Below are positions 1 to 64,000 of a stretch of 64,000 bases of DNA, in pieces; within the stretch, counting starts at the first letter, position 1, and every line of letters starts with the position of its first letter. The notes beneath the pieces were generated by a model, which saw only the letters and a list, made by a program, of their open reading frames with translations, was not told the DNA's origin and searched no databases. Position numbers and translations under genes: made by a program. The DNA is from Flectonema sp. DT1601 (Eukaryota). Location of the stretch: contig OZ025787.1 in assembly GCA_964019425.1 (NCBI GenBank), forward strand, positions 1,116,001 to 1,180,000, read 5' to 3'.

Positions 1-935
1 ATGAGGCGCACTTGTCCTTCTGGATCAGATGCGCCTAAGCCTGGCTCGTTCTGAGACAGCAGCGTAAGACACCTGGGTCATGACTGGCAGATTTTCCAAC
101 TTCACAGCCCTTAAGCCATGACTGGGTACGTCTAGGGAAGAGATCGGTCTGCTCCTCATCGCGGCATGGACAGGGGCTTTCACCACAATGTGACAATACA
201 GGAACCACCGAAGAAGCAGCCGAAGATGCTTTTAGCCGCCGCTCCCGATGTCGCACTGGGCATATGTAAGACCTGTTTCTTTGCATTCTGTTGCTGCTCG
301 ATATAGCTGCTGCTTTGTTGCAGTTTTTTTTATTTTATAATTAAGTTGCTTCTTTTTTGCGTCTCTGGTCATGACCCTAAACTGACTAAGCTTCTCATTT
401 TCTTGACAGAACAGGAACCCCTCTCCCGATACGCATAAAACATGTCAGCGATGAGTTTCTGAGTCGGTCCGCTCCTCATCGCGACATGCGCGTGTAGAGG
501 AAGGACGGGGGCTGTCACCACAATGTGACAAAGCAGACACCGCCACTGAAGAAGCAGCCACCACCGATCCCTATGTGTGACTTGTGCGGCCAAAACAGCC
601 ACAATAAACACAACAAAACAGGTTTGCAACTTTGCCTCTTTGTTTCTTTCTCGCCGCTCGCCGTCAAGCACACATTGGGATAGATTAGATGGATATGCTG
701 GATGATTGGTGTCTGCCACAATGTGGAATGGAGGGCCAAAGCCAAAAGCTTGCCCAGATCCACCTGAACCCACCACCCATGTTGCCCTATGATGGAAACT
801 GTGAATCACAGTATGAGAAGAGTTACTTTAAAAGTGCCGATCCGTTTTCTATCGGTCTTAACCTTGGTGTCCAACTAAACTAAAGGGCAAAGCGGCCTCG
901 TAATGAGAAGCCGGCCTCGTAAGTGATATTCTATG

Positions 936-2031
936 TTACGAAGCCAACCGCTTAGCTTTCTCCCTCCTACCCTGTCTCTGTTCCGAGGTGACGCCTACAT
1001 CACCTATGTATTTTTCAGGGACATGCTTTTTGACATCCCTTTCCCGATGGAATTCCTCTTCCAATTGTGCCCGGGGGATTTCATTGACCTGTGCTTCGGG
1101 GATCGGATGTTTTATAGCATCCACCAGCAGTATGTTATCCAACCTTATTTTGGTGTCGTCGTTCAGTATCGCGTTCACCTTCGCTATATGTTTTACTGTG
1201 TATATCTGCCTGGACCAAATCTGCTTGGTTCCCTTTGTGAAGATGTTGCGAGTCAGACGCTTACGTACTTTGTCACCAACAGAAATGTTTGTCTTAATAT
1301 CCACATTATACTTCTTTAAATTATCGGACAGGATTCTTTCAAATAATGGATCTTCGGGAGTGCTAACATATACTTGATTGGGAGTGTAATCGTGTAATGT
1401 TGAATGGGGCGTGCCGTTGTAGTCGGTGATAACCTTTTGTAAGTACTGCGACCATTTAGTCGTTCTGAATAAGGTCAAGTGCCTTTCCATCCTCTCGCGG
1501 AATGTTCTCGAGAATCGATCCACAACACCTAAAGCATTATGATCTCCCACCTCATTTGTCTCATGATTAATATTAAAACGATTGAGTAGCTCTTGTACAT
1601 ACTTATTTAAGAACTCCGTCCCATTGTCGCTGATGATTGTTCCGATTGAGGGGCTCGTTGCTTCGATGATGCTTCGCAGGGCTTCTTCTACGACTGGCCC
1701 TGTTTTGTTTTTTAGTGCCCTCGCTGATGCCCTTCTGGAGAAGATATCAATCGCTATCAGTATGAATGTGTTTCCGTTGTTAGTTCTCTTGTAGGGTTGG
1801 TAATCTAATAAATCCATCTGAACCCTCTCATTGATCCCGAATGCAACAATATGGCCGGTAATCTTTTTGGTTTTAACCTTGTAGAGTTGCGACACTTCAT
1901 TGAGTTTCAAGAAGTCCACCACGTCGCGTCGTTCCACATGTGGGTTATTCGCATGAGCAACCTTGTAGATTTTTTCGACAGACTCGATAACTCAATTCCT
2001 CATAAACAGATTTTATTGTAGCAGCAGTCAT
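936..2031 (-). pseudogene. Polinton/adintovirus/Mavirus-type retroviral-like (rve) integrase with an N-terminal frameshift
   Basis: QMDLLD...LIAIDIFSR...IISDNGTEF...VVDRFSRT...YNGTPHS, then GDKVR..IFTKG..WSRQIY, as in Polinton-type integrases. The ATG at 2031 (MTAATIKSVYEELSY) joins the 936-1937 frame through a frameshift near 1985-1990. Confidence 0.85.
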
Positions 2032-2086
2032 AATATATATTTAATCACGGGATTTATTTTGGACGTGATAATATACAATAAGAACA

Positions 2087-2400
2087 ATGAATACCTTTTA
2101 TACTACATTAAGCGATAACCAACTTCAAAGGGTCAAGTCTTCCCGGAACCCGCTGATACGAATTCAGGTTCCAAAGGAGGGAGGTCCTCATATGATCCCT
2201 ATCAGCGACGAGGATGCCGAGAAGATTAAGAGGAGCCGGGGAAAAACCGTACGACTCAATTTAGATGTTGATGCTGCAAGGGGGTCTGGGTTCCTCAGTG
2301 ATGTTCTATCCGGTATCAAAACCGTTGCAAAGAAGGTATTAAAGCCGCCCATGTCCTCGTCGATACCGCTGCAGATGCTTTGCTAGGTGGAGGTATTATC
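2087..2400 (+). pseudogene. Polinton/adintovirus-like small virion protein, possibly membrane-active, frameshifted
   Basis: ARGSG-FLSDVLSGIKTVAKKVLK amphipathic helix after a GxG site. A shifted frame from ~2344 continues AAHVLVDTAADALLGGG. Lies between the integrase and the protease. Confidence 0.5.
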
Positions 2401-2405
2401 GTGCC

Positions 2406-3146
2406 TTGTACCTCATTAAAAAAAACAATGATGTAGACTACGAACCTCTATATAGTTATCAAATAGAAGACTACCTGAAAGAAATTGGTAAACCTTTGGC
2501 GGGGGTTTTCATGCCCGACGAAATACCACACGATCTCGACCCTGGTTACTATCTTATAAACTTGGATCACTCTGATTCTGTTGGAACTCACTGGACATGT
2601 CTATTCATAGCTCCCTCTGGACCTGCGTTGTACTTCGATTCATTTGGCATGCCTCCACCCGAAGAAGTAAGAGTTCGACCTCTCATCTATTCCACGACCC
2701 AGCTGCAGGACTTGAAGAGCATAATGTGTGGGTACTTCGTCATCGACTTTGTGAAGAATGTACATGATGAAAACTCCTACCACGATTTCTTACATAAAAA
2801 GTATCACGGTGATGCTGACGACGATGACAGAATAATCAAGGGTGGTGGTATCCATGAGTGGTTGACACGGGTTTTCCCCAACACAGAACTGCATCTACCA
2901 GTTCTGACTAAGAATGGGGTTGAGAAGGCTTCGTTTGCAGGTCCTGGTACTAAGTTAGAGGATAGGATCAAGAACTTGGATGACAACATTACTAGGGAAG
3001 TAAACAACGAAGACATCCCGGAATCGGATATTATAACGAAGCCCAAGAGTCGATTTGATAGGTTGGCGATGCATCACGATCTCTCATATTCCGCTGCTGA
3101 GAGGGACTGTGATGATGATCCCAATTGTGTCAAGAAGAAGAAGTTT
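2406..3146 (+). CDS. Adenain/Ulp1-clan (CE) cysteine protease fused in frame to a parvovirus-VP1u-type phospholipase A2 domain, 3'-truncated
   Basis: Protease motifs GTHWTCL, YFDSFG.PP, QDLKSIMCG; linker IIKGGG; PLA2 motifs FAGPGT and DRLAMHHDLSY. Confidence 0.8.
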
Positions 3147-3624
3147 CGAAGCAGCAAGCGGCCAGCATGGCGTACCTCTTGGATGTCTTTCTGTTGAGAA
3201 TTGCCAAGATTATTCCTTGGGTTATTCATACGTTCACACTTTTGATAATGACGAAAGTATAACAATAAATGTTACTTCTGCCTGTCCAGACTTCCTGATT
3301 TACCGAACACCTACCGAACAGGATCTCCGGGTAGAATGCCAGAAACTGTTGGATTCGAAACTCCAAATAATCGTTGTCGAAGTGCAGTCTGGTGGAAAAG
3401 ATGAAAAGTTTGGATATGTACAGTTGCGTCTTGCGCTCCATGGATTAGCTCAGCGGAAGAAGGACAAGCGTAAGGTCTTTGGGTTGTACATCAGGAAGAT
3501 AAATGGGGAACTTGGCGCCGCAACCCTCATGAAGTTAGAAGATAATGTTGTTCACATCGATGGCGAATTTGCTCTCAAGGCTATCCCGAACCTCTGTGTG
3601 GAAGTGCTTAAACGCTGTGATTGA
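3147..3624 (+). pseudogene. 5'-truncated PD-(D/E)xK-like nuclease-fold ORF fragment
   Basis: PDFLIY...IIVVEVQ motif spacing; starts abruptly where the PLA2 frame breaks. Confidence 0.35.
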
Positions 3625-3982
3625 AAACCTTCTTTTCATATCATTGTGCCTGTATGGGTACCAATACAAGAAAGTGTGTGTCACTCAGTCTCACTTCTTG
3701 CTGGATAGATTTCACCTATAAAAATAGATAGTCAACCTTCTTTAAGAATGCTCCCAAAAAAGAATCTCCCCGCAACCAATTGTGCACCAGGTTTTTCGAT
3801 TAGTACTGTGTTTGGCAGTGCGTTGGTAGTTTTGCCTTGTAGAACCATCTTTGATTATTGTTGATGGTTTGTTAGCTTTTCTGCTAGCATCTTTGCTCCA
3901 AATACAGGAACCGATATAATATGTTGAAGCTTATCGAGTGGATTTAAGTTGGTTGGATCAAGCGCGTTCTTTATATTATCCC

Positions 3983-4311
3983 ATATCCCCACAAAATATT
4001 ATACCTTTTCATTTTCTCTTTCCTTTTCTGGTCCTTTTTTTTCTTTTTTTTTTTCTTCTTTTTCATATAACGTTTATTTAATTTTTTACTTTTTTTTTTT
4101 CATGTTTGATTATTTCCTCTTCATATTATACTTTTTTTTTCTGCCTCTCTCTTAATTCTGTTCGTTTCTTTGAAACGAAAATTCCTTGGTCAGCATCTGT
4201 CATTGTCGCCCTTTGGGCCTGTTAAAAAAATTAAATAAAAAGAAAGTTTACATCGGGAATAGGACAGGAGCAAAAAGCTCCCAGTCCGTTACTTCCCACC
4301 TTTTCGAAATC
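3983..4311 (+). mobile_element. Short diverged copy of the family E terminus, including the terminal stem-loop
   Basis: Reverse complement of 29488-29865 with some divergence; stem-loop variant aggac-a-ggagc-aaaaa-gctcc-ca-gtcc at 4261-4287. Confidence 0.85.
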
Positions 4312-4339
4312 ATTTCATAAGTTTTATATCAGCGGCGTG

Positions 4340-6425
4340 CTTAAAACTTTGTGGATCAGGCAGTTTTTTTAAACTTTATGTGTGGAGCTGGCGGTTTTTT
4401 AAAACTTTGTGGAGCTGGCAGTTTTTTGAAACTTTGTGTGTGGAGCTGGTGGTTTTTTAAAACTTTGTGTGTGGAGCTCAGTTTTTTGGAACTTTGTGTG
4501 TGGAACTGGCGGTTTTCTCAAACAATTTGTGCGGAGCTGGCAGTTTTTTGAAACCTTGTGTGTGGAGCTTGCAGTTTTTTGAAACTTTGTGTGTGCAACT
4601 GGCAGTTTTTCAAAACTTTGTGTGTGGAACTGGCGGTTTTCTCAAACAATTTGTGTGGAGCTGGCGGTTTTTTAAAACTTTGTGTGTGGAGCTGGCAGTT
4701 TTTTGAAACTTTGTGTGTGGAGCTGGCAGTTTTTTCAAACAATTTGTGTGGAGCTGGCGGTTTTTTGAAACTTTGTGTGTGGAACTGGCGGTTTTCTCAA
4801 ACAATTTGTGTGGAGCTGGCGGTTTTTTAAAACTTTGTGTGTGGAGCTGGCAGTTTTTTGAAACTTTGTGTGTGGAGCTGGCAGTTTTTTCAAACAATTT
4901 GTGTGGAGCTGGCGGTTTTTTGAAACTTTGTGTAACTGGCAGTTTTTTGAAACTTTGTGTGTGGAACTGGCGGTTTTCTCAAACAATTTGTGTGGAGCTG
5001 GCGGTTTTTTAAAACTTTGTGTGTGGAGCTGGCAGTTTTTTGAAACTTTGTGTGTGGAGCTGGCAGTTTTTTCAAACAATTTGTGTGGAGCTGGCGGTTT
5101 TTTGAAACTTTGTGTGTGGAGCTGGCGGTTTTTTAAAACTTTGTGTGTGGAGCTGGCAGTTTTTTGAAACTTTGTGTGTGGAGCTGGCAGTTTTTTCAAA
5201 CAATTTGTGTGGAGCTGGCGGTTTTTTGAAACTTTGTGTGTGGAGCAAGAGCTTTAAAATTTTGTGGCGGTTTATTAAAACTTTGTGGAACTGGCAGTTT
5301 TTCGTAATTTTGTGTGTGGAGCTGGCGGTTTTCTGAAACTTTGTGGCGGTTTTTTGAAACTTTGTGTGTGGAGCTGGCAGTTTTTTGAAACTTTGTGTGT
5401 GCAACTGGCAGTTTTCTCAAACAATTTGTGTGGAACTGGCGGTTTTCTCAAACAATTTGTGTGGAGCTGGCGGTTTTTTGAAACTTTATGTGTGGAGCTT
5501 GCAGTTTTTTGAAACTTTGTGTGTGCAACTGGCGGTTTTCTCAAACAATTTGTGTGGAGCTGGTGGTTTTTTGGAACTTTGTGTGTGGAGCTCAGTTTTT
5601 TGGAACTTTGTGTGTGGAACTGGCGGTTTTCTCAAACAATTTGTGTGGAGCTGGTGGTTTTTTGGAACTTTGTGTGTGGAGCTCAGTTTTTTGGAACTTT
5701 GTGTGTGGAACTGGCGGTTTTCTCAAACAATTTGTGTGGAACTGGCGGTTTTCTCAAACAATTTGTGTGGAGCTGGCGGTTTTTTGAAACTTTATGTGTG
5801 GAGCTTGCAGTTTTTTGAAACTTTGTGTGTGCAACTGGCGGTTTTCTCAAACAATTTGTGTGGAGCTGGTGGTTTTTTGGAACTTTGTGTGTGGAGCTCA
5901 GTTTTTTGGAACTTTGTGTGTGGAACTGGCGGTTTTCTCAAACAATTTGTGTGGAGCTGGCAGTTTTTTGAAACTTTGTGTGTGGAACTGGCGGTTTTCT
6001 CAAACAACTTGTGTGGAGCTGGCGGTTTTTGGAGCTGGCAGTTTTTTGAAACTTTTTGTGTGCAACTGGCAGTTTTTTAAAACTTTGTGGAGCAGGCAGT
6101 TTTCAAACAATTTGTGCGGAGCTGGCAGTTTTTTGAAACTTTGTGTGTGGAACTGACGGTTTTCTCAAACAATTTGTGTGGAGCTCAGTTTTTTGGAACT
6201 TTGTGTGTGGAACTGGCGGTTTTCTCAAACAATTTGTGTGGAGCTTGCAGTTTTTTGAAACTTTGTGTGTGCAACTGGCGGTTTTCTCAAACAATTTGTG
6301 TGGAGCTGGTGGTTTTTTGGAACTTTGTGTGTGGAGCTCAGTTTTTTGGAACTTTGTGTGTGGAACTGGCGGTTTTCTCAAACAATTTGTGTGGAGCTGG
6401 CGGTTTTTTGAAACTTTGTGGAGCA
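4340..6425. repeat. ~29-31-bp minisatellite array of about 2.1 kb
   Basis: Units such as tgtgtgtggagctggcagttttttgaaactt and tgtgtggagctggcggttttctcaaacaatt repeated in tandem. Confidence 0.97.
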
Positions 6426-6426
6426 G

Positions 6427-8107
6427 AGTTGAATTTCCAGGTGAGATTTGGACTGTTAGCTTTTGGCTAAGGCCCTCCCTGAAGAGCAAGAACAAAAAAA
6501 CTACTCACACCTGAAGAAAACATACACAAAGAACACACTGTAAGCTGTGTGTGTATTTTGTGTTTGTCACAACAGGAGAGAAAAGAAAGAATGTCAAGGT
6601 TGGTCACCTTGCCTATCAACGCACAACATTGGTGGTCTCTACTAGACCCTGAGTGATCCCACTGGATCTCTCATCGTTCATAGTACCCTGTGTGAAGTTA
6701 TAAAATCAAAGGTAAACTATGAACTACAAATGACTTAGCCTGTTATTATAATGCCACAGGCAGGCCCTGCATTCAGCAACTATCCAGCAGTGCTTGGAAG
6801 TCCTGATCTTCTTCTAAAAAAAAGAAAGAAAAACAAAACTGTAGCTGGGATCACTCAGGATCAACAGACTACCAATGCTACCTGTTGTACTTGCTCACTA
6901 TGGGGGGTGATGCCAAACACCCAGAAGTACTAAACTGCTTTCCTTCTTGCTGCCCAGGAGTTTCTGACCAGAACTAATAGAAAATAAAAAGTAGATGGGA
7001 AACAATAAAAAGTAAAATGGATATAACTGAAGTTAAACAAGACAAATGAAGTAACAGACCAGAACAGAAAGAGAATTGTAATAGAAGATTACAAATAAAA
7101 AAATGCAAGTATCAACACATGATCAGGATACACCAGCAGCTAACAAACAACATAAAATTGAAGATCAGTTGCCAGAGTATTTCAACCATGGTAGAATACT
7201 CGCCCCTCTGGCAGGGATTATCCCAGACTTGTCCTTTAATTTAGTTGGACACCATGGCTTACAACCCTTCCAGAGGGAAGCACCATTATGACTTCTATTT
7301 TTTTTCTTCAAGAAAATCATAAGGTGGTAACAAAGAAAAAATGCTAAGAGGAACCCCCTATTAACACCTAAGACATCTAAACTGCAGCCCAGCCTATGCC
7401 CAATGCACTAACAGGTCATTCCCTCACACTCAGATCAAAAAAATCAAAGTTCAGAGTGCATCTTAGCGTGAATGAGAGAATTTCCTCCCGCTTATTTTGA
7501 ACAAAAGGGATAGGAGAAGGGATAGAAAACGAACATAAAAATAAAATTCTAAGTGAGAAACACTTAGCAGAAACACTTAGCAGCTTTTAAGGAGCTGAAA
7601 AGCAAAAAAAAAATCTAAGTGAGAAACACTTAGCAGAAACAATTTGTAGCTAATTAAGCTGAAAATAAAAAAAATAAAAAATTTCTAAGTGAGAAATACT
7701 TAGCAACTTTTAGAACAAATATTTCAGTAAATAACCTGTAATGATTAAACCATTACAAGTTTGATGCCAAAACTGACAAGGACTGAGTTGAATTTCCAGG
7801 TGAGATTTGGACTGTTAGCTTTTGGCTAAGGCCCTCCCTGAAGAGCAAGAACAAAAAAACTACCCACACCTGAAGAAAACATACACAAAGAACACACTGT
7901 AAGCTGTGTGTGTATTTTGTGTTTGTCACAACAGGAGAGAAAAGAAAGAATGTCAAGGTTGGTCACCTTGCCTATCAACGCACAACATTGGTGGTCTCTA
8001 CTAGACCCTGAGTGATCCCACTGGATCTCTCATCGTTCATAGTACCCTGTGTGAAGTTATAAAATCAAAGGTAAACTATAAACTACAAATGACTTAGCCT
8101 GTTATTA
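6427..8107 (-). mobile_element. Family R1: 1359-bp non-coding unit plus a partial second unit, head-to-tail
   Basis: gaatttccaggtgagatttggactg at 6431 and 7790. Near-identical copies at 15278, 23773, 25157, 45929 and 47287, and inverted at ~50950. Confidence 0.9.
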
Positions 8108-8578
8108 TTTAGAATTTTATTGTTATGTTCATTTTCTATCCCCTCTTCTATCCCTTTTGTTCAAAAAAAGCGATGAGATATTTCTCTCATTCATGCTAAG
8201 ATGCACTCTGAACTTTGATTTTTTGATCTGAGTGTGAGGGAATGACCTGTTAGTGCATTGGGCATAAGCTGTGCTGCAGTTTAGATGTCTTAGGTGTTAA
8301 TAGGGGGTTCCTCTTAGCATTTTTTCTTTGTTACCACCTTATGATTTTCTTGAAGAAAAAAAATAGAAGTCATAATGGTGCTTCCCTCTGGAAGGGTTGT
8401 AAGCCATGGTGTCCAACTAAATTAAAGGACAAGTCTGGGATAATCCCTGCCAGAGGGGCGAGTATTCTACCATGGTTGAAATACTCTGGCAACTGATCTT
8501 CAATTTTATGTTGTTTGTTAGCTGCTGGTGTATCTTGATCATGTGTTGATACTTGCATTTTTTTTTTTATTTGTAATC
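8108..8578 (+). repeat. Inverted partial R1 segment forming a fold-back with 7085-7552
   Basis: Reverse complement of the R1 interior; the QVSTHDQDTP frame appears on both strands. Confidence 0.9.
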
Positions 8579-8619
8579 TTTTGTTTTTGTTTATTTGTTT
8601 TTTCTTTAAAAAATAAATA

Positions 8620-11061
8620 AAAAGATAAAAAAAATAAAAAAAAAAAGGAATAAACAATGTTATCATTGTTTTTTTATCGATCGACTATGTCGATTACTTT
8701 CTATTTTCCGTCCTGGTCAGGACGCTAAACTGACTGTTTTTTCTTTAAAAATAAATAAAAAGTTAAAAAAAAAAAAAAAAAAAAGGAATAAACAATGTTA
8801 TCATTGTTTTTTTTTATCGATCGACTATGTCGACTAATTTCTATTTTCCGTCCTGGTCAGGACGCTAAACTGATTGTTTTTTCTTTAACCCATTAAGGAC
8901 GGGGGGTCCACTACAGTGGTTATTTTGAAATTTTATTTTCGCTAAGGGGAAAACCCGGCTAACGCTACCCAGGGGGGGTGTAATCGAGGCCGTTTCGCGA
9001 CGAATCTTGGGTGGGATGGCGTGGTTCGCTGTGTTTTCATTCATGAAATTCAAAACTAATAATCGAAATTTTACCACCTAACAAGAAGTTTCGTGTGCCT
9101 GTTGAAATTGATACAAGTTCGGCGTCCTATGAAAGTCTGATGATGATGGATTCTGTATCGGAGTCGTCATCTGACAGCAACACAGCAAAGGTATCAAAGT
9201 GGGGGGGGCAAAACCAAGAGAATCCCCAGGGAAAAACGGAAAGGACCTACCCAGAGTGTGAGCGACTTTAATGAAATGAGCGAATTGAAGGCATCCAACT
9301 CATTTTCACTGATCATGTGCTTAAAATGATATTTCGACACACTCTTGCCTACCCGATTGACAAAGAGACGTCCATGAAGTCACTAGAAGTTGGTGAACTG
9401 AAATGCTTTCTCCGTAATTTCCACACTGCTAACAAACACATTCCTGCTTCTTATGTTCATAGTCTTGTTAAACCCCATAATAATAAAGGGCATTGGGTGA
9501 CGTTTGACAATTTCAATTCGTCATACGCATTTCTTGTTTTGATGTTAGCGAAAGGGTTCCACTGTGTTGGAACAGCCTGACGGAACAGAAAGGGAGTTCT
9601 GTTGATGTTCCAAAACCGAAGGCTACCCCTGGACCGGGACGACTAAGCAAATCGGAAGTGAAAGAAAGACCGAAGAATCTTTCTGCTTCTTACCTTCAGT
9701 CAAGCACGGCATCCACCATATAAAGTGGAGAGACTCAAAGGATGTGCATCTTTTCAGTACTCTTCCCTTACGTGAGCACTGTGTCGATGTATATCGCTGG
9801 ATTAGGAAGAGAAATAAAAAAGAAAAAGTGCCGATCAAACTACCGTGCAAGTAGACAGGTACACCAAAACGATGGGAGGTGTTAACCTGATGGATAGCGT
9901 GAAGGGAAGGGCGAACAGAAACCTTCAAACTAAACGATGGCATCTAAAGGTTTTCGACTACTTGCTGAAAGTTTCAATGTTCAACACGTTTACCCTTCAA
10001 AAGAAATGCGGTAAGGATACTGGTACCTACATACGGTATGTAGAGGAGCTCGCTATGCAAGACGTCAGTGACGGGACGTCGAGAGACAAGACAACCAATA
10101 CTACATCTACTATTGACTCGGGTTCGCACTTTTCACACATGTTCAGCACCACTGAGCACTATCCATCAATATTTGGCGCTGCTAAACAATGTAAGTATCA
10201 CAATACTCGAGTGAGGACTACTTATGGATGCCAGGGGTGTAAGGTTTTTATGTGTCCTGCACCCTGTTTTGGTAAATACCACTTAAATCTTACAAAGGGG
10301 AGAACATTTGCGTCCCATACCACCACCTCTGTGTCGGGAGGTGCTATCCGGGAAGAATGTACGAAGGGGAAGACCCCTGCACTCACAACAACATCAAAAT
10401 TGAAGAGGCGCAGGGAGTCATAAGAACTGAGCTTATTTTTGTCTTTGGTGGTGTTTTCATTTGTTCTGTTCACCCTTTAGGTGGTGAATGTGTGTGTATT
10501 TTTAACGGGCAGGCAATGGCGGTTCACTTTGTCACATCACCTTTCCGAGCCCCCCTACCCCTTTTCCCCGTTAGATCTTTTTTCAAAAAAAGTCAAAAAA
10601 CCGGGTTTTACCCCCGTCCGTAATGGGTTAATTAATAAAAAGATAAAAAAAAAAAAAAAAAGGAATAAACAATGTTATCATTGTTTTTTTTATCGATCGA
10701 CTATGTCGATTACTTTCTATTTTCCGTCCTGGTCAGGACGCTAAACTGACTGTTTTTTCTTTAAAAAATAAATAAAAAGTTAAAAAAAAAAAAAAAAAAA
10801 GGAATAAACAATGTTATCATTGTTTTTTTTATCGATCGACTATGTCGATTACTTTCTATTTTCCGACCTGGTCAAGATGCTAAACTGATTGTTTTTTTTT
10901 TTAAAATAAATAAAAAAAATATAAAAAAAAAAAATAAAAAAAAAAGAATAAACAATGTTATCATTGTTTCTTATCGATCGACTTTGTCGACTAATTTCTA
11001 TTTTCCGTCCTGGTCAGGACGCTAAACTGATTGTTTTTTCTTTAAAAATAAATAAAAGATA

Positions 11062-11092
<31 letters not shown>

Positions 11093-11504
11093 ATAAACAA
11101 TGTTATCATTGTTTTTTTTTTATCGATCGACTTTGTCGACTAATTTCTATTTTCCGTCCTGGTCAAGACGCTAAACTGATTATTTTTTTCTTTAAAAAAT
11201 AAATAAAAAGAATAAAAAAAAAAAAAAGAAAAATGAATAAACAATGTTATCATTGTTTCTTATCGATCGACTTTGTCGACTAATTTCTATTTTCCGTCCT
11301 GGTCAAGACGCTAAACTGATTATTTTTTTCTTTAAAAAATAAATAAAAAGAATAAAAAAAAAAAAATAAAAAATAAAAAAAAAAATGAATAAACAATGTT
11401 ATCATTGTTTCTTATCGATCGACTTTGTCGACTAATTTCTATTTTCCGTCCTGGTCAAGACGCTAAACTGATTGTTTTTTCTTTTAAAAAATAAATAAAA
11501 GATA

Positions 11505-11535
<31 letters not shown>

Positions 11536-11934
11536 AGAAATAAACAATGTTATCATTGTTTTTTTTATCGATCGACTTTGTCGATTACTTTCTATTTTCC
11601 GTCCTGGTCAGGACGCTAAACTGACTGTTTTTTCTTTAAAAAATAAATAAAAAGTTAAAAAAAAAAAAAAAAAGGAATAAACAATGTTATCATTGTTTTT
11701 TTTATCGATCGACTATGTCGATTACTTTCTATTTTCCGTCCTGGTCAAGATGCTAAACTGATTGTTTTTTTTTTTAAAATAAATAAAAAGAATATAAAAA
11801 AAAAAAATAAAAAAAAAAGAATAAACAATGTTATCATTGTTTCTTATCGATCGACTTTGTCGACTAATTTCTATTTTCCGTCCTGGTCAGGACGCTAAAC
11901 TGATTGTTTTTTCTTTAAAAATAAATAAAAGATA

Positions 11935-11965
<31 letters not shown>

Positions 11966-12376
11966 ATAAACAATGTTATCATTGTTTTTTTTTTATCGAT
12001 CGACTTTGTCGACTAATTTCTATTTTCCGTCCTGGTCAAGACGCTAAACTGATTATTTTTTTCTTTAAAAAATAAATAAAAAGAATAAAAAAAAAAAAAA
12101 GAAAAATGAATAAACAATGTTATCATTGTTTCTTATCGATCGACTTTGTCGACTAATTTCTATTTTCCGTCCTGGTCAAGACGCTAAACTGATTATTTTT
12201 TTCTTTAAAAAATAAATAAAAAGAATAAAAAATAAAAAAATAAAAAATAAAAAAAAAAATGAATAAACAATGTTATCATTGTTTCTTATCGATCGACTTT
12301 GTCGACTAATTTCTATTTTCCGTCCTGGTCAGGACGCTAAACTGATTGTTTTTTCTTTAAAAATAAATAAAAGATA

Positions 12377-12407
<31 letters not shown>

Positions 12408-12820
12408 ATAAACAATGTTATCATTGTTTTTTTTTTATCGATCGACTTTGTCGACTAATTTCTATTTTCCGTCCTGGTCAAGACGCTAAACTGATTATTT
12501 TTTTCTTTAAAAAATAAATAAAAAGAATAAAAAAAAAAAAAAGAAAAATGAATAAACAATGTTATCATTGTTTCTTATCGATCGACTTTGTCGACTAATT
12601 TCTATTTTCCGTCCTGGTCAAGACGCTAAACTGATTATTTTTTTCTTTAAAAAATAAATAAAAAGAATAAAAAAAAAAAAAATAAAAAATAAAAAAAAAA
12701 ATGAATAAACAATGTTATCATTGTTTCTTATCGATCGACTTTGTCGACTAATTTCTATTTTCCGTCCTGGTCAAGACGCTAAACTGATTGTTTTTTCTTT
12801 TAAAAAATAAATAAAAGATA

Positions 12821-12851
<31 letters not shown>

Positions 12852-13234
12852 AGAAATAAACAATGTTATCATTGTTTTTTTTATCGATCGACTTTGTCGA
12901 TTACTTTCTATTTTCCGTCCTGGTCAGGACGCTAAACTGACTGTTTTTTCTTTAAAAAATAAATAAAAAGTTAAAAAAAAAAAAAAAAAGGAATAAACAA
13001 TGTTATCATTGTTTTTTTTATCGATCGACTATGTCGATTACTTTCTATTTTCCGTCCTGGTCAAGATGCTAAACTGATTGTTTTTTTTTTTAAAATAAAT
13101 AAAAAGAATATAAAAAAAAAAAATAAAAAAAAAAGAATAAACAATGTTATCATTGTTTCTTATCGATCGACTTTGTCGACTAATTTCTATTTTCCGTCCT
13201 GGTCAGGACGCTAAACTGATTGTTTTTTCTTTAA
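8620..13234 (+). repeat. ~140-bp satellite array (A-rich strand), interrupted by piggyBac A
   Basis: Unit gaataaacaatgttatcattgttt..atcgatcgactatgtcgatt..ccgtcctggtcaggacgctaaactga followed by an A-rich linker. Confidence 0.97.
8889..10627 (+). mobile_element. piggyBac DNA transposon A, internally deleted, with transposase pseudogene
   Basis: TTAA at 8885-8888 and 10628-10631. TIRs CCCATTAAGGACGGGGG / CCCATTACGGACGGGGG. Remnant motifs VTFDNFNSS, CVGTA*RNRKG, WRDSKDV, YTKTMGGVNLMD, KRWHLKVF and a C-terminal Cys-rich domain. Confidence 0.95.
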
Positions 13235-14962
13235 CCCTCTAATAAGAGGCCAAAAACCCTGTTTTTGAGAAAAATCGAAAAATTTGACAAAGGGGAAAAG
13301 GGGTGTGGGGAAAAATACAAAAAAATTACAGGGTGAAAGACACCCCCCCGCGCATTGAAAAAAAACTGAGGTCAGCCCGCAAGGGGGCCAAAATAACTTG
13401 AGAAAATGCAACAACAGCCTAAAAAAACACAGTTACTTAGGACCCCTGGGTTCGCTTTGATTTTGGCAATGTTGTAGGAGTAGAGTGCTTCCGTTTCATG
13501 TTTTTCGGTGGGATATGATTGTGCGTAGCAAAGGTATGGTTGTTGCAAACAGGGGCTGAATACTTGTCAATATTTTCGTGATATTGTTTGAAGCAGGGAT
13601 CCATGCATAAGAAAACCTCGCTTTTTGAACAAGAAATCGATGACCTTACTTTTTTTGAGAACAAATCCGTGAACTGCAGTCCCCAAAAATACCGAATTTT
13701 CGTAGGTAGTGACATTTTGTGTGAGTTTGGTGTGTTCCGTGATCAATAAGTTGAGAACATAGCCTCTTTTTGAACTGAGCATATGTCCCGACGTCTTTTT
13801 CAGACTTCTTTTGGAGGGTGAAAACATTGAAGATAGAAATCTCTAACAAGTAGTGAAAGACTTTCAGGGTCCAGCGTTTTGTCATCAGAGTTCTTCTTGC
13901 CTTCCCCCTGATACCGTCTACGAGGTCAACACCACCCATCAGTTTGTTGTACTGATGGATCTGTACCGGTAAGTCGATAGTCACTTTTTGATAGATATCC
14001 TTATTTTAGTCCATCACGTGGCTGTCTCATAATTCTCCTCGAGAGGCAATGTGCTGAAGACATGTACTTCTTTTGGATTGTCCCTGAATTTATGTGATGC
14101 ACATTGTGCTAGGACTGAAAGTACAAGGCAGAGAACTTCTCCACCCGTCCCTGCGCCTCCGCCTTATTGATCTCGGACTATTTGGGAACTATTGTTTCCC
14201 AAAAGCTGCGGATTTTGTAGAGCTTGTCAGTAGGTACGGGGTTGGTGACAGTGTAAAACTTTAGATTGGTTCGAATTTAGAGGAACCGATCTCAGGAAGC
14301 GAAGTGGGGTGTGTACGCTGGGTCTGATGTACCGTTCCTGTAATCTTAGGGTAATCTGAGATATTTGGCTTATCACAGAGACCCACGAGGATATTGAGTC
14401 CTAAAGAGAGTTTGAGTTCAGCTACGTTAAGATTGAGTGCCTAGTTGTTGCTGCAGTGCGAAATCATCTCATCACCTTTGGGGTGAACACAAGTTCAAAT
14501 TTCTGCAGTTCCTTCATCAATTTCAGGTCTGACATGTCCTGCAAGGACCGCCGAAACGTGTGTCGTCTTACCTTGGTGATTTTCTTGCTCCATTTCAGAG
14601 GGGAAATGCTTGGCTCTATTGTACTCTTTTCATCGCTCGAAGAAGACTCAGGAGCACCCGAATCTGGGATAGGTGACCCTACTGAATCATTTTCGATGGA
14701 AATAGTTTTAGGGATTTTAATTTTTGGCTGAAAACATGGGATAGTCATGGGCAACCTGGCTAAGACTGTTCCCAGTGCAGAAAAAAAAAAATGAACTTTT
14801 TCTCAGAAAAAGCTGGTGATTTTTGCAGCACGATCCCACATAAAATTTGTCGTTTTTGGGCAGCTCTGGCTCCACCCTTGTACTCACAAGGTACATTTTT
14901 CCCCTTTGTCAAAAAAAAAAAAACGCGAAAGGCCACTATAGTGGCCTTCAGGGCTTAAAGGG
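13235..14962 (-). mobile_element. piggyBac DNA transposon B, decayed, related to A
   Basis: TTAA-CCCTCTAA at 13231; the other end reads CCCTTTAA on the minus strand with no TTAA left. Minus-strand YNKLMGGVDLVD, KRWTLKVFHYLLEISIFN and CSKSEVFLCMDPCFKQYH. Confidence 0.9.
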
Positions 14963-15080
14963 CTGAAAAGCAAAAAAAAAATCTAAGTGAGAAACACTTA
15001 GCAGAAACAATTTGTAGCTAATTAAGCTAAGCTGAAAAAAAAACGCGAAAGGCCACTATAGTGGCCTTCAGGGCTTAAAG

Positions 15081-17386
15081 AGCTGAAAAGCAAAAAAAAA
15101 ATCTAAGTGAGAAACACTTAGCAGAAACAATTTGTAGCTAATTAAGCTGAAAATAAAAAAAATAAAAAATTTCTAAGTGAGAAATACTTAGCAACTTTTA
15201 GAACAAATATTTCAGTAAATAACCTGTAATGATTAAACCATTACAAGTTTGATGCCAAAACTGACAAGGACTGAGTTGAATTTCCAGGTGAGATTTGGAC
15301 TGTTAGCTTTTGGCTAAGGCCCTCCCTGAAGAGCAAGAACAAAAAAACTACCCACACCTGAAGAAAACATACACAAAGAACACACTGTAAGCTGTGTGTG
15401 TATTTTGTGTTTGTCACAACAGGAGAGAAAAGAAAGAATGTCAAGGTTGGTCACCTTGCCTATCAACGCACAACATTGGTGGTCTCTACTAGACCCTGAG
15501 TGATCCCACTGGATCTCTCATCGTTCATAGTACCCTGTGTGAAGTTATAAAATCAAAGGTAAACTATAAACTACAAATGACTTAGCCTGTTATTATTTAG
15601 AATTTTATTGTTATGTTCATTTTCTATCCCCTCTTCTATCCCTTTTGTTCAAAAAAAGCGATGAGATATTTCTCTCATTCATGCTAAGATGCACTCTGAA
15701 CTTTGATTTTTTGATCTGAGTGTGAGGGAATGACCTGTTAGTGCATTGGGCATAAGCTGTGCTGCAGTTTAGATGTCTTAGGTGTTAATAGGGGGTTCCT
15801 CTTAGCATTTTTTCTTTGTTACCACCTTATGATTTTCTTGAAGAAAAAAAATAGAAGTCATAATGGTGCTTCCCTCTGGAAGGGTTGTAAGCCATGGTGT
15901 CCAACTAAATTAAAGGACAAGTCTGGGATAATCCCTGCCAGAGGGGCGAGTATTCTACCATGGTTGAAATACTCTGGCAACTGATCTTCAATTTTATGTT
16001 GTTTGTTAGCTGCTGGTGTATCTTGATCATGTGTTGATACTTGCATTTTTTTTTTTATTTGTAATCTTTTGTTTTTGTTTATTTGTTTTTTCTTTAAAAA
16101 ATAAATAAAAAGATAAAAAAAATAAAAAAAAAAAGGAATAAACAATGTTATCATTGTTTTTTTATCGATCGACTATGTCGATTACTTTCTATTTTCCGTC
16201 CTGGTCAGGACGCTAAACTGACTGTTTTTTCTTTAAAAATAAATAAAAAGTTAAAAAAAAAAAAAAAAAAAAGGAATAAACAATGTTATCATTGTTTTTT
16301 TTTATCGATCGACTATGTCGACTAATTTCTATTTTCCGTCCTGGTCAGGACGCTAAACTGATTGTTTTTTCTTTAATTAATAAAAAGATAAAAAAAAAAA
16401 AAAAAAGGAATAAACAATGTTATCATTGTTTTTTTTATCGATCGACTATGTCGATTACTTTCTATTTTCCGTCCTGGTCAGGACGCTAAACTGACTGTTT
16501 TTTCTTTAAAAAATAAATAAAAAGTTAAAAAAAAAAAAAAAAAAAGGAATAAACAATGTTATCATTGTTTTTTTTATCGATCGACTATGTCGATTACTTT
16601 CTATTTTCCGTCCTGGTCAGGACGCTAAACTGACTGTTTTTTCTTTAAAAAATAAATAAAAAGTTAAAAAAAAAAAAAAAAAAAGGAATAAACAATGTTA
16701 TCATTGTTTTTTTTATCGATCGACTATGTCGATTACTTTCTATTTTCCGACCTGGTCAAGATGCTAAACTGATTGTTTTTTTTTTTAAAATAAATAAAAA
16801 AAATATAAAAAAAAAAAATAAAAAAAAAAGAATAAACAATGTTATCATTGTTTCTTATCGATCGACTTTGTCGACTAATTTCTATTTTCCGTCCTGGTCA
16901 GGACGCTAAACTGATTGTTTTTTCTTTAAAAATAAATAAAAGATATAAAAAAAAAAAAAAAAAAAAAAAAAAGGAATAAACAATGTTATCATTGTTTTTT
17001 TTTTATCGATCGACTTTGTCGACTAATTTCTATTTTCCGTCCTGGTCAAGACGCTAAACTGATTATTTTTTTCTTTAAAAAATAAATAAAAAGAATAAAA
17101 AAAAAAAAAAGAAAAATGAATAAACAATGTTATCATTGTTTCTTATCGATCGACTTTGTCGACTAATTTCTATTTTCCGTCCTGGTCAAGACGCTAAACT
17201 GATTATTTTTTTCTTTAAAAAATAAATAAAAAGAATAAAAAAAAAAAAAATAAAAAATAAAAAAAAAAATGAATAAACAATGTTATCATTGTTTCTTATC
17301 GATCGACTTTGTCGACTAATTTCTATTTTCCGTCCTGGTCAAGACGCTAAACTGATTGTTTTTTCTTTTAAAAAATAAATAAAAGA

Positions 17387-17421
<35 letters not shown>

Positions 17422-17815
17422 AATAAACAATGTTATCATTGTTTTTTTTATCGATCGACTTTGTCGATTACTTTCTATTTTCCGTCCTGGTCAGGACGCT
17501 AAACTGACTGTTTTTTCTTTAAAAAATAAATAAAAAGTTAAAAAAAAAAAAAAAAAGGAATAAACAATGTTATCATTGTTTTTTTTATCGATCGACTATG
17601 TCGATTACTTTCTATTTTCCGTCCTGGTCAAGATGCTAAACTGATTGTTTTTTTTTTTAAAATAAATAAAAAGAATATAAAAAAAAAAAATATAAAAAAA
17701 AGAATAAACAATGTTATCATTGTTTCTTATCGATCGACTTTGTCGACTAATTTCTATTTTCCGTCCTGGTCAGGACGCTAAACTGATTGTTTTTTCTTTA
17801 AAAATAAATAAAAGA

Positions 17816-17851
<36 letters not shown>

Positions 17852-18245
17852 AACAATGTTATCATTGTTTTTTTTTTATCGATCGACTTTGTCGACTAAT
17901 TTCTATTTTCCGTCCTGGTCAAGACGCTAAACTGATTGTTTTTTTTTTTTTAAAAATAAATAAAAAGAATATAAAAAAAAAAAAAAAAAAAAAAAATGAA
18001 TAAACAATGTTATCATTGTTTCTTATCGATCGACTTTGTCGACTAATTTCTATTTTCCGTCCTGGTCAGGACGCTAAACTGATTGTTTTTTCTTTAAAAA
18101 ATAAATAAAAAGATTTAAAAAAAAAAAAAAAAGGAATAAACAATGTTATCATTGTTTTTTTTATCGATCGACTATGTCGATTACTTTCTATTTTCCGTCC
18201 TGGTCAAGACGCTAAACTGATTGTTTTTTTTTTTTTAAAAATAAA
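15081..18245 (+). repeat. Segmental duplicate of 7592-13234 (R1 pieces plus ~140-bp satellite) that lacks piggyBac A
   Basis: Offset of 7488 bp (identical ORFs at 7753/15241 and 8370/15858); empty TTAA at 16373-16376. Confidence 0.92.
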
Positions 18246-20417
18246 CTCTCTTGTAGAGAGAAGCTGGAATCCAAGGAACTATGCGACGCCTATAAGGGAT
18301 TCAAGGAGAAGGCACTAACGACACAAGGCCTGCCGGACCTCGAAACCATCGCCACACGGAGGAGGCCCCTACTGAAAGTGATTCCAGTCCCCCTCCTGCA
18401 CCACTTCGCGAAGGCGCTGAAACTGACGTCAGATCTGGTAGCAGACTTAAATAGCGACCAAGCCTGGCGGCTGTTATTAATGCTCCCGGTCTGTACCCTG
18501 CGAAGAGTCCGTAGAAAGGGGGGCCGGATGACTGAATCAGCCTTGAACGGGGCGATAGATGACCTGACAGCATGGTCAAAGGGCAACTTCACGGAACTAT
18601 GGTCGGCGACCGGGACCGGGACCGCCAAGATTCAGACAAAAATGGCGCCGTCCCAGAAATCAAGAAATCGGAGGGCAACCGAGCTGGTAAGAGAAGGCCG
18701 CATATCGCAGGCGATATCAGCATTGAGCGCTCCACCGCCGGCAGAATACTCGGACGAAGTGCTGGAAAAACTAAGGACACTGCACCCGCCCAAGTCAGGA
18801 GAGTACCAGGAAGGCTCAGGGCCCGAATCTACAATAGACGAGGAGACGGTACTATCATGCCTGCGGTCCTTCCATAGAGGTTCGAGTGGGGGCCCCTCAG
18901 GTCTCACACCACAACAACTTAAAGATGCTGTTGATAGGGGGGAGGTCCCGGGCCTACTAGCCTCATTGACAAAGGTAGTGAAGCTCCTGGCAAACGGCCG
19001 AGCCCCAAGCACAATCGCCCCTCTCATGGCAGGAGCAAACCTGACCGCCATAGAGAAAGAAGGCAGACCAGGAGAATACCGGCCGATCGCAGTAGGTGAA
19101 ACCTGGAGGAGACTAACAGCGAAACACCTCTGTCGCCAATTCGCACGTGAGGCCAAAGTCCACCTTATGCAAGTATGCCAACTCGGAGTAGCGGTACCAG
19201 GGGGGACAGAAGCGGCCATCCATGCACTCCACGAGTTCAGATTCAAAAACCTCGGGGCGGAGAAGGTCTTCGTCAAAATAGACTTCTCGAACGCCTTCAA
19301 CTGCGTCCACCGTGGGGCGTTCATCGAGGCTACGACGGGCTCACAGCTCGAGAACTGGGTACGGTGGTGTTACGGTAAACAGTCGTGGTTACTATTCGGC
19401 AAACACGCCCTGTCCTCCGCTGAGGGTGCACAACAGGGAGACCCTTTGGGACCGATGCTGTTCTCATTAGCCTTGAAACCGGTGCTCTTGGAGGTGTTGA
19501 AAACCAGCCCGGAGTTCGCCTGTTTTTATTTGGACGACGGACTGATCGCGGGCTCATTAGAACAAGTGGATCAAGCCCTACGCACCCTAGACAGGGAATC
19601 GGCAAAGATAGGACTGTGCCTCAGGCCCGCCAAGTGCCAGACGTATGTCTTACAGGAGAGCCCAGTCGAGCTCCCGTCCGGCTGGGGATTGGAAGGCATG
19701 GGGAGCCCCCTCTTTAACGGGGACTTCCTAGGTTCACCTTTCGGATCGATCACACATGTCCGGAACTTCGTAACGCAGAAGGTCAGCAAGCTACAGGACA
19801 AGGCCCGTCTGATCGCAGGCATGGAAGACAGACAGGCAGCCCTAGTCCTACTTAGACAGTGCTCGGGCTTTTGCGAAGTCACACACCTGATGCGGAGCTG
19901 CTCATTCGATATAACGGAACAGCTGCAGATGGTAGATGAAGTCGTCAGGGGGACTGCCTCAGCGGTACTAGGACAGGGTCTGGAAGGCTCGAGATGGATC
20001 CAGGCGCAGCTTCCCACGCGGATGGGCGGACTCGGCCTCCGTTCATGCACAAAACACAGGAATGCCGCCCTTTTAGGTTCGCTAGGACTAGTAAAGGATA
20101 CCTGCGTAAGCCTTTGGCGAGACTACAAATGTGACCTAAGTTCGCAGATCCAAGAAACGCTGAACAAAGAACTGCCGGATAGCCTAAAGCTGGAGGGCAC
20201 ATATAACCCACAACGCTTCACCTCAGCCAGGCTAGACCAGGTCACACGGGACAAGCTGCTGGAGGAAGCGACGCCAACCGACAAGAAGAGACTCCTGTCT
20301 CTAACGATGCCGAAAGCGAGTGCGTGGCTACAGTGCCCGGATGAGGAGTGCTACATAGGCTCCGACATATTCCGTATCGCCTGCGGACTACGACTCGGGA
20401 CAGCTTTGTTCTCAGAA
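18246..20417 (+). mobile_element. CRE-clade non-LTR retrotransposon, reverse transcriptase region, 5'-truncated
   Basis: YRPIAVGE, QLGV, KIDFSNAFN, GAQQGDPLGPMLF, FYLDDG, GGLGL, GLRLG. The frame is open from 18246. Confidence 0.95.
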
Positions 20418-20721
20418 GTAATTGTCCTTCCATGCTTTGCACCTGTCGAAATAATAAAACTTAAAAACTACACACGCACCAATAACAAGCGATTACACTA
20501 GAACGCGCGATTGCAAGAAAACGTGAGTGTGAGAGAAAGAAGTGATCGAGCTGTATAAAGAATTTCTTTTTGAAAAAAAAATAGAAGGCTAAAGAATATA
20601 TAAAAATGTCTGCTGTTTCGTTCATTTTTCCAACTTCGGAATCATACACTTTTCTGTCTGATTCCTTTGATTATTTCTTTCCGGTGCTAAGCTTGGTGGA
20701 AAATTACCTGAATGAATTCTA
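20418..20721. mobile_element. ~300-bp AT-rich MITE-like insertion between RT and RLE
   Basis: Imperfect TIR: gtaattgtccttccatgctttgcacctg versus the reverse complement of 20681-20707 (gtaattttccaccaagcttagcaccgg). Removing 304 bp restores the frame. Confidence 0.75.
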
Positions 20722-21510
20722 GATGAGGCCTGCCGTGCTTGCAAAAAAACACAGGACGCGTACGGATACCACGCCTCTGTCTGTATCGACGGCGGGGATA
20801 TCCACCGCAGACACGATAAAGTGAGGGAAGAATTTATCGGCATCTGTCGTTCGGCGGGCTTGGCAACGATGAGGGAACCCAAATACCTCGTCGGATACAA
20901 CAAGCAGCGACCTGCAGACTGGTACTGCCCGCAAGGATTGAGCGAGGGAGTCGGACGGGCGTTTGACGTGACGATCGTCAACCCAGGGGCATCCAGGAAC
21001 TACAACAAGCCGGGCCAAGCAGCCAGTGATGCGGAAGCCGCAAAGTCAGGCAAGTACTCGACCTTATGTGCAAAGTACGGAATAAATTTTTCACCGATTG
21101 CCCTTGAAGTCTACGGAGGTTTAGGCCCACAAGCAGTGAGGACGCTAAGCCGACTGTCGCAGCTGCGCGCCCTTGTCACGACGTTACCCCTACGAGAAGT
21201 TGCAGGCCTGTATGCCAGGAGGGTCTCAACCCAAGTGGTGGTCTGCACTGCAGAAGCCCTCAGAGCAAGAGGAGCATCGCTCACACACCAAGCGACGTCA
21301 TCCGCAAGCAAGCTGCACACGCCACATACGCCGTCGGCACCGAACACATCCGATGACGTATCAATGTCCGCTTTGTCCCCACAACCTATGGATCCAACTC
21401 CAGACCCAACCACACCGCTTGCCGGAGGGAACGACTTGCCAGCGGAACCCGAGAGGGATTCAGCTACTAGGCCGACTACGAAGCCAGAGGAACACAGTAC
21501 GAACCTAGCA
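20722..21510 (+). mobile_element. CRE element Zn knuckle, restriction-like endonuclease and start of the Pro-rich linker
   Basis: CRAC...HASVC, RRHD, RPAD, FDVTIV, EAAKSGKY, FSPIALEVYGG. Confidence 0.93.
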
Positions 21511-22940
21511 TGTTCCGGTATGTGTTGCGTCTCTGTTATTTGTTTGTTTCAACTCAATTGGTTCATCTCAGGTTTTAGAAGTCTTCGTCCTGTTCGTTGG
21601 GAAGGGCCTGAATCAAAAGTTCACTGCCCCTATTCCTCTCCCAAATTTCTATTCAGCTTGCCACATGACTGTGTGACATTATTGCTACATTGTAGCTCCC
21701 CTACAAAAACCTTATTTTTTGCAGTTGTCTTTTGGTTGTAGCAACTTTTATTTTATGCTTTTCTAATGTCCCAAAGTTGGTTTATTTTACTTTTTTTTTC
21801 TGCAAGGGAACAGTCCAAAGCATAAGTCCGAACAGCCCTAAGGCCAGTGAACGCACTGATTGTTAGGTATTGTATTCCAGGGAAAGTTTGGTTTGTATAC
21901 TTTATTTTTATTTTATTTTATTTAATTTGTTAAAAGAAAACAGGTAACTTTACATGAGCATCGGCTCGAACGGCTCTGGCGAAGCGAGTGAACGAGTCTG
22001 ATTGCTGAGTATTGTATTCTGTTTTCTTGTTCTTTTTTTTAATTTATTTCAAACAGGGCAACAGGGGGAAAGTTTGGTTTGTATCCCCTGGGTGTTTAGC
22101 GTCACCTGTTGAGGTGTAATGTATTCTGTTTACTTCTATCCCTTTGTTTGTTTTTTTTTTTTTTTTTTTTTATTTCAAACAGGACAGCAGGGGGAAAGTT
22201 TGTTTCGTACCCCCCGGGTGCTTAGCGTCACCCTCCATGCGATGCTTGCGCAGGGAGAGCCAAGGGTCGAGAACCCTGGAGATTACCTTTGTTTCTTTTT
22301 GTGACTGGATTGCAGTGGCGCAACCCATCACCCCACCTGTTGGTATCTTTTTATTTTTTTTATTTAAAGAAAAAAGCAGGCTAAGTCGCCTGAGCTGGCA
22401 TCGCCAGAATATTTAACTTCACATGGCAATGTCAGCTCGTGAAGGGATCCAGTTGGATCAAAGGTTTTCTCCCCCCCCACTCTATTTATCGTCATTGGTG
22501 CGCACCTTCGAACAGGAAGGCCAACACTGACGGAATTTTTTACTTCTCTTCCCAGGGTTGAACCTTGGGAAAAAAACAAACAATAAACACAGTGTAGACA
22601 AACACCCGCCGGACATCTGCAGAGCAGCGATCGATGTCGATGTCTTCGTTGTCGAACTTCCTGGCGTTTATGTTTTTGTTTTTAACAACAGCACAACACC
22701 AACTAACAGGTTTGTCCCATTGCCCGTTCTTTCTTGTTTCCCTTTGCCGCCGGAAGAACGAAGGTCGACGGAGGTCCGAAGCATTGCTTGCGATGATGTT
22801 CCGGTATGTGTTGCGTCTCTGTTATTTGTTTGTTTCAACTCAATTGGTTCATCTCAGGTTTTAGAAGTCTTCGTCCTGTTCGTTGGGAAGGGCCTGAATC
22901 AAAAGTTCACTGCCCCTATTCCTCTCCCAAATTTCTATTC
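21511..22940 (+). mobile_element. Family D: 1286-bp unit plus a partial unit, head-to-tail, inserted in the CRE ORF
   Basis: 21511-21655 recurs at 22797-22941; inverted copies at 27513-29488. Removing it rejoins the CRE frame (NLA-TPLHKAEP). Confidence 0.88.
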
Positions 22941-23767
22941 ACTCCACTACACAAAGCCGAACCCACACCAGCCGCAGGCTACTCCTCTTTGCCAGCTGGC
23001 ACACAGAAGAACACTTCGACCGATTCAGCCACCGCTGCCCCGACCCCTCCTGGCCCAACCATATCTACCGGAGGTTTAGAGGTTCCGGAGTCCGGGTCGC
23101 GTCTGTCATCCAGTCCCCAAGGAGTGTCCACCGACCGCACGTTAGCTGTAGACAATGCCTCCGTGCCTGCTGGAGATCGATCCGAAGTCACCTTAGCCAC
23201 CGCTGCCCCTGCTCCTCCTGGCCCAACCATATCTACTGCCGGAGGTTTAGAGGTTCCGGAGTCCGGGTCACGTCTGTCATCCAGCCCCCAAGGAGTGTCC
23301 ACCGACCGCACGTTAGCTGTAGACAATGCCTCCGTGCCTTCTGGAGATCGATCCGAAGCCACCTTAGCCACCGCTGCCCCTGCTCCTCCTGGCCCAACCA
23401 TATCTATTGCCGGAGGTTTAGAGGTGCCGAAGTCCGGGTCGCGCCTATCATCCAGCCCCCAAGGAGTGTCCACCGACCGCACGTTAGCTGTAGACAATGC
23501 CTCCGTGCCTTCTGGAGATCGATCCGAAGCCGCCTTAGCCACCGCTGCCCCTGCACCTCCTGGCCCAACCATACCTATTGCCGGAGGTTTAGAGATATCG
23601 GAGTCTAGGCTGAGCCCGTCAAGTAGCCCACGTTTGCATGGGGAACCCGCACTAGCTGTAGACAACCTCCCTTCGACAGCGTCCCTTGGACGGATTGAAA
23701 TAACCCCGACTGTTCCAGCCACCGCCTACCCTATTCTTCCAGGCCCATCCATTTCTACCAGAGGTCG
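22941..23767 (+). repeat. CRE ORF continuation: 168-180-bp (56-60 aa) Pro/Ala/Ser-rich coding repeats
   Basis: gccaccgc anchors at 23028, 23196, 23367, 23538 and 23718; peptide ATAAPAPPGPTIS.AGGLEVPESG. Confidence 0.9.
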
Positions 23768-25900
23768 GAGTTGAATTTCCAGGTGAGATTTGGACTGTTA
23801 GCTTTTGGCTAAGGCCCTCCCTGAAGAGCAAGAACAAAAAAACTACTCACACCTGAAGAAAACATACACAAAGAACACACTGTAAGCTGTGTGTGTATTT
23901 TGTGTTTGTCACAACAGGAGAGAAAAGAAAGAATGTCAAGGTTGGTCACCTTGCCTATCAACGCACAACATTGGTGGTCTCTACTAGACCCTGAGTGATC
24001 CCACTGGATCTCTCATCGTTCATAGTACCCTGTGTGAAGTTATAAAATCAAAGGTAAACTATGAACTACAAATGACTTAGCCTGTTATTATAATGCCACA
24101 GGCAGGCCCTGCATTCAGCAACTATCCAGCAGTGCTTGGATGTCCTGATCTTCTTCTAAAAAAAAGAAAGAAAAACAAAACTGTAGCTGGGATCACTCAG
24201 GATCAACAGACTACCAATGCTACCTGTTGTACTTGCTCACTATGGGGGGTGATGCCAAACACCCAGAAGTACTTAACTACTTTCCTTCTTGCTGCCCAGG
24301 AGTTTCTGACCAGAACTAATAGAAAATAAAAAGTAGATGGGAAACAATAAAAAGTAAAATGGATATAACTGAAGTTAAACAAGACAAATGAGGTAACAGA
24401 CCAGAACAGATAGAGAATAAAAATAAAAGATATAGGCAAGAATGATTGTAGTGAAAGATTACAAATAAAAAAAATGCAAGATCAACACATGATCAAGATA
24501 CACCAGCAGCTAACAAACAACATAAAATTGAAGATCAGTTGCCAGAGTATTTCAACCATGGTAGAATACTCGCCCCTCTGGCAGGGATTATCCCAGACTT
24601 GTCCTTTAATCTAGTTGGACACCATGGCTTACAACCCTTCCAGAGGGAAGCACCATTATGACTTCTATTTTTTTTCTTCAAGAAAATCATAAGGTGGGAA
24701 CAAAGAAAAATGCTAAGAGGAACCCCCTATTAACACCTAAGACATCTAAACTGCAGCCCAGCCTATGCCCAATGCACTAACAGGTCATTCCCTCACACTC
24801 AGATCAAAAAATCAAAGTTCAGAGTGCATCTTAGCGTGAATGAGAGAATTTCCTCCCGCTTATTTTGAACAAAAGGGATAGGAGAAGGGATAGAAAACGA
24901 ACATAAAAATAAAATTCTAAGTGAGAAACACTTAGCAGAAACACTTAGCAGCTTTTAAGGAGCTGAAAAGCAAAAAAAAAATCTAAGTGAGAAACACTTA
25001 GTAGAAACAATTTGTAGCTAATTAAGCTGAAAATAAAAAAATAAAAAATTTCTAAGTGAGAAATACTTAGCAACTTTTAGAACAAATATTTCAGTAAATA
25101 ACCTGTAATGATTAAACCATTACAAGTTTGATGCCAAAACTGACAAGGACTGAGTTGAATTTCCAGGTGAGATTTGGACTGTTAGCTTTTGGCTAAGGCC
25201 CTCCCTGAAGAGCAAGAACAAAAAAACTACTCACACCTGAAGAAAACATACACAAAGAACACACTGTAAGCTGTGTGTGTATTTTGTGTTTGTCACAACA
25301 GGAGAGAAAAGAAAGAATGTCAAGGTTGGTCACCTTGCCTATCAACGCACAACATTGGTGGTCTCTACTAGACCCTGAGTGATCCCACTGGATCTCTCAT
25401 CGTTCATAGTACCCTGTGTGAAGTTATAAAATCAAAGGTAAACTATGAACTACAAATGACTTAGCCTGTTATTATAATGCCACAGGCAGGCCCTGCATTC
25501 AGCAACTATCCAGCAGTGCTTGGATGTCCTGATCTTCTTCTAAAAAAAAGAAAGAAAAACAAAACTGTAGCTGGGATCACTCAGGATCAACAGACTACCA
25601 ATGCTACCTGTTGTACTTGCTCACTATGGGGGGTGATGCCAAACACCCAGAAGTACTTAACTACTTTCCTTCTTGCTGCCCAGGAGTTTCTGACCAGAAC
25701 TAATAGAAAATAAAAAGTAGATGGGAAATAATAAAAAGTAAAATGGATATAACTGAAGTTAAACAAGACAAATGAGGTAACAGACCAGAACAGATAGAGA
25801 ATAAAAATAAAAGATATAGGCAAGAATGATTGTAGTGAAAGATTACAAATAAAAAAAATGCAAGATCAACACATGATCAAGATACACCAGCAGCTAACAA
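23768..25900 (-). mobile_element. Family R1: 1384-bp unit plus a partial unit, inserted in the CRE ORF
   Basis: R1 termini at 23773 and 25157. The flanks rejoin as STRGR-EVSKAELRPSISPQ, collinear with the coding repeat. No TSD seen. Confidence 0.9.
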
Positions 25901-27512
25901 AGAAGTATCGAAAGCTGAGCTGAGGCCATCAATTAGTCCGCAGGAATTGCCCGTTGAACCAGCATCGGATGTAGGCGATCCTCCTTCGCCAGATGGTAGA
26001 CAGAAGGAACCCACACTAAACGATCCAGCCACCGCTGTCCCTTCTCCTTCGGGCCCAACCGCACCAATTGCTGGAGGTTTGGGGATATCGGAGTCCGGTC
26101 TGAGACCGCATGGTGCGCCGGGAGGACCCGCACTAGCCGCCACAATTCCATTCTTGCCAGCTGATCCGGTCGGAGCCCCAACCGCAACATCCACCGGCCA
26201 CTATTAGACCATAACAAACCGCGGGGGAAAAGACCTAGAATCTAACCTGCACACTGGCCCGATCGCAACATACGTTGGTGAGACACCGTGGAAGGAAGCC
26301 TCCCTGTCTAGGCCAGACTCTGCCGCCCTACACCCTCCTGGCCCAACTATATCTTTCGCCGGAGGACAGCAGGAACCGGAGTCGGTCCCGGGAAGACCCC
26401 TGAGTCCACAGAAGGAGCCATCACTCACGTGGAGTTTGGACCCTACTGCGGACTGTATGCCACGGAACGCATAAAACACCACGCTGGAAACGCCAAGGGA
26501 ACTGTTATACCCCGAGATGGACGCGGACCCGACCGAAATAGTGATGGAATCTTTGATGCACGCAGACGAGGTCCCGATCCACGTAGGCCTAAGACACCTC
26601 GTAATGCCGATCACCGACCAACAGTACATGAACCCCGGGAGTTCAGCACCAGCGCGGGTATCCATACTACCCAAGGCTCTCTTCCTGTTGCCGGTAGTGA
26701 ATGATCCAGGAGGTGCCCCGGAGAACGCGCAGTCTTCGAACCCCGAGTGTCGAGAACTAGAACGGGACGCCGGACAGGACGAGACATCGGTTACGGCAGC
26801 AGCGAAAGATACAGGTGGGGTCCCAGAGTACCTACATCCTCCCTTCGTACCATTTGAAGCAGGTCTGGAGGGGATTCAGAATCTCGGGAACTCCTGCTAT
26901 ATGAACGCAGCGCTCCAGTGCCTATGCAAGGGCATGCCTCTACCAGATTGCAGCAAATCGTCTGAACACCTGGCAGCCTGTGTCTTATGCAATCTGCGGG
27001 AACTGAAGCGTTCAGGGTCTGGTTCCGCTGCGAAGAAACTATGGGAGTGGGTGAAACCACGCTGCGGACCAGGACAATCAGAAGCTGAACACGCACTGTC
27101 AGAGCTGCTCGAAGCGATCGAGGAGATGGGAGCACCACCAGTCGACTTCATGTCCATTGTAACGCAGACCCGCACGTGTCGAAGACACGTGTGAAGACAC
27201 ACACACGAAACGGAATAGAACACCCATCCTCCGACTGAACCCTGGCCAAACGCCAGCCGCAGCCTGTGCTACAACGTCGACCAGCCCGGCGGACTTTGTC
27301 TGCCCGATTTGCAAGTCGAGCTCAGCGACGGTCACTACATCGGTAGACGAGTTAGCCCGATCACTGTTCTTTGGATTCAACGAGGGACATTTCGGAGATC
27401 CCGAAGCCGAAGAAAAGGTCAGCATACCGGCATCCTTCGTAGACACTTCGAGCCGCCTGTACGCCCTGACTGGAGTGATCCAACACACCAGACACAGCGA
27501 GTCTTCGGGTCA
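25901..27512 (+). pseudogene. CRE ORF continuation: Pro-rich repeats followed by a ubiquitin-specific protease (peptidase C19) domain
   Basis: Cys box GIQNLGNSCYMNAALQCL (Cys codon at 26895), GQSEAEHALSELLEAIEE, CPIC, His box YALTGVIQHTRHSESSG-ca|. In-frame stops at 26205 and 26472; frameshift near 27185. Confidence 0.88.
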
Positions 27513-29488
27513 GGATAAGAGATTTGGGAGAGGAATAGGGGCAGTGAACTTTTGGTTCAGGCCCTTCCCATCGAACAGGACGAAGACTTCTAAAACCTGA
27601 GATGAACCAATTGAGTTGAAACAAACAAATAACAGAGACGCAACACATACCGGAACATCATCGCAAGCAATGCTTCGGACCTCCGTCGACCTTCGTTCTT
27701 CTGGCGGCAAAGGGAAACAAGAAAGAACGGGCAATGAGACAAACCTGTTAGTTGGTGTTGTGTTGTTGTTAAAAACAAAAACATAAACGCCAGGAAGTTC
27801 GACAACGAAGACATCGACATCGATCGCTGCTCTGCAGATGTCCGGCGGGTGTTTGTCTACACTGTGTTTATTGTTTGTTTTTTTCCCAAGGTTCAACCTT
27901 GGGAAGAGAAGTAAAAAATTCCGTCAATGTTGGCCTTCCTGTTCGAAGGTGCGCACCAATGACGATAAATAGAGTGGGGGGAGAAAACCTTTGATCCAAC
28001 TGGATCCCTTCACGAGCTGACATTGCCATGTGAAGTTAAATATTCTGGCGATGCCAGCTCAGGCGACTTAGCCTGCTTTTTTCTTTAAATAAAAAATAAA
28101 AAGATACCAACAGGTGGGGTGATGGGTTGCGCCACTGCAATCCAGTCACAAAAAGAAACAAAGGTAATCTCAAGGGTTCTCGACCCTTGGCTCTCCCTGC
28201 GCAAGCATCGCATGGAGGGTGACGCTAAGCACCCGGGGGGTACGAAACAAACTTTCCCCCTGCTGTCCTGTTTGAAATAAAAAAAAAAACAAAGGGATAG
28301 AAGTAAACAGAATACGTTACACCTCAACAGGTGACGCTAAACACCCAGGGGATACAAACCAAACTTTCCCCCTGTTGCCCTGTTTGAAATAAATTAAAAA
28401 AAGAACAAGAAAACAGAATACAATACTCAGCAATCAGACTCGTTCACTCGCTTCGCCAGAGCCGTTCGAGCCGATGCTCATGTAAAGTTACCTGTTTTCT
28501 TTTAACAAATTAAATAAAATAAGATAAATAAAAATAAAGTAGCGCAACGGAGAGGAATACATAACACCTCGACTCTTGCGCTAGCATCGCAAGGGGGGTA
28601 CCCGGGAGATACAAACCAAACTTTCTCTGGAATACAATACCTAACAATCAGTGCGTTCACTGGCCTTAGGGCTGTTCGGACTTATGCTTTGGACTGTTCC
28701 CTTGCAGAAAAAAAAAGTAAAATAAACCAACTTTGGGACATTAGAAAAGCATAAAATAAAAGTTGCTACAACCAAAAGACAACTGCAAAAAAAAAGGTTT
28801 TTGTAGGGGAGCTACAATGTAGCAATAATGTCACACAGTCATGTGGCAAGCTGGATAAGAGATTTGGGAGAGGAATAGGGGCAGTGAACTTTTGGTTCAG
28901 GCCCTTCCCATCGAACAGGACGAAGACTTCTAAAACCTGAGATGAACCAATTGAGTTGAAACAAACAAATAACAGAGACGCAACACATACCGGAACATCA
29001 TCGCAAGCAATGCTTCGGACCTCCGTCGACCTTCGTTCTTCCGGCGGCAAAGGGAAACAAGAAAGAACGGGCAATGAGACAAACCTGTTAGTTGGTGTTG
29101 TGTTGTTGTTAAAAACAAAAACATAAACGCCAGGAAGTTCGACAACGAAGACATCGACATCGATCGCTGCTCTGCAGATGTCCGGCGGGTGTTTGTCTAC
29201 ACTGTGTTTATTGTTTGTTTTTTTCCCAAGGTTCAACCTTGGGAAGAGAAGTAAAAAATTCCGTCAATGTTGGCCTTCCTGTTCGAAGGTGCGCACCAAT
29301 GACGATAAATAGAGTGGGGGGAGAAAACCTTTGATCCAACTGGATCCCTTCACGAGCTGACATTGCCATGTGAAGTTAAATATTCTGGCGATGCCAGCTC
29401 AGGCGACTTAGCCTGCTTTTTTCTTTAAATAAAAAATAAAAAGATACCAACAGGTGGGGTGATGGGTTGCGCCACTGCAATCCAGTCA
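27513..29488 (-). mobile_element. Family D, inverted: 1340-bp unit plus a partial unit
   Basis: ggataagagatttggg at 27513 and 28853; reverse complement of 21511-22940. Confidence 0.9.
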
Positions 29489-29881
29489 TTTCGATAAGTG
29501 GGAAGTAACGGACTGGGAGCTTTTGGCTCCTGCCCTATTCCCGACGTAAACTTTCTTTTTATTTTTTTTTTTTTTTTAACAGGCCCAAAGGGCGACAATG
29601 ATGGTTGCTGACCAAGGAATAATATTCAAATGAATTTTCGTTTCAAAGAAACGAACAGAATTAAGAGAGAGGTAGAGAAAAAAAAAAAAAAAAAAAAAAA
29701 GAAAGAATAGAAAAAAAATATGAAGAGGAAATAATCAAACATGAAAAAAAAAAAAAAAAATAAAATATAAATAAAAAACGTTGTATGAAAAAGGAAAAAA
29801 AGAAAAAAAAAAGACCAGAAAAGGAAAGAGAAAATGAAAAGGTATAATATTATTGTGGGGATATGAGGATAGCAGGGAGAT

Positions 29882-29919
<38 letters not shown>

Positions 29920-30172
29920 TTATTATTTAAAAAAAGGAAACAATCAGTTTAGCGTCTCGATCAGGACGGAAAATAGAAATTAATCGACATAGTCGATCGA
30001 TAGAAAAAAAACAATGATAACATTGTTTATTCCTTTTTTTTTTTTTTTTTTTTATTCTTTTTATTTATTTTTAAAGAAAAAACAATCAGTTTAGCGTCCT
30101 GACCAGGACGGAAAATTGAAAGTGATCCACATAGTCGATCGATAGAAAAAAGACAATGATAACATTGTTTAT

Positions 30173-30205
<33 letters not shown>

Positions 30206-30597
30206 CTTTTAATTATTTTAAAGAAAAAACAATCAGTTTAGCGTCTTGACCAGGACGGAAAATAGAAAGTGATCGACATAGTCGATCGATAAAAAACAAT
30301 GATAACATTGTTTATTCCTTTTTTTTTTCTTTTTTTTTTATTCTTTTTATTTATTTTTAAAGAAAAAACAATCAGTTTAGCGTCCTGACCAGGACGGAAA
30401 ATAGAAAGTAATCGACATAGTCGATCGATAAAAAAAAAACAATGATAACATTGTTTATTCCTTTTTTTTTTCTTTTTTTTTATTCTTTTTATTTATTTTT
30501 AAAGAAAAAACAATCAGTTTAGCGTCCTGACCAGGACGGAAAATTGAAAGTGATCGACATAGTCGATCGATAAAAAAACAATGATAACATTGTTTAT

Positions 30598-30628
<31 letters not shown>

Positions 30629-31408
30629 CCTTTTAATTATTTTTTAAAGAAAAAACAATCAGTTTAGCGTCTTGACCAGGACGGAAAATAGAAAGTGATC
30701 GACATAGTCGATCGATAAAAAACAATGATAACATTGTTTATTCTTTTTTTTTTTTTTTTTTTTTTTTAATCCTTTTTATTATTTTAAAGAAAAAACAATC
30801 AGTTTAGCGTCTTGACCAGGACGGAAAATAGAAAGTGATCGACATAGTCGATCGATAAAAAAACAATGATAACATTGTTTATTCTTTTTTTTTTTTTTTT
30901 TTTAAATTCTTTTTATTTATTTTTAAAGAAAAAAAACGGAAAATAAAAATTAGTCGACAAAGTCGAACGATAAAAAAAAACAATGATAACATTGTTTATT
31001 CTTTTTTTTTTTGTTTTTTTTTATTTTTATATTCTTTTTTATTAATTTTGAAAAAAAAACAATCAGTTTAGCGTCTTGACCAGGACGGAAAATAGAAAGT
31101 AATCGACATAGTCGATCGATAAAAAAAACAATGATAACATTGTTTACTCTTTTTTTTTTTTTTTTTTAAATTCTTTTTATTTTAAAAAGAAAAAAAACGG
31201 AAAATAGAAATTAGTCAACAAAGTCGAACGATAAAAAAAAAAACAATGATAACATTGTTTATTCTTTTTTTTTTATTTTTTTTTTTATATTCTTTTTTAT
31301 TAATTTTGAAAAAAAAAACAATCAGTTTAGCGTCTTGACCAGGACGGAAAATAGAAAGTGATCGACATAGTCGATCGATAAAAAAAAAACAATGATAACA
31401 TTGTTTAT

Positions 31409-31445
<37 letters not shown>

Positions 31446-33868
31446 CTTTTTTTTTTTTTAAAGAAAAAACAATCAGTTTAGCGTCTTGACCAGGACGGAA
31501 AATAGAAAGTAATCGACATAGTCGATCGATAAAAAAAACAATGATAACATTGTTTATTCTTTTTTTTTTTTTTTTTAAATCTTTTTATTTATTTTTTAAA
31601 AAGAAAAAAAAAAAACGGAAAATAGAAATTAGTCAACAACGTCGAACGATAAAAAAAAAAACAATGATAACATTGTTTATTCTTTTTTTTTTTATTTTTT
31701 TTTGTATTCTTTTTTATTAATTTTGAAAAAAAAACAATCAGTTTTGCGTCTTGACCAGGACGGAAAATAGAAAGTGATCGACATAGTCGATCGATAAAAA
31801 AACAATGATAACATTGTTTATTCTTTTTTTTTTTTTTTTTTTTTTTAAATCCTTTTTATTATTTTTAAAGAAAAAACAATCAGTTTAGCGTCTTGACCAG
31901 GACGAAAAATAGAAAGTGATCGACATAGTCGATCGATAAAAAAACAATGATAACATTGTTTATTCTTTTTTTTTTTTTTCTTCTTTTTTTTAAATCCTTC
32001 TTTTTATTTTTTAAAGAAAAAACAATCAGTTTAGCGTCTTGACCAGGACGGAAAATAGAAAGTAATCGACATAGTCGATCGATAAAATAAAAACAATGAT
32101 AACATTGTTTATTCCTTTTTTTTTTTTTTTTATTCTTTTTATTTATTTTTAAAGAAAAAAACGGAAAATAGAAAGTAATCGACATAGTCGATCGATAAAA
32201 AAACAATGATAACATTGTTTATTCTTTTTTTTTTTTTTTTTTTTTTAAATTCTTTTTATTTATTTTTTAAGAAAAAAACGGAGAATAGAAATTAGTCGAC
32301 AAAGTCGAACGATAAAAAAACAATGATAACATTGTTTATTCTTTTTTTTATTTTTTTTTTTATATTCTTTTTTATTAATTTTGAAAAAAAAAAAAAAACA
32401 ATCAGTTTAGCGTCTTGACCAGGACGGAAAATAGAAAGTAATCGACATAGTCGATCGATAAAAATACAATGATAACATTGTTTAATCTTTTATAATTTTT
32501 TATTTTTTTTTTTGTTTTAAAAAAAAAAAAAAAAAACAAGCGGAATTGATCATAATGGGTGGTAGGGGTTGTTATAACTTCGTTTGAAAATTCTTCTTTT
32601 TTGATTTCTTTTTTTTTTTCTTTTTACAGGAGTTAAGATCACTTTCAGGAGACAACACATTAACAAGAGCAGCAAGCAGAGTTGACACTATCAATTCAAA
32701 TTTGAAATACCGGGAATTAATTTACAAGGAGGTATCTCAAGTGACTTGGTATCTCTAGCGTGTCGGTATCTCTGGAGTGCTGGTATCTCGTATGTGCGTT
32801 GGTATCTCATGAGTGATGGTATCTCTTGTGCATTAGAGAAACGAAAAAGAATGTCATGACCATGACGGAAGAATTGAGGAATTGAGTTAACATGTTCAAT
32901 TTAACTTATTTAAACTTTTTTTTTTTTTTTAACAGACCGTAACTATTTGAAAATAAAATGTAGATGGGAAACAGTGAAAAGTAAAATGGATGATAAAATT
33001 AAATGAGAAATATGACATAACAGACCAGATAGAGAGTATTAAAAGGAAATTGAAAAGGAAAAGAGAAACTAGGTTAACACTTATTTAAAATTAAGACCGG
33101 TTAGTCAGTTTAAGGTCTTGACTAGGACCAACAAAAAAGAAAGAAAAAAAAATTTAACGATCAAGCTGAGCTGATCTTGTTTTTATTACAAATAGGGGAG
33201 CGGGAGGGATGGAAGGAATAGAGGAAAAAAAAAAGAAAAGGTTGATCAATTGGATCTGATCGTCGAGAAGAGGAAATTTTTTTAAAGGTTGATCGGTATA
33301 GCCGATCGTTGAGAAAAATAAACAGATATAAATACAATCAGTTTAAATTAAAAAAAGAAAAAAAGATTAACGATCAAGCTGAGCTGATCTTGTTTTTATT
33401 ACAAATAGGGGAGCGGGAGGGATGGAAGGAATAGAGGAAAAAAAAAGAAAAGGTTGATCAATTGGATCTGATCGTCGAGAAGAAGAAATTATTTTAAAGG
33501 TTGATCGGTATAGCCGATCGTCGAGAAAAATAAACAGATATAAATACAATCAGTTTAAATTAAAAAAAGAAAAAAAGATTAACGATCAAGCTGAGCTGAT
33601 CTTGTTTTTATTTAAAATTAGGGGAGCGGGAGGGATGGAAGGAATAAAGGAAAAAAAAAAAAAAAAAAAGGTCGATCAATTGGATCTGATCGTCGAGAAG
33701 AAGAAAACAATTATTTATAAAAAAAAAATGGTCGGTATAGCCGATCGTTGAGAAAAGAACAGATATAAATACAATCGGTTTTGGTGATCGACGAGTGGAG
33801 CGATCACTTGACAAGAAGGAAAAAGAAAGGACCGATTAATTGGGGCTTTGATTGTATTCCCAAGGCAT
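29488..33868 (-). mobile_element. Family E: terminal stem-loop, ~140-bp satellite array (29930-32490), exon-like piece and 212-bp repeats
   Basis: Starts atttcgataagtgggaag; recurs at ~39845, 48321 and ~54816. Confidence 0.88.
33155..33790. repeat. Three ~212-bp tandem repeats
   Basis: ttaacgatcaagctgagctgatc at ~33155, 33367 and 33579; also at 43505-44140 and partly at 54416. Confidence 0.92.
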
Positions 33869-34274
33869 GTTTTTTTTTTTTTTTTTTTTATTATTCATTT
33901 ACATTATTATTTTTTTTTTTTTTTTTAAATTAATAATCACATTTTGTTCAAAAATATTTCATATTAGAGTAAAAGAAAAAGAAAAAAAGAAATAAGAGAA
34001 AAAAAAAAAAAAAAAAAACCATTGCTGGCCCCCTCACCACTCATAGAGGATGAGGAGGCCAGTAAGGCGTCACTCAAATCTATGCCAAGCCTTGGGAACT
34101 TGGATTGGGGTTTAGACCATTTATAATTAACAATTAACAATTAACCTGATTAACGTTATGATCTGACGGACATAAACATATCGATAAAATAATACAAACA
34201 AAAACGAACAATAAATAATAAATAAGCTAAAAAACTAACTAAACAAAGTGATGTGAAAGTAAGGAAAAAGAGAA

Positions 34275-37200
34275 TTACAAGGGGGTGGAGTCACCGTGAA
34301 CGTCATCAGCAGAACATCTCCTTCGATTGTAACGATATCTTGATGGAGGGGTTCGTTTTTTCAGAGTTGAACGCTCAGACTTTCTCGGCGGAGTTTCATT
34401 TTCCTCATGTTCTTCTGTGTCTGGCGGACTCAAACCTTCTGCCCATGAAGCTAATTGGAACTTCAGGGCCGCAATTTGAGACCGTGCCAAGGCGAGTTGA
34501 GCATTTAAATCGCTCGCCAGTCCCGTTAACATCATGGATTGCTCAAGCTGCTCTGCGTGAGTTGTACACCGTTGGTGATTCAGCTCCGAGAGGCGAAGTT
34601 GGGCATCCAGAAGTTGTTCTGAGAGCTCTGCCGCTTTCTCGTTTGTTTCGAGAGAGTCATCTACTGCTCGACAGTAGTTCTCGAGTAAGTCAATCCTACC
34701 CTCGGACCATTGTCTCGCAATAGGTGTATTCTCTTTAACGGAGATAACGTGACTCTCTTGTCGTAAAATCTTGGTCGGCGTGCGGTCGAGAGCTTCACTC
34801 TGCGGCATTGTCGGAGGAATTGAGGCTAGAGGACAAAGAGGGGTGATATAATTAAGGGTAGGGATAAGGGGTTTAATAAGAGGAGTAAAAAGACTACTCG
34901 TAGTTGTAAAGAGCGAGAGGTAGTTCTTTGCTATCTTCATCATAGCAACAGATTCATACAGAACGGGGGTTCGGGGGGAAACTTGTTGACTAAAGTGGGT
35001 CATACGGGGACGCGCGGCACGCAAACTCTCGACCTCCTGTTGAGTATAGAAAAGTCTTATTTTACTTTCTCTTTCCTCATTACATTTGGTCTCCAATTCG
35101 TTCGACAGAAGAACAAACCTTTGATGGTAATTAAAGAGCGCCATTTCCGATAGGTCTGCTCTCTGAGTCAGATTTGCGAGCTCACGTTTCCTGTAATCTT
35201 CCACTAAGTCATATTGTCGAACTAGTGCAGAAAGAGAAGTCTTCGATTCATCGCGTTCTGCTGTTAACCGTTGAATTACTCCTTCCAGAAGTTCATATTC
35301 TTTTCTATCTTTTTCAATAATTAAAACAGGGGGCGCAGGAGGAAGTGAGGATGGATCCTGGTTGGTAGCTTTGATCTCAACAGGTAATCCATTTAGTAAC
35401 TGCTTGTCTTTCTCGAGGGAGGCTGACATCGCATTAAAGTAAAATAAAAATAGAACATAAAAAATTCGTTCTTTCATTTGCTCTAATTCGTTTTCTAAAA
35501 TCTGGCATTTCAAGGAAAGTTTCAGCCTTAATTTTCCTTCTTTTTTTTTGTACAAGGGGGTTTGAGAACCCATGTCAGATTGAGTTCTTATCACTATAGC
35601 GAAATCAGCAGGAAGTGTTTGCGATCCCGTTGACATGAGTTCAGGTGGGGGAGTCTGGAAAGAGATGGAAGAAATAGAAGAGAATGACAAGGAGAGTCCA
35701 GTGAGCTCATCCTCATCTAACAAAACAGAAGGGGCCGGGGAGGAAGAACCATTGGCAATAAGTAGAATAGAAAGAGCCGATGCGTAACAAGTTTGCCAGA
35801 TAAAACATTTCTCAAGCCACGATCTTTCAATGGTGAGCTTTTCGATCGTTTTCAGTTTTGTTACTTTGTGGATTTTGACTTCTTCCACAGGGAAGATTTC
35901 TTTACCATCTTTTATAAAACTTGCAGTGGCAGGTTCTTCTTTAATGCTGCGCATTAGTGGTCTTGAATGCCACGTGGGGAGGTTCCTCGTCTGGAACAGA
36001 ACATATGAGCACTGTCTGGCGATTCTGGTGCATTCACAAAATAAAGCTTTTGTTGGTGCTAAAGGTGAACCGATGTGACGTGTCCAGATGTTCAGCTGGT
36101 CCATGCAGATGTTTCCTCGTACGCCAACTTCAATAGTAAAAATGTTACAGTCGAAGCCATTAGCGATGATCGAGTCTCTTAGCTTTAGGTATTTCTTTTC
36201 CTTTAAGACATGAGAGGTTTCGAAACGATCTTCATTTGGACACGTCAGCTCCAGAATCAGTGCTCTTTTCGCAAAAAAAGAATAAATAAAAATGTCTGGT
36301 CTTAGAGAGGACGAGACATGGCACACTTCAAGAGGAACAATTAGGCGGTTATCACCGACATCGTCGAGGATGACCCAATCATTCGCTAGTGAAAGTTCGC
36401 CTGTCTCTTTAGAAATTCTTTCTAGGGGTTTATTTTCCCCTGTTTTTAAAAAAGTTTGAGAGGGAGGCGGGAGGTTTTCTTTTCTTTTGTTGGCTTTTAT
36501 TATCAACTCTTCCAAGAAGATAACAATGCGTTTTAGAACGCTGTCGTGACGCCACGTGAACCTCCCTTGTGTTAAAGAGACAGGACAGCCTGTTAAGACA
36601 TGCCTGAGGGTAGGATTCACTTTGCCACACAAAACACAATTTTGGTCCACATTGGTGATGTTCCACCTCTTTAAATTATCTTGTGAGGGGAGGGTGTTTG
36701 TAACCGCTTTCAGTTGAAATGAGATATAGGCAGGATTTCCCTCCCTAAGTACCTTATTCCAGGTGAAATCGTTTATCATACATTTAGACCACTCCTTCCA
36801 CTGACCTTGGACTTGTAATTTATTCAAAGAGTTCAGTAGTTCATCTGTGGCTTCCACTTCAAAACGCTTAAGGAGATCGGGGCGAGTAGTACGTAGATCG
36901 CGCAATCGGTGACCAAGACCAGCTGATTGCTTCGCAAGAGAACGGTAAGAAAAAAACTTAATAAGGCGCTCCCACTCAGCAGAAGCTGAAAACTTTTTCG
37001 ACCAGTTGGACGATTTCTCCATAATAACATTGTAGACACCGTGCATGTCAGAGTCCTGTGAGGATCTGAGGATGTCTAGTTTAATTGATTGCGCTTGTTT
37101 ATATAGCGTCACAACTCTTTTGTGTCTGAGACCAACAGTGTTCTTTGAACCGGTAAAAAGGATGACTGTGTTCGCAGAGCGGACAAATCCCCACCATTTC

Positions 37201-39401
37201 TTCAAAAAAGGTTTAATAATTTTGTCCATTTTTTTGGCAAAAGGGAGAGATAAGTCATGGATCATTAAACTCCATGTTAACCTTGACAATAACAAGTGTT
37301 GGACAGACCAAGCCTTCTGAGACCCATATAGTGGCATGGCGTCGACTTTTTTTAAAAAATTCCTGGTAAAAGTGGTCAGGCGCTCTCGCAATTTCTGTTC
37401 TTTGGCGTTCGGCTCAAACCAACGCCCGAGGTATTTGAACTCTCCAGCTTCCTGGAGATTCGTAATCGGAACATTGTTAATCTTCAGGTCCGGGTTAGCT
37501 GGTTTCCCTTGTACAAAGCTGTGGGCAATGCATTTCTGGGGTTTCGCTTTCATACCACGAGACCAGGAAAGAAACTGTTCGAGCGACTTGATTAGCAATT
37601 TTGCCCCCGCCTTTGATGACGTGGTAAGTTGTAAATCATCAGCAAAAGCTGCAACTAATAGTTGGAGGGATTTATTGTTAAACTCGTAGGCTTCCTGTTG
37701 ATGAACTGCTAAGGAAAAGAGCAGTAGTTGGAATACCAAATTAAAAAGGGTTGGGGAGGAAACGCAGCCTTGAAAGACACCAACTTCAAAAGGGATAGTG
37801 GGCGTCAGGCCTTCTCCAACTCTGATTTGGACGCGCATGGAGGAATAATACCTTTTATAGAAACCGATTATTCTTTCGTGAATTCCGAAATATTTTAAAG
37901 CAAAGAAAATTAATTGATGTTTGACTGAGCCGAAAGCATCTGCCAAATCCACCCAGACAATTGTTAGGTTTTTCCGGAGAGCTTTCACTTCTTTAAAAAT
38001 CTCTGAGGTGATCGTGGCATGTTCGATACATCCAGAGACACCTTTCCTAAAGCCTTTTTGAAAATTAAATTTAGAAAGAGTGTGGTTTGCGACGGCTTCC
38101 TGAATAACCGTATTAAAAATTTTCCCGTCGCAGTTGCCCACAGCTATCGGTCTCGTTTTCGAGATGTCTTTCCCATCGGAGTTGGGCTTTGGGAGCATTG
38201 TTACAAATGCTAAGCCCCAACTATCCGGATAGGCCTTGAGTTCGAAAATTCTCTTTAATACCTTGTAAAGTGCTTCCATAAAAGTTGGGACCTTTTTCCA
38301 TACAACATAAGGTATGCAATTGGGACCAGGGGCACATTTGTTTTTTTTCTTTGATAAGAGAATACCAAACTGTTCGAAGCTCGGGAACTGGATATCATCC
38401 ATTGTCTTGTAGTCAGACTTAGGTAAAAAAGAGGGATGGGTGAAATCAGTTTTTTTTTTTTCATTGTCACAATAGTTGTTTTTAAAATGTTCAATTATTT
38501 TTTCCTCTGGAATATCAAGGGAGGGGGGTTGAGGATCTTCTTTTTGGAGTTCTTCTTTTATGGCAGTAAACGGATTTTGACGAAATTTATCTTGTAATTT
38601 TTTGAATAAATTTTTCTTTTCTAAATTCCGATACATTCGGAAAATCCTTTTCATTCTCGTTCTTGCCTCTTTCCATTTGACAGCGTTCTCTATAGAAGGC
38701 CCAGATTTGCGGAGCTCCTGTCTTAGCTGTTTCATTTCCAGACGACATTCAAGTTTTTCTTGGTCGAGGATGACCTCTTCCCTTGATTTCTGTTTGCGGG
38801 GTAAATTCCGCTTTGTTTCTTCAAAGAAACCGCTACATATTTGATAAACCGTTTTGAGTAGTTTATCAAGTTGGTCGGCAGGTTTTGAAGAATTTTCTGT
38901 TTCGACGGTGAAAGTTTGAAGTTTTTCTGCAGCAGAAACGTCGATGTCCTTCCATTCAGTTCCAAAAGATCGGAATTTGAGACGAGACGGGTGTAACGGG
39001 GTAAAAGTGGGTGTTGTAGAGTTATAAGGAACGAAAGCTGTTTGTGAAGTTTTAAAATCTACAGATTCTCCTACAAAGGGAGGTTCCAGGTCTGAATTAT
39101 TCCCTGTGAGGGGAGACAGAGGTGTACCTTTACATGTACCGTTAACACAGTGTTTCGCTCTCGTAGCGATACTTTTGAAAAGCTTACCACATTCTGGACA
39201 AGGTAAGTGGTAACAATCTTTAACTTGGGAGTGGGTAGATGGGGGAAAACGTGACTTATAGTCCTTAAATTCCTTACTAAACTTACAGTTACGTCTAAAA
39301 TGCGCAACTGGACCTTTGAGGTATGTCTCAAAACATAAAGGACATTTGGCTACTAAAGTTTTATCCCCATCCAGAGCCGATCTCGAAATAGCCTCTTGCA
39401 A
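34275..39401 (-). CDS. HERO-like RLE-type non-LTR retrotransposon polyprotein (1708 aa, uninterrupted)
   Basis: N-terminal CPLC/CPEC Zn fingers; RT motifs RPIAV, QKGF, VDLADAFGSV, GVFQG, AFADD, KYLG; knuckle CVLC..LRHVLTGC; RFTWRHD, LRPD, ELTCP, KEKKY, IEVGVRG. The ORF opens at TTG with no nearby in-frame ATG. Confidence 0.95.
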   Translation of the reverse strand: MQEAISRSALDGDKTLVAKCPLCFETYLKGPVAHFRRNCKFSKEFKDYKSRFPPSTHSQVKDCYHLPCPECGKLFKSIATRAKHCVNGTCKGTPLSPLTGNNSDLEPPFVGESVDFKTSQTAFVPYNSTTPTFTPLHPSRLKFRSFGTEWKDIDVSAAEKLQTFTVETENSSKPADQLDKLLKTVYQICSGFFEETKRNLPRKQKSREEVILDQEKLECRLEMKQLRQELRKSGPSIENAVKWKEARTRMKRIFRMYRNLEKKNLFKKLQDKFRQNPFTAIKEELQKEDPQPPSLDIPEEKIIEHFKNNYCDNEKKKTDFTHPSFLPKSDYKTMDDIQFPSFEQFGILLSKKKNKCAPGPNCIPYVVWKKVPTFMEALYKVLKRIFELKAYPDSWGLAFVTMLPKPNSDGKDISKTRPIAVGNCDGKIFNTVIQEAVANHTLSKFNFQKGFRKGVSGCIEHATITSEIFKEVKALRKNLTIVWVDLADAFGSVKHQLIFFALKYFGIHERIIGFYKRYYSSMRVQIRVGEGLTPTIPFEVGVFQGCVSSPTLFNLVFQLLLFSLAVHQQEAYEFNNKSLQLLVAAFADDLQLTTSSKAGAKLLIKSLEQFLSWSRGMKAKPQKCIAHSFVQGKPANPDLKINNVPITNLQEAGEFKYLGRWFEPNAKEQKLRERLTTFTRNFLKKVDAMPLYGSQKAWSVQHLLLSRLTWSLMIHDLSLPFAKKMDKIIKPFLKKWWGFVRSANTVILFTGSKNTVGLRHKRVVTLYKQAQSIKLDILRSSQDSDMHGVYNVIMEKSSNWSKKFSASAEWERLIKFFSYRSLAKQSAGLGHRLRDLRTTRPDLLKRFEVEATDELLNSLNKLQVQGQWKEWSKCMINDFTWNKVLREGNPAYISFQLKAVTNTLPSQDNLKRWNITNVDQNCVLCGKVNPTLRHVLTGCPVSLTQGRFTWRHDSVLKRIVIFLEELIIKANKRKENLPPPSQTFLKTGENKPLERISKETGELSLANDWVILDDVGDNRLIVPLEVCHVSSSLRPDIFIYSFFAKRALILELTCPNEDRFETSHVLKEKKYLKLRDSIIANGFDCNIFTIEVGVRGNICMDQLNIWTRHIGSPLAPTKALFCECTRIARQCSYVLFQTRNLPTWHSRPLMRSIKEEPATASFIKDGKEIFPVEEVKIHKVTKLKTIEKLTIERSWLEKCFIWQTCYASALSILLIANGSSSPAPSVLLDEDELTGLSLSFSSISSISFQTPPPELMSTGSQTLPADFAIVIRTQSDMGSQTPLYKKKEGKLRLKLSLKCQILENELEQMKERIFYVLFLFYFNAMSASLEKDKQLLNGLPVEIKATNQDPSSLPPAPPVLIIEKDRKEYELLEGVIQRLTAERDESKTSLSALVRQYDLVEDYRKRELANLTQRADLSEMALFNYHQRFVLLSNELETKCNEERESKIRLFYTQQEVESLRAARPRMTHFSQQVSPRTPVLYESVAMMKIAKNYLSLFTTTSSLFTPLIKPLIPTLNYITPLCPLASIPPTMPQSEALDRTPTKILRQESHVISVKENTPIARQWSEGRIDLLENYCRAVDDSLETNEKAAELSEQLLDAQLRLSELNHQRCTTHAEQLEQSMMLTGLASDLNAQLALARSQIAALKFQLASWAEGLSPPDTEEHEENETPPRKSERSTLKKRTPPSRYRYNRRRCSADDVHGDSTPL

Positions 39402-39844
39402 AGCCTCGGGGGCTGGGTTGGCTGAGAGATGGTTGCCAGTATCTTTATGACACCGCCGGCCCGGTGTTTCTTTTTTTTTTTGTTGTGAAGTAGCAATAAT
39501 AAAAAAAAAAAAAAATAGAAAAGAGAATGGCTCAGAAACAATATCGATGAGTTAAGATCTTTTTTTTTAAACTATTCCTTTTTTTTTAATTTCGGGCAGC
39601 TAACCCTAGAGTTTTTTTTGGTAAATACTGTTTAAAGGAAAACGAGCTACGCTCTAAAACAGAAAAATCGGAGTAACTACTTGTTTATAATATATATTTT
39701 GATAAATAATGTGGTTGGCAAATGAATGCCGAAGAGGCAACTTGAGAAAAGCAATTGGATGAGAAGAAACATTGGGTCTTATAAAGCAAAGTAGATAGAG
39801 GGGCCTAAAAAGACCGCAGAGTGGATAGCTCCACAAAAGGCTGA

Positions 39845-40238
39845 ATTTCGATAAGTGGGAAGTAACGGACTGGGAGCTTTTGGCTCCTGCCCTATTCCCG
39901 ACGTAAACTTTCTTTTTATTTTTTTTTTTTTTTTAACAGGCCCAAAGGGCGACAATGATGGTTGCTGACCAAGGAATAATATTCAAATGAATTTTCGTTT
40001 CAAAGAAACGAACAGAATTAAGAGAGAGGTAGAGAAAAAAAAAAAAAAAAAAAAAAAGAAAGAATAGAAAAAAAATATGAAGAGGAAATAATCAAACATG
40101 AAAAAAAAAAAAAAAAATAAAATATAAATAAAAAACGTTGTATGAAAAAGGAAAAAAAGAAAAAAAAAAGACCAGAAAAGGAAAGAGAAAATGAAAAGGT
40201 ATAATATTATTGTGGGGATATGAGGATAGCAGGGAGAT

Positions 40239-40276
<38 letters not shown>

Positions 40277-40529
40277 TTATTATTTAAAAAAAGGAAACAA
40301 TCAGTTTAGCGTCTCGATCAGGACGGAAAATAGAAATTAATCGACATAGTCGATCGATAGAAAAAAAACAATGATAACATTGTTTATTCCTTTTTTTTTT
40401 TTTTTTTTTTATTCTTTTTATTTATTTTTAAAGAAAAAACAATCAGTTTAGCGTCCTGACCAGGACGGAAAATTGAAAGTGATCCACATAGTCGATCGAT
40501 AGAAAAAAGACAATGATAACATTGTTTAT

Positions 40530-40562
<33 letters not shown>

Positions 40563-40954
40563 CTTTTAATTATTTTAAAGAAAAAACAATCAGTTTAGCG
40601 TCTTGACCAGGACGGAAAATAGAAAGTGATCGACATAGTCGATCGATAAAAAACAATGATAACATTGTTTATTCCTTTTTTTTTTCTTTTTTTTTTATTC
40701 TTTTTATTTATTTTTAAAGAAAAAACAATCAGTTTAGCGTCCTGACCAGGACGGAAAATAGAAAGTAATCGACATAGTCGATCGATAAAAAAAAAACAAT
40801 GATAACATTGTTTATTCCTTTTTTTTTTCTTTTTTTTTATTCTTTTTATTTATTTTTAAAGAAAAAACAATCAGTTTAGCGTCCTGACCAGGACGGAAAA
40901 TTGAAAGTGATCGACATAGTCGATCGATAAAAAAACAATGATAACATTGTTTAT

Positions 40955-40985
<31 letters not shown>

Positions 40986-41759
40986 CCTTTTAATTATTTT
41001 TTAAAGAAAAAACAATCAGTTTAGCGTCTTGACCAGGACGGAAAATAGAAAGTGATCGACATAGTCGATCGATAAAAAACAATGATAACATTGTTTATTC
41101 TTTTTTTTTTTTTTTTTTTTTTTTAATCCTTTTTATTATTTTAAAGAAAAAACAATCAGTTTAGCGTCTTGACCAGGACGGAAAATAGAAAGTGATCGAC
41201 ATAGTCGATCGATAAAAAAACAATGATAACATTGTTTATTCTTTTTTTTTTTTTTTTTTTAAATTCTTTTTATTTATTTTTAAAGAAAAAAAACGGAAAA
41301 TAAAAATTAGTCGACAAAGTCGAACGATAAAAAAAAACAATGATAACATTGTTTATTCTTTTTTTTTTTGTTTTTTTTTATATTCTTTTTTATTAATTTT
41401 GAAAAAAAAACAATCAGTTTAGCGTCTTGACCAGGACGGAAAATAGAAAGTAATCGACATAGTCGATCGATAAAAAAAACAATGATAACATTGTTTACTC
41501 TTTTTTTTTTTTTTTTTTAAATTCTTTTTATTTTAAAAAGAAAAAAAACGGAAAATAGAAATTAGTCAACAAAGTCGAACGATAAAAAAAAAAACAATGA
41601 TAACATTGTTTATTCTTTTTTTTTTATTTTTTTTTTTATATTCTTTTTTATTAATTTTGAAAAAAAAAACAATCAGTTTAGCGTCTTGACCAGGACGGAA
41701 AATAGAAAGTGATCGACATAGTCGATCGATAAAAAAAAAACAATGATAACATTGTTTAT

Positions 41760-41796
<37 letters not shown>

Positions 41797-44700
41797 CTTT
41801 TTTTTTTTTTAAAGAAAAAACAATCAGTTTAGCGTCTTGACCAGGACGGAAAATAGAAAGTAATCGACATAGTCGATCGATAAAAAAAACAATGATAACA
41901 TTGTTTATTCTTTTTTTTTTTTTTTTTAAATCTTTTTATTTATTTTTTAAAAAGAAAAAAAAAAAACGGAAAATAGAAATTAGTCAACAACGTCGAACGA
42001 TAAAAAAAAAAACAATGATAACATTGTTTATTCTTTTTTTTTTTATTTTTTTTTGTATTCTTTTTTATTAATTTTGAAAAAAAAACAATCAGTTTTGCGT
42101 CTTGACCAGGACGGAAAATAGAAAGTGATCGACATAGTCGATCGATAAAAAAACAATGATAACATTGTTTATTCTTTTTTTTTTTTTTTTTTTTTTTAAA
42201 TCCTTTTTATTATTTTTAAAGAAAAAACAATCAGTTTAGCGTCTTGACCAGGACGAAAAATAGAAAGTGATCGACATAGTCGATCGATAAAAAAACAATG
42301 ATAACATTGTTTATTCTTTTTTTTTTTTTTCTTCTTTTTTTTAAATCCTTCTTTTTATTTTTTAAAGAAAAAACAATCAGTTTAGCGTCTTGACCAGGAC
42401 GGAAAATAGAAAGTAATCGACATAGTCGATCGATAAAATAAAAACAATGATAACATTGTTTATTCCTTTTTTTTTTTTTTTTATTCTTTTTATTTATTTT
42501 TAAAGAAAAAAACGGAAAATAGAAAGTAATCGACATAGTCGATCGATAAAAAAACAATGATAACATTGTTTATTCTTTTTTTTTTTTTTTTTTTTTTAAA
42601 TTCTTTTTATTTATTTTTTAAGAAAAAAACGGAGAATAGAAATTAGTCGACAAAGTCGAACGATAAAAAAACAATGATAACATTGTTTATTCTTTTTTTT
42701 ATTTTTTTTTTTATATTCTTTTTTATTAATTTTGAAAAAAAAAAAAAAACAATCAGTTTAGCGTCTTGACCAGGACGGAAAATAGAAAGTAATCGACATA
42801 GTCGATCGATAAAAATACAATGATAACATTGTTTAATCTTTTATAATTTTTTATTTTTTTTTTTGTTTTAAAAAAAAAAAAAAAAAACAAGCGGAATTGA
42901 TCATAATGGGTGGTAGGGGTTGTTATAACTTCGTTTGAAAATTCTTCTTTTTTGATTTCTTTTTTTTTTTCTTTTTACAGGAGTTAAGATCACTTTCAGG
43001 AGACAACACATTAACAAGAGCAGCAAGCAGAGTTGACACTATCAATTCAAATTTGAAATACCGGGAATTAATTTACAAGGAGGTATCTCAAGTGACTTGG
43101 TATCTCTAGCGTGTCGGTATCTCTGGAGTGCTGGTATCTCGTATGTGCGTTGGTATCTCATGAGTGATGGTATCTCTTGTGCATTAGAGAAACGAAAAAG
43201 AATGTCATGACCATGACGGAAGAATTGAGGAATTGAGTTAACATGTTCAATTTAACTTATTTAAACTTTTTTTTTTTTTTTAACAGACCGTAACTATTTG
43301 AAAATAAAATGTAGATGGGAAACAGTGAAAAGTAAAATGGATGATAAAATTAAATGAGAAATATGACATAACAGACCAGATAGAGAGTATTAAAAGGAAA
43401 TTGAAAAGGAAAAGAGAAACTAGGTTAACACTTATTTAAAATTAAGACCGGTTAGTCAGTTTAAGGTCTTGACTAGGACCAACAAAAAAGAAAGAAAAAA
43501 AAATTTAACGATCAAGCTGAGCTGATCTTGTTTTTATTACAAATAGGGGAGCGGGAGGGATGGAAGGAATAGAGGAAAAAAAAAAGAAAAGGTTGATCAA
43601 TTGGATCTGATCGTCGAGAAGAGGAAATTTTTTTAAAGGTTGATCGGTATAGCCGATCGTTGAGAAAAATAAACAGATATAAATACAATCAGTTTAAATT
43701 AAAAAAAGAAAAAAAGATTAACGATCAAGCTGAGCTGATCTTGTTTTTATTACAAATAGGGGAGCGGGAGGGATGGAAGGAATAGAGGAAAAAAAAAGAA
43801 AAGGTTGATCAATTGGATCTGATCGTCGAGAAGAAGAAATTATTTTAAAGGTTGATCGGTATAGCCGATCGTCGAGAAAAATAAACAGATATAAATACAA
43901 TCAGTTTAAATTAAAAAAAGAAAAAAAGATTAACGATCAAGCTGAGCTGATCTTGTTTTTATTTAAAATTAGGGGAGCGGGAGGGATGGAAGGAATAAAG
44001 GAAAAAAAAAAAAAAAAAAAGGTCGATCAATTGGATCTGATCGTCGAGAAGAAGAAAACAATTATTTATAAAAAAAAAATGGTCGGTATAGCCGATCGTT
44101 GAGAAAAGAACAGATATAAATACAATCGGTTTTGGTGATCGACGAGTGGAGCGATCACTTGACAAGAAGGAAAAAGAAAGGACCGATTAATTGGGGCTTT
44201 GATTGTATTCCCAAGGCATGTTTTTTTTTTTTTTTTTTTTATTATTCATTTACATTATTATTTTTTTTTTTTTTTTTTAAATTAATAATCACATTTTGTT
44301 CAAAAATATTTCATATTAGAGTAAAAGAAAAAGAAAAAAAGAAATAAGAGAAAAAAAAAAAAAAAAAAAACCATTGCTGGCCCCCTCACCACTCATAGAG
44401 GATGAGGAGGCCAGTAAGGCGTCACTCAAATCTATGCCAAGCCTTGGGAACTTGGATTGGGGTTTAGACCATTTATAATTAACAATTAACAATTAACCTG
44501 ATTAACGTTATGATCTGACGGACATAAACATATCGATAAAATAATACAAACAAAAACGAACAATAAATAATAAATAAGCTAAAAAACTAACTAAACAAAG
44601 TGATGTGAAAGTAAGGAAAAAGAGAATTACAAGGGGGTGGAGTCACCGTGAACGTCATCAGCAGAACATCTCCTTCGATTGTAACGATATCTTGATGGAG

Positions 44701-45713
44701 GGGTTCGTTTTTTCAGAGTTGAACGCTCAGACTTTCTCGGCGGAGTTTCATTTTCCTCATGTTCTTCTGTGTCTGGCGGACTCAAACCTTCTGCCCATGA
44801 AGCTAATTGGAACTTCAGGGCCGCAATTTGAGACCGTGCCAAGGCGAGTTGAGCATTTAAATCGCTCGCCAGTCCCGTTAACATCATGGATTGCTCAAGC
44901 TGCTCTGCGTGAGTTGTACACCGTTGGTGATTCAGCTCCGAGAGGCGAAGTTGGGCATCCAGAAGTTGTTCTGAGAGCTCTGCCGCTTTCTCGTTTGTTT
45001 CGAGAGAGTCATCTACTGCTCGACAGTAGTTCTCGAGTAAGTCAATCCTACCCTCGGACCATTGTCTCGCAATAGGTGTATTCTCTTTAACGGAGATAAC
45101 GTGACTCTCTTGTCGTAAAATCTTGGTCGGCGTGCGGTCGAGAGCTTCACTCTGCGGCATTGTCGGAGGAATTGAGGCTAGAGGACAAAGAGGGGTGATA
45201 TAATTAAGGGTAGGGATAAGGGGTTTAATAAGAGGAGTAAAAAGACTACTCGTAGTTGTAAAGAGCGAGAGGTAGTTCTTTGCTATCTTCATCATAGCAA
45301 CAGATTCATACAGAACGGGGGTTCGGGGGGAAACTTGTTGACTAAAGTGGGTCATACGGGGACGCGCGGCACGCAAACTCTCGACCTCCTGTTGAGTATA
45401 GAAAAGTCTTATTTTACTTTCTCTTTCCTCATTACATTTGGTCTCCAATTCGTTCGACAGAAGAACAAACCTTTGATGGTAATTAAAGAGCGCCATTTCC
45501 GATAGGTCTGCTCTCTGAGTCAGATTTGCGAGCTCACGTTTCCTGTAATCTTCCACTAAGTCATATTGTCGAACTAGTGCAGAAAGAGAAGTCTTCGATT
45601 CATCGCGTTCTGCTGTTAACCGTTGAATTACTCCTTCCAGAAGTTCATATTCTTTTCTATCTTTTTCAATAATTAAAACAGGGGGCGCAGGAGGAAGTGA
45701 GGATGGATCCTGG
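39845..45713 (-). repeat. Second, truncated tandem copy of the ~10.35-kb unit of E plus HERO
   Basis: Offset of 10351-10357 bp from copy 1; ORF 44627-45713 matches the C-terminal part of the 1708-aa protein. Confidence 0.93.
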
Positions 45714-45917
45714 AAGTCACCCAACTGAGTCCCTGTGTCGCCCTGTACTTGAGACGAGAACAACCTTCCTCCGGCGCACCGAAATCAAGATGGAAACCAG
45801 CACCCTTTGACAGGAAACCAACCTTCTACTACGGAGTTGCGGAAGGCAGATCCCCAGGAGTGTACACCACGTGGGAGGAAACGAAGAGGGAGGTGTCCAA
45901 CTATAGGGGCGCCGTCC
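45713..45917 (+). pseudogene. Displaced CRE ORF piece: end of the USP domain plus an RNase H1 N-terminal hybrid-binding (Cauli_VI) domain
   Basis: Translates EVTQLSPCVALYLRREQPSSGAPKSRWKPAPFDRKPTFYYGVAEGRSPGVYTTWEETKREVSNYRGAVQ. Absent from the ORF track. Confidence 0.8.
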
Positions 45918-47579
45918 AGGACTGAGTTGAATTTCCAGGTGAGATTTGGACTGTTAGCTTTTGGCTAAGGCCCTCCCTGAAGAGCAAGAACAAAAAAACT
46001 ACTCACACCTGAAGAAAACATACACAAAGAACACACTGTAAGCTGTGTGTGTATTTTGTGTTTGTCACAACAGGAGAGAAAAGAAAGAATGTCAAGGTTG
46101 GTCACCTTGCCTATCAACGCACAACATTGGTGGTCTCTACTAGACCCTGAGTGATCCCACTGGATCTCTCATCGTTCATAGTACCCTGTGTGAAGTTATA
46201 AAATCAAAGGTAAACTATGAACTACAAATGACTTAGCCTGTTATTATAATGCCACAGGCAGGCCCTGCATTCAGCAACTATCCAGCAGTGCTTGGATGTC
46301 CTGATCTTCTTCTAAAAAAAAGAAAGAAAAACAAAACTGTAGCTGGGATCACTCAGGATCAACAGACTACCAATGCTACCTGTTGTACTTGCTCACTATG
46401 GGGGGTGATGCCAAACACCCAGAAGTACTAAACTACTTTCCTTCTTGCTGCCCAGGAGTTTCTGACCAGAACTAATAGAAAATAAAAAGTAGATGGGAAA
46501 CAATAAAAAGTAAAATGGATATAACTGAAGTTAAACAAGACAAATGAAGTAACAGACCAGAACAGAAAGAGAATTGTAATAGAAGATTACAAAAAAGAAA
46601 ATGCAAGTATCAACACATAATCAAGATACACCAGCAGCTAACAAACAACATAAAATTGAAGATCAGTTGCCAGAGTATTTCAACCATGGTAGAATACTCG
46701 CCCCTCTGGCAGGGATTATCCCAGACTTGTCCTTTAATCTAGTTGGACACCATGGCTTACAACCCTTCCAGAGGGAAGCACCATTATGACTTCTATTTTT
46801 TTTCTTCAAGAAAATCATAAGGTGGGAACAAAGAAAAATGCTAAGAGGAACCCCTTATTAACACCTAAGACATCTAAACTGCAGCCCAGCTTATGCCCAA
46901 TGCACTAACAGGTCATTCCCTCACACTCAGATCAAAAAATCAAAGTTCAGAGTGCATCTTAGCGTGAATGAGAGAATTTCCTCCCGCTTATTTTGAACAA
47001 AAGGGATAGGAGAAGGGATAGAAAACGAACATAACAATAAGATTCTAAGTGAGAAACACTTAGCAGAAACACTTAGCAGCTTTTAAGGAGCTGAAAAGCA
47101 AAAAAAAAATCTAAGTGAGAAACACTTAGTAGAAACAATTTGTAGCTAATTAAGCTGAAAATAAAAAAATAAAAAAAATTTCTAAGTGAGAAATACTTAG
47201 CAACTTTTAGAACAAATATTTCAGTAAATAACCTGTAATGATTAAACCATTACAAGTTTGATGCCAAAACTGACAAGGACTGAGTTGAATTTCCAGGTGA
47301 GATTTGGACTGTTAGCTTTTGGCTAAGGCCCTCCCTGAAGAGCAAGAACAAAAAAACTACTCACACCTGAAGAAAACATACACAAAGAACACACTGTAAG
47401 CTGTGTGTGTATTTTGTGTTTGTCACAACAGGAGAGAAAAGAAAGAATGTCAAGGTTGGTCACCTTGCCTATCAACGCACAACATTGGTGGTCTCTACTA
47501 GACCCTGAGTGATCCCACTGGATCTCTCATCGTTCATAGTACCCTGTGTGAAGTTATAAAATCAAAGGTAAACTATGAA
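45918..47579 (-). mobile_element. Family R1: 1358-bp unit plus a partial unit that resumes at 54653-54816
   Basis: Termini at 45929 and 47287. R1 sequence aactatgaa|ctacaaatg is split between 47579 and 54653. Confidence 0.9.
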
Positions 47580-48320
47580 TTTCTATCGATCAACTATGTC
47601 GATTAATTTCTATTTTCCGTCCTGATCGAGACGCTAAACTGATTGTTTCCTTTTTTTAAATAATAAATACTGCAACTGGAAATATTACTGCGCTGAATAA
47701 TTACTGCGGGGAAATATTTCTGCGCGGAAAAATTAGTGCGGTTTTTTTGAGAAAAAATTAGTGCGGTTTTTTCCACTTGGTGGTAGAAAAAAATTTGGTT
47801 GCTTTTTTGCTGTGTAAGGCACCAGCAGAAAAATGCAGCTGGAAAAAAGTCAATTCTGAGTAGAAATATTAGTGCGGTGGAAATATTACTGCGTGGAAAA
47901 ATTAGTGCGGTTTTTTGCAGATTTGGAAATTAGTGCGGTTTTTTCTGCGCAGTAATATTTCCAGTTGCAGTAAGAAAAAAAAAAAAAAAAAAAAAAAGAG
48001 CATCTCCCTGCTATCCCTCATATCCCCACAATAATATTATACCTTTTCATTTTCTCTTTCCTTTTCTGGTCTTTTTTTTTTCTTTTTTTTCCTTTTTCAT
48101 ACAACGTTTTTTATTTATATATATATATTTTTTTTTTTTTTTTTTTTCATGTTTGATTATTTCCTCTTCATTTTTTTTTCTTTTCTTTTCTTTCTTTTTT
48201 TTTTTTTTTCCTCTGCCTCTCTCTTAATTCTGTTCGTTTCTTTGAAACGAAAATTCATTTGAATATTATTCCTTGGTCAGCAACCATCATTGTCGCCCTT
48301 TGGGCCTGTTAAAAAAAAAT
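47580..48320 (+). repeat. Inverted E fragment forming a fold-back with 48400-48823
   Basis: Reverse complement of 48400-48823 once the MITE at 47670-47970 is removed. Confidence 0.88.
47670..47970. mobile_element. 301-bp MITE with TA TSD (Tc1/mariner type)
   Basis: Perfect 24-bp TIR CTGCAACTGGAAATATTACTGCGC flanked by TA; internal aaattagtgcgg repeats. Confidence 0.93.
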
Positions 48321-48847
48321 GAATTTCGATAAAGTGGGAAGTAACGGACTGGGAGCTTTTGGCTCCTGCCCTATTCCCGATGTAAACTTTCTTTTTATTT
48401 TTTATTTTTTTTAACAGGCCCAAAGGGCGACAATGATGGTTGCTGACCAAGGAATAATATTCAAATGAATTTTCGTTTCAAAGAAACGAACAGAATTGAG
48501 AGAGAGGCAGAGAAAAAAAAAAAAAAAAAAAAAAGAAAGAATAGAAAAAGAAAAATATGAAGAGGAAATAATCAAACATGAAAAAAAAAAAAAAAAAAAA
48601 TATAAATAAAAAACGTTGTATGAAAAAGGAAAAAAAGAAAAAAAAAAGACCAGAAAAGGAAAGAGAAAATGAAAAGGTATAATATTATTGTGGGGATATG
48701 AGGATAGCAGGGAGATGCTCTTTTTTTTTTTTTTTTTTATTATTTAAAAAAAGGAAACAATCAGTTTAGCGTCTCGATCAGGACGGAAAATAGAAATTAA
48801 TCGACATAGTCGATCGATAGAAAAAAAAAAAATGATAACATTGTTTA

Positions 48848-48882
<35 letters not shown>

Positions 48883-49698
48883 CTTTTAATTATTTTAAAG
48901 AAAAAACAATCAGTTTAGCGTCTTGACCAGGACGGAAAATAGAAAGTAATCGACATAGTCGATCGATAAAAAAAAAACAATGATAACATTGTTTATTCCT
49001 TTTTTTTTTTTTTTTTTTTTTAACCTTTTAATTATTTTTTAAAGAAAAAACAATCAGTTTAGCATCTTGACCAGGACGGAAAATAGAAAGTGATCGACAT
49101 AGTCGATCGATAAAAAAACAATGATAACATTGTTTATTCTTTTTTTTTTTTTTTTTTTAAATTCTTTTTATTTATTTTAAAGAAAAAAAAACGGAAAATA
49201 AAAATTAGTCGACAAAGTCGAACGATAAAAAAAAAACAATGATAACATTGATTAATCTTTTTTTTTTTTTTTTTTTTTTTTTTAACCTTTTAATTATTTT
49301 TTAAAGAAAAAACAATCAGTTTAGCGTCTTGACCAGGACGGAAAATAGAAAGTGATCGACATAGTCGATCGATAAAAAAACAATGATAACATTGTTTATT
49401 CTTTTTGTTTTTGTTTTTTTTTTTTTATATTCTTTTTTATTAATTTTGAAAAAAAAAACAATCAGTTTAGCGTCTTGACCAGGACGGAAAATAGAAAGTA
49501 ATCGACATAGTCGATCGATGAAAAAAAAACAATGATAACATTGTTTATTCTTTTTTTTTTTTTTTTTTTTTAAATTCTTTTTATTTATTTTTTAAAAAGA
49601 AAAAAAAAACGGAAAATAGAAATTAGTCAACAAAGTCGAATAATAAAAAAAAAAACAATGATAACATTGTTTATTCTTTTTTTTTTATTTTTTTTTTA

Positions 49699-51116
49699 CT
49701 GTAAAGGGAAATATTCTCGCGGGGAAATATTCTTGCGGGGAAATTTTCTCGCGGGGAAATATTCTCGCGGATTTGGGGATTTTTTTTCAAACTCGCGGGT
49801 TTTTCCCCACAAGAATATTTCCCTGCCACAGAGGATTTTTGCGAAAGTGAGTCAGTTGATCAAGAATTTAACAAATCTTTGTGCTTTCATCGAATGTCAG
49901 GTGGAACAAATCATTATTTACGAGCAAACACAATAAAAAACTACAACAAAAATAATTTTTGCTGAAACTTTAAATTAAAGGACAAGTCTGGGATAATCCC
50001 TGCCAGAGGGGCGAGTATTCTACCATGGTTGAAATACTCTGGCAACTGATCTTCAATTTTATGTTGTTTGTTAGCTGCTGGTGTATCTCGATCATGTGTT
50101 GATACTTGCATTTTTTTTTATTTGTAATCTTTTACTACAATAACTCTTGCAATTATCTTTTCTTTTTTATTCTCTATCTGTTCTGGTCTGTTTCTTCATT
50201 TTTTTACATTAATAATTACATTTTGTTCAAAAAGAAAAAAAAAGAAAAAGATTTCATATTAGAAACTAGGAAACTAGGTTAACACTTAGTTAAAATTAAG
50301 ACCGGTTAGTCAGTTTAAGGTCTTGTCTAGGACCAACATTCTTGTTTAACTTCAGTTATATTCATTTTACTTTTTATTGTTTCCCATCTGTTTTTATTTT
50401 CTATTAGTTCTGGTCAGAAACCCCTGGGCAGCAAGAAGGAAAGCAGTTTAGTACTTCTGGGTGTTTGGCATCACCCCCCATAGTGAGCAAGTACAACAGG
50501 TAGCATTGGTAGTCTGTTGATCCTGAGTGATCCCAGCTACAGTTTTGTTTTTCTTTCTTTTTTTTAGAAGAAGATCAGGACATTCAAGCACTGCTGGATA
50601 GTTGCTGAATGCAGGGCCTGCCTGTGGCATTATAATAACAGGCTAAGTCATTTGTAGTTCATAGTTTACCTTTGATTTTATAACTTCACATAGGGTACTA
50701 TGAACGATGAGAGATCCAGTGGGATCACTCAGGGTCTAGTAGAGACCACCAATGTTGTGCGTTGATAGGCAAGGTGACCAACCTTGACATTCTTTCTTTT
50801 CTCTCCTGTTGTGACAAACACAAAATACACACACAGCTTACAGTGTGTTCTTTGTGTATGTTTTCTTCAGGTGTGAGTAGTTTTTTTGTTCTTGCTCTTC
50901 AGGGAGGGCCTTAGCCAAAAGCTAACAGTCCAAATCTCACCTGGAAATTCAACCCTTCATAGCACACATATTTTCTTCACAAAAAGGAACAAAAAAAATG
51001 GCTGGAAAAAAGATATGCTTGCAGGGAAATATTCCCGCGGGGAAATATTCTCGCGGATTTAGAAAAAATAATAAAAACTCGCGGGTTTTTCCCCACAAGA
51101 ATATTTCCCTTTACAG
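49699..51116. mobile_element. MITE with TA TSD, containing an inverted R1 fragment (49971-50953)
   Basis: TA-CTGTAAAGGGAAATATTCT...AGAATATTTCCCTTTACAG-TA; same family as 51983-52429. Confidence 0.92.
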
Positions 51117-51379
51117 TATATTCTTTTTATTAATTTTGAAAAAAAAAACAATCAGTTTAGCGTCTTGACCAGGACGGAAAATAGAAAGTGATCGACATAG
51201 TCGATCGATAAAAAAAAACAATGATAACATTGTTTATTCTTTTTTTTTTATTTTTTTTTGTATTCTTTTTTATTAATTTTGAAAAAAAACAATCAGTTTA
51301 ACGTCTTGACCAGGACGGAAAATAGAAAGTGATCGACATAGTCGATCGAAAAAAAAAAACAATGATAACATTGTTTATT

Positions 51380-51413
<34 letters not shown>

Positions 51414-51526
51414 CTTTTTATTATTTTTAAAGAAAAAACAATCAGTTTAGCGTCTTGACCAGGACGAAAAATAGAAAGTGATCGACATAGTCGATCGATA
51501 AAAAAACAATGATAACATTGTTTATT

Positions 51527-51560
<34 letters not shown>

Positions 51561-51982
51561 CTTCTTATTATTTTTTAAAGAAAAAACAATCAGTTTAGCG
51601 TCTTGACCAGGACGGAAAATAGAAAGTAATCGACATAGTCGATCGATAAAATAAAAACAATGATAACATTGTTTATTCCTTTTTTCTTTTTTTTTTTATT
51701 CTTTTTATTAATTTTAAAGAAAAAACAATCAGTTTAGCGTCCTGACCAGGACGAAAAATAGAAAGTGATCGACATAGTCGATCGATAAAAAAACAATGAT
51801 AACATTGTTTATTCTTTTTTTTTTGTTTTTTTTTTTTATTCTTTTTATTTATTTTTTAAAGAAAAAACAATCAGTTTAGCGTCTTGACCAGGACGGAAAA
51901 TAGAAATTAGTCGACAAAGTCAATCGATAACAAAACAATGATAACATTGTTTATTCTTTTTTTTTTTTTTTTTTTTTTTTTA

Positions 51983-52429
51983 CTGTAAAGGGAAATATTC
52001 TCGCGGGGAAATAATCTTGCGGGGAAATATTCCCGCGGGGAAATATTCTCGCGGATTTGGAGATTTTTTTTCAAACTCGCGGGTTTTTCCCCACAAGAAT
52101 ATTTCCCTGCTACAGAGGATTTTTGCGAAAGCCAGCCAGTTGACCAAGAATCAAAGAGATCTTTGTGCTTCCATCGAGTGTCAGGTAGAACAAAGCATTA
52201 TTTACCAAGGAAACACAATAAGAAACTACCATACTGCACAATAAAAATAATTTTTGCTGAAATTTCCCTTCGTAGCACACATATTTTCTTCACAAAAAAG
52301 AACAAAAAAAAATGCTAGAAAAAAAGTATGCTTGCAGGGAAATATTTCCGCGGGGAAATATTCTCGCGGATTCAGAAAAAATAATAAAAACTCGCGGGTT
52401 TTTCCCCACAAGAATATTTCCCTTTACAG
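51983..52429. mobile_element. 447-bp MITE with TA TSD (Tc1/mariner type)
   Basis: TIR CTGTAAAGGGAAATATTCT; subterminal gcggggaaatatt repeats. Confidence 0.94.
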
Positions 52430-54816
52430 TATTCTTTTTATTTATTTTTTAAAGAAAAAACAATCAGTTTAGCGTCCTGACCAGGGCGGAAAATAGAAAG
52501 TAATCGACATAGTCGATCGATAAAAAAAAACAATGATAACATTGTTTAATCTTTTTTTTTTTTTTTTTTTTTTTATTCTTTTTATTTATTTAGAAAAAAC
52601 AATCAGTTTAGCGTCTTGACCGGGACGGAAAATAGAAATTAGTCGACAAAGTCGATCGATAAAAAAACAATGATAACATTGTTTATTCTTTTTTTTTTTT
52701 TTTTTTTTTTTAAATTCTTTTTATTTATTTTTTAAGAAAAAAACGGAAAATAGAAATTAGTCGACAAAGTCGAACGATAAAAAAACAATGATAACATTGT
52801 TTATTCTTTTTTTATTTTTTTTTTTTATAATCTTTTTAATTAATTTTGGAAAAAAAAAAAAAAACAATCAGTTTAGCGTCTTGACCAGGACGGAAAATAG
52901 AAAGCAATCGACATAGTCGATCGATAAAAAAACAATGATAACATTGTTTATTCTTTTTTTTTTTTTTTTTTTTTAAATTCTTTTTATTTATTTTTTAAGA
53001 GAAAAAAATGGAAAATAGAAATTAGTCGACAAAGTCGAACGATAAAAAAACAATGATAACATTGTTTATTCTTTTTTTTATTTTTTTTTTTTTATAATCT
53101 TTTTTTATTAATTTTGAAAAAAAAAAAACAATCAGTTTAGCGTCCTGACCAGGACGGAAAATAGAAATTAGTCGACAAAATCGATCGATAAAAAAACAAT
53201 GATAACATTGTTTATTCTTTTTTTTTTTTTTTTTTTTAAATTCTTTTTATTTATTTTTTAAGAGAAAAAAACGGAAAATAGAATTTAGTCGACAAAGTCG
53301 AACGATAAAAAAACAATGATAACATTGTTTAATCTTTTTTTTATTTTTTTTTTTTTATATTCTTTTTTATTAATTTTGAAAAAAAAAAAAAAAAAACAAT
53401 CAGTTTAGCGTCTTGACCAGGACGGAAAATAGAAAGTAATCGACATAGTCGATCGATAAAAAAACAATGATAACATTGTTTATTCTTTTTTTTTTTTTTT
53501 TTTTTTAAATTCTTTTTATTTATTTTTTAAGAAAAAAAACGGAAAATAGAAATTAGTCGACAAAGTCGAACGATAAAAAAACAATGATAACATTGTTTAT
53601 TCTTTTTTTTTATTTTTTTTTTTTTATATTCTTTTTTATTAATTTTGGGAAAAAAAAAAAAAAACAATCAGTTTAGCGTCTTGACCAGGACGGAAAATAG
53701 AAAGTAATCGACATAGTCGATCGATAAAAATACAATGATAACATTGTTTAATCTTTTATAATTTTTTATTTTTTTTTTGTTTTAAAAAAAAAAAAAAAAC
53801 AAGCGGAATTGATCATAATGGGTGGTAGGGGTTGTTATAACTTCGTTTGAAAATTCTTCTTTTTTGATTTCTTTTTTTTTTTTCTTTTTACAGGAGTTAA
53901 GATCACTGTCAGGAGACAACACATTAACAAGAGCAGCAAGCAGAGTTGACACTATCAATTCAAATTTGAAATACCGGGAATTAATTTACAAGGAGGTATC
54001 TCAAGTGACTTGGTATCTCTAGCGTGTCGGTATCTCTGGAGTGCTGGTATCTCGTATGTGCGTTGGTATCTCATGAGTGATGGTATCTCTTGTGCATTTA
54101 GAGAAACGAAAAAGAATGTCATGACCATGACGGAAGAATTGAGGAATTGAGTTAACATGTTCAATTTAACTTATTTAAACTTTTTTTTTTTTTTAACAGA
54201 CCGTAACTATTTGAAAATAAAATGTAGATGGGAAACAGTGAAAAGTAAAATGGATGATAAAATTAAATGAGAAATATGACATAACAGACCAGATAGAGAG
54301 TATTAAAAGGAAATTGAAAAGGAAAAGAGAAACTAGGTTAACACTTATTTAAAATTAAGACCGGTTAGTCAGTTTAAGGTCTTGACTAGGACCAACAAAA
54401 AAGAAAGAAAAAAAATTAACGATCAAGCTGAGCTGATCTTGTTTTTATTACAAATAGGGGAGCGGGAGGGATGGAAGGAATAGAGGAAAAAAAAAGAAAA
54501 GGTTGATCATTTGGATCTGATCGTCGAGAAGAAGAAATTATTTTAAAGGTTGATCGGAATAGCCGATCGTTGAAAATAAAAAGAAAGTTTACATCGGGAA
54601 TAGGGCAGGAGCCAAAAGCTCCCAGTCCGTTACTTCCCACTTTATCGAAATTCTACAAATGACTTAGCCTGTTATTATAATGCCACAGGCAGGCCCTGCA
54701 TTCAGCAACTATCCAGCAGTGCTTGGATGTCCTGATCTTCTTCTAAAAAAAAGAAAGAAAAACAAAACTGTAGCTGGGATCACTCAGGATCAACAGACTA
54801 CCAATGCTACCTGTTG

Positions 54817-55210
54817 AATTTCGATAAGTGGGAAGTAACGGACTGGGAGCTTTTGGCTCCTGCCCTATTCCCGACGTAAACTTTCTTTTTATTTTTTTTT
54901 TTTTTTTAACAGGCCCAAAGGGCGACAATGATGGTTGCTGACCAAGGAATAATATTCAAATGAATTTTCGTTTCAAAGAAACGAACAGAATTAAGAGAGA
55001 GGTAGAGAAAAAAAAAAAAAAAAAAAAAAAGAAAGAATAGAAAAAAAATATGAAGAGGAAATAATCAAACATGAAAAAAAAAAAAAAAATAAAATATAAA
55101 TAAAAAACGTTGTATGAAAAAGGAAAAAAAGAAAAAAAAAAGACCAGAAAAGGAAAGAGAAAATGAAAAGGTATAATATTATTGTGGGGATATGAGGATA
55201 GCAGGGAGAT

Positions 55211-55248
<38 letters not shown>

Positions 55249-55501
55249 TTATTATTTAAAAAAAGGAAACAATCAGTTTAGCGTCTCGATCAGGACGGAA
55301 AATAGAAATTAATCGACATAGTCGATCGATAGAAAAAAAACAATGATAACATTGTTTATTCCTTTTTTTTTTTTTTTTTTTTATTCTTTTTATTTATTTT
55401 TAAAGAAAAAACAATCAGTTTAGCGTCCTGACCAGGACGGAAAATTGAAAGTGATCCACATAGTCGATCGATAGAAAAAAGACAATGATAACATTGTTTA
55501 T

Positions 55502-55534
<33 letters not shown>

Positions 55535-55926
55535 CTTTTAATTATTTTAAAGAAAAAACAATCAGTTTAGCGTCTTGACCAGGACGGAAAATAGAAAGTG
55601 ATCGACATAGTCGATCGATAAAAAACAATGATAACATTGTTTATTCCTTTTTTTTTTCTTTTTTTTTTATTCTTTTTATTTATTTTTAAAGAAAAAACAA
55701 TCAGTTTAGCGTCCTGACCAGGACGGAAAATAGAAAGTAATCGACATAGTCGATCGATAAAAAAAAAACAATGATAACATTGTTTATTCCTTTTTTTTTT
55801 CTTTTTTTTTATTCTTTTTATTTATTTTTAAAGAAAAAACAATCAGTTTAGCGTCCTGACCAGGACGGAAAATTGAAAGTGATCGACATAGTCGATCGAT
55901 AAAAAAACAATGATAACATTGTTTAT

Positions 55927-55957
<31 letters not shown>

Positions 55958-56444
55958 CCTTTTAATTATTTTTTAAAGAAAAAACAATCAGTTTAGCGTC
56001 TTGACCAGGACGGAAAATAGAAAGTGATCGACATAGTCGATCGATAAAAAACAATGATAACATTGTTTATTCTTTTTTTTTTTTTTTTTTTTTTTTAATC
56101 CTTTTTATTATTTTAAAGAAAAAACAATCAGTTTAGCGTCTTGACCAGGACGGAAAATAGAAAGTGATCGACATAGTCGATCGATAAAAAAACAATGATA
56201 ACATTGTTTATTCTTTTTTTTTTTTTTTTTTTAAATTCTTTTTATTTATTTTTAAAGAAAAAAAACGGAAAATAAAAATTAGTCGACAAAGTCGAACGAT
56301 AAAAAAAAACAATGATAACATTGTTTATTCTTTTTTTTTTTGTTTTTTTTTATATTCTTTTTTATTAATTTTGAAAAAAAAACAATCAGTTTAGCGTCTT
56401 GACCAGGACGGAAAATAGAAAGTAATCGACATAGTCGATCGATA
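54817..56444 (-). mobile_element. Family E copy running into the assembly gap
   Basis: Near-identical to 29488-31120. Confidence 0.88.
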
Positions 56445-56644
56445 NNNNNNNNNNNNNNNNNNNNNNNNNNNNNNNNNNNNNNNNNNNNNNNNNNNNNNNN
56501 NNNNNNNNNNNNNNNNNNNNNNNNNNNNNNNNNNNNNNNNNNNNNNNNNNNNNNNNNNNNNNNNNNNNNNNNNNNNNNNNNNNNNNNNNNNNNNNNNNNN
56601 NNNNNNNNNNNNNNNNNNNNNNNNNNNNNNNNNNNNNNNNNNNN
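56445..56644. other. Assembly gap (200 N)
   Basis: Run of N. Confidence 0.99.
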
Positions 56645-56645
56645 T

Positions 56646-57729
56646 ATTAAGCAATATGAGGAAGTGTTACGAAGTGAATCGATTACTGAAAAGTCAGCTT
56701 TTCGGGGGAAGGTTCCAATAACGGCAACTCTAATAGCAGAACACTGCTTGGATATAGAGGCTAAAAAAAAAAGATGGAGACGATGAAATAATTGAAGCAA
56801 TATTCAAACTCACACATGTTCGCCTAGAAAACCTCTTGATAACAGACATCGATGGTATAGAGTGTATCACTGGAACACTGACTCACTTATATCTCGATTC
56901 GAATAGAATAAAAGATATGAGTGAAGTCCAGTGGTTGGATAAACTCACGACACTTGTACTTTCAAATAATAAAATCGAAGAAATTGAAGGAATCAGTGAA
57001 TTACAGTTTCTGAAAACTATAAACTTATCAAATAATAAATTAAAACCATTTAATGTAATTCATGAAATACCAACGTCTGTTATGACAGCTGATTTCACTG
57101 GTAACGATTTATTATGTCATCAGGAAATTAGGGATTCGTTATTGTTGCATTTACACAATCCTCAAAAAATAAATGGAATCGATTGTCAAGAGTCTGTTTC
57201 TCCTAAAAATAATAATGGTGCAGAGTTACCACATGCGTCGACTCTTACTTTTGGTTCTGAAAAGTTTGTTTCTGAAGTTGACTCAGTGAGGGAAGTGTTA
57301 CTATCAGATTATCAAAAAAAAATATCTCAAAGAAATGCTATTGTCGATCGTCTCCTTGACGCTGATGTCGATGAAATAGATGAGTTCACAGAGACAGATA
57401 AGATCATCAAAGAATATAAACAGCAACGAGACAATAAAACCAATCAGCGCCGTGATGACTCCGACTTACTTAAGGTCGCTCTTCACAAATGCAAACTCGC
57501 ATCTGCATCCCTGAACGAGGAATATTCAAACATGAGAGATGGAATCCGTTCTCGCAAAATGGAGATCCTCTCAAGGGCAGCTGACAGAAGAGAAAAGCTT
57601 ATCACAGATGGTGACTCTGCAGCCTTTATTAGGGCAAAAGCAGTTTTGGAAAAAGAACAAACTAAACAACAGGAAATGTTAAAAACTAAAAAAGGTTCGA
57701 ATGAAAAAATACCCAAAGTCATCCAATAA
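56646..57729 (+). CDS. Leucine-rich repeat protein, LRRC46/SDS22-like, 5'-partial
   Basis: LTHVRLENLLI, LTHLYLDSNRI, LVLSNNKI, INLSNNKL, then coiled coil. The upstream frame (KVPITATLIAEHC) joins across an A10 run at 56763-56772 by a 1-nt shift. Confidence 0.8.
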
Positions 57730-58053
57730 TTGAATTGCCCCCAGCATAGATTAAGTTAAGTAGTTTTTTTATATATGAGTTTTCATTTTTTTTTTTTGAA
57801 ATTAAAAATTGGAGTATTTTCAACTGCCAAATCGGCTACAAAAATAGTCCACAACAACACGTTGGCAGATTCTTTTGTATTGTGAACGGTGAAGACACCC
57901 TCCCTTTCGTGTCGTATAAAATCTCTCCCACTTAATTATCTCAGTTCACGGCTACAAACATTTCTTTCAACCAGATACTTTTGATATTAGTTTTGTATTA
58001 ATACCTAAAGTTGTTACTGTTTTTATATTGTCAAAGTTTCACCCCACTTATAA

Positions 58054-58482
58054 ATGATGATGATGGAGGAAACTACCCACGTCCGAATGACTCGAAAATG
58101 GGTTCCTGGAAAAAGTGAAAAAAAAATTCGACCGGCATCAAGCCAAGGAAGTATTGATTTAGAAATCCCGGCATTACAGATTCACAATTGGAAGGATAAG
58201 GTTCGTAAAATGACTTTGAACCAGCGACGAAACGATATTCACACTTCATATGGCTCAAGAACTGCAGAGACCATTCGAGGACCTGTAGGAGATAGTTGGT
58301 TATCATTTATTTCCGCTCCGTTTTTAAGTTTATTCTTTGTGCTCACATTAGCTTGTTGCTTGCACAAGTACATAATAACAAGACAGCACTTCGAACCTGC
58401 CTTCTGGCAAGCAGCAGCTGGACAACTTTGGGACAGTTTTTTCTCAAACAGTGTTGCGGACCATTACGAACCAAAATTTTAA
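58054..58482 (+). CDS. Hypothetical protein
   Basis: 142-aa ATG ORF co-oriented with the cluster; no recognised motif. Confidence 0.35.
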   Translation: MMMMEETTHVRMTRKWVPGKSEKKIRPASSQGSIDLEIPALQIHNWKDKVRKMTLNQRRNDIHTSYGSRTAETIRGPVGDSWLSFISAPFLSLFFVLTLACCLHKYIITRQHFEPAFWQAAAGQLWDSFFSNSVADHYEPKF

Positions 58483-58975
58483 TTTCTCCGTCTGTGGTGT
58501 AGTGAGGCTTATCCTGAGAGATCTGTCTTCTCCACTAGATGCTCTGCTATAGATATCTGAAGAGATTGTTGATTCTAAACTACATTTGAAAAGGTCACTT
58601 TAGAAGACGTTTGTTTAGCATTGTGTGATTGACCCCTTCATCTCTTAAATCGTTTTCTGTTCTTATGTTTTGGGTCTTCTGTCTAAAAGTACCTCTTGCT
58701 GAGTTTTAAAAAATAACATTATATAAGATAATTCATGTTTACACATATGTGAATGCTATCGTTTTTTTTTTTTTTTTTTTTTTCTCCCCTAACCGTCTGG
58801 TTGGAAAAAAATGCTGCAATAGTTTAGGTACTTATTTGAGTTTAATTACAGGTATCAACGATAACAAGTTTGAGATAGCTATCGAAGGAGGGGAAATTTT
58901 TATTTTAGAAGTGTGACGTAATTCCATACCATCAAATCTAGTGTATTATTACTACTCAAAGACACGTTAACAAAA

Positions 58976-59596
58976 ATGTGGGGAAGGCCGCCTGTTTTTG
59001 ATGATGAAGACGATGATGGAGGAGACACTGGAAGGTGGAATGAAGAAGACGGTGTTCCAAAAAATTCGAAGAACAGTGAAAAGCCACCCATGAGACCATC
59101 AATCCCTTATGACGAGTATGGTGATATGGATGATGAAATAATGCAGGTGATGTCAAGAGGTCGTATTCCTTCGAGAAGTAGTGTTGGTGAAGAGAGTCCA
59201 GCAATGGGACAACGACCTGAAAGCGCTCAGGCATCATATAACAGTTCGGGAAAGAAAAAAAATAGAAAACAAACAAAATCTGATACGCCATCAGATGTCA
59301 CGTCCTTATCAGGGAAGAAGAAACGCTCTCGATCTGTTCCACAGCCTGAACTTATTCCTACACGTGTGGCATTTACAGATAGCAGACATTTGGTAAAAGT
59401 TGCCTTAGTACCTCTAGACTGTAGTATGGATGTACTTCATAAAACCCTCGAGAGTAGACTGTCTGTTGCAATTCACTCAATAATATTTCAGTGTGATACC
59501 AATATGGTTGTTTGTTGTAATAGTACAATCCAACACTTTAATAAATTACTACCCAGACCAGTCCTACTTTGTGTTAAAGAGGAATCATCCACTTAA
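58976..59596 (+). CDS. Hypothetical protein with a disordered N-terminus and a possible PB1/beta-grasp-like C-terminus
   Basis: 206-aa ORF with coding-like composition and AT-rich flanks. Confidence 0.7.
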   Translation: MWGRPPVFDDEDDDGGDTGRWNEEDGVPKNSKNSEKPPMRPSIPYDEYGDMDDEIMQVMSRGRIPSRSSVGEESPAMGQRPESAQASYNSSGKKKNRKQTKSDTPSDVTSLSGKKKRSRSVPQPELIPTRVAFTDSRHLVKVALVPLDCSMDVLHKTLESRLSVAIHSIIFQCDTNMVVCCNSTIQHFNKLLPRPVLLCVKEESST

Positions 59597-59962
59597 ATTA
59601 TAATATTCTTACGGTTGAGTTAGTTTAGGAATTCGTTAATTATATTTTAGATTATTTACACTTGAATAAGAAATTAGATCGAATTACTTCCTAAAAATAA
59701 TTAAACTTATATTGAACAGAGTAAATATGAAACAGTTTTACACCATAGTGATAATGAGTGAGTCTATTAGTTACTTCAAATCAATAAGTAGAGCATCCCG
59801 CACTGTATAGTTCACAGATTGTTAGATTATCGTTTATGTTATAATACAATTGGTATTTTAGTTAACTCCTCAACAGAGTAATTATGCAACTGTTGAATAC
59901 TTTACTAAAACAAAACAATTGCTTACGTCATAGTTTGTGTTAGGTACTACATAAGTTTTAAA

Positions 59963-61044
59963 ATGTTCAAGGCGATTCAAAAAACGATTTTTGGATCTGG
60001 CAGTGACGACGAAGCTGATGACCGCAAGGAGACAACTGAAAATGAGAGCTCACAGCCGGTAAAACGTGCTAAGATTGATGAGGATGAAGAGAAAGTTGCG
60101 GTGACACCGGAAAAGAAGGCGTCCGTGCAAACACCAGCGAGACCACAGAATGCGAAAGTGAGTTCTGATGGTTGGCAGGAGTCAAACGAGGAGGAGGGTG
60201 AAAATACCACAACCACTCTAAAGGGGATTTCCCAATCATTTGAAGGACTCTTTATGGGTGACGTAGAAATCTCAAATGTCATGCAACTCTTGAAGGAAAA
60301 TCCAAAAGAAGAAATCGACTTCAAGTGGCACTCAACTCTTGACGAGGAAACAGATGATTGCACCACAACATTGAGAATCGAGGGAATGAAACCTCCTTTC
60401 TCAAGTCTGTTGTTTCGTCAATTTGTAGAAAAACCTGCCCCACAGGCTGCGTTAAGTGAACCGGATTCTTTTAAGACGGCAGGTTCAACAATATTTATTA
60501 ATTATTTAAATATTGATACAGCACGTAGACAGTTCAGACGACTTAATGGTCATGTTTGGAAAGGTCAACAAGAGTCAAACCTCTCAGTGTCGTACACTTC
60601 TCTTAAAGATGCGCAAGAAGAGATCGACTCTCATAACTTATTAGCTTCAGAAGAGGAATCCAGACTTCGTAAAAATATCGAAAACCAACTTCTTGAGTCT
60701 CAGCGGAAGAAGGCTACTGAAGCTTCTTCCCGAAAGGAACGCGAACAGAAAACACCAACAAAAAACAGAACCCAGGAAACAGATGATCGACCACAGGTAT
60801 ATCTATTTGTGATATTTCTTTATTTAATTATGATCTTTTGTCTTTTTTAATATTTTTTATGGAGTCTTAAAAAAAACAAATAACAATACAAATACAAATA
60901 CAGAAGATGCGGGCGAGTGACTATTTTGAAAAAACTTCAACCATGCCTCGTATCTATTATGAGCTCGAAGACGACGCTGGTAAGATTGCTAATGCGACTA
61001 CCCGAGCACAAGAAGAGTACGACAAACTAATTGCTGCACACTAA
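59963..61044 (+). CDS. ACIN1: Acinus-like splicing factor (RRM plus RSB motif); exons 59963-60796 and 60904-61044
   Basis: RRM LRIEGMKPPFS...LNGHVW...LSVSY resembles the Acinus RRM. Splicing the phase-0 intron 60797-60903 adds DYFEKTSTMPRIYY, which resembles the RSB motif DLFRKTKAAPCIYW. Confidence 0.75.
60797..60903 (+). other. Canonical GT-AG intron, 107 bp
   Basis: cag|gtatat...aatacag|aag; AT-rich; splicing keeps the frame. Confidence 0.85.
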
Positions 61045-61326
61045 TAAGATTATTGAATGACGTCTTCGACTTAACTTAAAGACTTTGCTGTTTTTTTTTA
61101 AAAAAAACAAACAAACAGCCTTTCTTGTCATTCGCCTAACCTAATAGCGGTCTATGGATTGAAGTGTTTTATACAACAGTTATATTCTTTTATCACATTC
61201 TTGTCGCTTAATATATTTCATTCTTTCATTAACAAATATGAATATGTGTAGTTTGCGGGTTTGCGGGTTTGCGGGTTTGCGGGTTCTTTTTTTTTTTGTT
61301 ATTATTGTCAAACAGGATCCAAGACG

Positions 61327-62046
61327 ATGGGAAAACACGCTGTGTGCTTTGACCTCGATGACACGTTGTGGGATATCGTACCCGCTATTGTACGTGCGGA
61401 ATCAACACTGGCTGAATGGATTGAGGAAAGAGTTGGAGAAGATGTAGCTGCGGCATTTATTAATCAAGAGAAATTCGATTCTTTGAAAAATTACATATTT
61501 GAGAAACACAGCGATTTAGTAACAGCTTGCAAACTACGAGAAGTGAGGAGGGAAATAATCAAAGAAGGTTTAACTCGTGGAAGGTATTCTGGAAATGATA
61601 TGGAAGACTTTGTAGACGAAGCTCTTAATTACTATCTTAGAATGAGAAGTACTGTCGACCTGTTCCCCAGCTGTGTAGATGTTTTAGAAAAACTGTCTTC
61701 CAGACACTCTCTTGGTGTTGTCACCAATGGAAATGCTGATCTCAATTTTATTGGTATCAACAAATATTTTTCATGTCACATGGCAGCTTTCCATCCTGGC
61801 ATGAGGCCTAAACCTCACTTTGAGATGTTTCACGCAGCATCTGCTGCTCTCAGTACCCCCCTTGCTAATATTATAATGGTAGGTGATAGTCTTAAAAATG
61901 ATATTCAGCCTGCTCTTGATCTTGGAATGAAAGCTGTGTTCATTGATATAAAAGCTCCTGGTACTGCAATCCCCCCGGCTGGTGTACTAACTGTATCCCA
62001 CCTTGAAGACCTGCCGGATGCTGTAGCATCTTTAGTTGATCTGTAG
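61327..62046 (+). CDS. HAD-superfamily hydrolase, subfamily IA (YigB/NanP-like)
   Basis: FDLDDTLW, VTNGN, KP, MVGDSLKND. The ATG at 61327 follows a poly-T tract and AG. Confidence 0.92.
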   Translation: MGKHAVCFDLDDTLWDIVPAIVRAESTLAEWIEERVGEDVAAAFINQEKFDSLKNYIFEKHSDLVTACKLREVRREIIKEGLTRGRYSGNDMEDFVDEALNYYLRMRSTVDLFPSCVDVLEKLSSRHSLGVVTNGNADLNFIGINKYFSCHMAAFHPGMRPKPHFEMFHAASAALSTPLANIIMVGDSLKNDIQPALDLGMKAVFIDIKAPGTAIPPAGVLTVSHLEDLPDAVASLVDL

Positions 62047-62160
62047 GGATTATGAGTTTTTGAAATTATTATTATTATTATTATTATTATAAATTTTATT
62101 TTGTTTCTTAAAAAATTCTTTTTTTTTAAAACAAAAAAGGGGATTTCTTTTATATAAAAG

Positions 62161-63105
62161 ATGCCAACTTTCGCGATAAATAGATCAAAGCTTCTCGAGG
62201 GAATACTAAAAAGAGAAGGATGGGAATGTGTTATTGACATCAACGAGCCCTGTGTTGGTCTCTCAATGTGGGATTCACTGAGTAAGCCAGGCATTCCGGG
62301 ACCAACTGACTGCAAATTACGGTGTTTACGAAAAGATGAGTCTTCTAGTATTGATAATAAAAAACATCTTTGGACTCATCTACGAGATTCAATTAGGAAG
62401 TCTTTACCTGAAACAATTTTTGGTGATATAAATCCACCTGTTTTTGATAAAAGTGGGATTTGGTTTTTAAAAAAAGGACATACTTCTGGAGGTAAAGATA
62501 TCCATTGTGGATCTTATCAAGAGATTCAAACAATATTACAAAGTGTTGATAATAAGAAGCAATGGGTAATTCAAAGGGGGGTTAACTCATGTTTGATTAA
62601 CGGAAAAAAATGGACTCTAAGATCATACGTGTTATACCACCCTAACAGATCTGTGTGGTTGTTTGAAGAGGGTATTGCTATTATTCATAAGGTTGAGTTC
62701 GATCCCGACAGTACTGAACGTGAGATTCACGTTGACCATATCGGATGCACCAGAATAGCATTTTCATCTCTTTCGATGTTCGATGACGTATTACCAAAAT
62801 TAAAAAATCTTGTTGCGGATATATTTAAAGCTTATCAACCGTTCCTAAATAAGGACTCAGATCCTTCTCGTTATCATTTATTCGGATTAGACTTTATAAT
62901 AACTGAAGACCTCTTACCGATATTAATTGAGGTCAATATGTTTCCCAATATGTCATCCAGTTCAAGAAATGTCGCAAAACAAATAAAATTAAACGTCTTC
63001 GAATCGATGTATTCACTACTGATCGCTCCTCTCATTGAAGGAAAAGAACCTGAGAGCGATGGTTTCGTATGCGTATTGGGGCCATACAATAGCTCGCAGG
63101 AATGA
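62161..63105 (+). CDS. Tubulin-tyrosine ligase family (ATP-grasp) protein
   Basis: WFLKK..TSGGKDI, VIQRGV..LINGKKWTLRSYVL, LFGLDFII, LIEVNMFP. Confidence 0.9.
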   Translation: MPTFAINRSKLLEGILKREGWECVIDINEPCVGLSMWDSLSKPGIPGPTDCKLRCLRKDESSSIDNKKHLWTHLRDSIRKSLPETIFGDINPPVFDKSGIWFLKKGHTSGGKDIHCGSYQEIQTILQSVDNKKQWVIQRGVNSCLINGKKWTLRSYVLYHPNRSVWLFEEGIAIIHKVEFDPDSTEREIHVDHIGCTRIAFSSLSMFDDVLPKLKNLVADIFKAYQPFLNKDSDPSRYHLFGLDFIITEDLLPILIEVNMFPNMSSSSRNVAKQIKLNVFESMYSLLIAPLIEGKEPESDGFVCVLGPYNSSQE

Positions 63106-63491
63106 GATGAGAGATTCACATTTCTGTTTTTCAGTTTCGGTTATTTATTCAAATTCTGTTGATTTTTTTTTTTTTTTGTTTTTTTTTTTTGTTTGTTGCA
63201 ACATCTGTTTCAATTCAGTGAACAGGTATAGAAGTATTTTCTTTTTGACATCTGCAATTTTTTCTTTTCTCATAGATAAAAGTACATTTTTGTTCTCCAA
63301 CAATTATTTTATTTCATATTAAATTACTTCCCTCTTCAGAATTTTAATTATCACTATAGTTCACTGAATTTTAGACAAGATGGCTTTTAATCAGTTTTTC
63401 ATGTTTATAATCAAACAATATTAACTTTCCTCTTTCAGAATTATAAAAAACACACAAAGAGGAATATAAGTATTCCAAGTAGAGGGTAACA

Positions 63492-63734
63492 ATGCCTGGA
63501 GGAAAGTCTAAGCTGACAGTGAACCCTCAGTTCTTGCGGTCGAGTTTTGCTGTTGGTGAAGACAGTCCTGGTGGTCAGAGCGGGAAAACTGATGTTCAAA
63601 AACAAGAAGTAACTCAAACTGATCCAGAAACAATTGTAATACCGCAAGACAACAACAACAATAACAACAAGAATGAAGTTACAGGACAGCCAACTACTAA
63701 AAAAGATAGCGGGGGATGTTGCATTATATCATAG
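63492..63734 (+). CDS. Small protein with a C-terminal CaaX/palmitoylation signal
   Basis: 80 aa ending KKDSGGCCIIS*; pyrimidine tract plus CAG upstream at ~63425-63438. Confidence 0.7.
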   Translation: MPGGKSKLTVNPQFLRSSFAVGEDSPGGQSGKTDVQKQEVTQTDPETIVIPQDNNNNNNKNEVTGQPTTKKDSGGCCIIS

Positions 63735-64000
63735 TATTCATCCATTTGTTATTTCTTGCAGCTCTACGATAAGTTTATTAATATTCGATAGAAGAAGTTG
63801 AAGTGTTGTCTTACATCGAATCCCCTCTCGTGTTATATCAACTAGAAGATTATCGTGTGATTGAGGTAGGAGATAATTTTGCTTTTTCAAGCAAAGTTTT
63901 TTACAAGTTTTTTTTTTTTTTTTTTTTTTTTTGAAGGAATCGAAAATTTGCATCCTACTTTCTGTTCTTATTTTAGCTGATTGGAGTATTGAACAAGACC

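Follow-up and report, generated by a model that had tools for sequence, protein, structure and literature searches.

We identified a 27-nt hairpin whose stem base lies 24–26 nt before the unit boundary in three mobile families, E, R1, and D, clustered in the genome of Flectonema sp. DT1601. E is a non-LTR retrotransposon (LINE) of the R2 superfamily with a restriction-like endonuclease (RLE), and R1 and D are non-coding units of 1.3–1.4 kb. The hairpin probably serves as an RNA handle for an E-type enzyme acting at this fixed distance, on a template likely to be continuous across the unit boundary and most likely circular. The window, that is, the whole stretch of DNA analyzed, comprises 64,000 nt; the cluster is in view over 56 kb, up to an assembly gap, and contains the following features.

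1..935, plus strand: X, a single older relative, with a variant hairpin at about 732-760 and a second stem-loop at 65-130
3977..4310, plus strand: older 5'-truncated E end beside a 31-bp satellite; hairpin 4261-4287 with an AAAAA loop
6426..8108, minus strand: R1 partial tandem ending in the 31-bp satellite; hairpins 6450-6476 and 7809-7835
18243..45917, plus strand: CRE/SLACS-like RT-RLE-USP-Cauli_VI element, a broken insertion target in the pieces 18243-21509, 22937-23769, 25905-27512, and 45714-45917
21510..22936, plus strand: D partial tandem, variant 1, a 140-nt copy and a 1286-nt unit; junction hairpin 21603-21629, end hairpin 22889-22915
22376..22462, plus strand: second shared domain in D, with a UAAGUC box, a long stem with a AACUUCACA loop, and a GAUCC hairpin
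23770..25904, minus strand: R1 partial tandem inserted bluntly in the CRE/SLACS-like ORF, with full unit 23770-25151 and a 753-nt copy upstream; end hairpin 23792-23818, junction hairpin 25176-25202
27513..29487, minus strand: D partial tandem, variant 2, a 1340-nt unit and a copy of about 635 nt; hairpins 27539-27565 (end) and 28879-28905 (junction)
29488..39844, minus strand: full E unit of 10,357 nt, with a 5' leader of about 290 nt, the RT-RLE ORF, a 4.8-kb 3' region, and the terminal hairpin 29510-29536
34275..39551, minus strand: E ORF, an open frame of 1758 aa with zinc-finger-like motifs, RT, CCHC, endonuclease, and tail
39845..45713, minus strand: 5'-truncated upstream copy of E, beginning at ORF residue 1403 and sharing 99.9% identity with the full unit; the tandem junction carries hairpin 39867-39893
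45918..47579, minus strand: R1 partial tandem whose upstream copy resumes at 54653-54816 past a nested E insertion; hairpins 45948-45974 and 47306-47332
47580..54652, plus strand: nested E block, E(+) 47580-48319 and 54573-54652 (hairpin 54602-54628), interrupted by E(-) 48320-54572 (hairpin 48346-48372)
49969..50956, plus strand: 5'-truncated R1 variant with an E-like segment; blunt insertion in a MITE; hairpin 50905-50931
54815..56444, minus strand: E 3' end within an R1 body, reaching the assembly gap; hairpin 54840-54866

The R1 junction hairpin at 7809-7835 has a duplicate at 15297-15323 (the 15312 copy), which lies within a 99.9% segmental duplicate. The D tandem at 27513..29487 directly adjoins the E 3' end, so that D and E occupy one site as a chain, with about 70 nt of target missing there. 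The E tandem junction is known from one assembly alone and was unbridged in all four sequencing runs; one further E end is present in run X3. The CRE-like stretch is almost uncovered in four sequencing runs, and run X2 yielded nothing on E; we draw on neither as evidence. A 5' inversion was considered for 47580-54652 and discarded, because the empty site can be matched exactly, as expected if one insertion is nested in another.

A pattern derived from the hairpin copies returned exactly 18 matches (8 in R1, 4 in D, and 6 in E), the same copies that a sequence-only reading of this DNA had counted, and this post hoc pattern had no match in 100 dinucleotide shuffles. All 54 stem cells, over six distinct rows, are paired, compared with 22–48% in slid controls; three of the nine stem pairs change on both sides, and two vary on one side through G-U. 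The shuffle control was mixed, as the covariation score was reached in 0 of 500 shuffles and the number of doubly changed pairs in 52 of 500. Because of this, and because just three lineages contribute, the covariation is suggestive rather than strong. The G-U pairs are retained on one strand, as had been proposed, and it is the strand of the E ORF. Stems and spacers are family-specific, and the CAAAA loop, previously described as common to all copies, holds for all but the 4261 copy, where it reads AAAAA. The suggested covariance model, trained without X and run within the window, scored the 18 copies at 62–75 bits and X at 18.1 bits (E 0.015); the match after these reached 10.9. Rfam gave no match at E ≤ 1 in the window, and no rRNA or ribozyme match.

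Eleven of the 18 copies mark true element ends, and seven lie at head-to-tail junctions. The distance from stem base to end is 22–30 nt in 10 of the 11 true ends; for the eleventh (4261), a diverged copy, the end was assigned by eye. The earlier placement of every copy about 15–30 nt from a fixed end is narrowed by this for the true ends, and it overlooks the tandem junctions. The spacer differs in sequence among the families and is constant in length at 24–26 nt. True ends range from -2 to +6, a spread of up to 8 nt, whereas the R1 junctions are all identical, and some ends extend 1–6 nt into the following unit. Unit junctions read pyrimidine-then-A, an initiator-like arrangement, in all three window families. 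The insertions are in general 5'-truncated and nested, with other repeats as targets; the 11 ends occupy varied targets with no fixed target dinucleotide. Their junctions are blunt, with 0–2 nt of microhomology and no target duplication. E, R1, and D agree in their truncation, blunt junctions, and microhomology, so the LINE/SINE tails offered as analogues fit, whereas the Helitron hairpins do not. Strand specificity and the fixed distance to the 3' terminus also support the proposal of a shared cis signal. That a single machinery reads it in all families is less certain, since related RT families elsewhere in the genome could each serve one partner.

Following up the suggestion of an autonomous ORF upstream of the hairpin, we found one on the hairpin strand that encodes both an RT and a restriction-like endonuclease. 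This E ORF contains two N-terminal zinc-finger-like motifs, RT (FADD), a CCHC knuckle, an RHD and PD..E..K endonuclease, and a 500-aa tail, with no Met before residue 273; the hairpin lies 4.7 kb 3' of its stop, at the E 3' end on the coding strand. The CCHC knuckle and the C-terminal PD-(D/E)xK endonuclease motifs, at residues 972-1120, are conserved in the alignment. The ORF matched RVT_1 (E 3.6e-26), and its best solved relatives are R2 proteins (E 2.7e-32). E contains no Penelope-class RT or GIY-YIG endonuclease, and the R2-clade marks, a 28S rDNA target and a 5' HDV-like ribozyme, were not found within the window. By the wording of its motifs E resembles the HERO clade and is a putative HERO-like element; it forms a long branch in the RT tree. 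E has a fixed 3' end, variable 5' truncation, and little or no target duplication, and its 4.8-kb 3' region holds 212-bp and 142-bp tandem repeats.

R1, D, and X, the last being one old copy, have boxes and a second stem-loop in common, and E has boxes in common with R1 and X (in X, 350-389 is common to E and 862-890 to R1). R1 and D have five segments in common versus 0.6 expected, a number reached in 0 of 200 shuffles; the D–X similarity is by itself not significant (23% of shuffles). These comparisons indicate that the bodies carrying the hairpin are distantly related, contrary to the earlier view of them as almost unrelated. The machinery reading the hairpin was also said to mobilize whatever lies upstream, which finds no support: the hairpin is carried by structured units that are kin to one another, and each full unit is preceded by another copy of its 3' end. 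Between R1 or D and E, the 3' hairpin and one 99-nt box are common, and no 5' homology was found; R1/E mosaic units are present. The second domain has counterparts in R1 (23995-24085, minus strand) and X and none in E. Its long stem is taken from single-sequence folds of three families (partial in X), because folding of a sequence-only alignment did not recover it. Whole-unit folding of D favors the antisense strand (z -7.6 versus -2.2). R1 and D had no match in Rfam and no Pol III head (tRNA, 5S, or 7SL), a search that a diverged head could escape, and Rfam gave only five sub-threshold chance matches in 21500-25200. R1, D, and E gave no match in a scan of 1-56.4 kb for hammerhead cores, limited to the CUGANGA-first order; the single weak match in the window lies in host DNA.

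All six full-length insertions, those reaching the unit 5' start, continue into a truncated upstream copy of the same family, a Penelope-type partial-tandem (pseudo-LTR) organization. The halves of the D tandems differ at 0/141 and 1/635 positions within an event versus 3/141 and 7/630 between events, and those of one R1 tandem at 2/753 versus 17/725 against other events; of the three R1 tandems, two give no information on alleles. The same minority alleles occur in both halves in two cases, and two of the tandem variants depart from the contig consensus of runs X1, X3, and X4. Shared minority alleles suggest that one RNA was read twice, through a circle or a self-jump; gene conversion could also homogenize tandem halves. 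E depth in run X3 declines from the 3' end towards the 5' end (26–33, 9, and 4.8, contig depths and thus a weak indicator). Closed R1 and D contigs were found in other sequencing runs; we discarded free circles as their explanation in favor of collapsed genomic tandems, because the E ORF is also there and one contig apparently joins E into D.

Head-to-tail layouts also occur at 23 of 80 related RT loci in other contigs, scattered over a quick tree; both the count and the tree cover RT relatives only. Tandem neighbors in some of these relatives are diverged (66–93%), which points to successive insertion there. Telomeric-repeat flanks occur at related loci, junctions read pyrimidine-then-purine in all seven readable cases, and the 3' region of E is far longer than those of its relatives. 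Run on 83 loci, the hairpin model returned nothing below E 2.1 among the 80 RT relatives. The viral contigs searched held no RT relatives; four viral-contig pattern matches were judged to be chance (three stemless, and L004 antisense within a viral-type helicase frame), and one genome-contig match had no stem. Rfam gave no match at gathering score in 20 of the 80 loci, and one chance match in six loci.

In the mechanism that we favor, an E-type enzyme would bind the hairpin RNA 24–26 nt before the 3' boundary of E, R1, and D, which would position the start of target-primed reverse transcription at that distance, with R1 and D RNAs used in trans. The template would continue past the unit boundary, most likely as a circular unit RNA. 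An enzyme that passed the 5' start and re-entered the 3' end would leave a truncated copy upstream of the full unit, and this copy would restore an upstream promoter or processing context, as in Penelope. We infer the protein binding, the use of R1 and D in trans, and the rereading of the 3' end from the arrangement described above. Within this mechanism, a circle is about an even prospect as the source of the tandems, while a self-jump and a long read-through RNA from a tandem source are each less probable, and equally so. A precedent exists in R2Bm, where the template is positioned by a 3'-terminal stem-loop whose stem can undergo compensatory changes without loss (PMC11194090).

Alternatively, several related RT families might each have their own hairpin version, in which case R1 and D would be served by sister LINEs that lie out of view, and the covariation would reflect descent. 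Family-specific spacers and stems, the same-family pairing in six of six tandems, and the 56 kb of cluster in view would suit this account, as would zebrafish LINE-2, in which stem-loop exchange swaps specificity (PMC11194090, in the part available). We nevertheless consider it unlikely, given the D–E chain at one site, the R1/E mosaics, and the equal spacing and junction style in three families; moreover, the only hint of sister copies comes from two variant contigs at low depth that cover the E ORF. It is more doubtful that the motif is read as DNA, as a target or promoter. Copies inserting just behind an existing 3' end would accumulate as tandems and as the D-D-E-E chain, so that one rule covers the whole chain, and the diverged neighbors, telomeric-repeat flanks, and pyrimidine-led junctions of window families and relatives agree with this. 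However, minority alleles common to tandem halves, the scatter of true ends beside identical R1 junctions, the G-U pairs kept on one strand, and the varied targets of the 11 ends all argue against it.

We regard as improbable a different driver, either an unseen Penelope-like RT or a CRE/SLACS-like one, with the RT ORF of E as a passenger in an R1-like unit. Partial tandems and short 3' tails typify Penelope in the available parts of PMC2377424 and PMC3846280, and the unusually long 3' region of E has boxes common to R1 and X. Yet the E ORF is intact over 1758 aa, relatives of its RT show the same head-to-tail layout, and no Penelope or GIY-YIG ORF was present among the 14 ORFs scanned; hammerhead cores and target duplications were likewise absent, and the CRE-like copy is a broken target with no hairpin-model match in the portion present. 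Rolling-circle elements would likewise insert bluntly without duplication and give head-to-tail products; on that view the hairpin would act in Helitron/HUH transposition as a signal in single-stranded DNA. This is highly improbable here, as the product of the autonomous carrier is an RT, the ends show microhomology, scatter over as much as 8 nt, and lack a fixed target dinucleotide, and the 14 ORFs scanned include no HUH or helicase family. The RNA handle read by an E-type enzyme remains our preferred explanation.

The E system can be compared with R2 and its SIDEs, as far as the accessible parts of PMC3414825 and PMC11194090 describe them. Both combine an RT with a restriction-like endonuclease, lack an early Met, have a compensatory 3' structure common to the element and its non-coding partners, and leave blunt or deleting junctions, and template jumps are documented for R2. 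Unlike R2, E is not rDNA-specific, no HDV-like ribozyme was found, and full-length insertions come as partial tandems as a rule; unlike R2 SIDEs, the 1.3–1.4-kb R1 and D bodies are not simple internal deletions of E. HERO elements are mostly non-specific, with some targeting microsatellites, and share with E a single ORF, the CCHC, RHD, and PD..E..K motifs, and loose target choice (PMC4640811, in part). E differs from HERO as described in its long branch, its 500-aa tail, and its 4.8-kb repeat-laden 3' region, and in the literature searched we met no account of partners, 3' hairpins, or partial tandems for HERO. As in Penelope and HeT-A (available sections of PMC2377424 and PMC3846280), a full copy follows a variably truncated upstream copy, a short 3' extension runs into the element start, and the upstream 3' end could supply a promoter. 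In contrast to Penelope, E has an RLE rather than GIY-YIG and a different RT class; no hammerhead core was found, and the junctions that were read show no target duplications. R1 and D also resemble the non-LTR retrozymes, which the portion seen of bioRxiv 10.64898/2026.07.22.740005 presents as non-coding, structured, tandem, non-autonomous units thought to move as circular RNA; those are defined by type I hammerheads and linked to Penelope, whereas R1 and D have no such core and are apparently tied to an RLE LINE.

A 3' recognition hairpin is in itself a known principle. What we likely see here is a stringent one, belonging to an R2-type system that has non-coding partners and forms Penelope-like tandems, a combination for which we found no description in the literature searched. 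More tentatively, and with doubt, an R2-type LINE clade may copy circular RNA and so regenerate pseudo-LTRs, driving, in this protist, hammerhead-free non-coding circular RNAs of 1.3 kb that have only the ruler-like hairpin in common with the RNA of the enzyme itself, with the second domain perhaps a ribozyme or ligation signal of an undescribed type. The origin of pseudo-LTR tandems in non-LTR elements is stated to be open for Penelope in the available text of PMC2377424. Here the same layout occurs with an R2-type enzyme and three co-resident families with short defined ends, which makes the choice between circle and template jump directly testable. Annotation pipelines would label R1 and D as satellites or unknown repeats. 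R2-type proteins already serve as RNA-templated gene-insertion tools, and the 27-nt hairpin, with its natural compensatory variants and fixed 24–26-nt spacer, would give a non-site-specific relative a minimal template signal that is ready for use.

E, an RT-endonuclease LINE, spans 10,357 nt as a full unit (39844 to 29488); its open frame is 1758 aa long, and the first Met lies at residue 273. The frame matches RVT_1 (E 3.6e-26), its closest solved relatives are R2 proteins, and the protein contains CCHC and restriction-like endonuclease motifs; relatives in databases are at most 33% identical. By its motifs, E may be HERO-like. The hairpin of E is located on the coding strand, 4.7 kb beyond the stop codon, and therefore marks the 3' end of the element. 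The smaller units, R1 at 1359-1384 nt and D at 1286-1340 nt, yielded neither a credible ORF nor an Rfam match.

The sequence-only reading had counted 18 copies of a CAAAA stem-loop (R1 8, D 4, E 6). A pattern built post hoc from the copies themselves gave the same 18 matches, with 0 in 100 shuffles. Across six distinct rows of the 9-pair stem, 54 of 54 cells are standard pairs, against 22-48% in slid controls. The proposed compensating changes held in part: three pairs are doubly changed, two vary via G-U, and the covariation score, drawn from only three lineages, was reached in 0 of 500 shuffles, but the number of doubly changed pairs was matched in 52 of 500. A model trained without the variant copy at 732, which belongs to the single older relative X, still recovers that copy (E 0.015), above all background. 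The loop, given as CAAAA in the sequence-only reading, is AAAAA in the copy at 4261, an older E end. The hairpin is a real feature.

Each copy had been placed about 15-30 nt from a fixed end. This applies to 10 of 11 true ends, which lie 22-30 nt past the stem (the 11th is diverged), but the other seven of the 18 copies mark head-to-tail junctions, of which one lies within a segmental duplicate. In E, R1, and D, the unit boundary is positioned 24-26 nt past the stem base despite differing spacers, with pyrimidine-C before it and AG after it. Insertions with an empty site in the window are blunt, with microhomology of 0-2 nt and no duplication. Insertions are also nested: block 47580-54652 holds an E within R1 and a second E within that E. 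At 27513-45713, a D-D-E-E chain occupies one site in a USP domain, with ~24 codons missing compared with the 61% relative described below.

The window is eukaryotic, comprising ~56 kb of nested mobile elements and then host genes (LRR, HAD, and tubulin-ligase families), one of which has a diplonemid protein as its closest named relative (41%), a match that indicates no more than a protist-like host. A second RT belongs to a CRE/SLACS-like element, which lies here in pieces as the target of insertions by D, R1, and E; in a 61% relative, the RT, USP, and Cauli_VI domains that it shares with this element are all encoded in a single frame. The part of this element present in the window has no hairpin. 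Other features of the window are:

936-3624: integrase (rve, E 1.9e-13) and protease-like frame on one fragment, similar to a Polinton-type element
4350-6420: 31-bp satellite, ~68 copies, similar to the first 40 nt of E; E and R1 ends face into it from either side
8109-8888, 10637-13234, 15597-18240, + strand: mosaic unit of an R1 5' part and E-type 142-bp repeats, its 3' end outside view
8884-10627, 13231-14960: two piggyBac-like transposases, both decayed, with TTAA ends, landed in the 142-bp array
20419-20723: 305-nt insertion between RT and endonuclease, splitting the CRE/SLACS-like ORF, without hairpin
47668-47972, 49697-49968, 50957-51117, 51980-52430: small inverted-repeat (MITE-like) elements of two kinds, TA-type ends, within E copies

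The family bodies, previously read as almost unrelated, in fact share segments across R1, D, X, and E. R1 and D have five in common at a score of at least 11 (0.6 expected; 0/200 shuffles), of which three are collinear, and R1 and X have four (0.29 expected; 0/200 shuffles), one being the hairpin itself; the single D-X segment is not significant. E and R1 have 99 nt in common at 81%, and a box common to E and X is amplified in E into the 142-bp array. R1, D, and X also contain a second domain, partial in X and absent from E, in which a AACUUCACA loop sits on a long stem of unlike sequence in each; this stem was not recovered from sequence-only alignment. About 50 nt before the CAAAA loop, R1 (about 25236-25243, - strand) and D (about 21564-21571, + strand) carry TCAGGT after a pyrimidine run, absent in E. 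The motif looks like a combined splice acceptor/donor, and back-splicing might close a unit circle.

All insertions that reach the unit 5' start (6/6) run on into a second, truncated copy from their own family. The two halves of the D tandems differ at 0/141 and 1/635 positions, versus 3/141 and 7/630 between events, and those of one R1 tandem at 2/753 versus 17/725, the other two R1 events being uninformative here. The alleles of D variant 2 and the 28-nt insert of the informative R1 variant depart from the contig consensus of sequencing runs X1, X3, and X4; minority variants are therefore present twice in succession. Several ends run 1-6 nt into the start of the next unit, some of which target microhomology could explain. 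From these sequences, we infer a single template, continuous across the unit boundary, that would have been read more than once.

Parts of the window were found in 15 runs from 10 studies, none recorded as RNA. Contigs read through the D junction in three of four examined runs and bridge the R1 junction in two of four; the E tandem junction was not bridged in these four. Three of the four also contain the E ORF, at about 99%. A new R1 end lies 2 nt beyond the boundary, and a new E end, in run X3, adjoins sequence like the 31-bp satellite at the expected place; one E end sits on a contig matching a D contig in length and depth, presumably the same record. For the fixed ends and for the junctions of R1 and D, these runs provide independent confirmation. 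Free circles were considered as the source of the R1 and D contigs, which are best read as low-coverage genomic repeats. Sequence near-identical to 21510-29600 occurs in runs of 10 studies under 10 different organism names, all 2023-2025, a spread that suggests a widespread low-level passenger or contaminant.

Of 600 metagenome stretches that matched the RT of E, 360 were confirmed and the best 80 taken, so that the count covers this RT group. Direct repeats >3 kb apart occur in 23 of these best 80 loci (20/61 families), and in 14 of the 25 loci that have a long ORF plus sequence on either side. On a quick tree, in which E has a long branch and no sure place, the head-to-tail label is scattered (19 changes; shuffled mean 20.6). 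Junction and true end are both visible in seven (six families) of 12 head-to-tail relatives inspected; the junctions fall between pyrimidine and purine in 7/7, and telomeric-type repeats follow four ends. In some cases, tandem neighbours share only 66-93% identity; part of the layout is therefore explained by insertions made one after another at a common target. The CAAAA hairpin is absent from all 80 relatives; it is thus lineage-specific, and the head-to-tail layout widespread. Further motifs were seen in these loci:

L014 2893-2935, L016 3616-3660, L074 3972-4015, L028 3' region: hammerhead-like cores in 3' regions, GAAA before CUGANGA or CCGAUGA, without Rfam support; 4-bp stem II in the first three, L028 spotted by eye
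L024, L038, L042, L063, L075 3' ends: C-runs then (CCCTAA)n, which hints that these head-to-tail arrays target telomere repeats
L021, L053, L059, L072 3' regions: another conserved hairpin motif common to several related RT families

Stringent recognition of a 3' stem-loop common to a LINE and its partners is already known. The R2Bm 3' stem-loop sets template position, tolerates compensatory changes, and yields jump products (PMC11194090); R2 SIDEs retain covarying 3' structure (PMC3414825); and in Penelope a truncated upstream copy acts as promoter, the route to the tandem not being known (PMC2377424; PMC3846280). Retrozymes are a circular-RNA analogue but require hammerheads (bioRxiv 10.64898/2026.07.22.740005), and a core scan and Rfam found none for R1, D, or E in the window. 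In the literature searched (including PMC7650587, PMC4640811, PMC13580325, PMC5678591, and PMC2861651; Repbase, subscription papers, and supplements may already cover part of it), neither the CAAAA hairpin motif nor HERO-like elements with non-coding partners or partial tandems are described.

Most likely, an E-type protein would bind the hairpin, nick loosely chosen DNA, and begin cDNA ~25 nt downstream, with R1 and D likely served in trans. Synthesis would mostly end early; on reaching the 5' start, it would enter the 3' end a second time, for which a putative circular RNA is the simplest template and a jump the alternative.

Follow-up and report, generated by a model that had tools for sequence, protein, structure and literature searches.

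Organisation of the locus

The window, that is the whole stretch of 64,000 nucleotides analysed here, holds a dead, insertion-riddled copy of an RLE-type (restriction-like endonuclease) non-LTR retrotransposon. Once four insertions are taken out, five pieces (A to E, Table 1) remain as one GC-rich coding series on the + strand, with RT, CCHC knuckle and RLE, Pro-rich repeats, USP deubiquitinase and hybrid-binding domain (HBD) in that order. This is the series described by the first-pass annotation, whose coordinates for pieces and insertions all hold. The GC content is 0.56-0.60 in the pieces against 0.34-0.42 in the inserts, and GC3 reaches 0.49-0.62 across all pieces (0.60 in piece E) compared with 0.30-0.32 in host ORFs. 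With insertions 1-3 removed, a single frame runs without stop for 1,364 codons and spans three junctions. The 57-aa repeat of piece C (171 bp x 3.4 copies, 94% matches) is, as previously claimed, collinear across insertion 3 and continues on its far side in a diverged form.

Table 1. Pieces of the element and insertions that interrupt it (positions in the window)
Feature	Position	Strand	Evidence
Piece A: 5'-truncated ORF body, RT and thumb	18246-20417	+	RVT_1; P0060 identity
Piece B: CCHC knuckle, RLE, start of low-complexity linker	20722-21510	+	motif spacing; P0060 identity
Piece C: 57-aa Pro/Ser/Thr-rich tandem repeats	22941-23767	+	tandem repeat; in frame with B
Piece D: linker end, then USP from 26868; both stops and frameshift inside	25901-27512	+	UCH
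Piece E: last USP strand-like stretch, then truncated HBD	45713-45917	+	Cauli_VI
Insertion 1: 304 bp, AT-rich, non-coding	20418-20721	.	GC 0.35; flanks collinear with P0060
Insertion 2: repeat with 145-bp terminal direct repeats	21511-22940	.	97-98% copies at 27518-29488
Insertion 3: repeat with ~755-bp terminal direct repeats	23768-25900	.	97-99.7% copies at 6426, 45924, 50340
Insertion 4: 18.2 kb composite, insertion-2 repeat copies and RT element	27513-45712	-	
Insertion 5: insertion-3 family, cuts HBD	45918-47579	.	

The copy had been called dead on account of two stops, one frameshift and the insertions. The stops (26205 and 26472) and the frameshift (near 27182) are present, all downstream of the 1,364-codon open frame, and are accompanied by a deletion and a 5' loss. 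The order of the element had thus been read correctly, and what had been missed at its borders is the deletion of about 25 USP codons, the interruption of the HBD by a fifth insertion and the 5' loss. Piece A starts at a position equivalent to residue 552 of the intact relative P0060 (see below), so that the N-terminus, site of an OTU domain in relatives, is lost here; both ends of the copy are missing and the remainder past 45918 was not found in the window. A non-standard genetic code was ruled out as an explanation of the two stops, since, read with the standard code, a 1,758-codon AT-rich ORF and the host ORFs stay open.

The borders of insertions 2-4 coincide with the ends of other copies in the window, which are 97-99.9% identical, and a segment of 5,875 bp is duplicated in the RT element inside insertion 4. 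Insertion 1 occurs only once in the window and is present in contigs of sequencing run X1; its removal makes junction 1 collinear with P0060, with no indel. It was ruled out as an intron, because a GT...AG removal of 305 nt shifts the frame. None of the 14 sequencing runs listed for the window shares half of its words, and no RNA run is among them. Among the listed contigs of four sequencing runs, the small inserted repeats are covered and none covers or bridges the element pieces, which is neutral evidence; run X3 has low depth over a few element bins.

RT-RLE core and clade placement

Three Pfam profiles proposed earlier as a check all matched, namely RVT_1 in piece A (E 2.9e-18), UCH in piece D (E 6.8e-7, above cut-off) and Cauli_VI in piece E (E 7.4e-11, 42.6 bits against a cut-off of 21). 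Piece A is 60.5% identical over 730 aa to residues 552-1280 of P0060, and piece B 59.8% identical over 184 aa. In a PDB search with P0060, the best RT matches are R2 proteins. The RLE motif of piece B, located after the CCHC knuckle, reads RHD...E...RPAD...D with spacers 2,9,3,8,19,10,15; three spacers differ by one residue from the SLACS/CRE pattern printed in passages of PMC12857005. Profile searches matched no APE endonuclease family in the window or in the ORFs of relatives, and the Diplonema relatives (35%-identical) carry the automatic NCBI name 'SLACS 132 kDa protein'. These features agree with the CRE membership initially given, and from the RLE motif, the lack of an APE and these names the element is likely a CRE-clade non-LTR retrotransposon; the RT trees comprise relatives without named references, as the relatives searches returned no canonical SLACS, CZAR, CRE1 or Cnl1 member.

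USP and hybrid-binding domains

The best PDB matches of piece D are USP8, USP4 and USP15, with the catalytic Cys of its Cys box aligned to that of USP8. A profile built from relatives alone matches positions 26868-27179 (E 1.7e-8) and 27187-27492 (E 3.1e-9). The Cys box, QQD-like box and Zn ribbon announced by the first-pass annotation are all present; of the His box, only the first half is. Only two bases of the expected His codon precede the insertion at 27513, and some 25 USP codons, including the catalytic His and the Asp strand, are missing at 27512/45713; this His-Asp strand was not found anywhere in the window in all six frames. We infer from sequence that pieces D and E were joined across insertion 4. 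The first 15 residues of piece E, at the repeat border, are the best of 62,533 stop-free 15-mers against the USP tails of two relatives, in a register chosen by eye. Piece E lies outside the top 6 of a profile of relatives' USP tails, and mini-profiles of the USP tail and His strand gave no significant match.

The HBD occupies 45827-45913 (profile positions 2-30 of 44) and is truncated at 45918. Two full Cauli_VI copies are present in each of P0060 and P0102, with PDB matches 3bsu and 1qhk, and the relatives have a duplicated domain of about 115 aa near these HBDs. RNase H domains appear as Atlas look-alikes of this domain at 0.85, which is no more than a lead, and its acidic catalytic residues are not evident by eye; no catalytic RNase H domain of relatives matched in Pfam or NCBIfam, and none is found in the window, where the element is cut off. 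The USP and HBD that had been read as one architecture follow each other in the window and are joined in one ORF in two ENA families, and the HBD is not universal, since the Diplonema families have the USP without it.

Intact multi-copy relatives

Single intact ORFs of 2,600-4,700 aa join OTU, RT, RLE and USP in four other multi-copy families, two from ENA and two from Diplonema papillatum. In the ENA families, to which the nearest RT (60% identical) belongs, P0060/P0068 combine OTU, RT, UCH and 2 x Cauli_VI, and P0102/P0199/P0201 combine OTU, RT, two USP-like domains and 2 x Cauli_VI. In Diplonema, P0075/P0081/P0082 and P0235 have OTU, RT and UCH. The domain order including the USP is therefore found in five families, the window's included, and the intact ORFs of these relatives do not end after the RLE with USP and HBD belonging to separate host genes, the finding that would have spoken against the annotated architecture. 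That architecture is in fact extended, as the N-terminal OTU of the intact relatives had been missed, together with the alternation of USP and OTU in the same C-terminal slot. We are close to certain that OTU, RT, RLE and USP form one long ORF in the intact relatives and that the window holds a dead copy.

The four clusters contain 35, 26, 38 and 2 members and are thus repeat families. The Cys, His and Asp motifs of USP catalysis are all kept in 5/15, 9/15, 5/15 and 1/2 of their listed members (20/47 in total), and occur together with the RT in 4, 3, 4 and 1 listed members; most others are short fragments. In P0060, the UCH profile is matched over positions 1-254 of 254. USP identity among three groups of families is only 17-29%, and the persistence of the catalytic motifs at this level points to selection on catalysis. 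The two Diplonema families have a 500-aa USP module 91-100% identical between them and RT-RLE regions 50-68% identical, which suggests a recent spread of the module.

Phylogenetic distribution of the cargo

Using detection profiles built from carrier-group members, OTU and/or USP were found in 13 of 142 related RTs, and all 13 group with the window. This carrier group comprises 15 rows including the window and has moderate support (81/91) in a 39-row tree drawn from the 64 rows of an earlier tree. The 142 RTs were retained from 162 supplied proteins, 20 being dropped for an RT-core match below 300 aa (including P0029, which has an OTU match); P0001, P0003, P0009 and P0085-P0088 were excluded for redundancy, and the second relatives search was seeded with USP carriers. 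Under the profiles used, 129/142 RTs have neither domain, so deubiquitinases (DUBs) are dispensable for the clade, and P0098 sits inside the carrier group without cargo. At least 650 aa follow the RT core in 12/14 relatives of the carrier group, against 5/128 outside. The slot after the RLE is usually filled by USP or OTU, with OTU in six other rows, none of which has an HBD. On the RT tree, 3 changes were counted for the USP, so that a single origin is not demonstrated, but neither is it rejected (p-AU 0.158).

An exact-peptide scan of metagenomes gave no relative among 38 matches. An alignment scan confirmed 503 of 600 matches, of which 80 loci were kept; USP, OTU or HBD occur in 0/80 of these, most of which are 2-6 kb contigs. 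A USP-region search of long proteins matched only its own cluster (1/1,242 candidates). The breadth of the lineage is underestimated.

Proposed function of the cargo

Elements of the RLE type make a protein that binds the RNA of its own element; the target is nicked by the RLE, and from this nick the RT starts to copy the RNA. This element would proceed likewise. The deubiquitinase cargo is likely a counter-defence. The first-pass annotation had proposed a self-stabilising or counter-defence DUB with a hybrid-binding module for target-primed reverse transcription, a plausible role. The USP and OTU would be active on ubiquitin and may act in cis, stripping host ubiquitin from the element's protein-RNA complex, which would then survive to integrate; we hold the chances of this cis action to be even. 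The HBDs and RNase H-like domains, the latter apparently catalytically dead in relatives, may bind the RNA:cDNA hybrid and so keep the DUB on the intermediate of integration; the cargo itself would be accessory and exchangeable. In human cells, the RT protein of LINE-1 is degraded through host ubiquitin ligases (PMC10716122); this precedent for ubiquitin restriction comes from mammalian LINE-1 rather than from a protist CRE element. More tentatively, we propose a cross-lineage CRE-like branch with an exchangeable post-RLE DUB slot (USP/OTU, up to three DUBs per ORF), to which some families would add HBD and dead RNase H as a hybrid-targeted DUB, the whole forming a counter-defence that would reveal ubiquitin restriction in protists.

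The DUBs could instead act in trans at the target site, where, tethered by the HBD to the RNA:cDNA hybrid, they would deubiquitinate histones, PCNA or repair factors, so that chromatin is opened or repair is steered to complete integration. The adjacency of USP and HBD in three families (gaps of 21, 115 and 284 residues) fits such a role, as do the general nuclear and cytoplasmic USPs among the best PDB matches and the proposal of Bao et al., in sections of PMC2836005, that transposon Ulp1 and OTU act on DNA-repair factors. However, the Diplonema families do without an HBD, as do the six rows with OTU in the same slot, and we consider action in trans possible but rather unlikely, compared with the cis action on the element's own complex.

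It is improbable that USP and HBD are passengers acquired by 3' transduction of host genes and decaying neutrally. Divergence between the window and P0060 is indeed far greater in the USP (29% identity) than in the RT (60%), linker length and HBD position vary between families, and all three point lesions of the window copy fall in the USP-bearing piece D (post hoc p ~0.024), where cargo may have decayed first. Yet four multi-copy families have the domains fused in frame with intact catalytic motifs, sister rows refill the slot with another DUB class, and a near-identical USP module is common to two Diplonema families whose RT-RLE has diverged.

Proteases lie on both sides of the RT-RLE core, across long low-complexity linkers, and could, like viral papain-like proteases, cut the 2,600-4,700 aa ORF into working pieces, ubiquitin not being their main substrate; viral OTU domains are weak PDB matches of the N-terminal OTU (E 0.09-0.18). 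This is likewise improbable in our judgement, as isopeptidases of the USP and OTU folds require a ubiquitin-like distal domain, the retained Zn-ribbon region of the USP fits ubiquitin binding, and processing would call for fewer than the two or three proteases present in each ORF. Finally, an ordinary CRE element that ends after its RLE and lies close to unrelated host USP and RNase H1 fragments would accommodate a D-E join that spans 18 kb and a deletion, a USP-tail profile that did not single out piece E and uninterrupted copies that come from other families, but it is hardly credible given a frame open across three junctions, Pro-rich repeats on both flanks of insertion 3, high GC3 in all pieces compared with host ORFs, the anchored tail score of piece E and an identical domain order in a sister family.

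Comparison with known elements

Members of the CRE clade (SLACS, CZAR, CRE1/2, Cnl1, MoTeR1, FoTeR) resemble this element in having a single ORF in which a CCHC knuckle and RLE come after the RT. In Dualen/RandI elements, RLE and RNase H share a very long non-LTR ORF with a Josephin-like protease, a class that differs from USP and OTU; these elements also have an APE endonuclease, none being detected here. Some CRE elements are known to contain internal repeats (passages of PMC12278014), and the main text of PMC12278014 or PMC12857005 makes no mention of protease or ubiquitin. Described members such as FoTeR, as far as these accounts go, have about 1,150-1,200 aa and end soon after the RLE, whereas the relatives found here carry USP/HBD and an N-terminal OTU and extend about 1,300-2,000 aa beyond the RLE.

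Other RLE non-LTR elements have captured domains, as excerpts of PMC4640811 report for NeSL and Utopia-1_TSP (Ulp1) and for oomycete Utopia (RNase H). That Ulp1 is of SUMO-type C48 and N-terminal, in contrast to a C19/USP after the RLE plus an OTU, and the Utopia RNase H is archaeal-type, catalytic and upstream of the RT, whereas the RNase H1 part is here a hybrid-binding domain. Fusion to DUB or desumoylating domains, with alternating proteases in one slot, is also seen in the OTU- or Ulp1-bearing transposases of Ginger1, Helitron and Mutator; these are, however, DNA transposons, and the Ginger1 transposase has OTU or Ulp1, not the two together (sections of PMC2836005), unlike the retrotransposon ORF described here, which combines two DUB classes in two or three domains. 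In the literature, Repbase being outside the scope, peptidase C19 was found among transposon proteins only on a Trichomonas DNA transposase (same sections of PMC2836005). Ulp1/OTU proteases of transposons have been noted since at least 2010, with roles that are proposals (PMC2836005).

The USP family is added to the cargo of non-LTR retrotransposons, whose ORFs are extended to about 4,700 aa. In the intact multi-copy elements, two families of which are from the diplonemid model Diplonema papillatum, the RT-RLE core lies between DUBs of two classes, which makes the DUB role directly testable by catalytic mutants. The lineage is also a source of USP domains that are compact (about 250 aa) and highly diverged, and protist 'USP genes' in annotations can be retrotransposon tails.

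Architecture of the interrupted element

The window is eukaryotic DNA, dense in repeats, and the five plus-strand pieces lying between 18246 and 45917 have a GC content of 0.56-0.60, against 0.34-0.42 for the inserts that separate them. The first-pass annotation had read these pieces as a retrotransposon bearing a C19 deubiquitinase (USP) and an RNase H1 hybrid-binding domain (HBD); this feature is real, and broader than first reported. The reverse transcriptase (RT), USP and HBD calls all score above the Pfam cut-off (Table) and the restriction-like endonuclease (RLE) is likewise present as a motif, in which three spacers differ by one residue from the SLACS/CRE pattern quoted in PMC12857005. 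Once insertions 1-3 are removed, a single open frame of 1,364 codons crosses three junctions, and the borders of insertions 2-4 are set independently by further copies of the same repeats within the window. An intron reading of insertion 1 (20418-20722; GTAA start, CTAG end with one extra base) was rejected, as excision would shift the frame.

Table. Features of the window
Feature	Coordinates	Strand	Evidence
Piece A, RVT_1	18246-20417	+	Pfam, above cut-off
Piece B, CCHC and RHD...E...RPAD...D (RLE pattern)	20722-21510	+	motif
Piece C	22941-23767	+	
Piece D, UCH	25901-27512	+	Pfam, above cut-off
Piece E, Cauli_VI	45713-45917	+	Pfam, above cut-off
Insertions 1; 2; 3; 4; 5	20418-20721; 21511-22940; 23768-25900; 27513-45712; 45918-47579		
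Integrase (rve) adjoining protease-like ORF	939-1991 and 2343-3194	- and +	rve, Pfam, E 1.9e-13
31-bp minisatellite, 68 copies	4350-6420		
Arrays of ~142-bp AT-rich unit	8596-18233, 29888-32500, 40245-42840, 48830-56330		conserved core
piggyBac-like transposase, C-terminal remnant	9818-10420	+	DDE_Tnp_1_7 E 0.0025, zf-Tnp_2
Intact ORF, 1,758 codons, RVT_1 and zf-RVT	34278-39551	-	Pfam
Direct repeat, 5,875 bp	29488-35361 and 39845-45713		99.9% identity
Compact host genes (leucine-rich repeat, HAD hydrolase, tubulin-tyrosine ligase family)	56758-63102	+	GC3 ~0.3

The copy is indeed dead: past the open codons lie the two stops (26205 and 26472) and the frameshift (near 27182) that had been reported. 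The USP had been followed through its His box; the UCH match stands, but the His box is incomplete, since insertion 4 (18.2 kb) interrupts the domain two bases into the expected catalytic His codon and alignment with relatives indicates that about 25 codons, the Asp strand among them, are gone; these were sought in the rest of the window and not found. Similarly, the last piece had been taken for a USP tail plus HBD: Cauli_VI is matched, but the HBD is not whole, being truncated by the fifth insertion at 45918. We infer the link of piece E to piece D from strand, order, GC3 (0.60, where host ORFs have 0.30-0.32 and the inserted RT ORF 0.40) and an anchored score, by which the first 15 residues of piece E, in a register picked by eye, rank 1st of 62,533 15-mers; a USP-tail profile of the relatives did not detect piece E. 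The copy begins at residue 552 of P0060, its nearest intact relative, and an array of ~142-bp AT-rich units abuts the 5' break at 18245.

Intact relatives

Searching among proteins 1,268-3,620 aa long yielded 56 matches, two with UCH, and a profile search seeded with USP carriers gave 1,183, with UCH in three of the best 120 listed, one of them new. Four families were defined by cluster look-ups and Pfam scans. Briefly, P0060/P0068 (2,840 aa, 35 members) combines a deubiquitinase (DUB) of another class (OTU), RT, RLE, USP and two HBDs, and is 60% identical to the window element in RT and RLE versus 29% in USP. P0102/P0199/P0201 (3,746-4,730 aa, 26 members) has OTU, RT, RLE, a diverged USP-like domain, Pro-rich repeats, a second USP and two HBDs. 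P0075 (3,163 aa, 38 members) and P0235 (2,636 aa, 2 members), both from Diplonema papillatum, have OTU, RT, RLE, a long linker and USP; Pfam scans found HBD in neither. Uninterrupted RT-RLE-USP-HBD copies, sought in the wake of the first-pass annotation, were thus found as single proteins in the P0060 and P0102 families. USP is present in five families, the window's included, from two or three genomes, and all three of its catalytic motifs occur in 20 of the 47 listed members of the other four families (12 of these also with RT).

Identity between P0235 and P0075, per 100 aa, is 50-68% in RT-RLE, 20-34% in the linker and 91-100% over residues 2001-2500, a pattern suggesting that the two families have exchanged the USP module. 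A chimeric assembly could also yield so near-identical a region, although P0087, on another contig, also has the start of the USP.

Near the HBD pair of P0060 and P0102, a ~115-aa domain is present twice, its copies matching within each protein (E 6e-9, 9e-7) and weakly between the two (E 6e-4). Pfam and NCBIfam make no call on it, RNase H clusters come up in the protein-cluster resource Atlas at 0.85 (no more than a lead), and no acidic catalytic set of the RNase H kind is apparent by eye. On the simplest reading, the HBD region would be a captured RNase H1, its nuclease decayed and its hybrid binding kept; inactive RNase H domains retained as tethers are described for LTR elements in PMC5603734 and PMC5348765.

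Distribution of the deubiquitinase cargo

OTU and/or USP was detected (E < 1e-3) in 13 of the 142 proteins whose RT core is near-full, using profiles made here; the count is biased by the derivation of these profiles from carrier-group members and by the seeding of the second search with USP carriers. All 13 belong, together with the window and with P0098, a protein that stops after the RLE, to a single group of 15 rows (FastTree 94). Beyond the RLE, these carriers have USP (4), OTU (6) or an extension without match (2), or are cut short (1), and four of the six with a post-RLE OTU also have an N-terminal one. At least 650 aa extend beyond the RT core in 12 of 14 relatives inside the group versus 5 of 128 outside. 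In a 39-row mixture-model tree the window's sister is P0060 (100/100), and the 13 carriers that the tree includes make up a single side of a branch (81/91, not starred). The USP carriers are not a clade on the RT tree (3 changes), and a constraint grouping them is not rejected (p-AU 0.158). Motifs and the automatic names of relatives suggest a CRE-like affiliation; no canonical SLACS, CZAR or CRE1 was among the sequences retrieved for the RT comparison, and piece A met only unnamed RVT_1 clusters in Atlas.

Six proteins (P0092, P0229, P0093, P0094, P0012 and P0006) represent sister families in which an OTU follows the RLE. Pfam misses most of these OTUs, but in the aligned copies their Cys and His motifs seem complete; the P0092 cluster has 187 members. 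Related RTs outside the DUB group bear other cargo: N-terminal Ulp1 (P0020), a weak papain C1 (P0015), MLLE (P0139, P0025) and a weak N-terminal HBD (P0054).

Prior descriptions

A Josephin domain occurs in Dualen. In the full-text literature searched, peptidase C19 turned up in the context of retrotransposons and reverse transcriptase in a single paper, which describes it on a Trichomonas DNA transposase (PMC2836005), and no paper combined ubiquitin carboxyl-terminal hydrolase with non-LTR, ORF2 and retrotransposon; Repbase, Repbase Reports and subscription journals, outside this literature, may contain such elements. That carrier is a DNA transposase whereas the present lineage is a retrotransposon, and NeSL and Utopia have an N-terminal Ulp1 (PMC4640811) whereas USP here follows the RLE. 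The Diplonema genome paper (PMC10161547) lists SLACS reverse transcriptases and 'ubiquitin' does not occur in its main text; 'protease', 'peptidase' and 'ubiquitin' are absent from the main text of a trypanosomatid mobilome paper (PMC12278014). By its sequence, the window copy, though dead, belongs to a CRE-like lineage in which DUB cargo flanks the RT-RLE core on both sides.

Proposed function

In RLE elements, target-primed reverse transcription is carried out by RT and RLE, which would do so here. We argue that deubiquitination is under selection, because catalytic motifs are kept at 17-29% identity, the other DUB class refills the same slot, and a near-identical module is common to two families. 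Our preferred reading is a cis role, in which the protein of the element would strip host ubiquitin off itself or its ribonucleoprotein; this would be the mirror image of the host-mediated degradation of LINE-1 ORF2p via TRIM41 (PMC10716122). Where a family also has the HBDs, these would keep DUB activity at the intermediate of integration. The chief alternative to cis action is that the DUBs target chromatin or repair factors, as PMC2836005 proposes for Ulp1/OTU of DNA transposons. Self-processing by the proteases is less likely, and so is neutral carriage of the cargo; piece D holds all three point lesions of the window copy, a post hoc pattern (p 0.024) that would fit dispensable cargo.

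Other features of the window

The 5,875-bp repeat flanks the 1,758-codon RT ORF and takes in its last 360 codons; a full and a partial copy of this element thus lie in tandem, and it looks recently active. The repeats at 21511-22940 and 23768-25900 are two non-coding families with terminal direct repeats of 145 and ~755 bp, and further copies lie at 6426, 27518, 45918 and 50340. Both may exist as tandem or circular forms, because in sequencing runs X1-X3 they assemble as looping-back contigs (periods ~1,286 and ~1,335 bp). Pfam gives no match to the ORF beside the integrase; the His...Asp...Gln/Cys pattern of this ORF resembles that of an adenain-type protease, making a Polinton-like remnant at 939-3194 possible. 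A 17-mer of the ~142-bp unit has 103 matches versus 0 expected.
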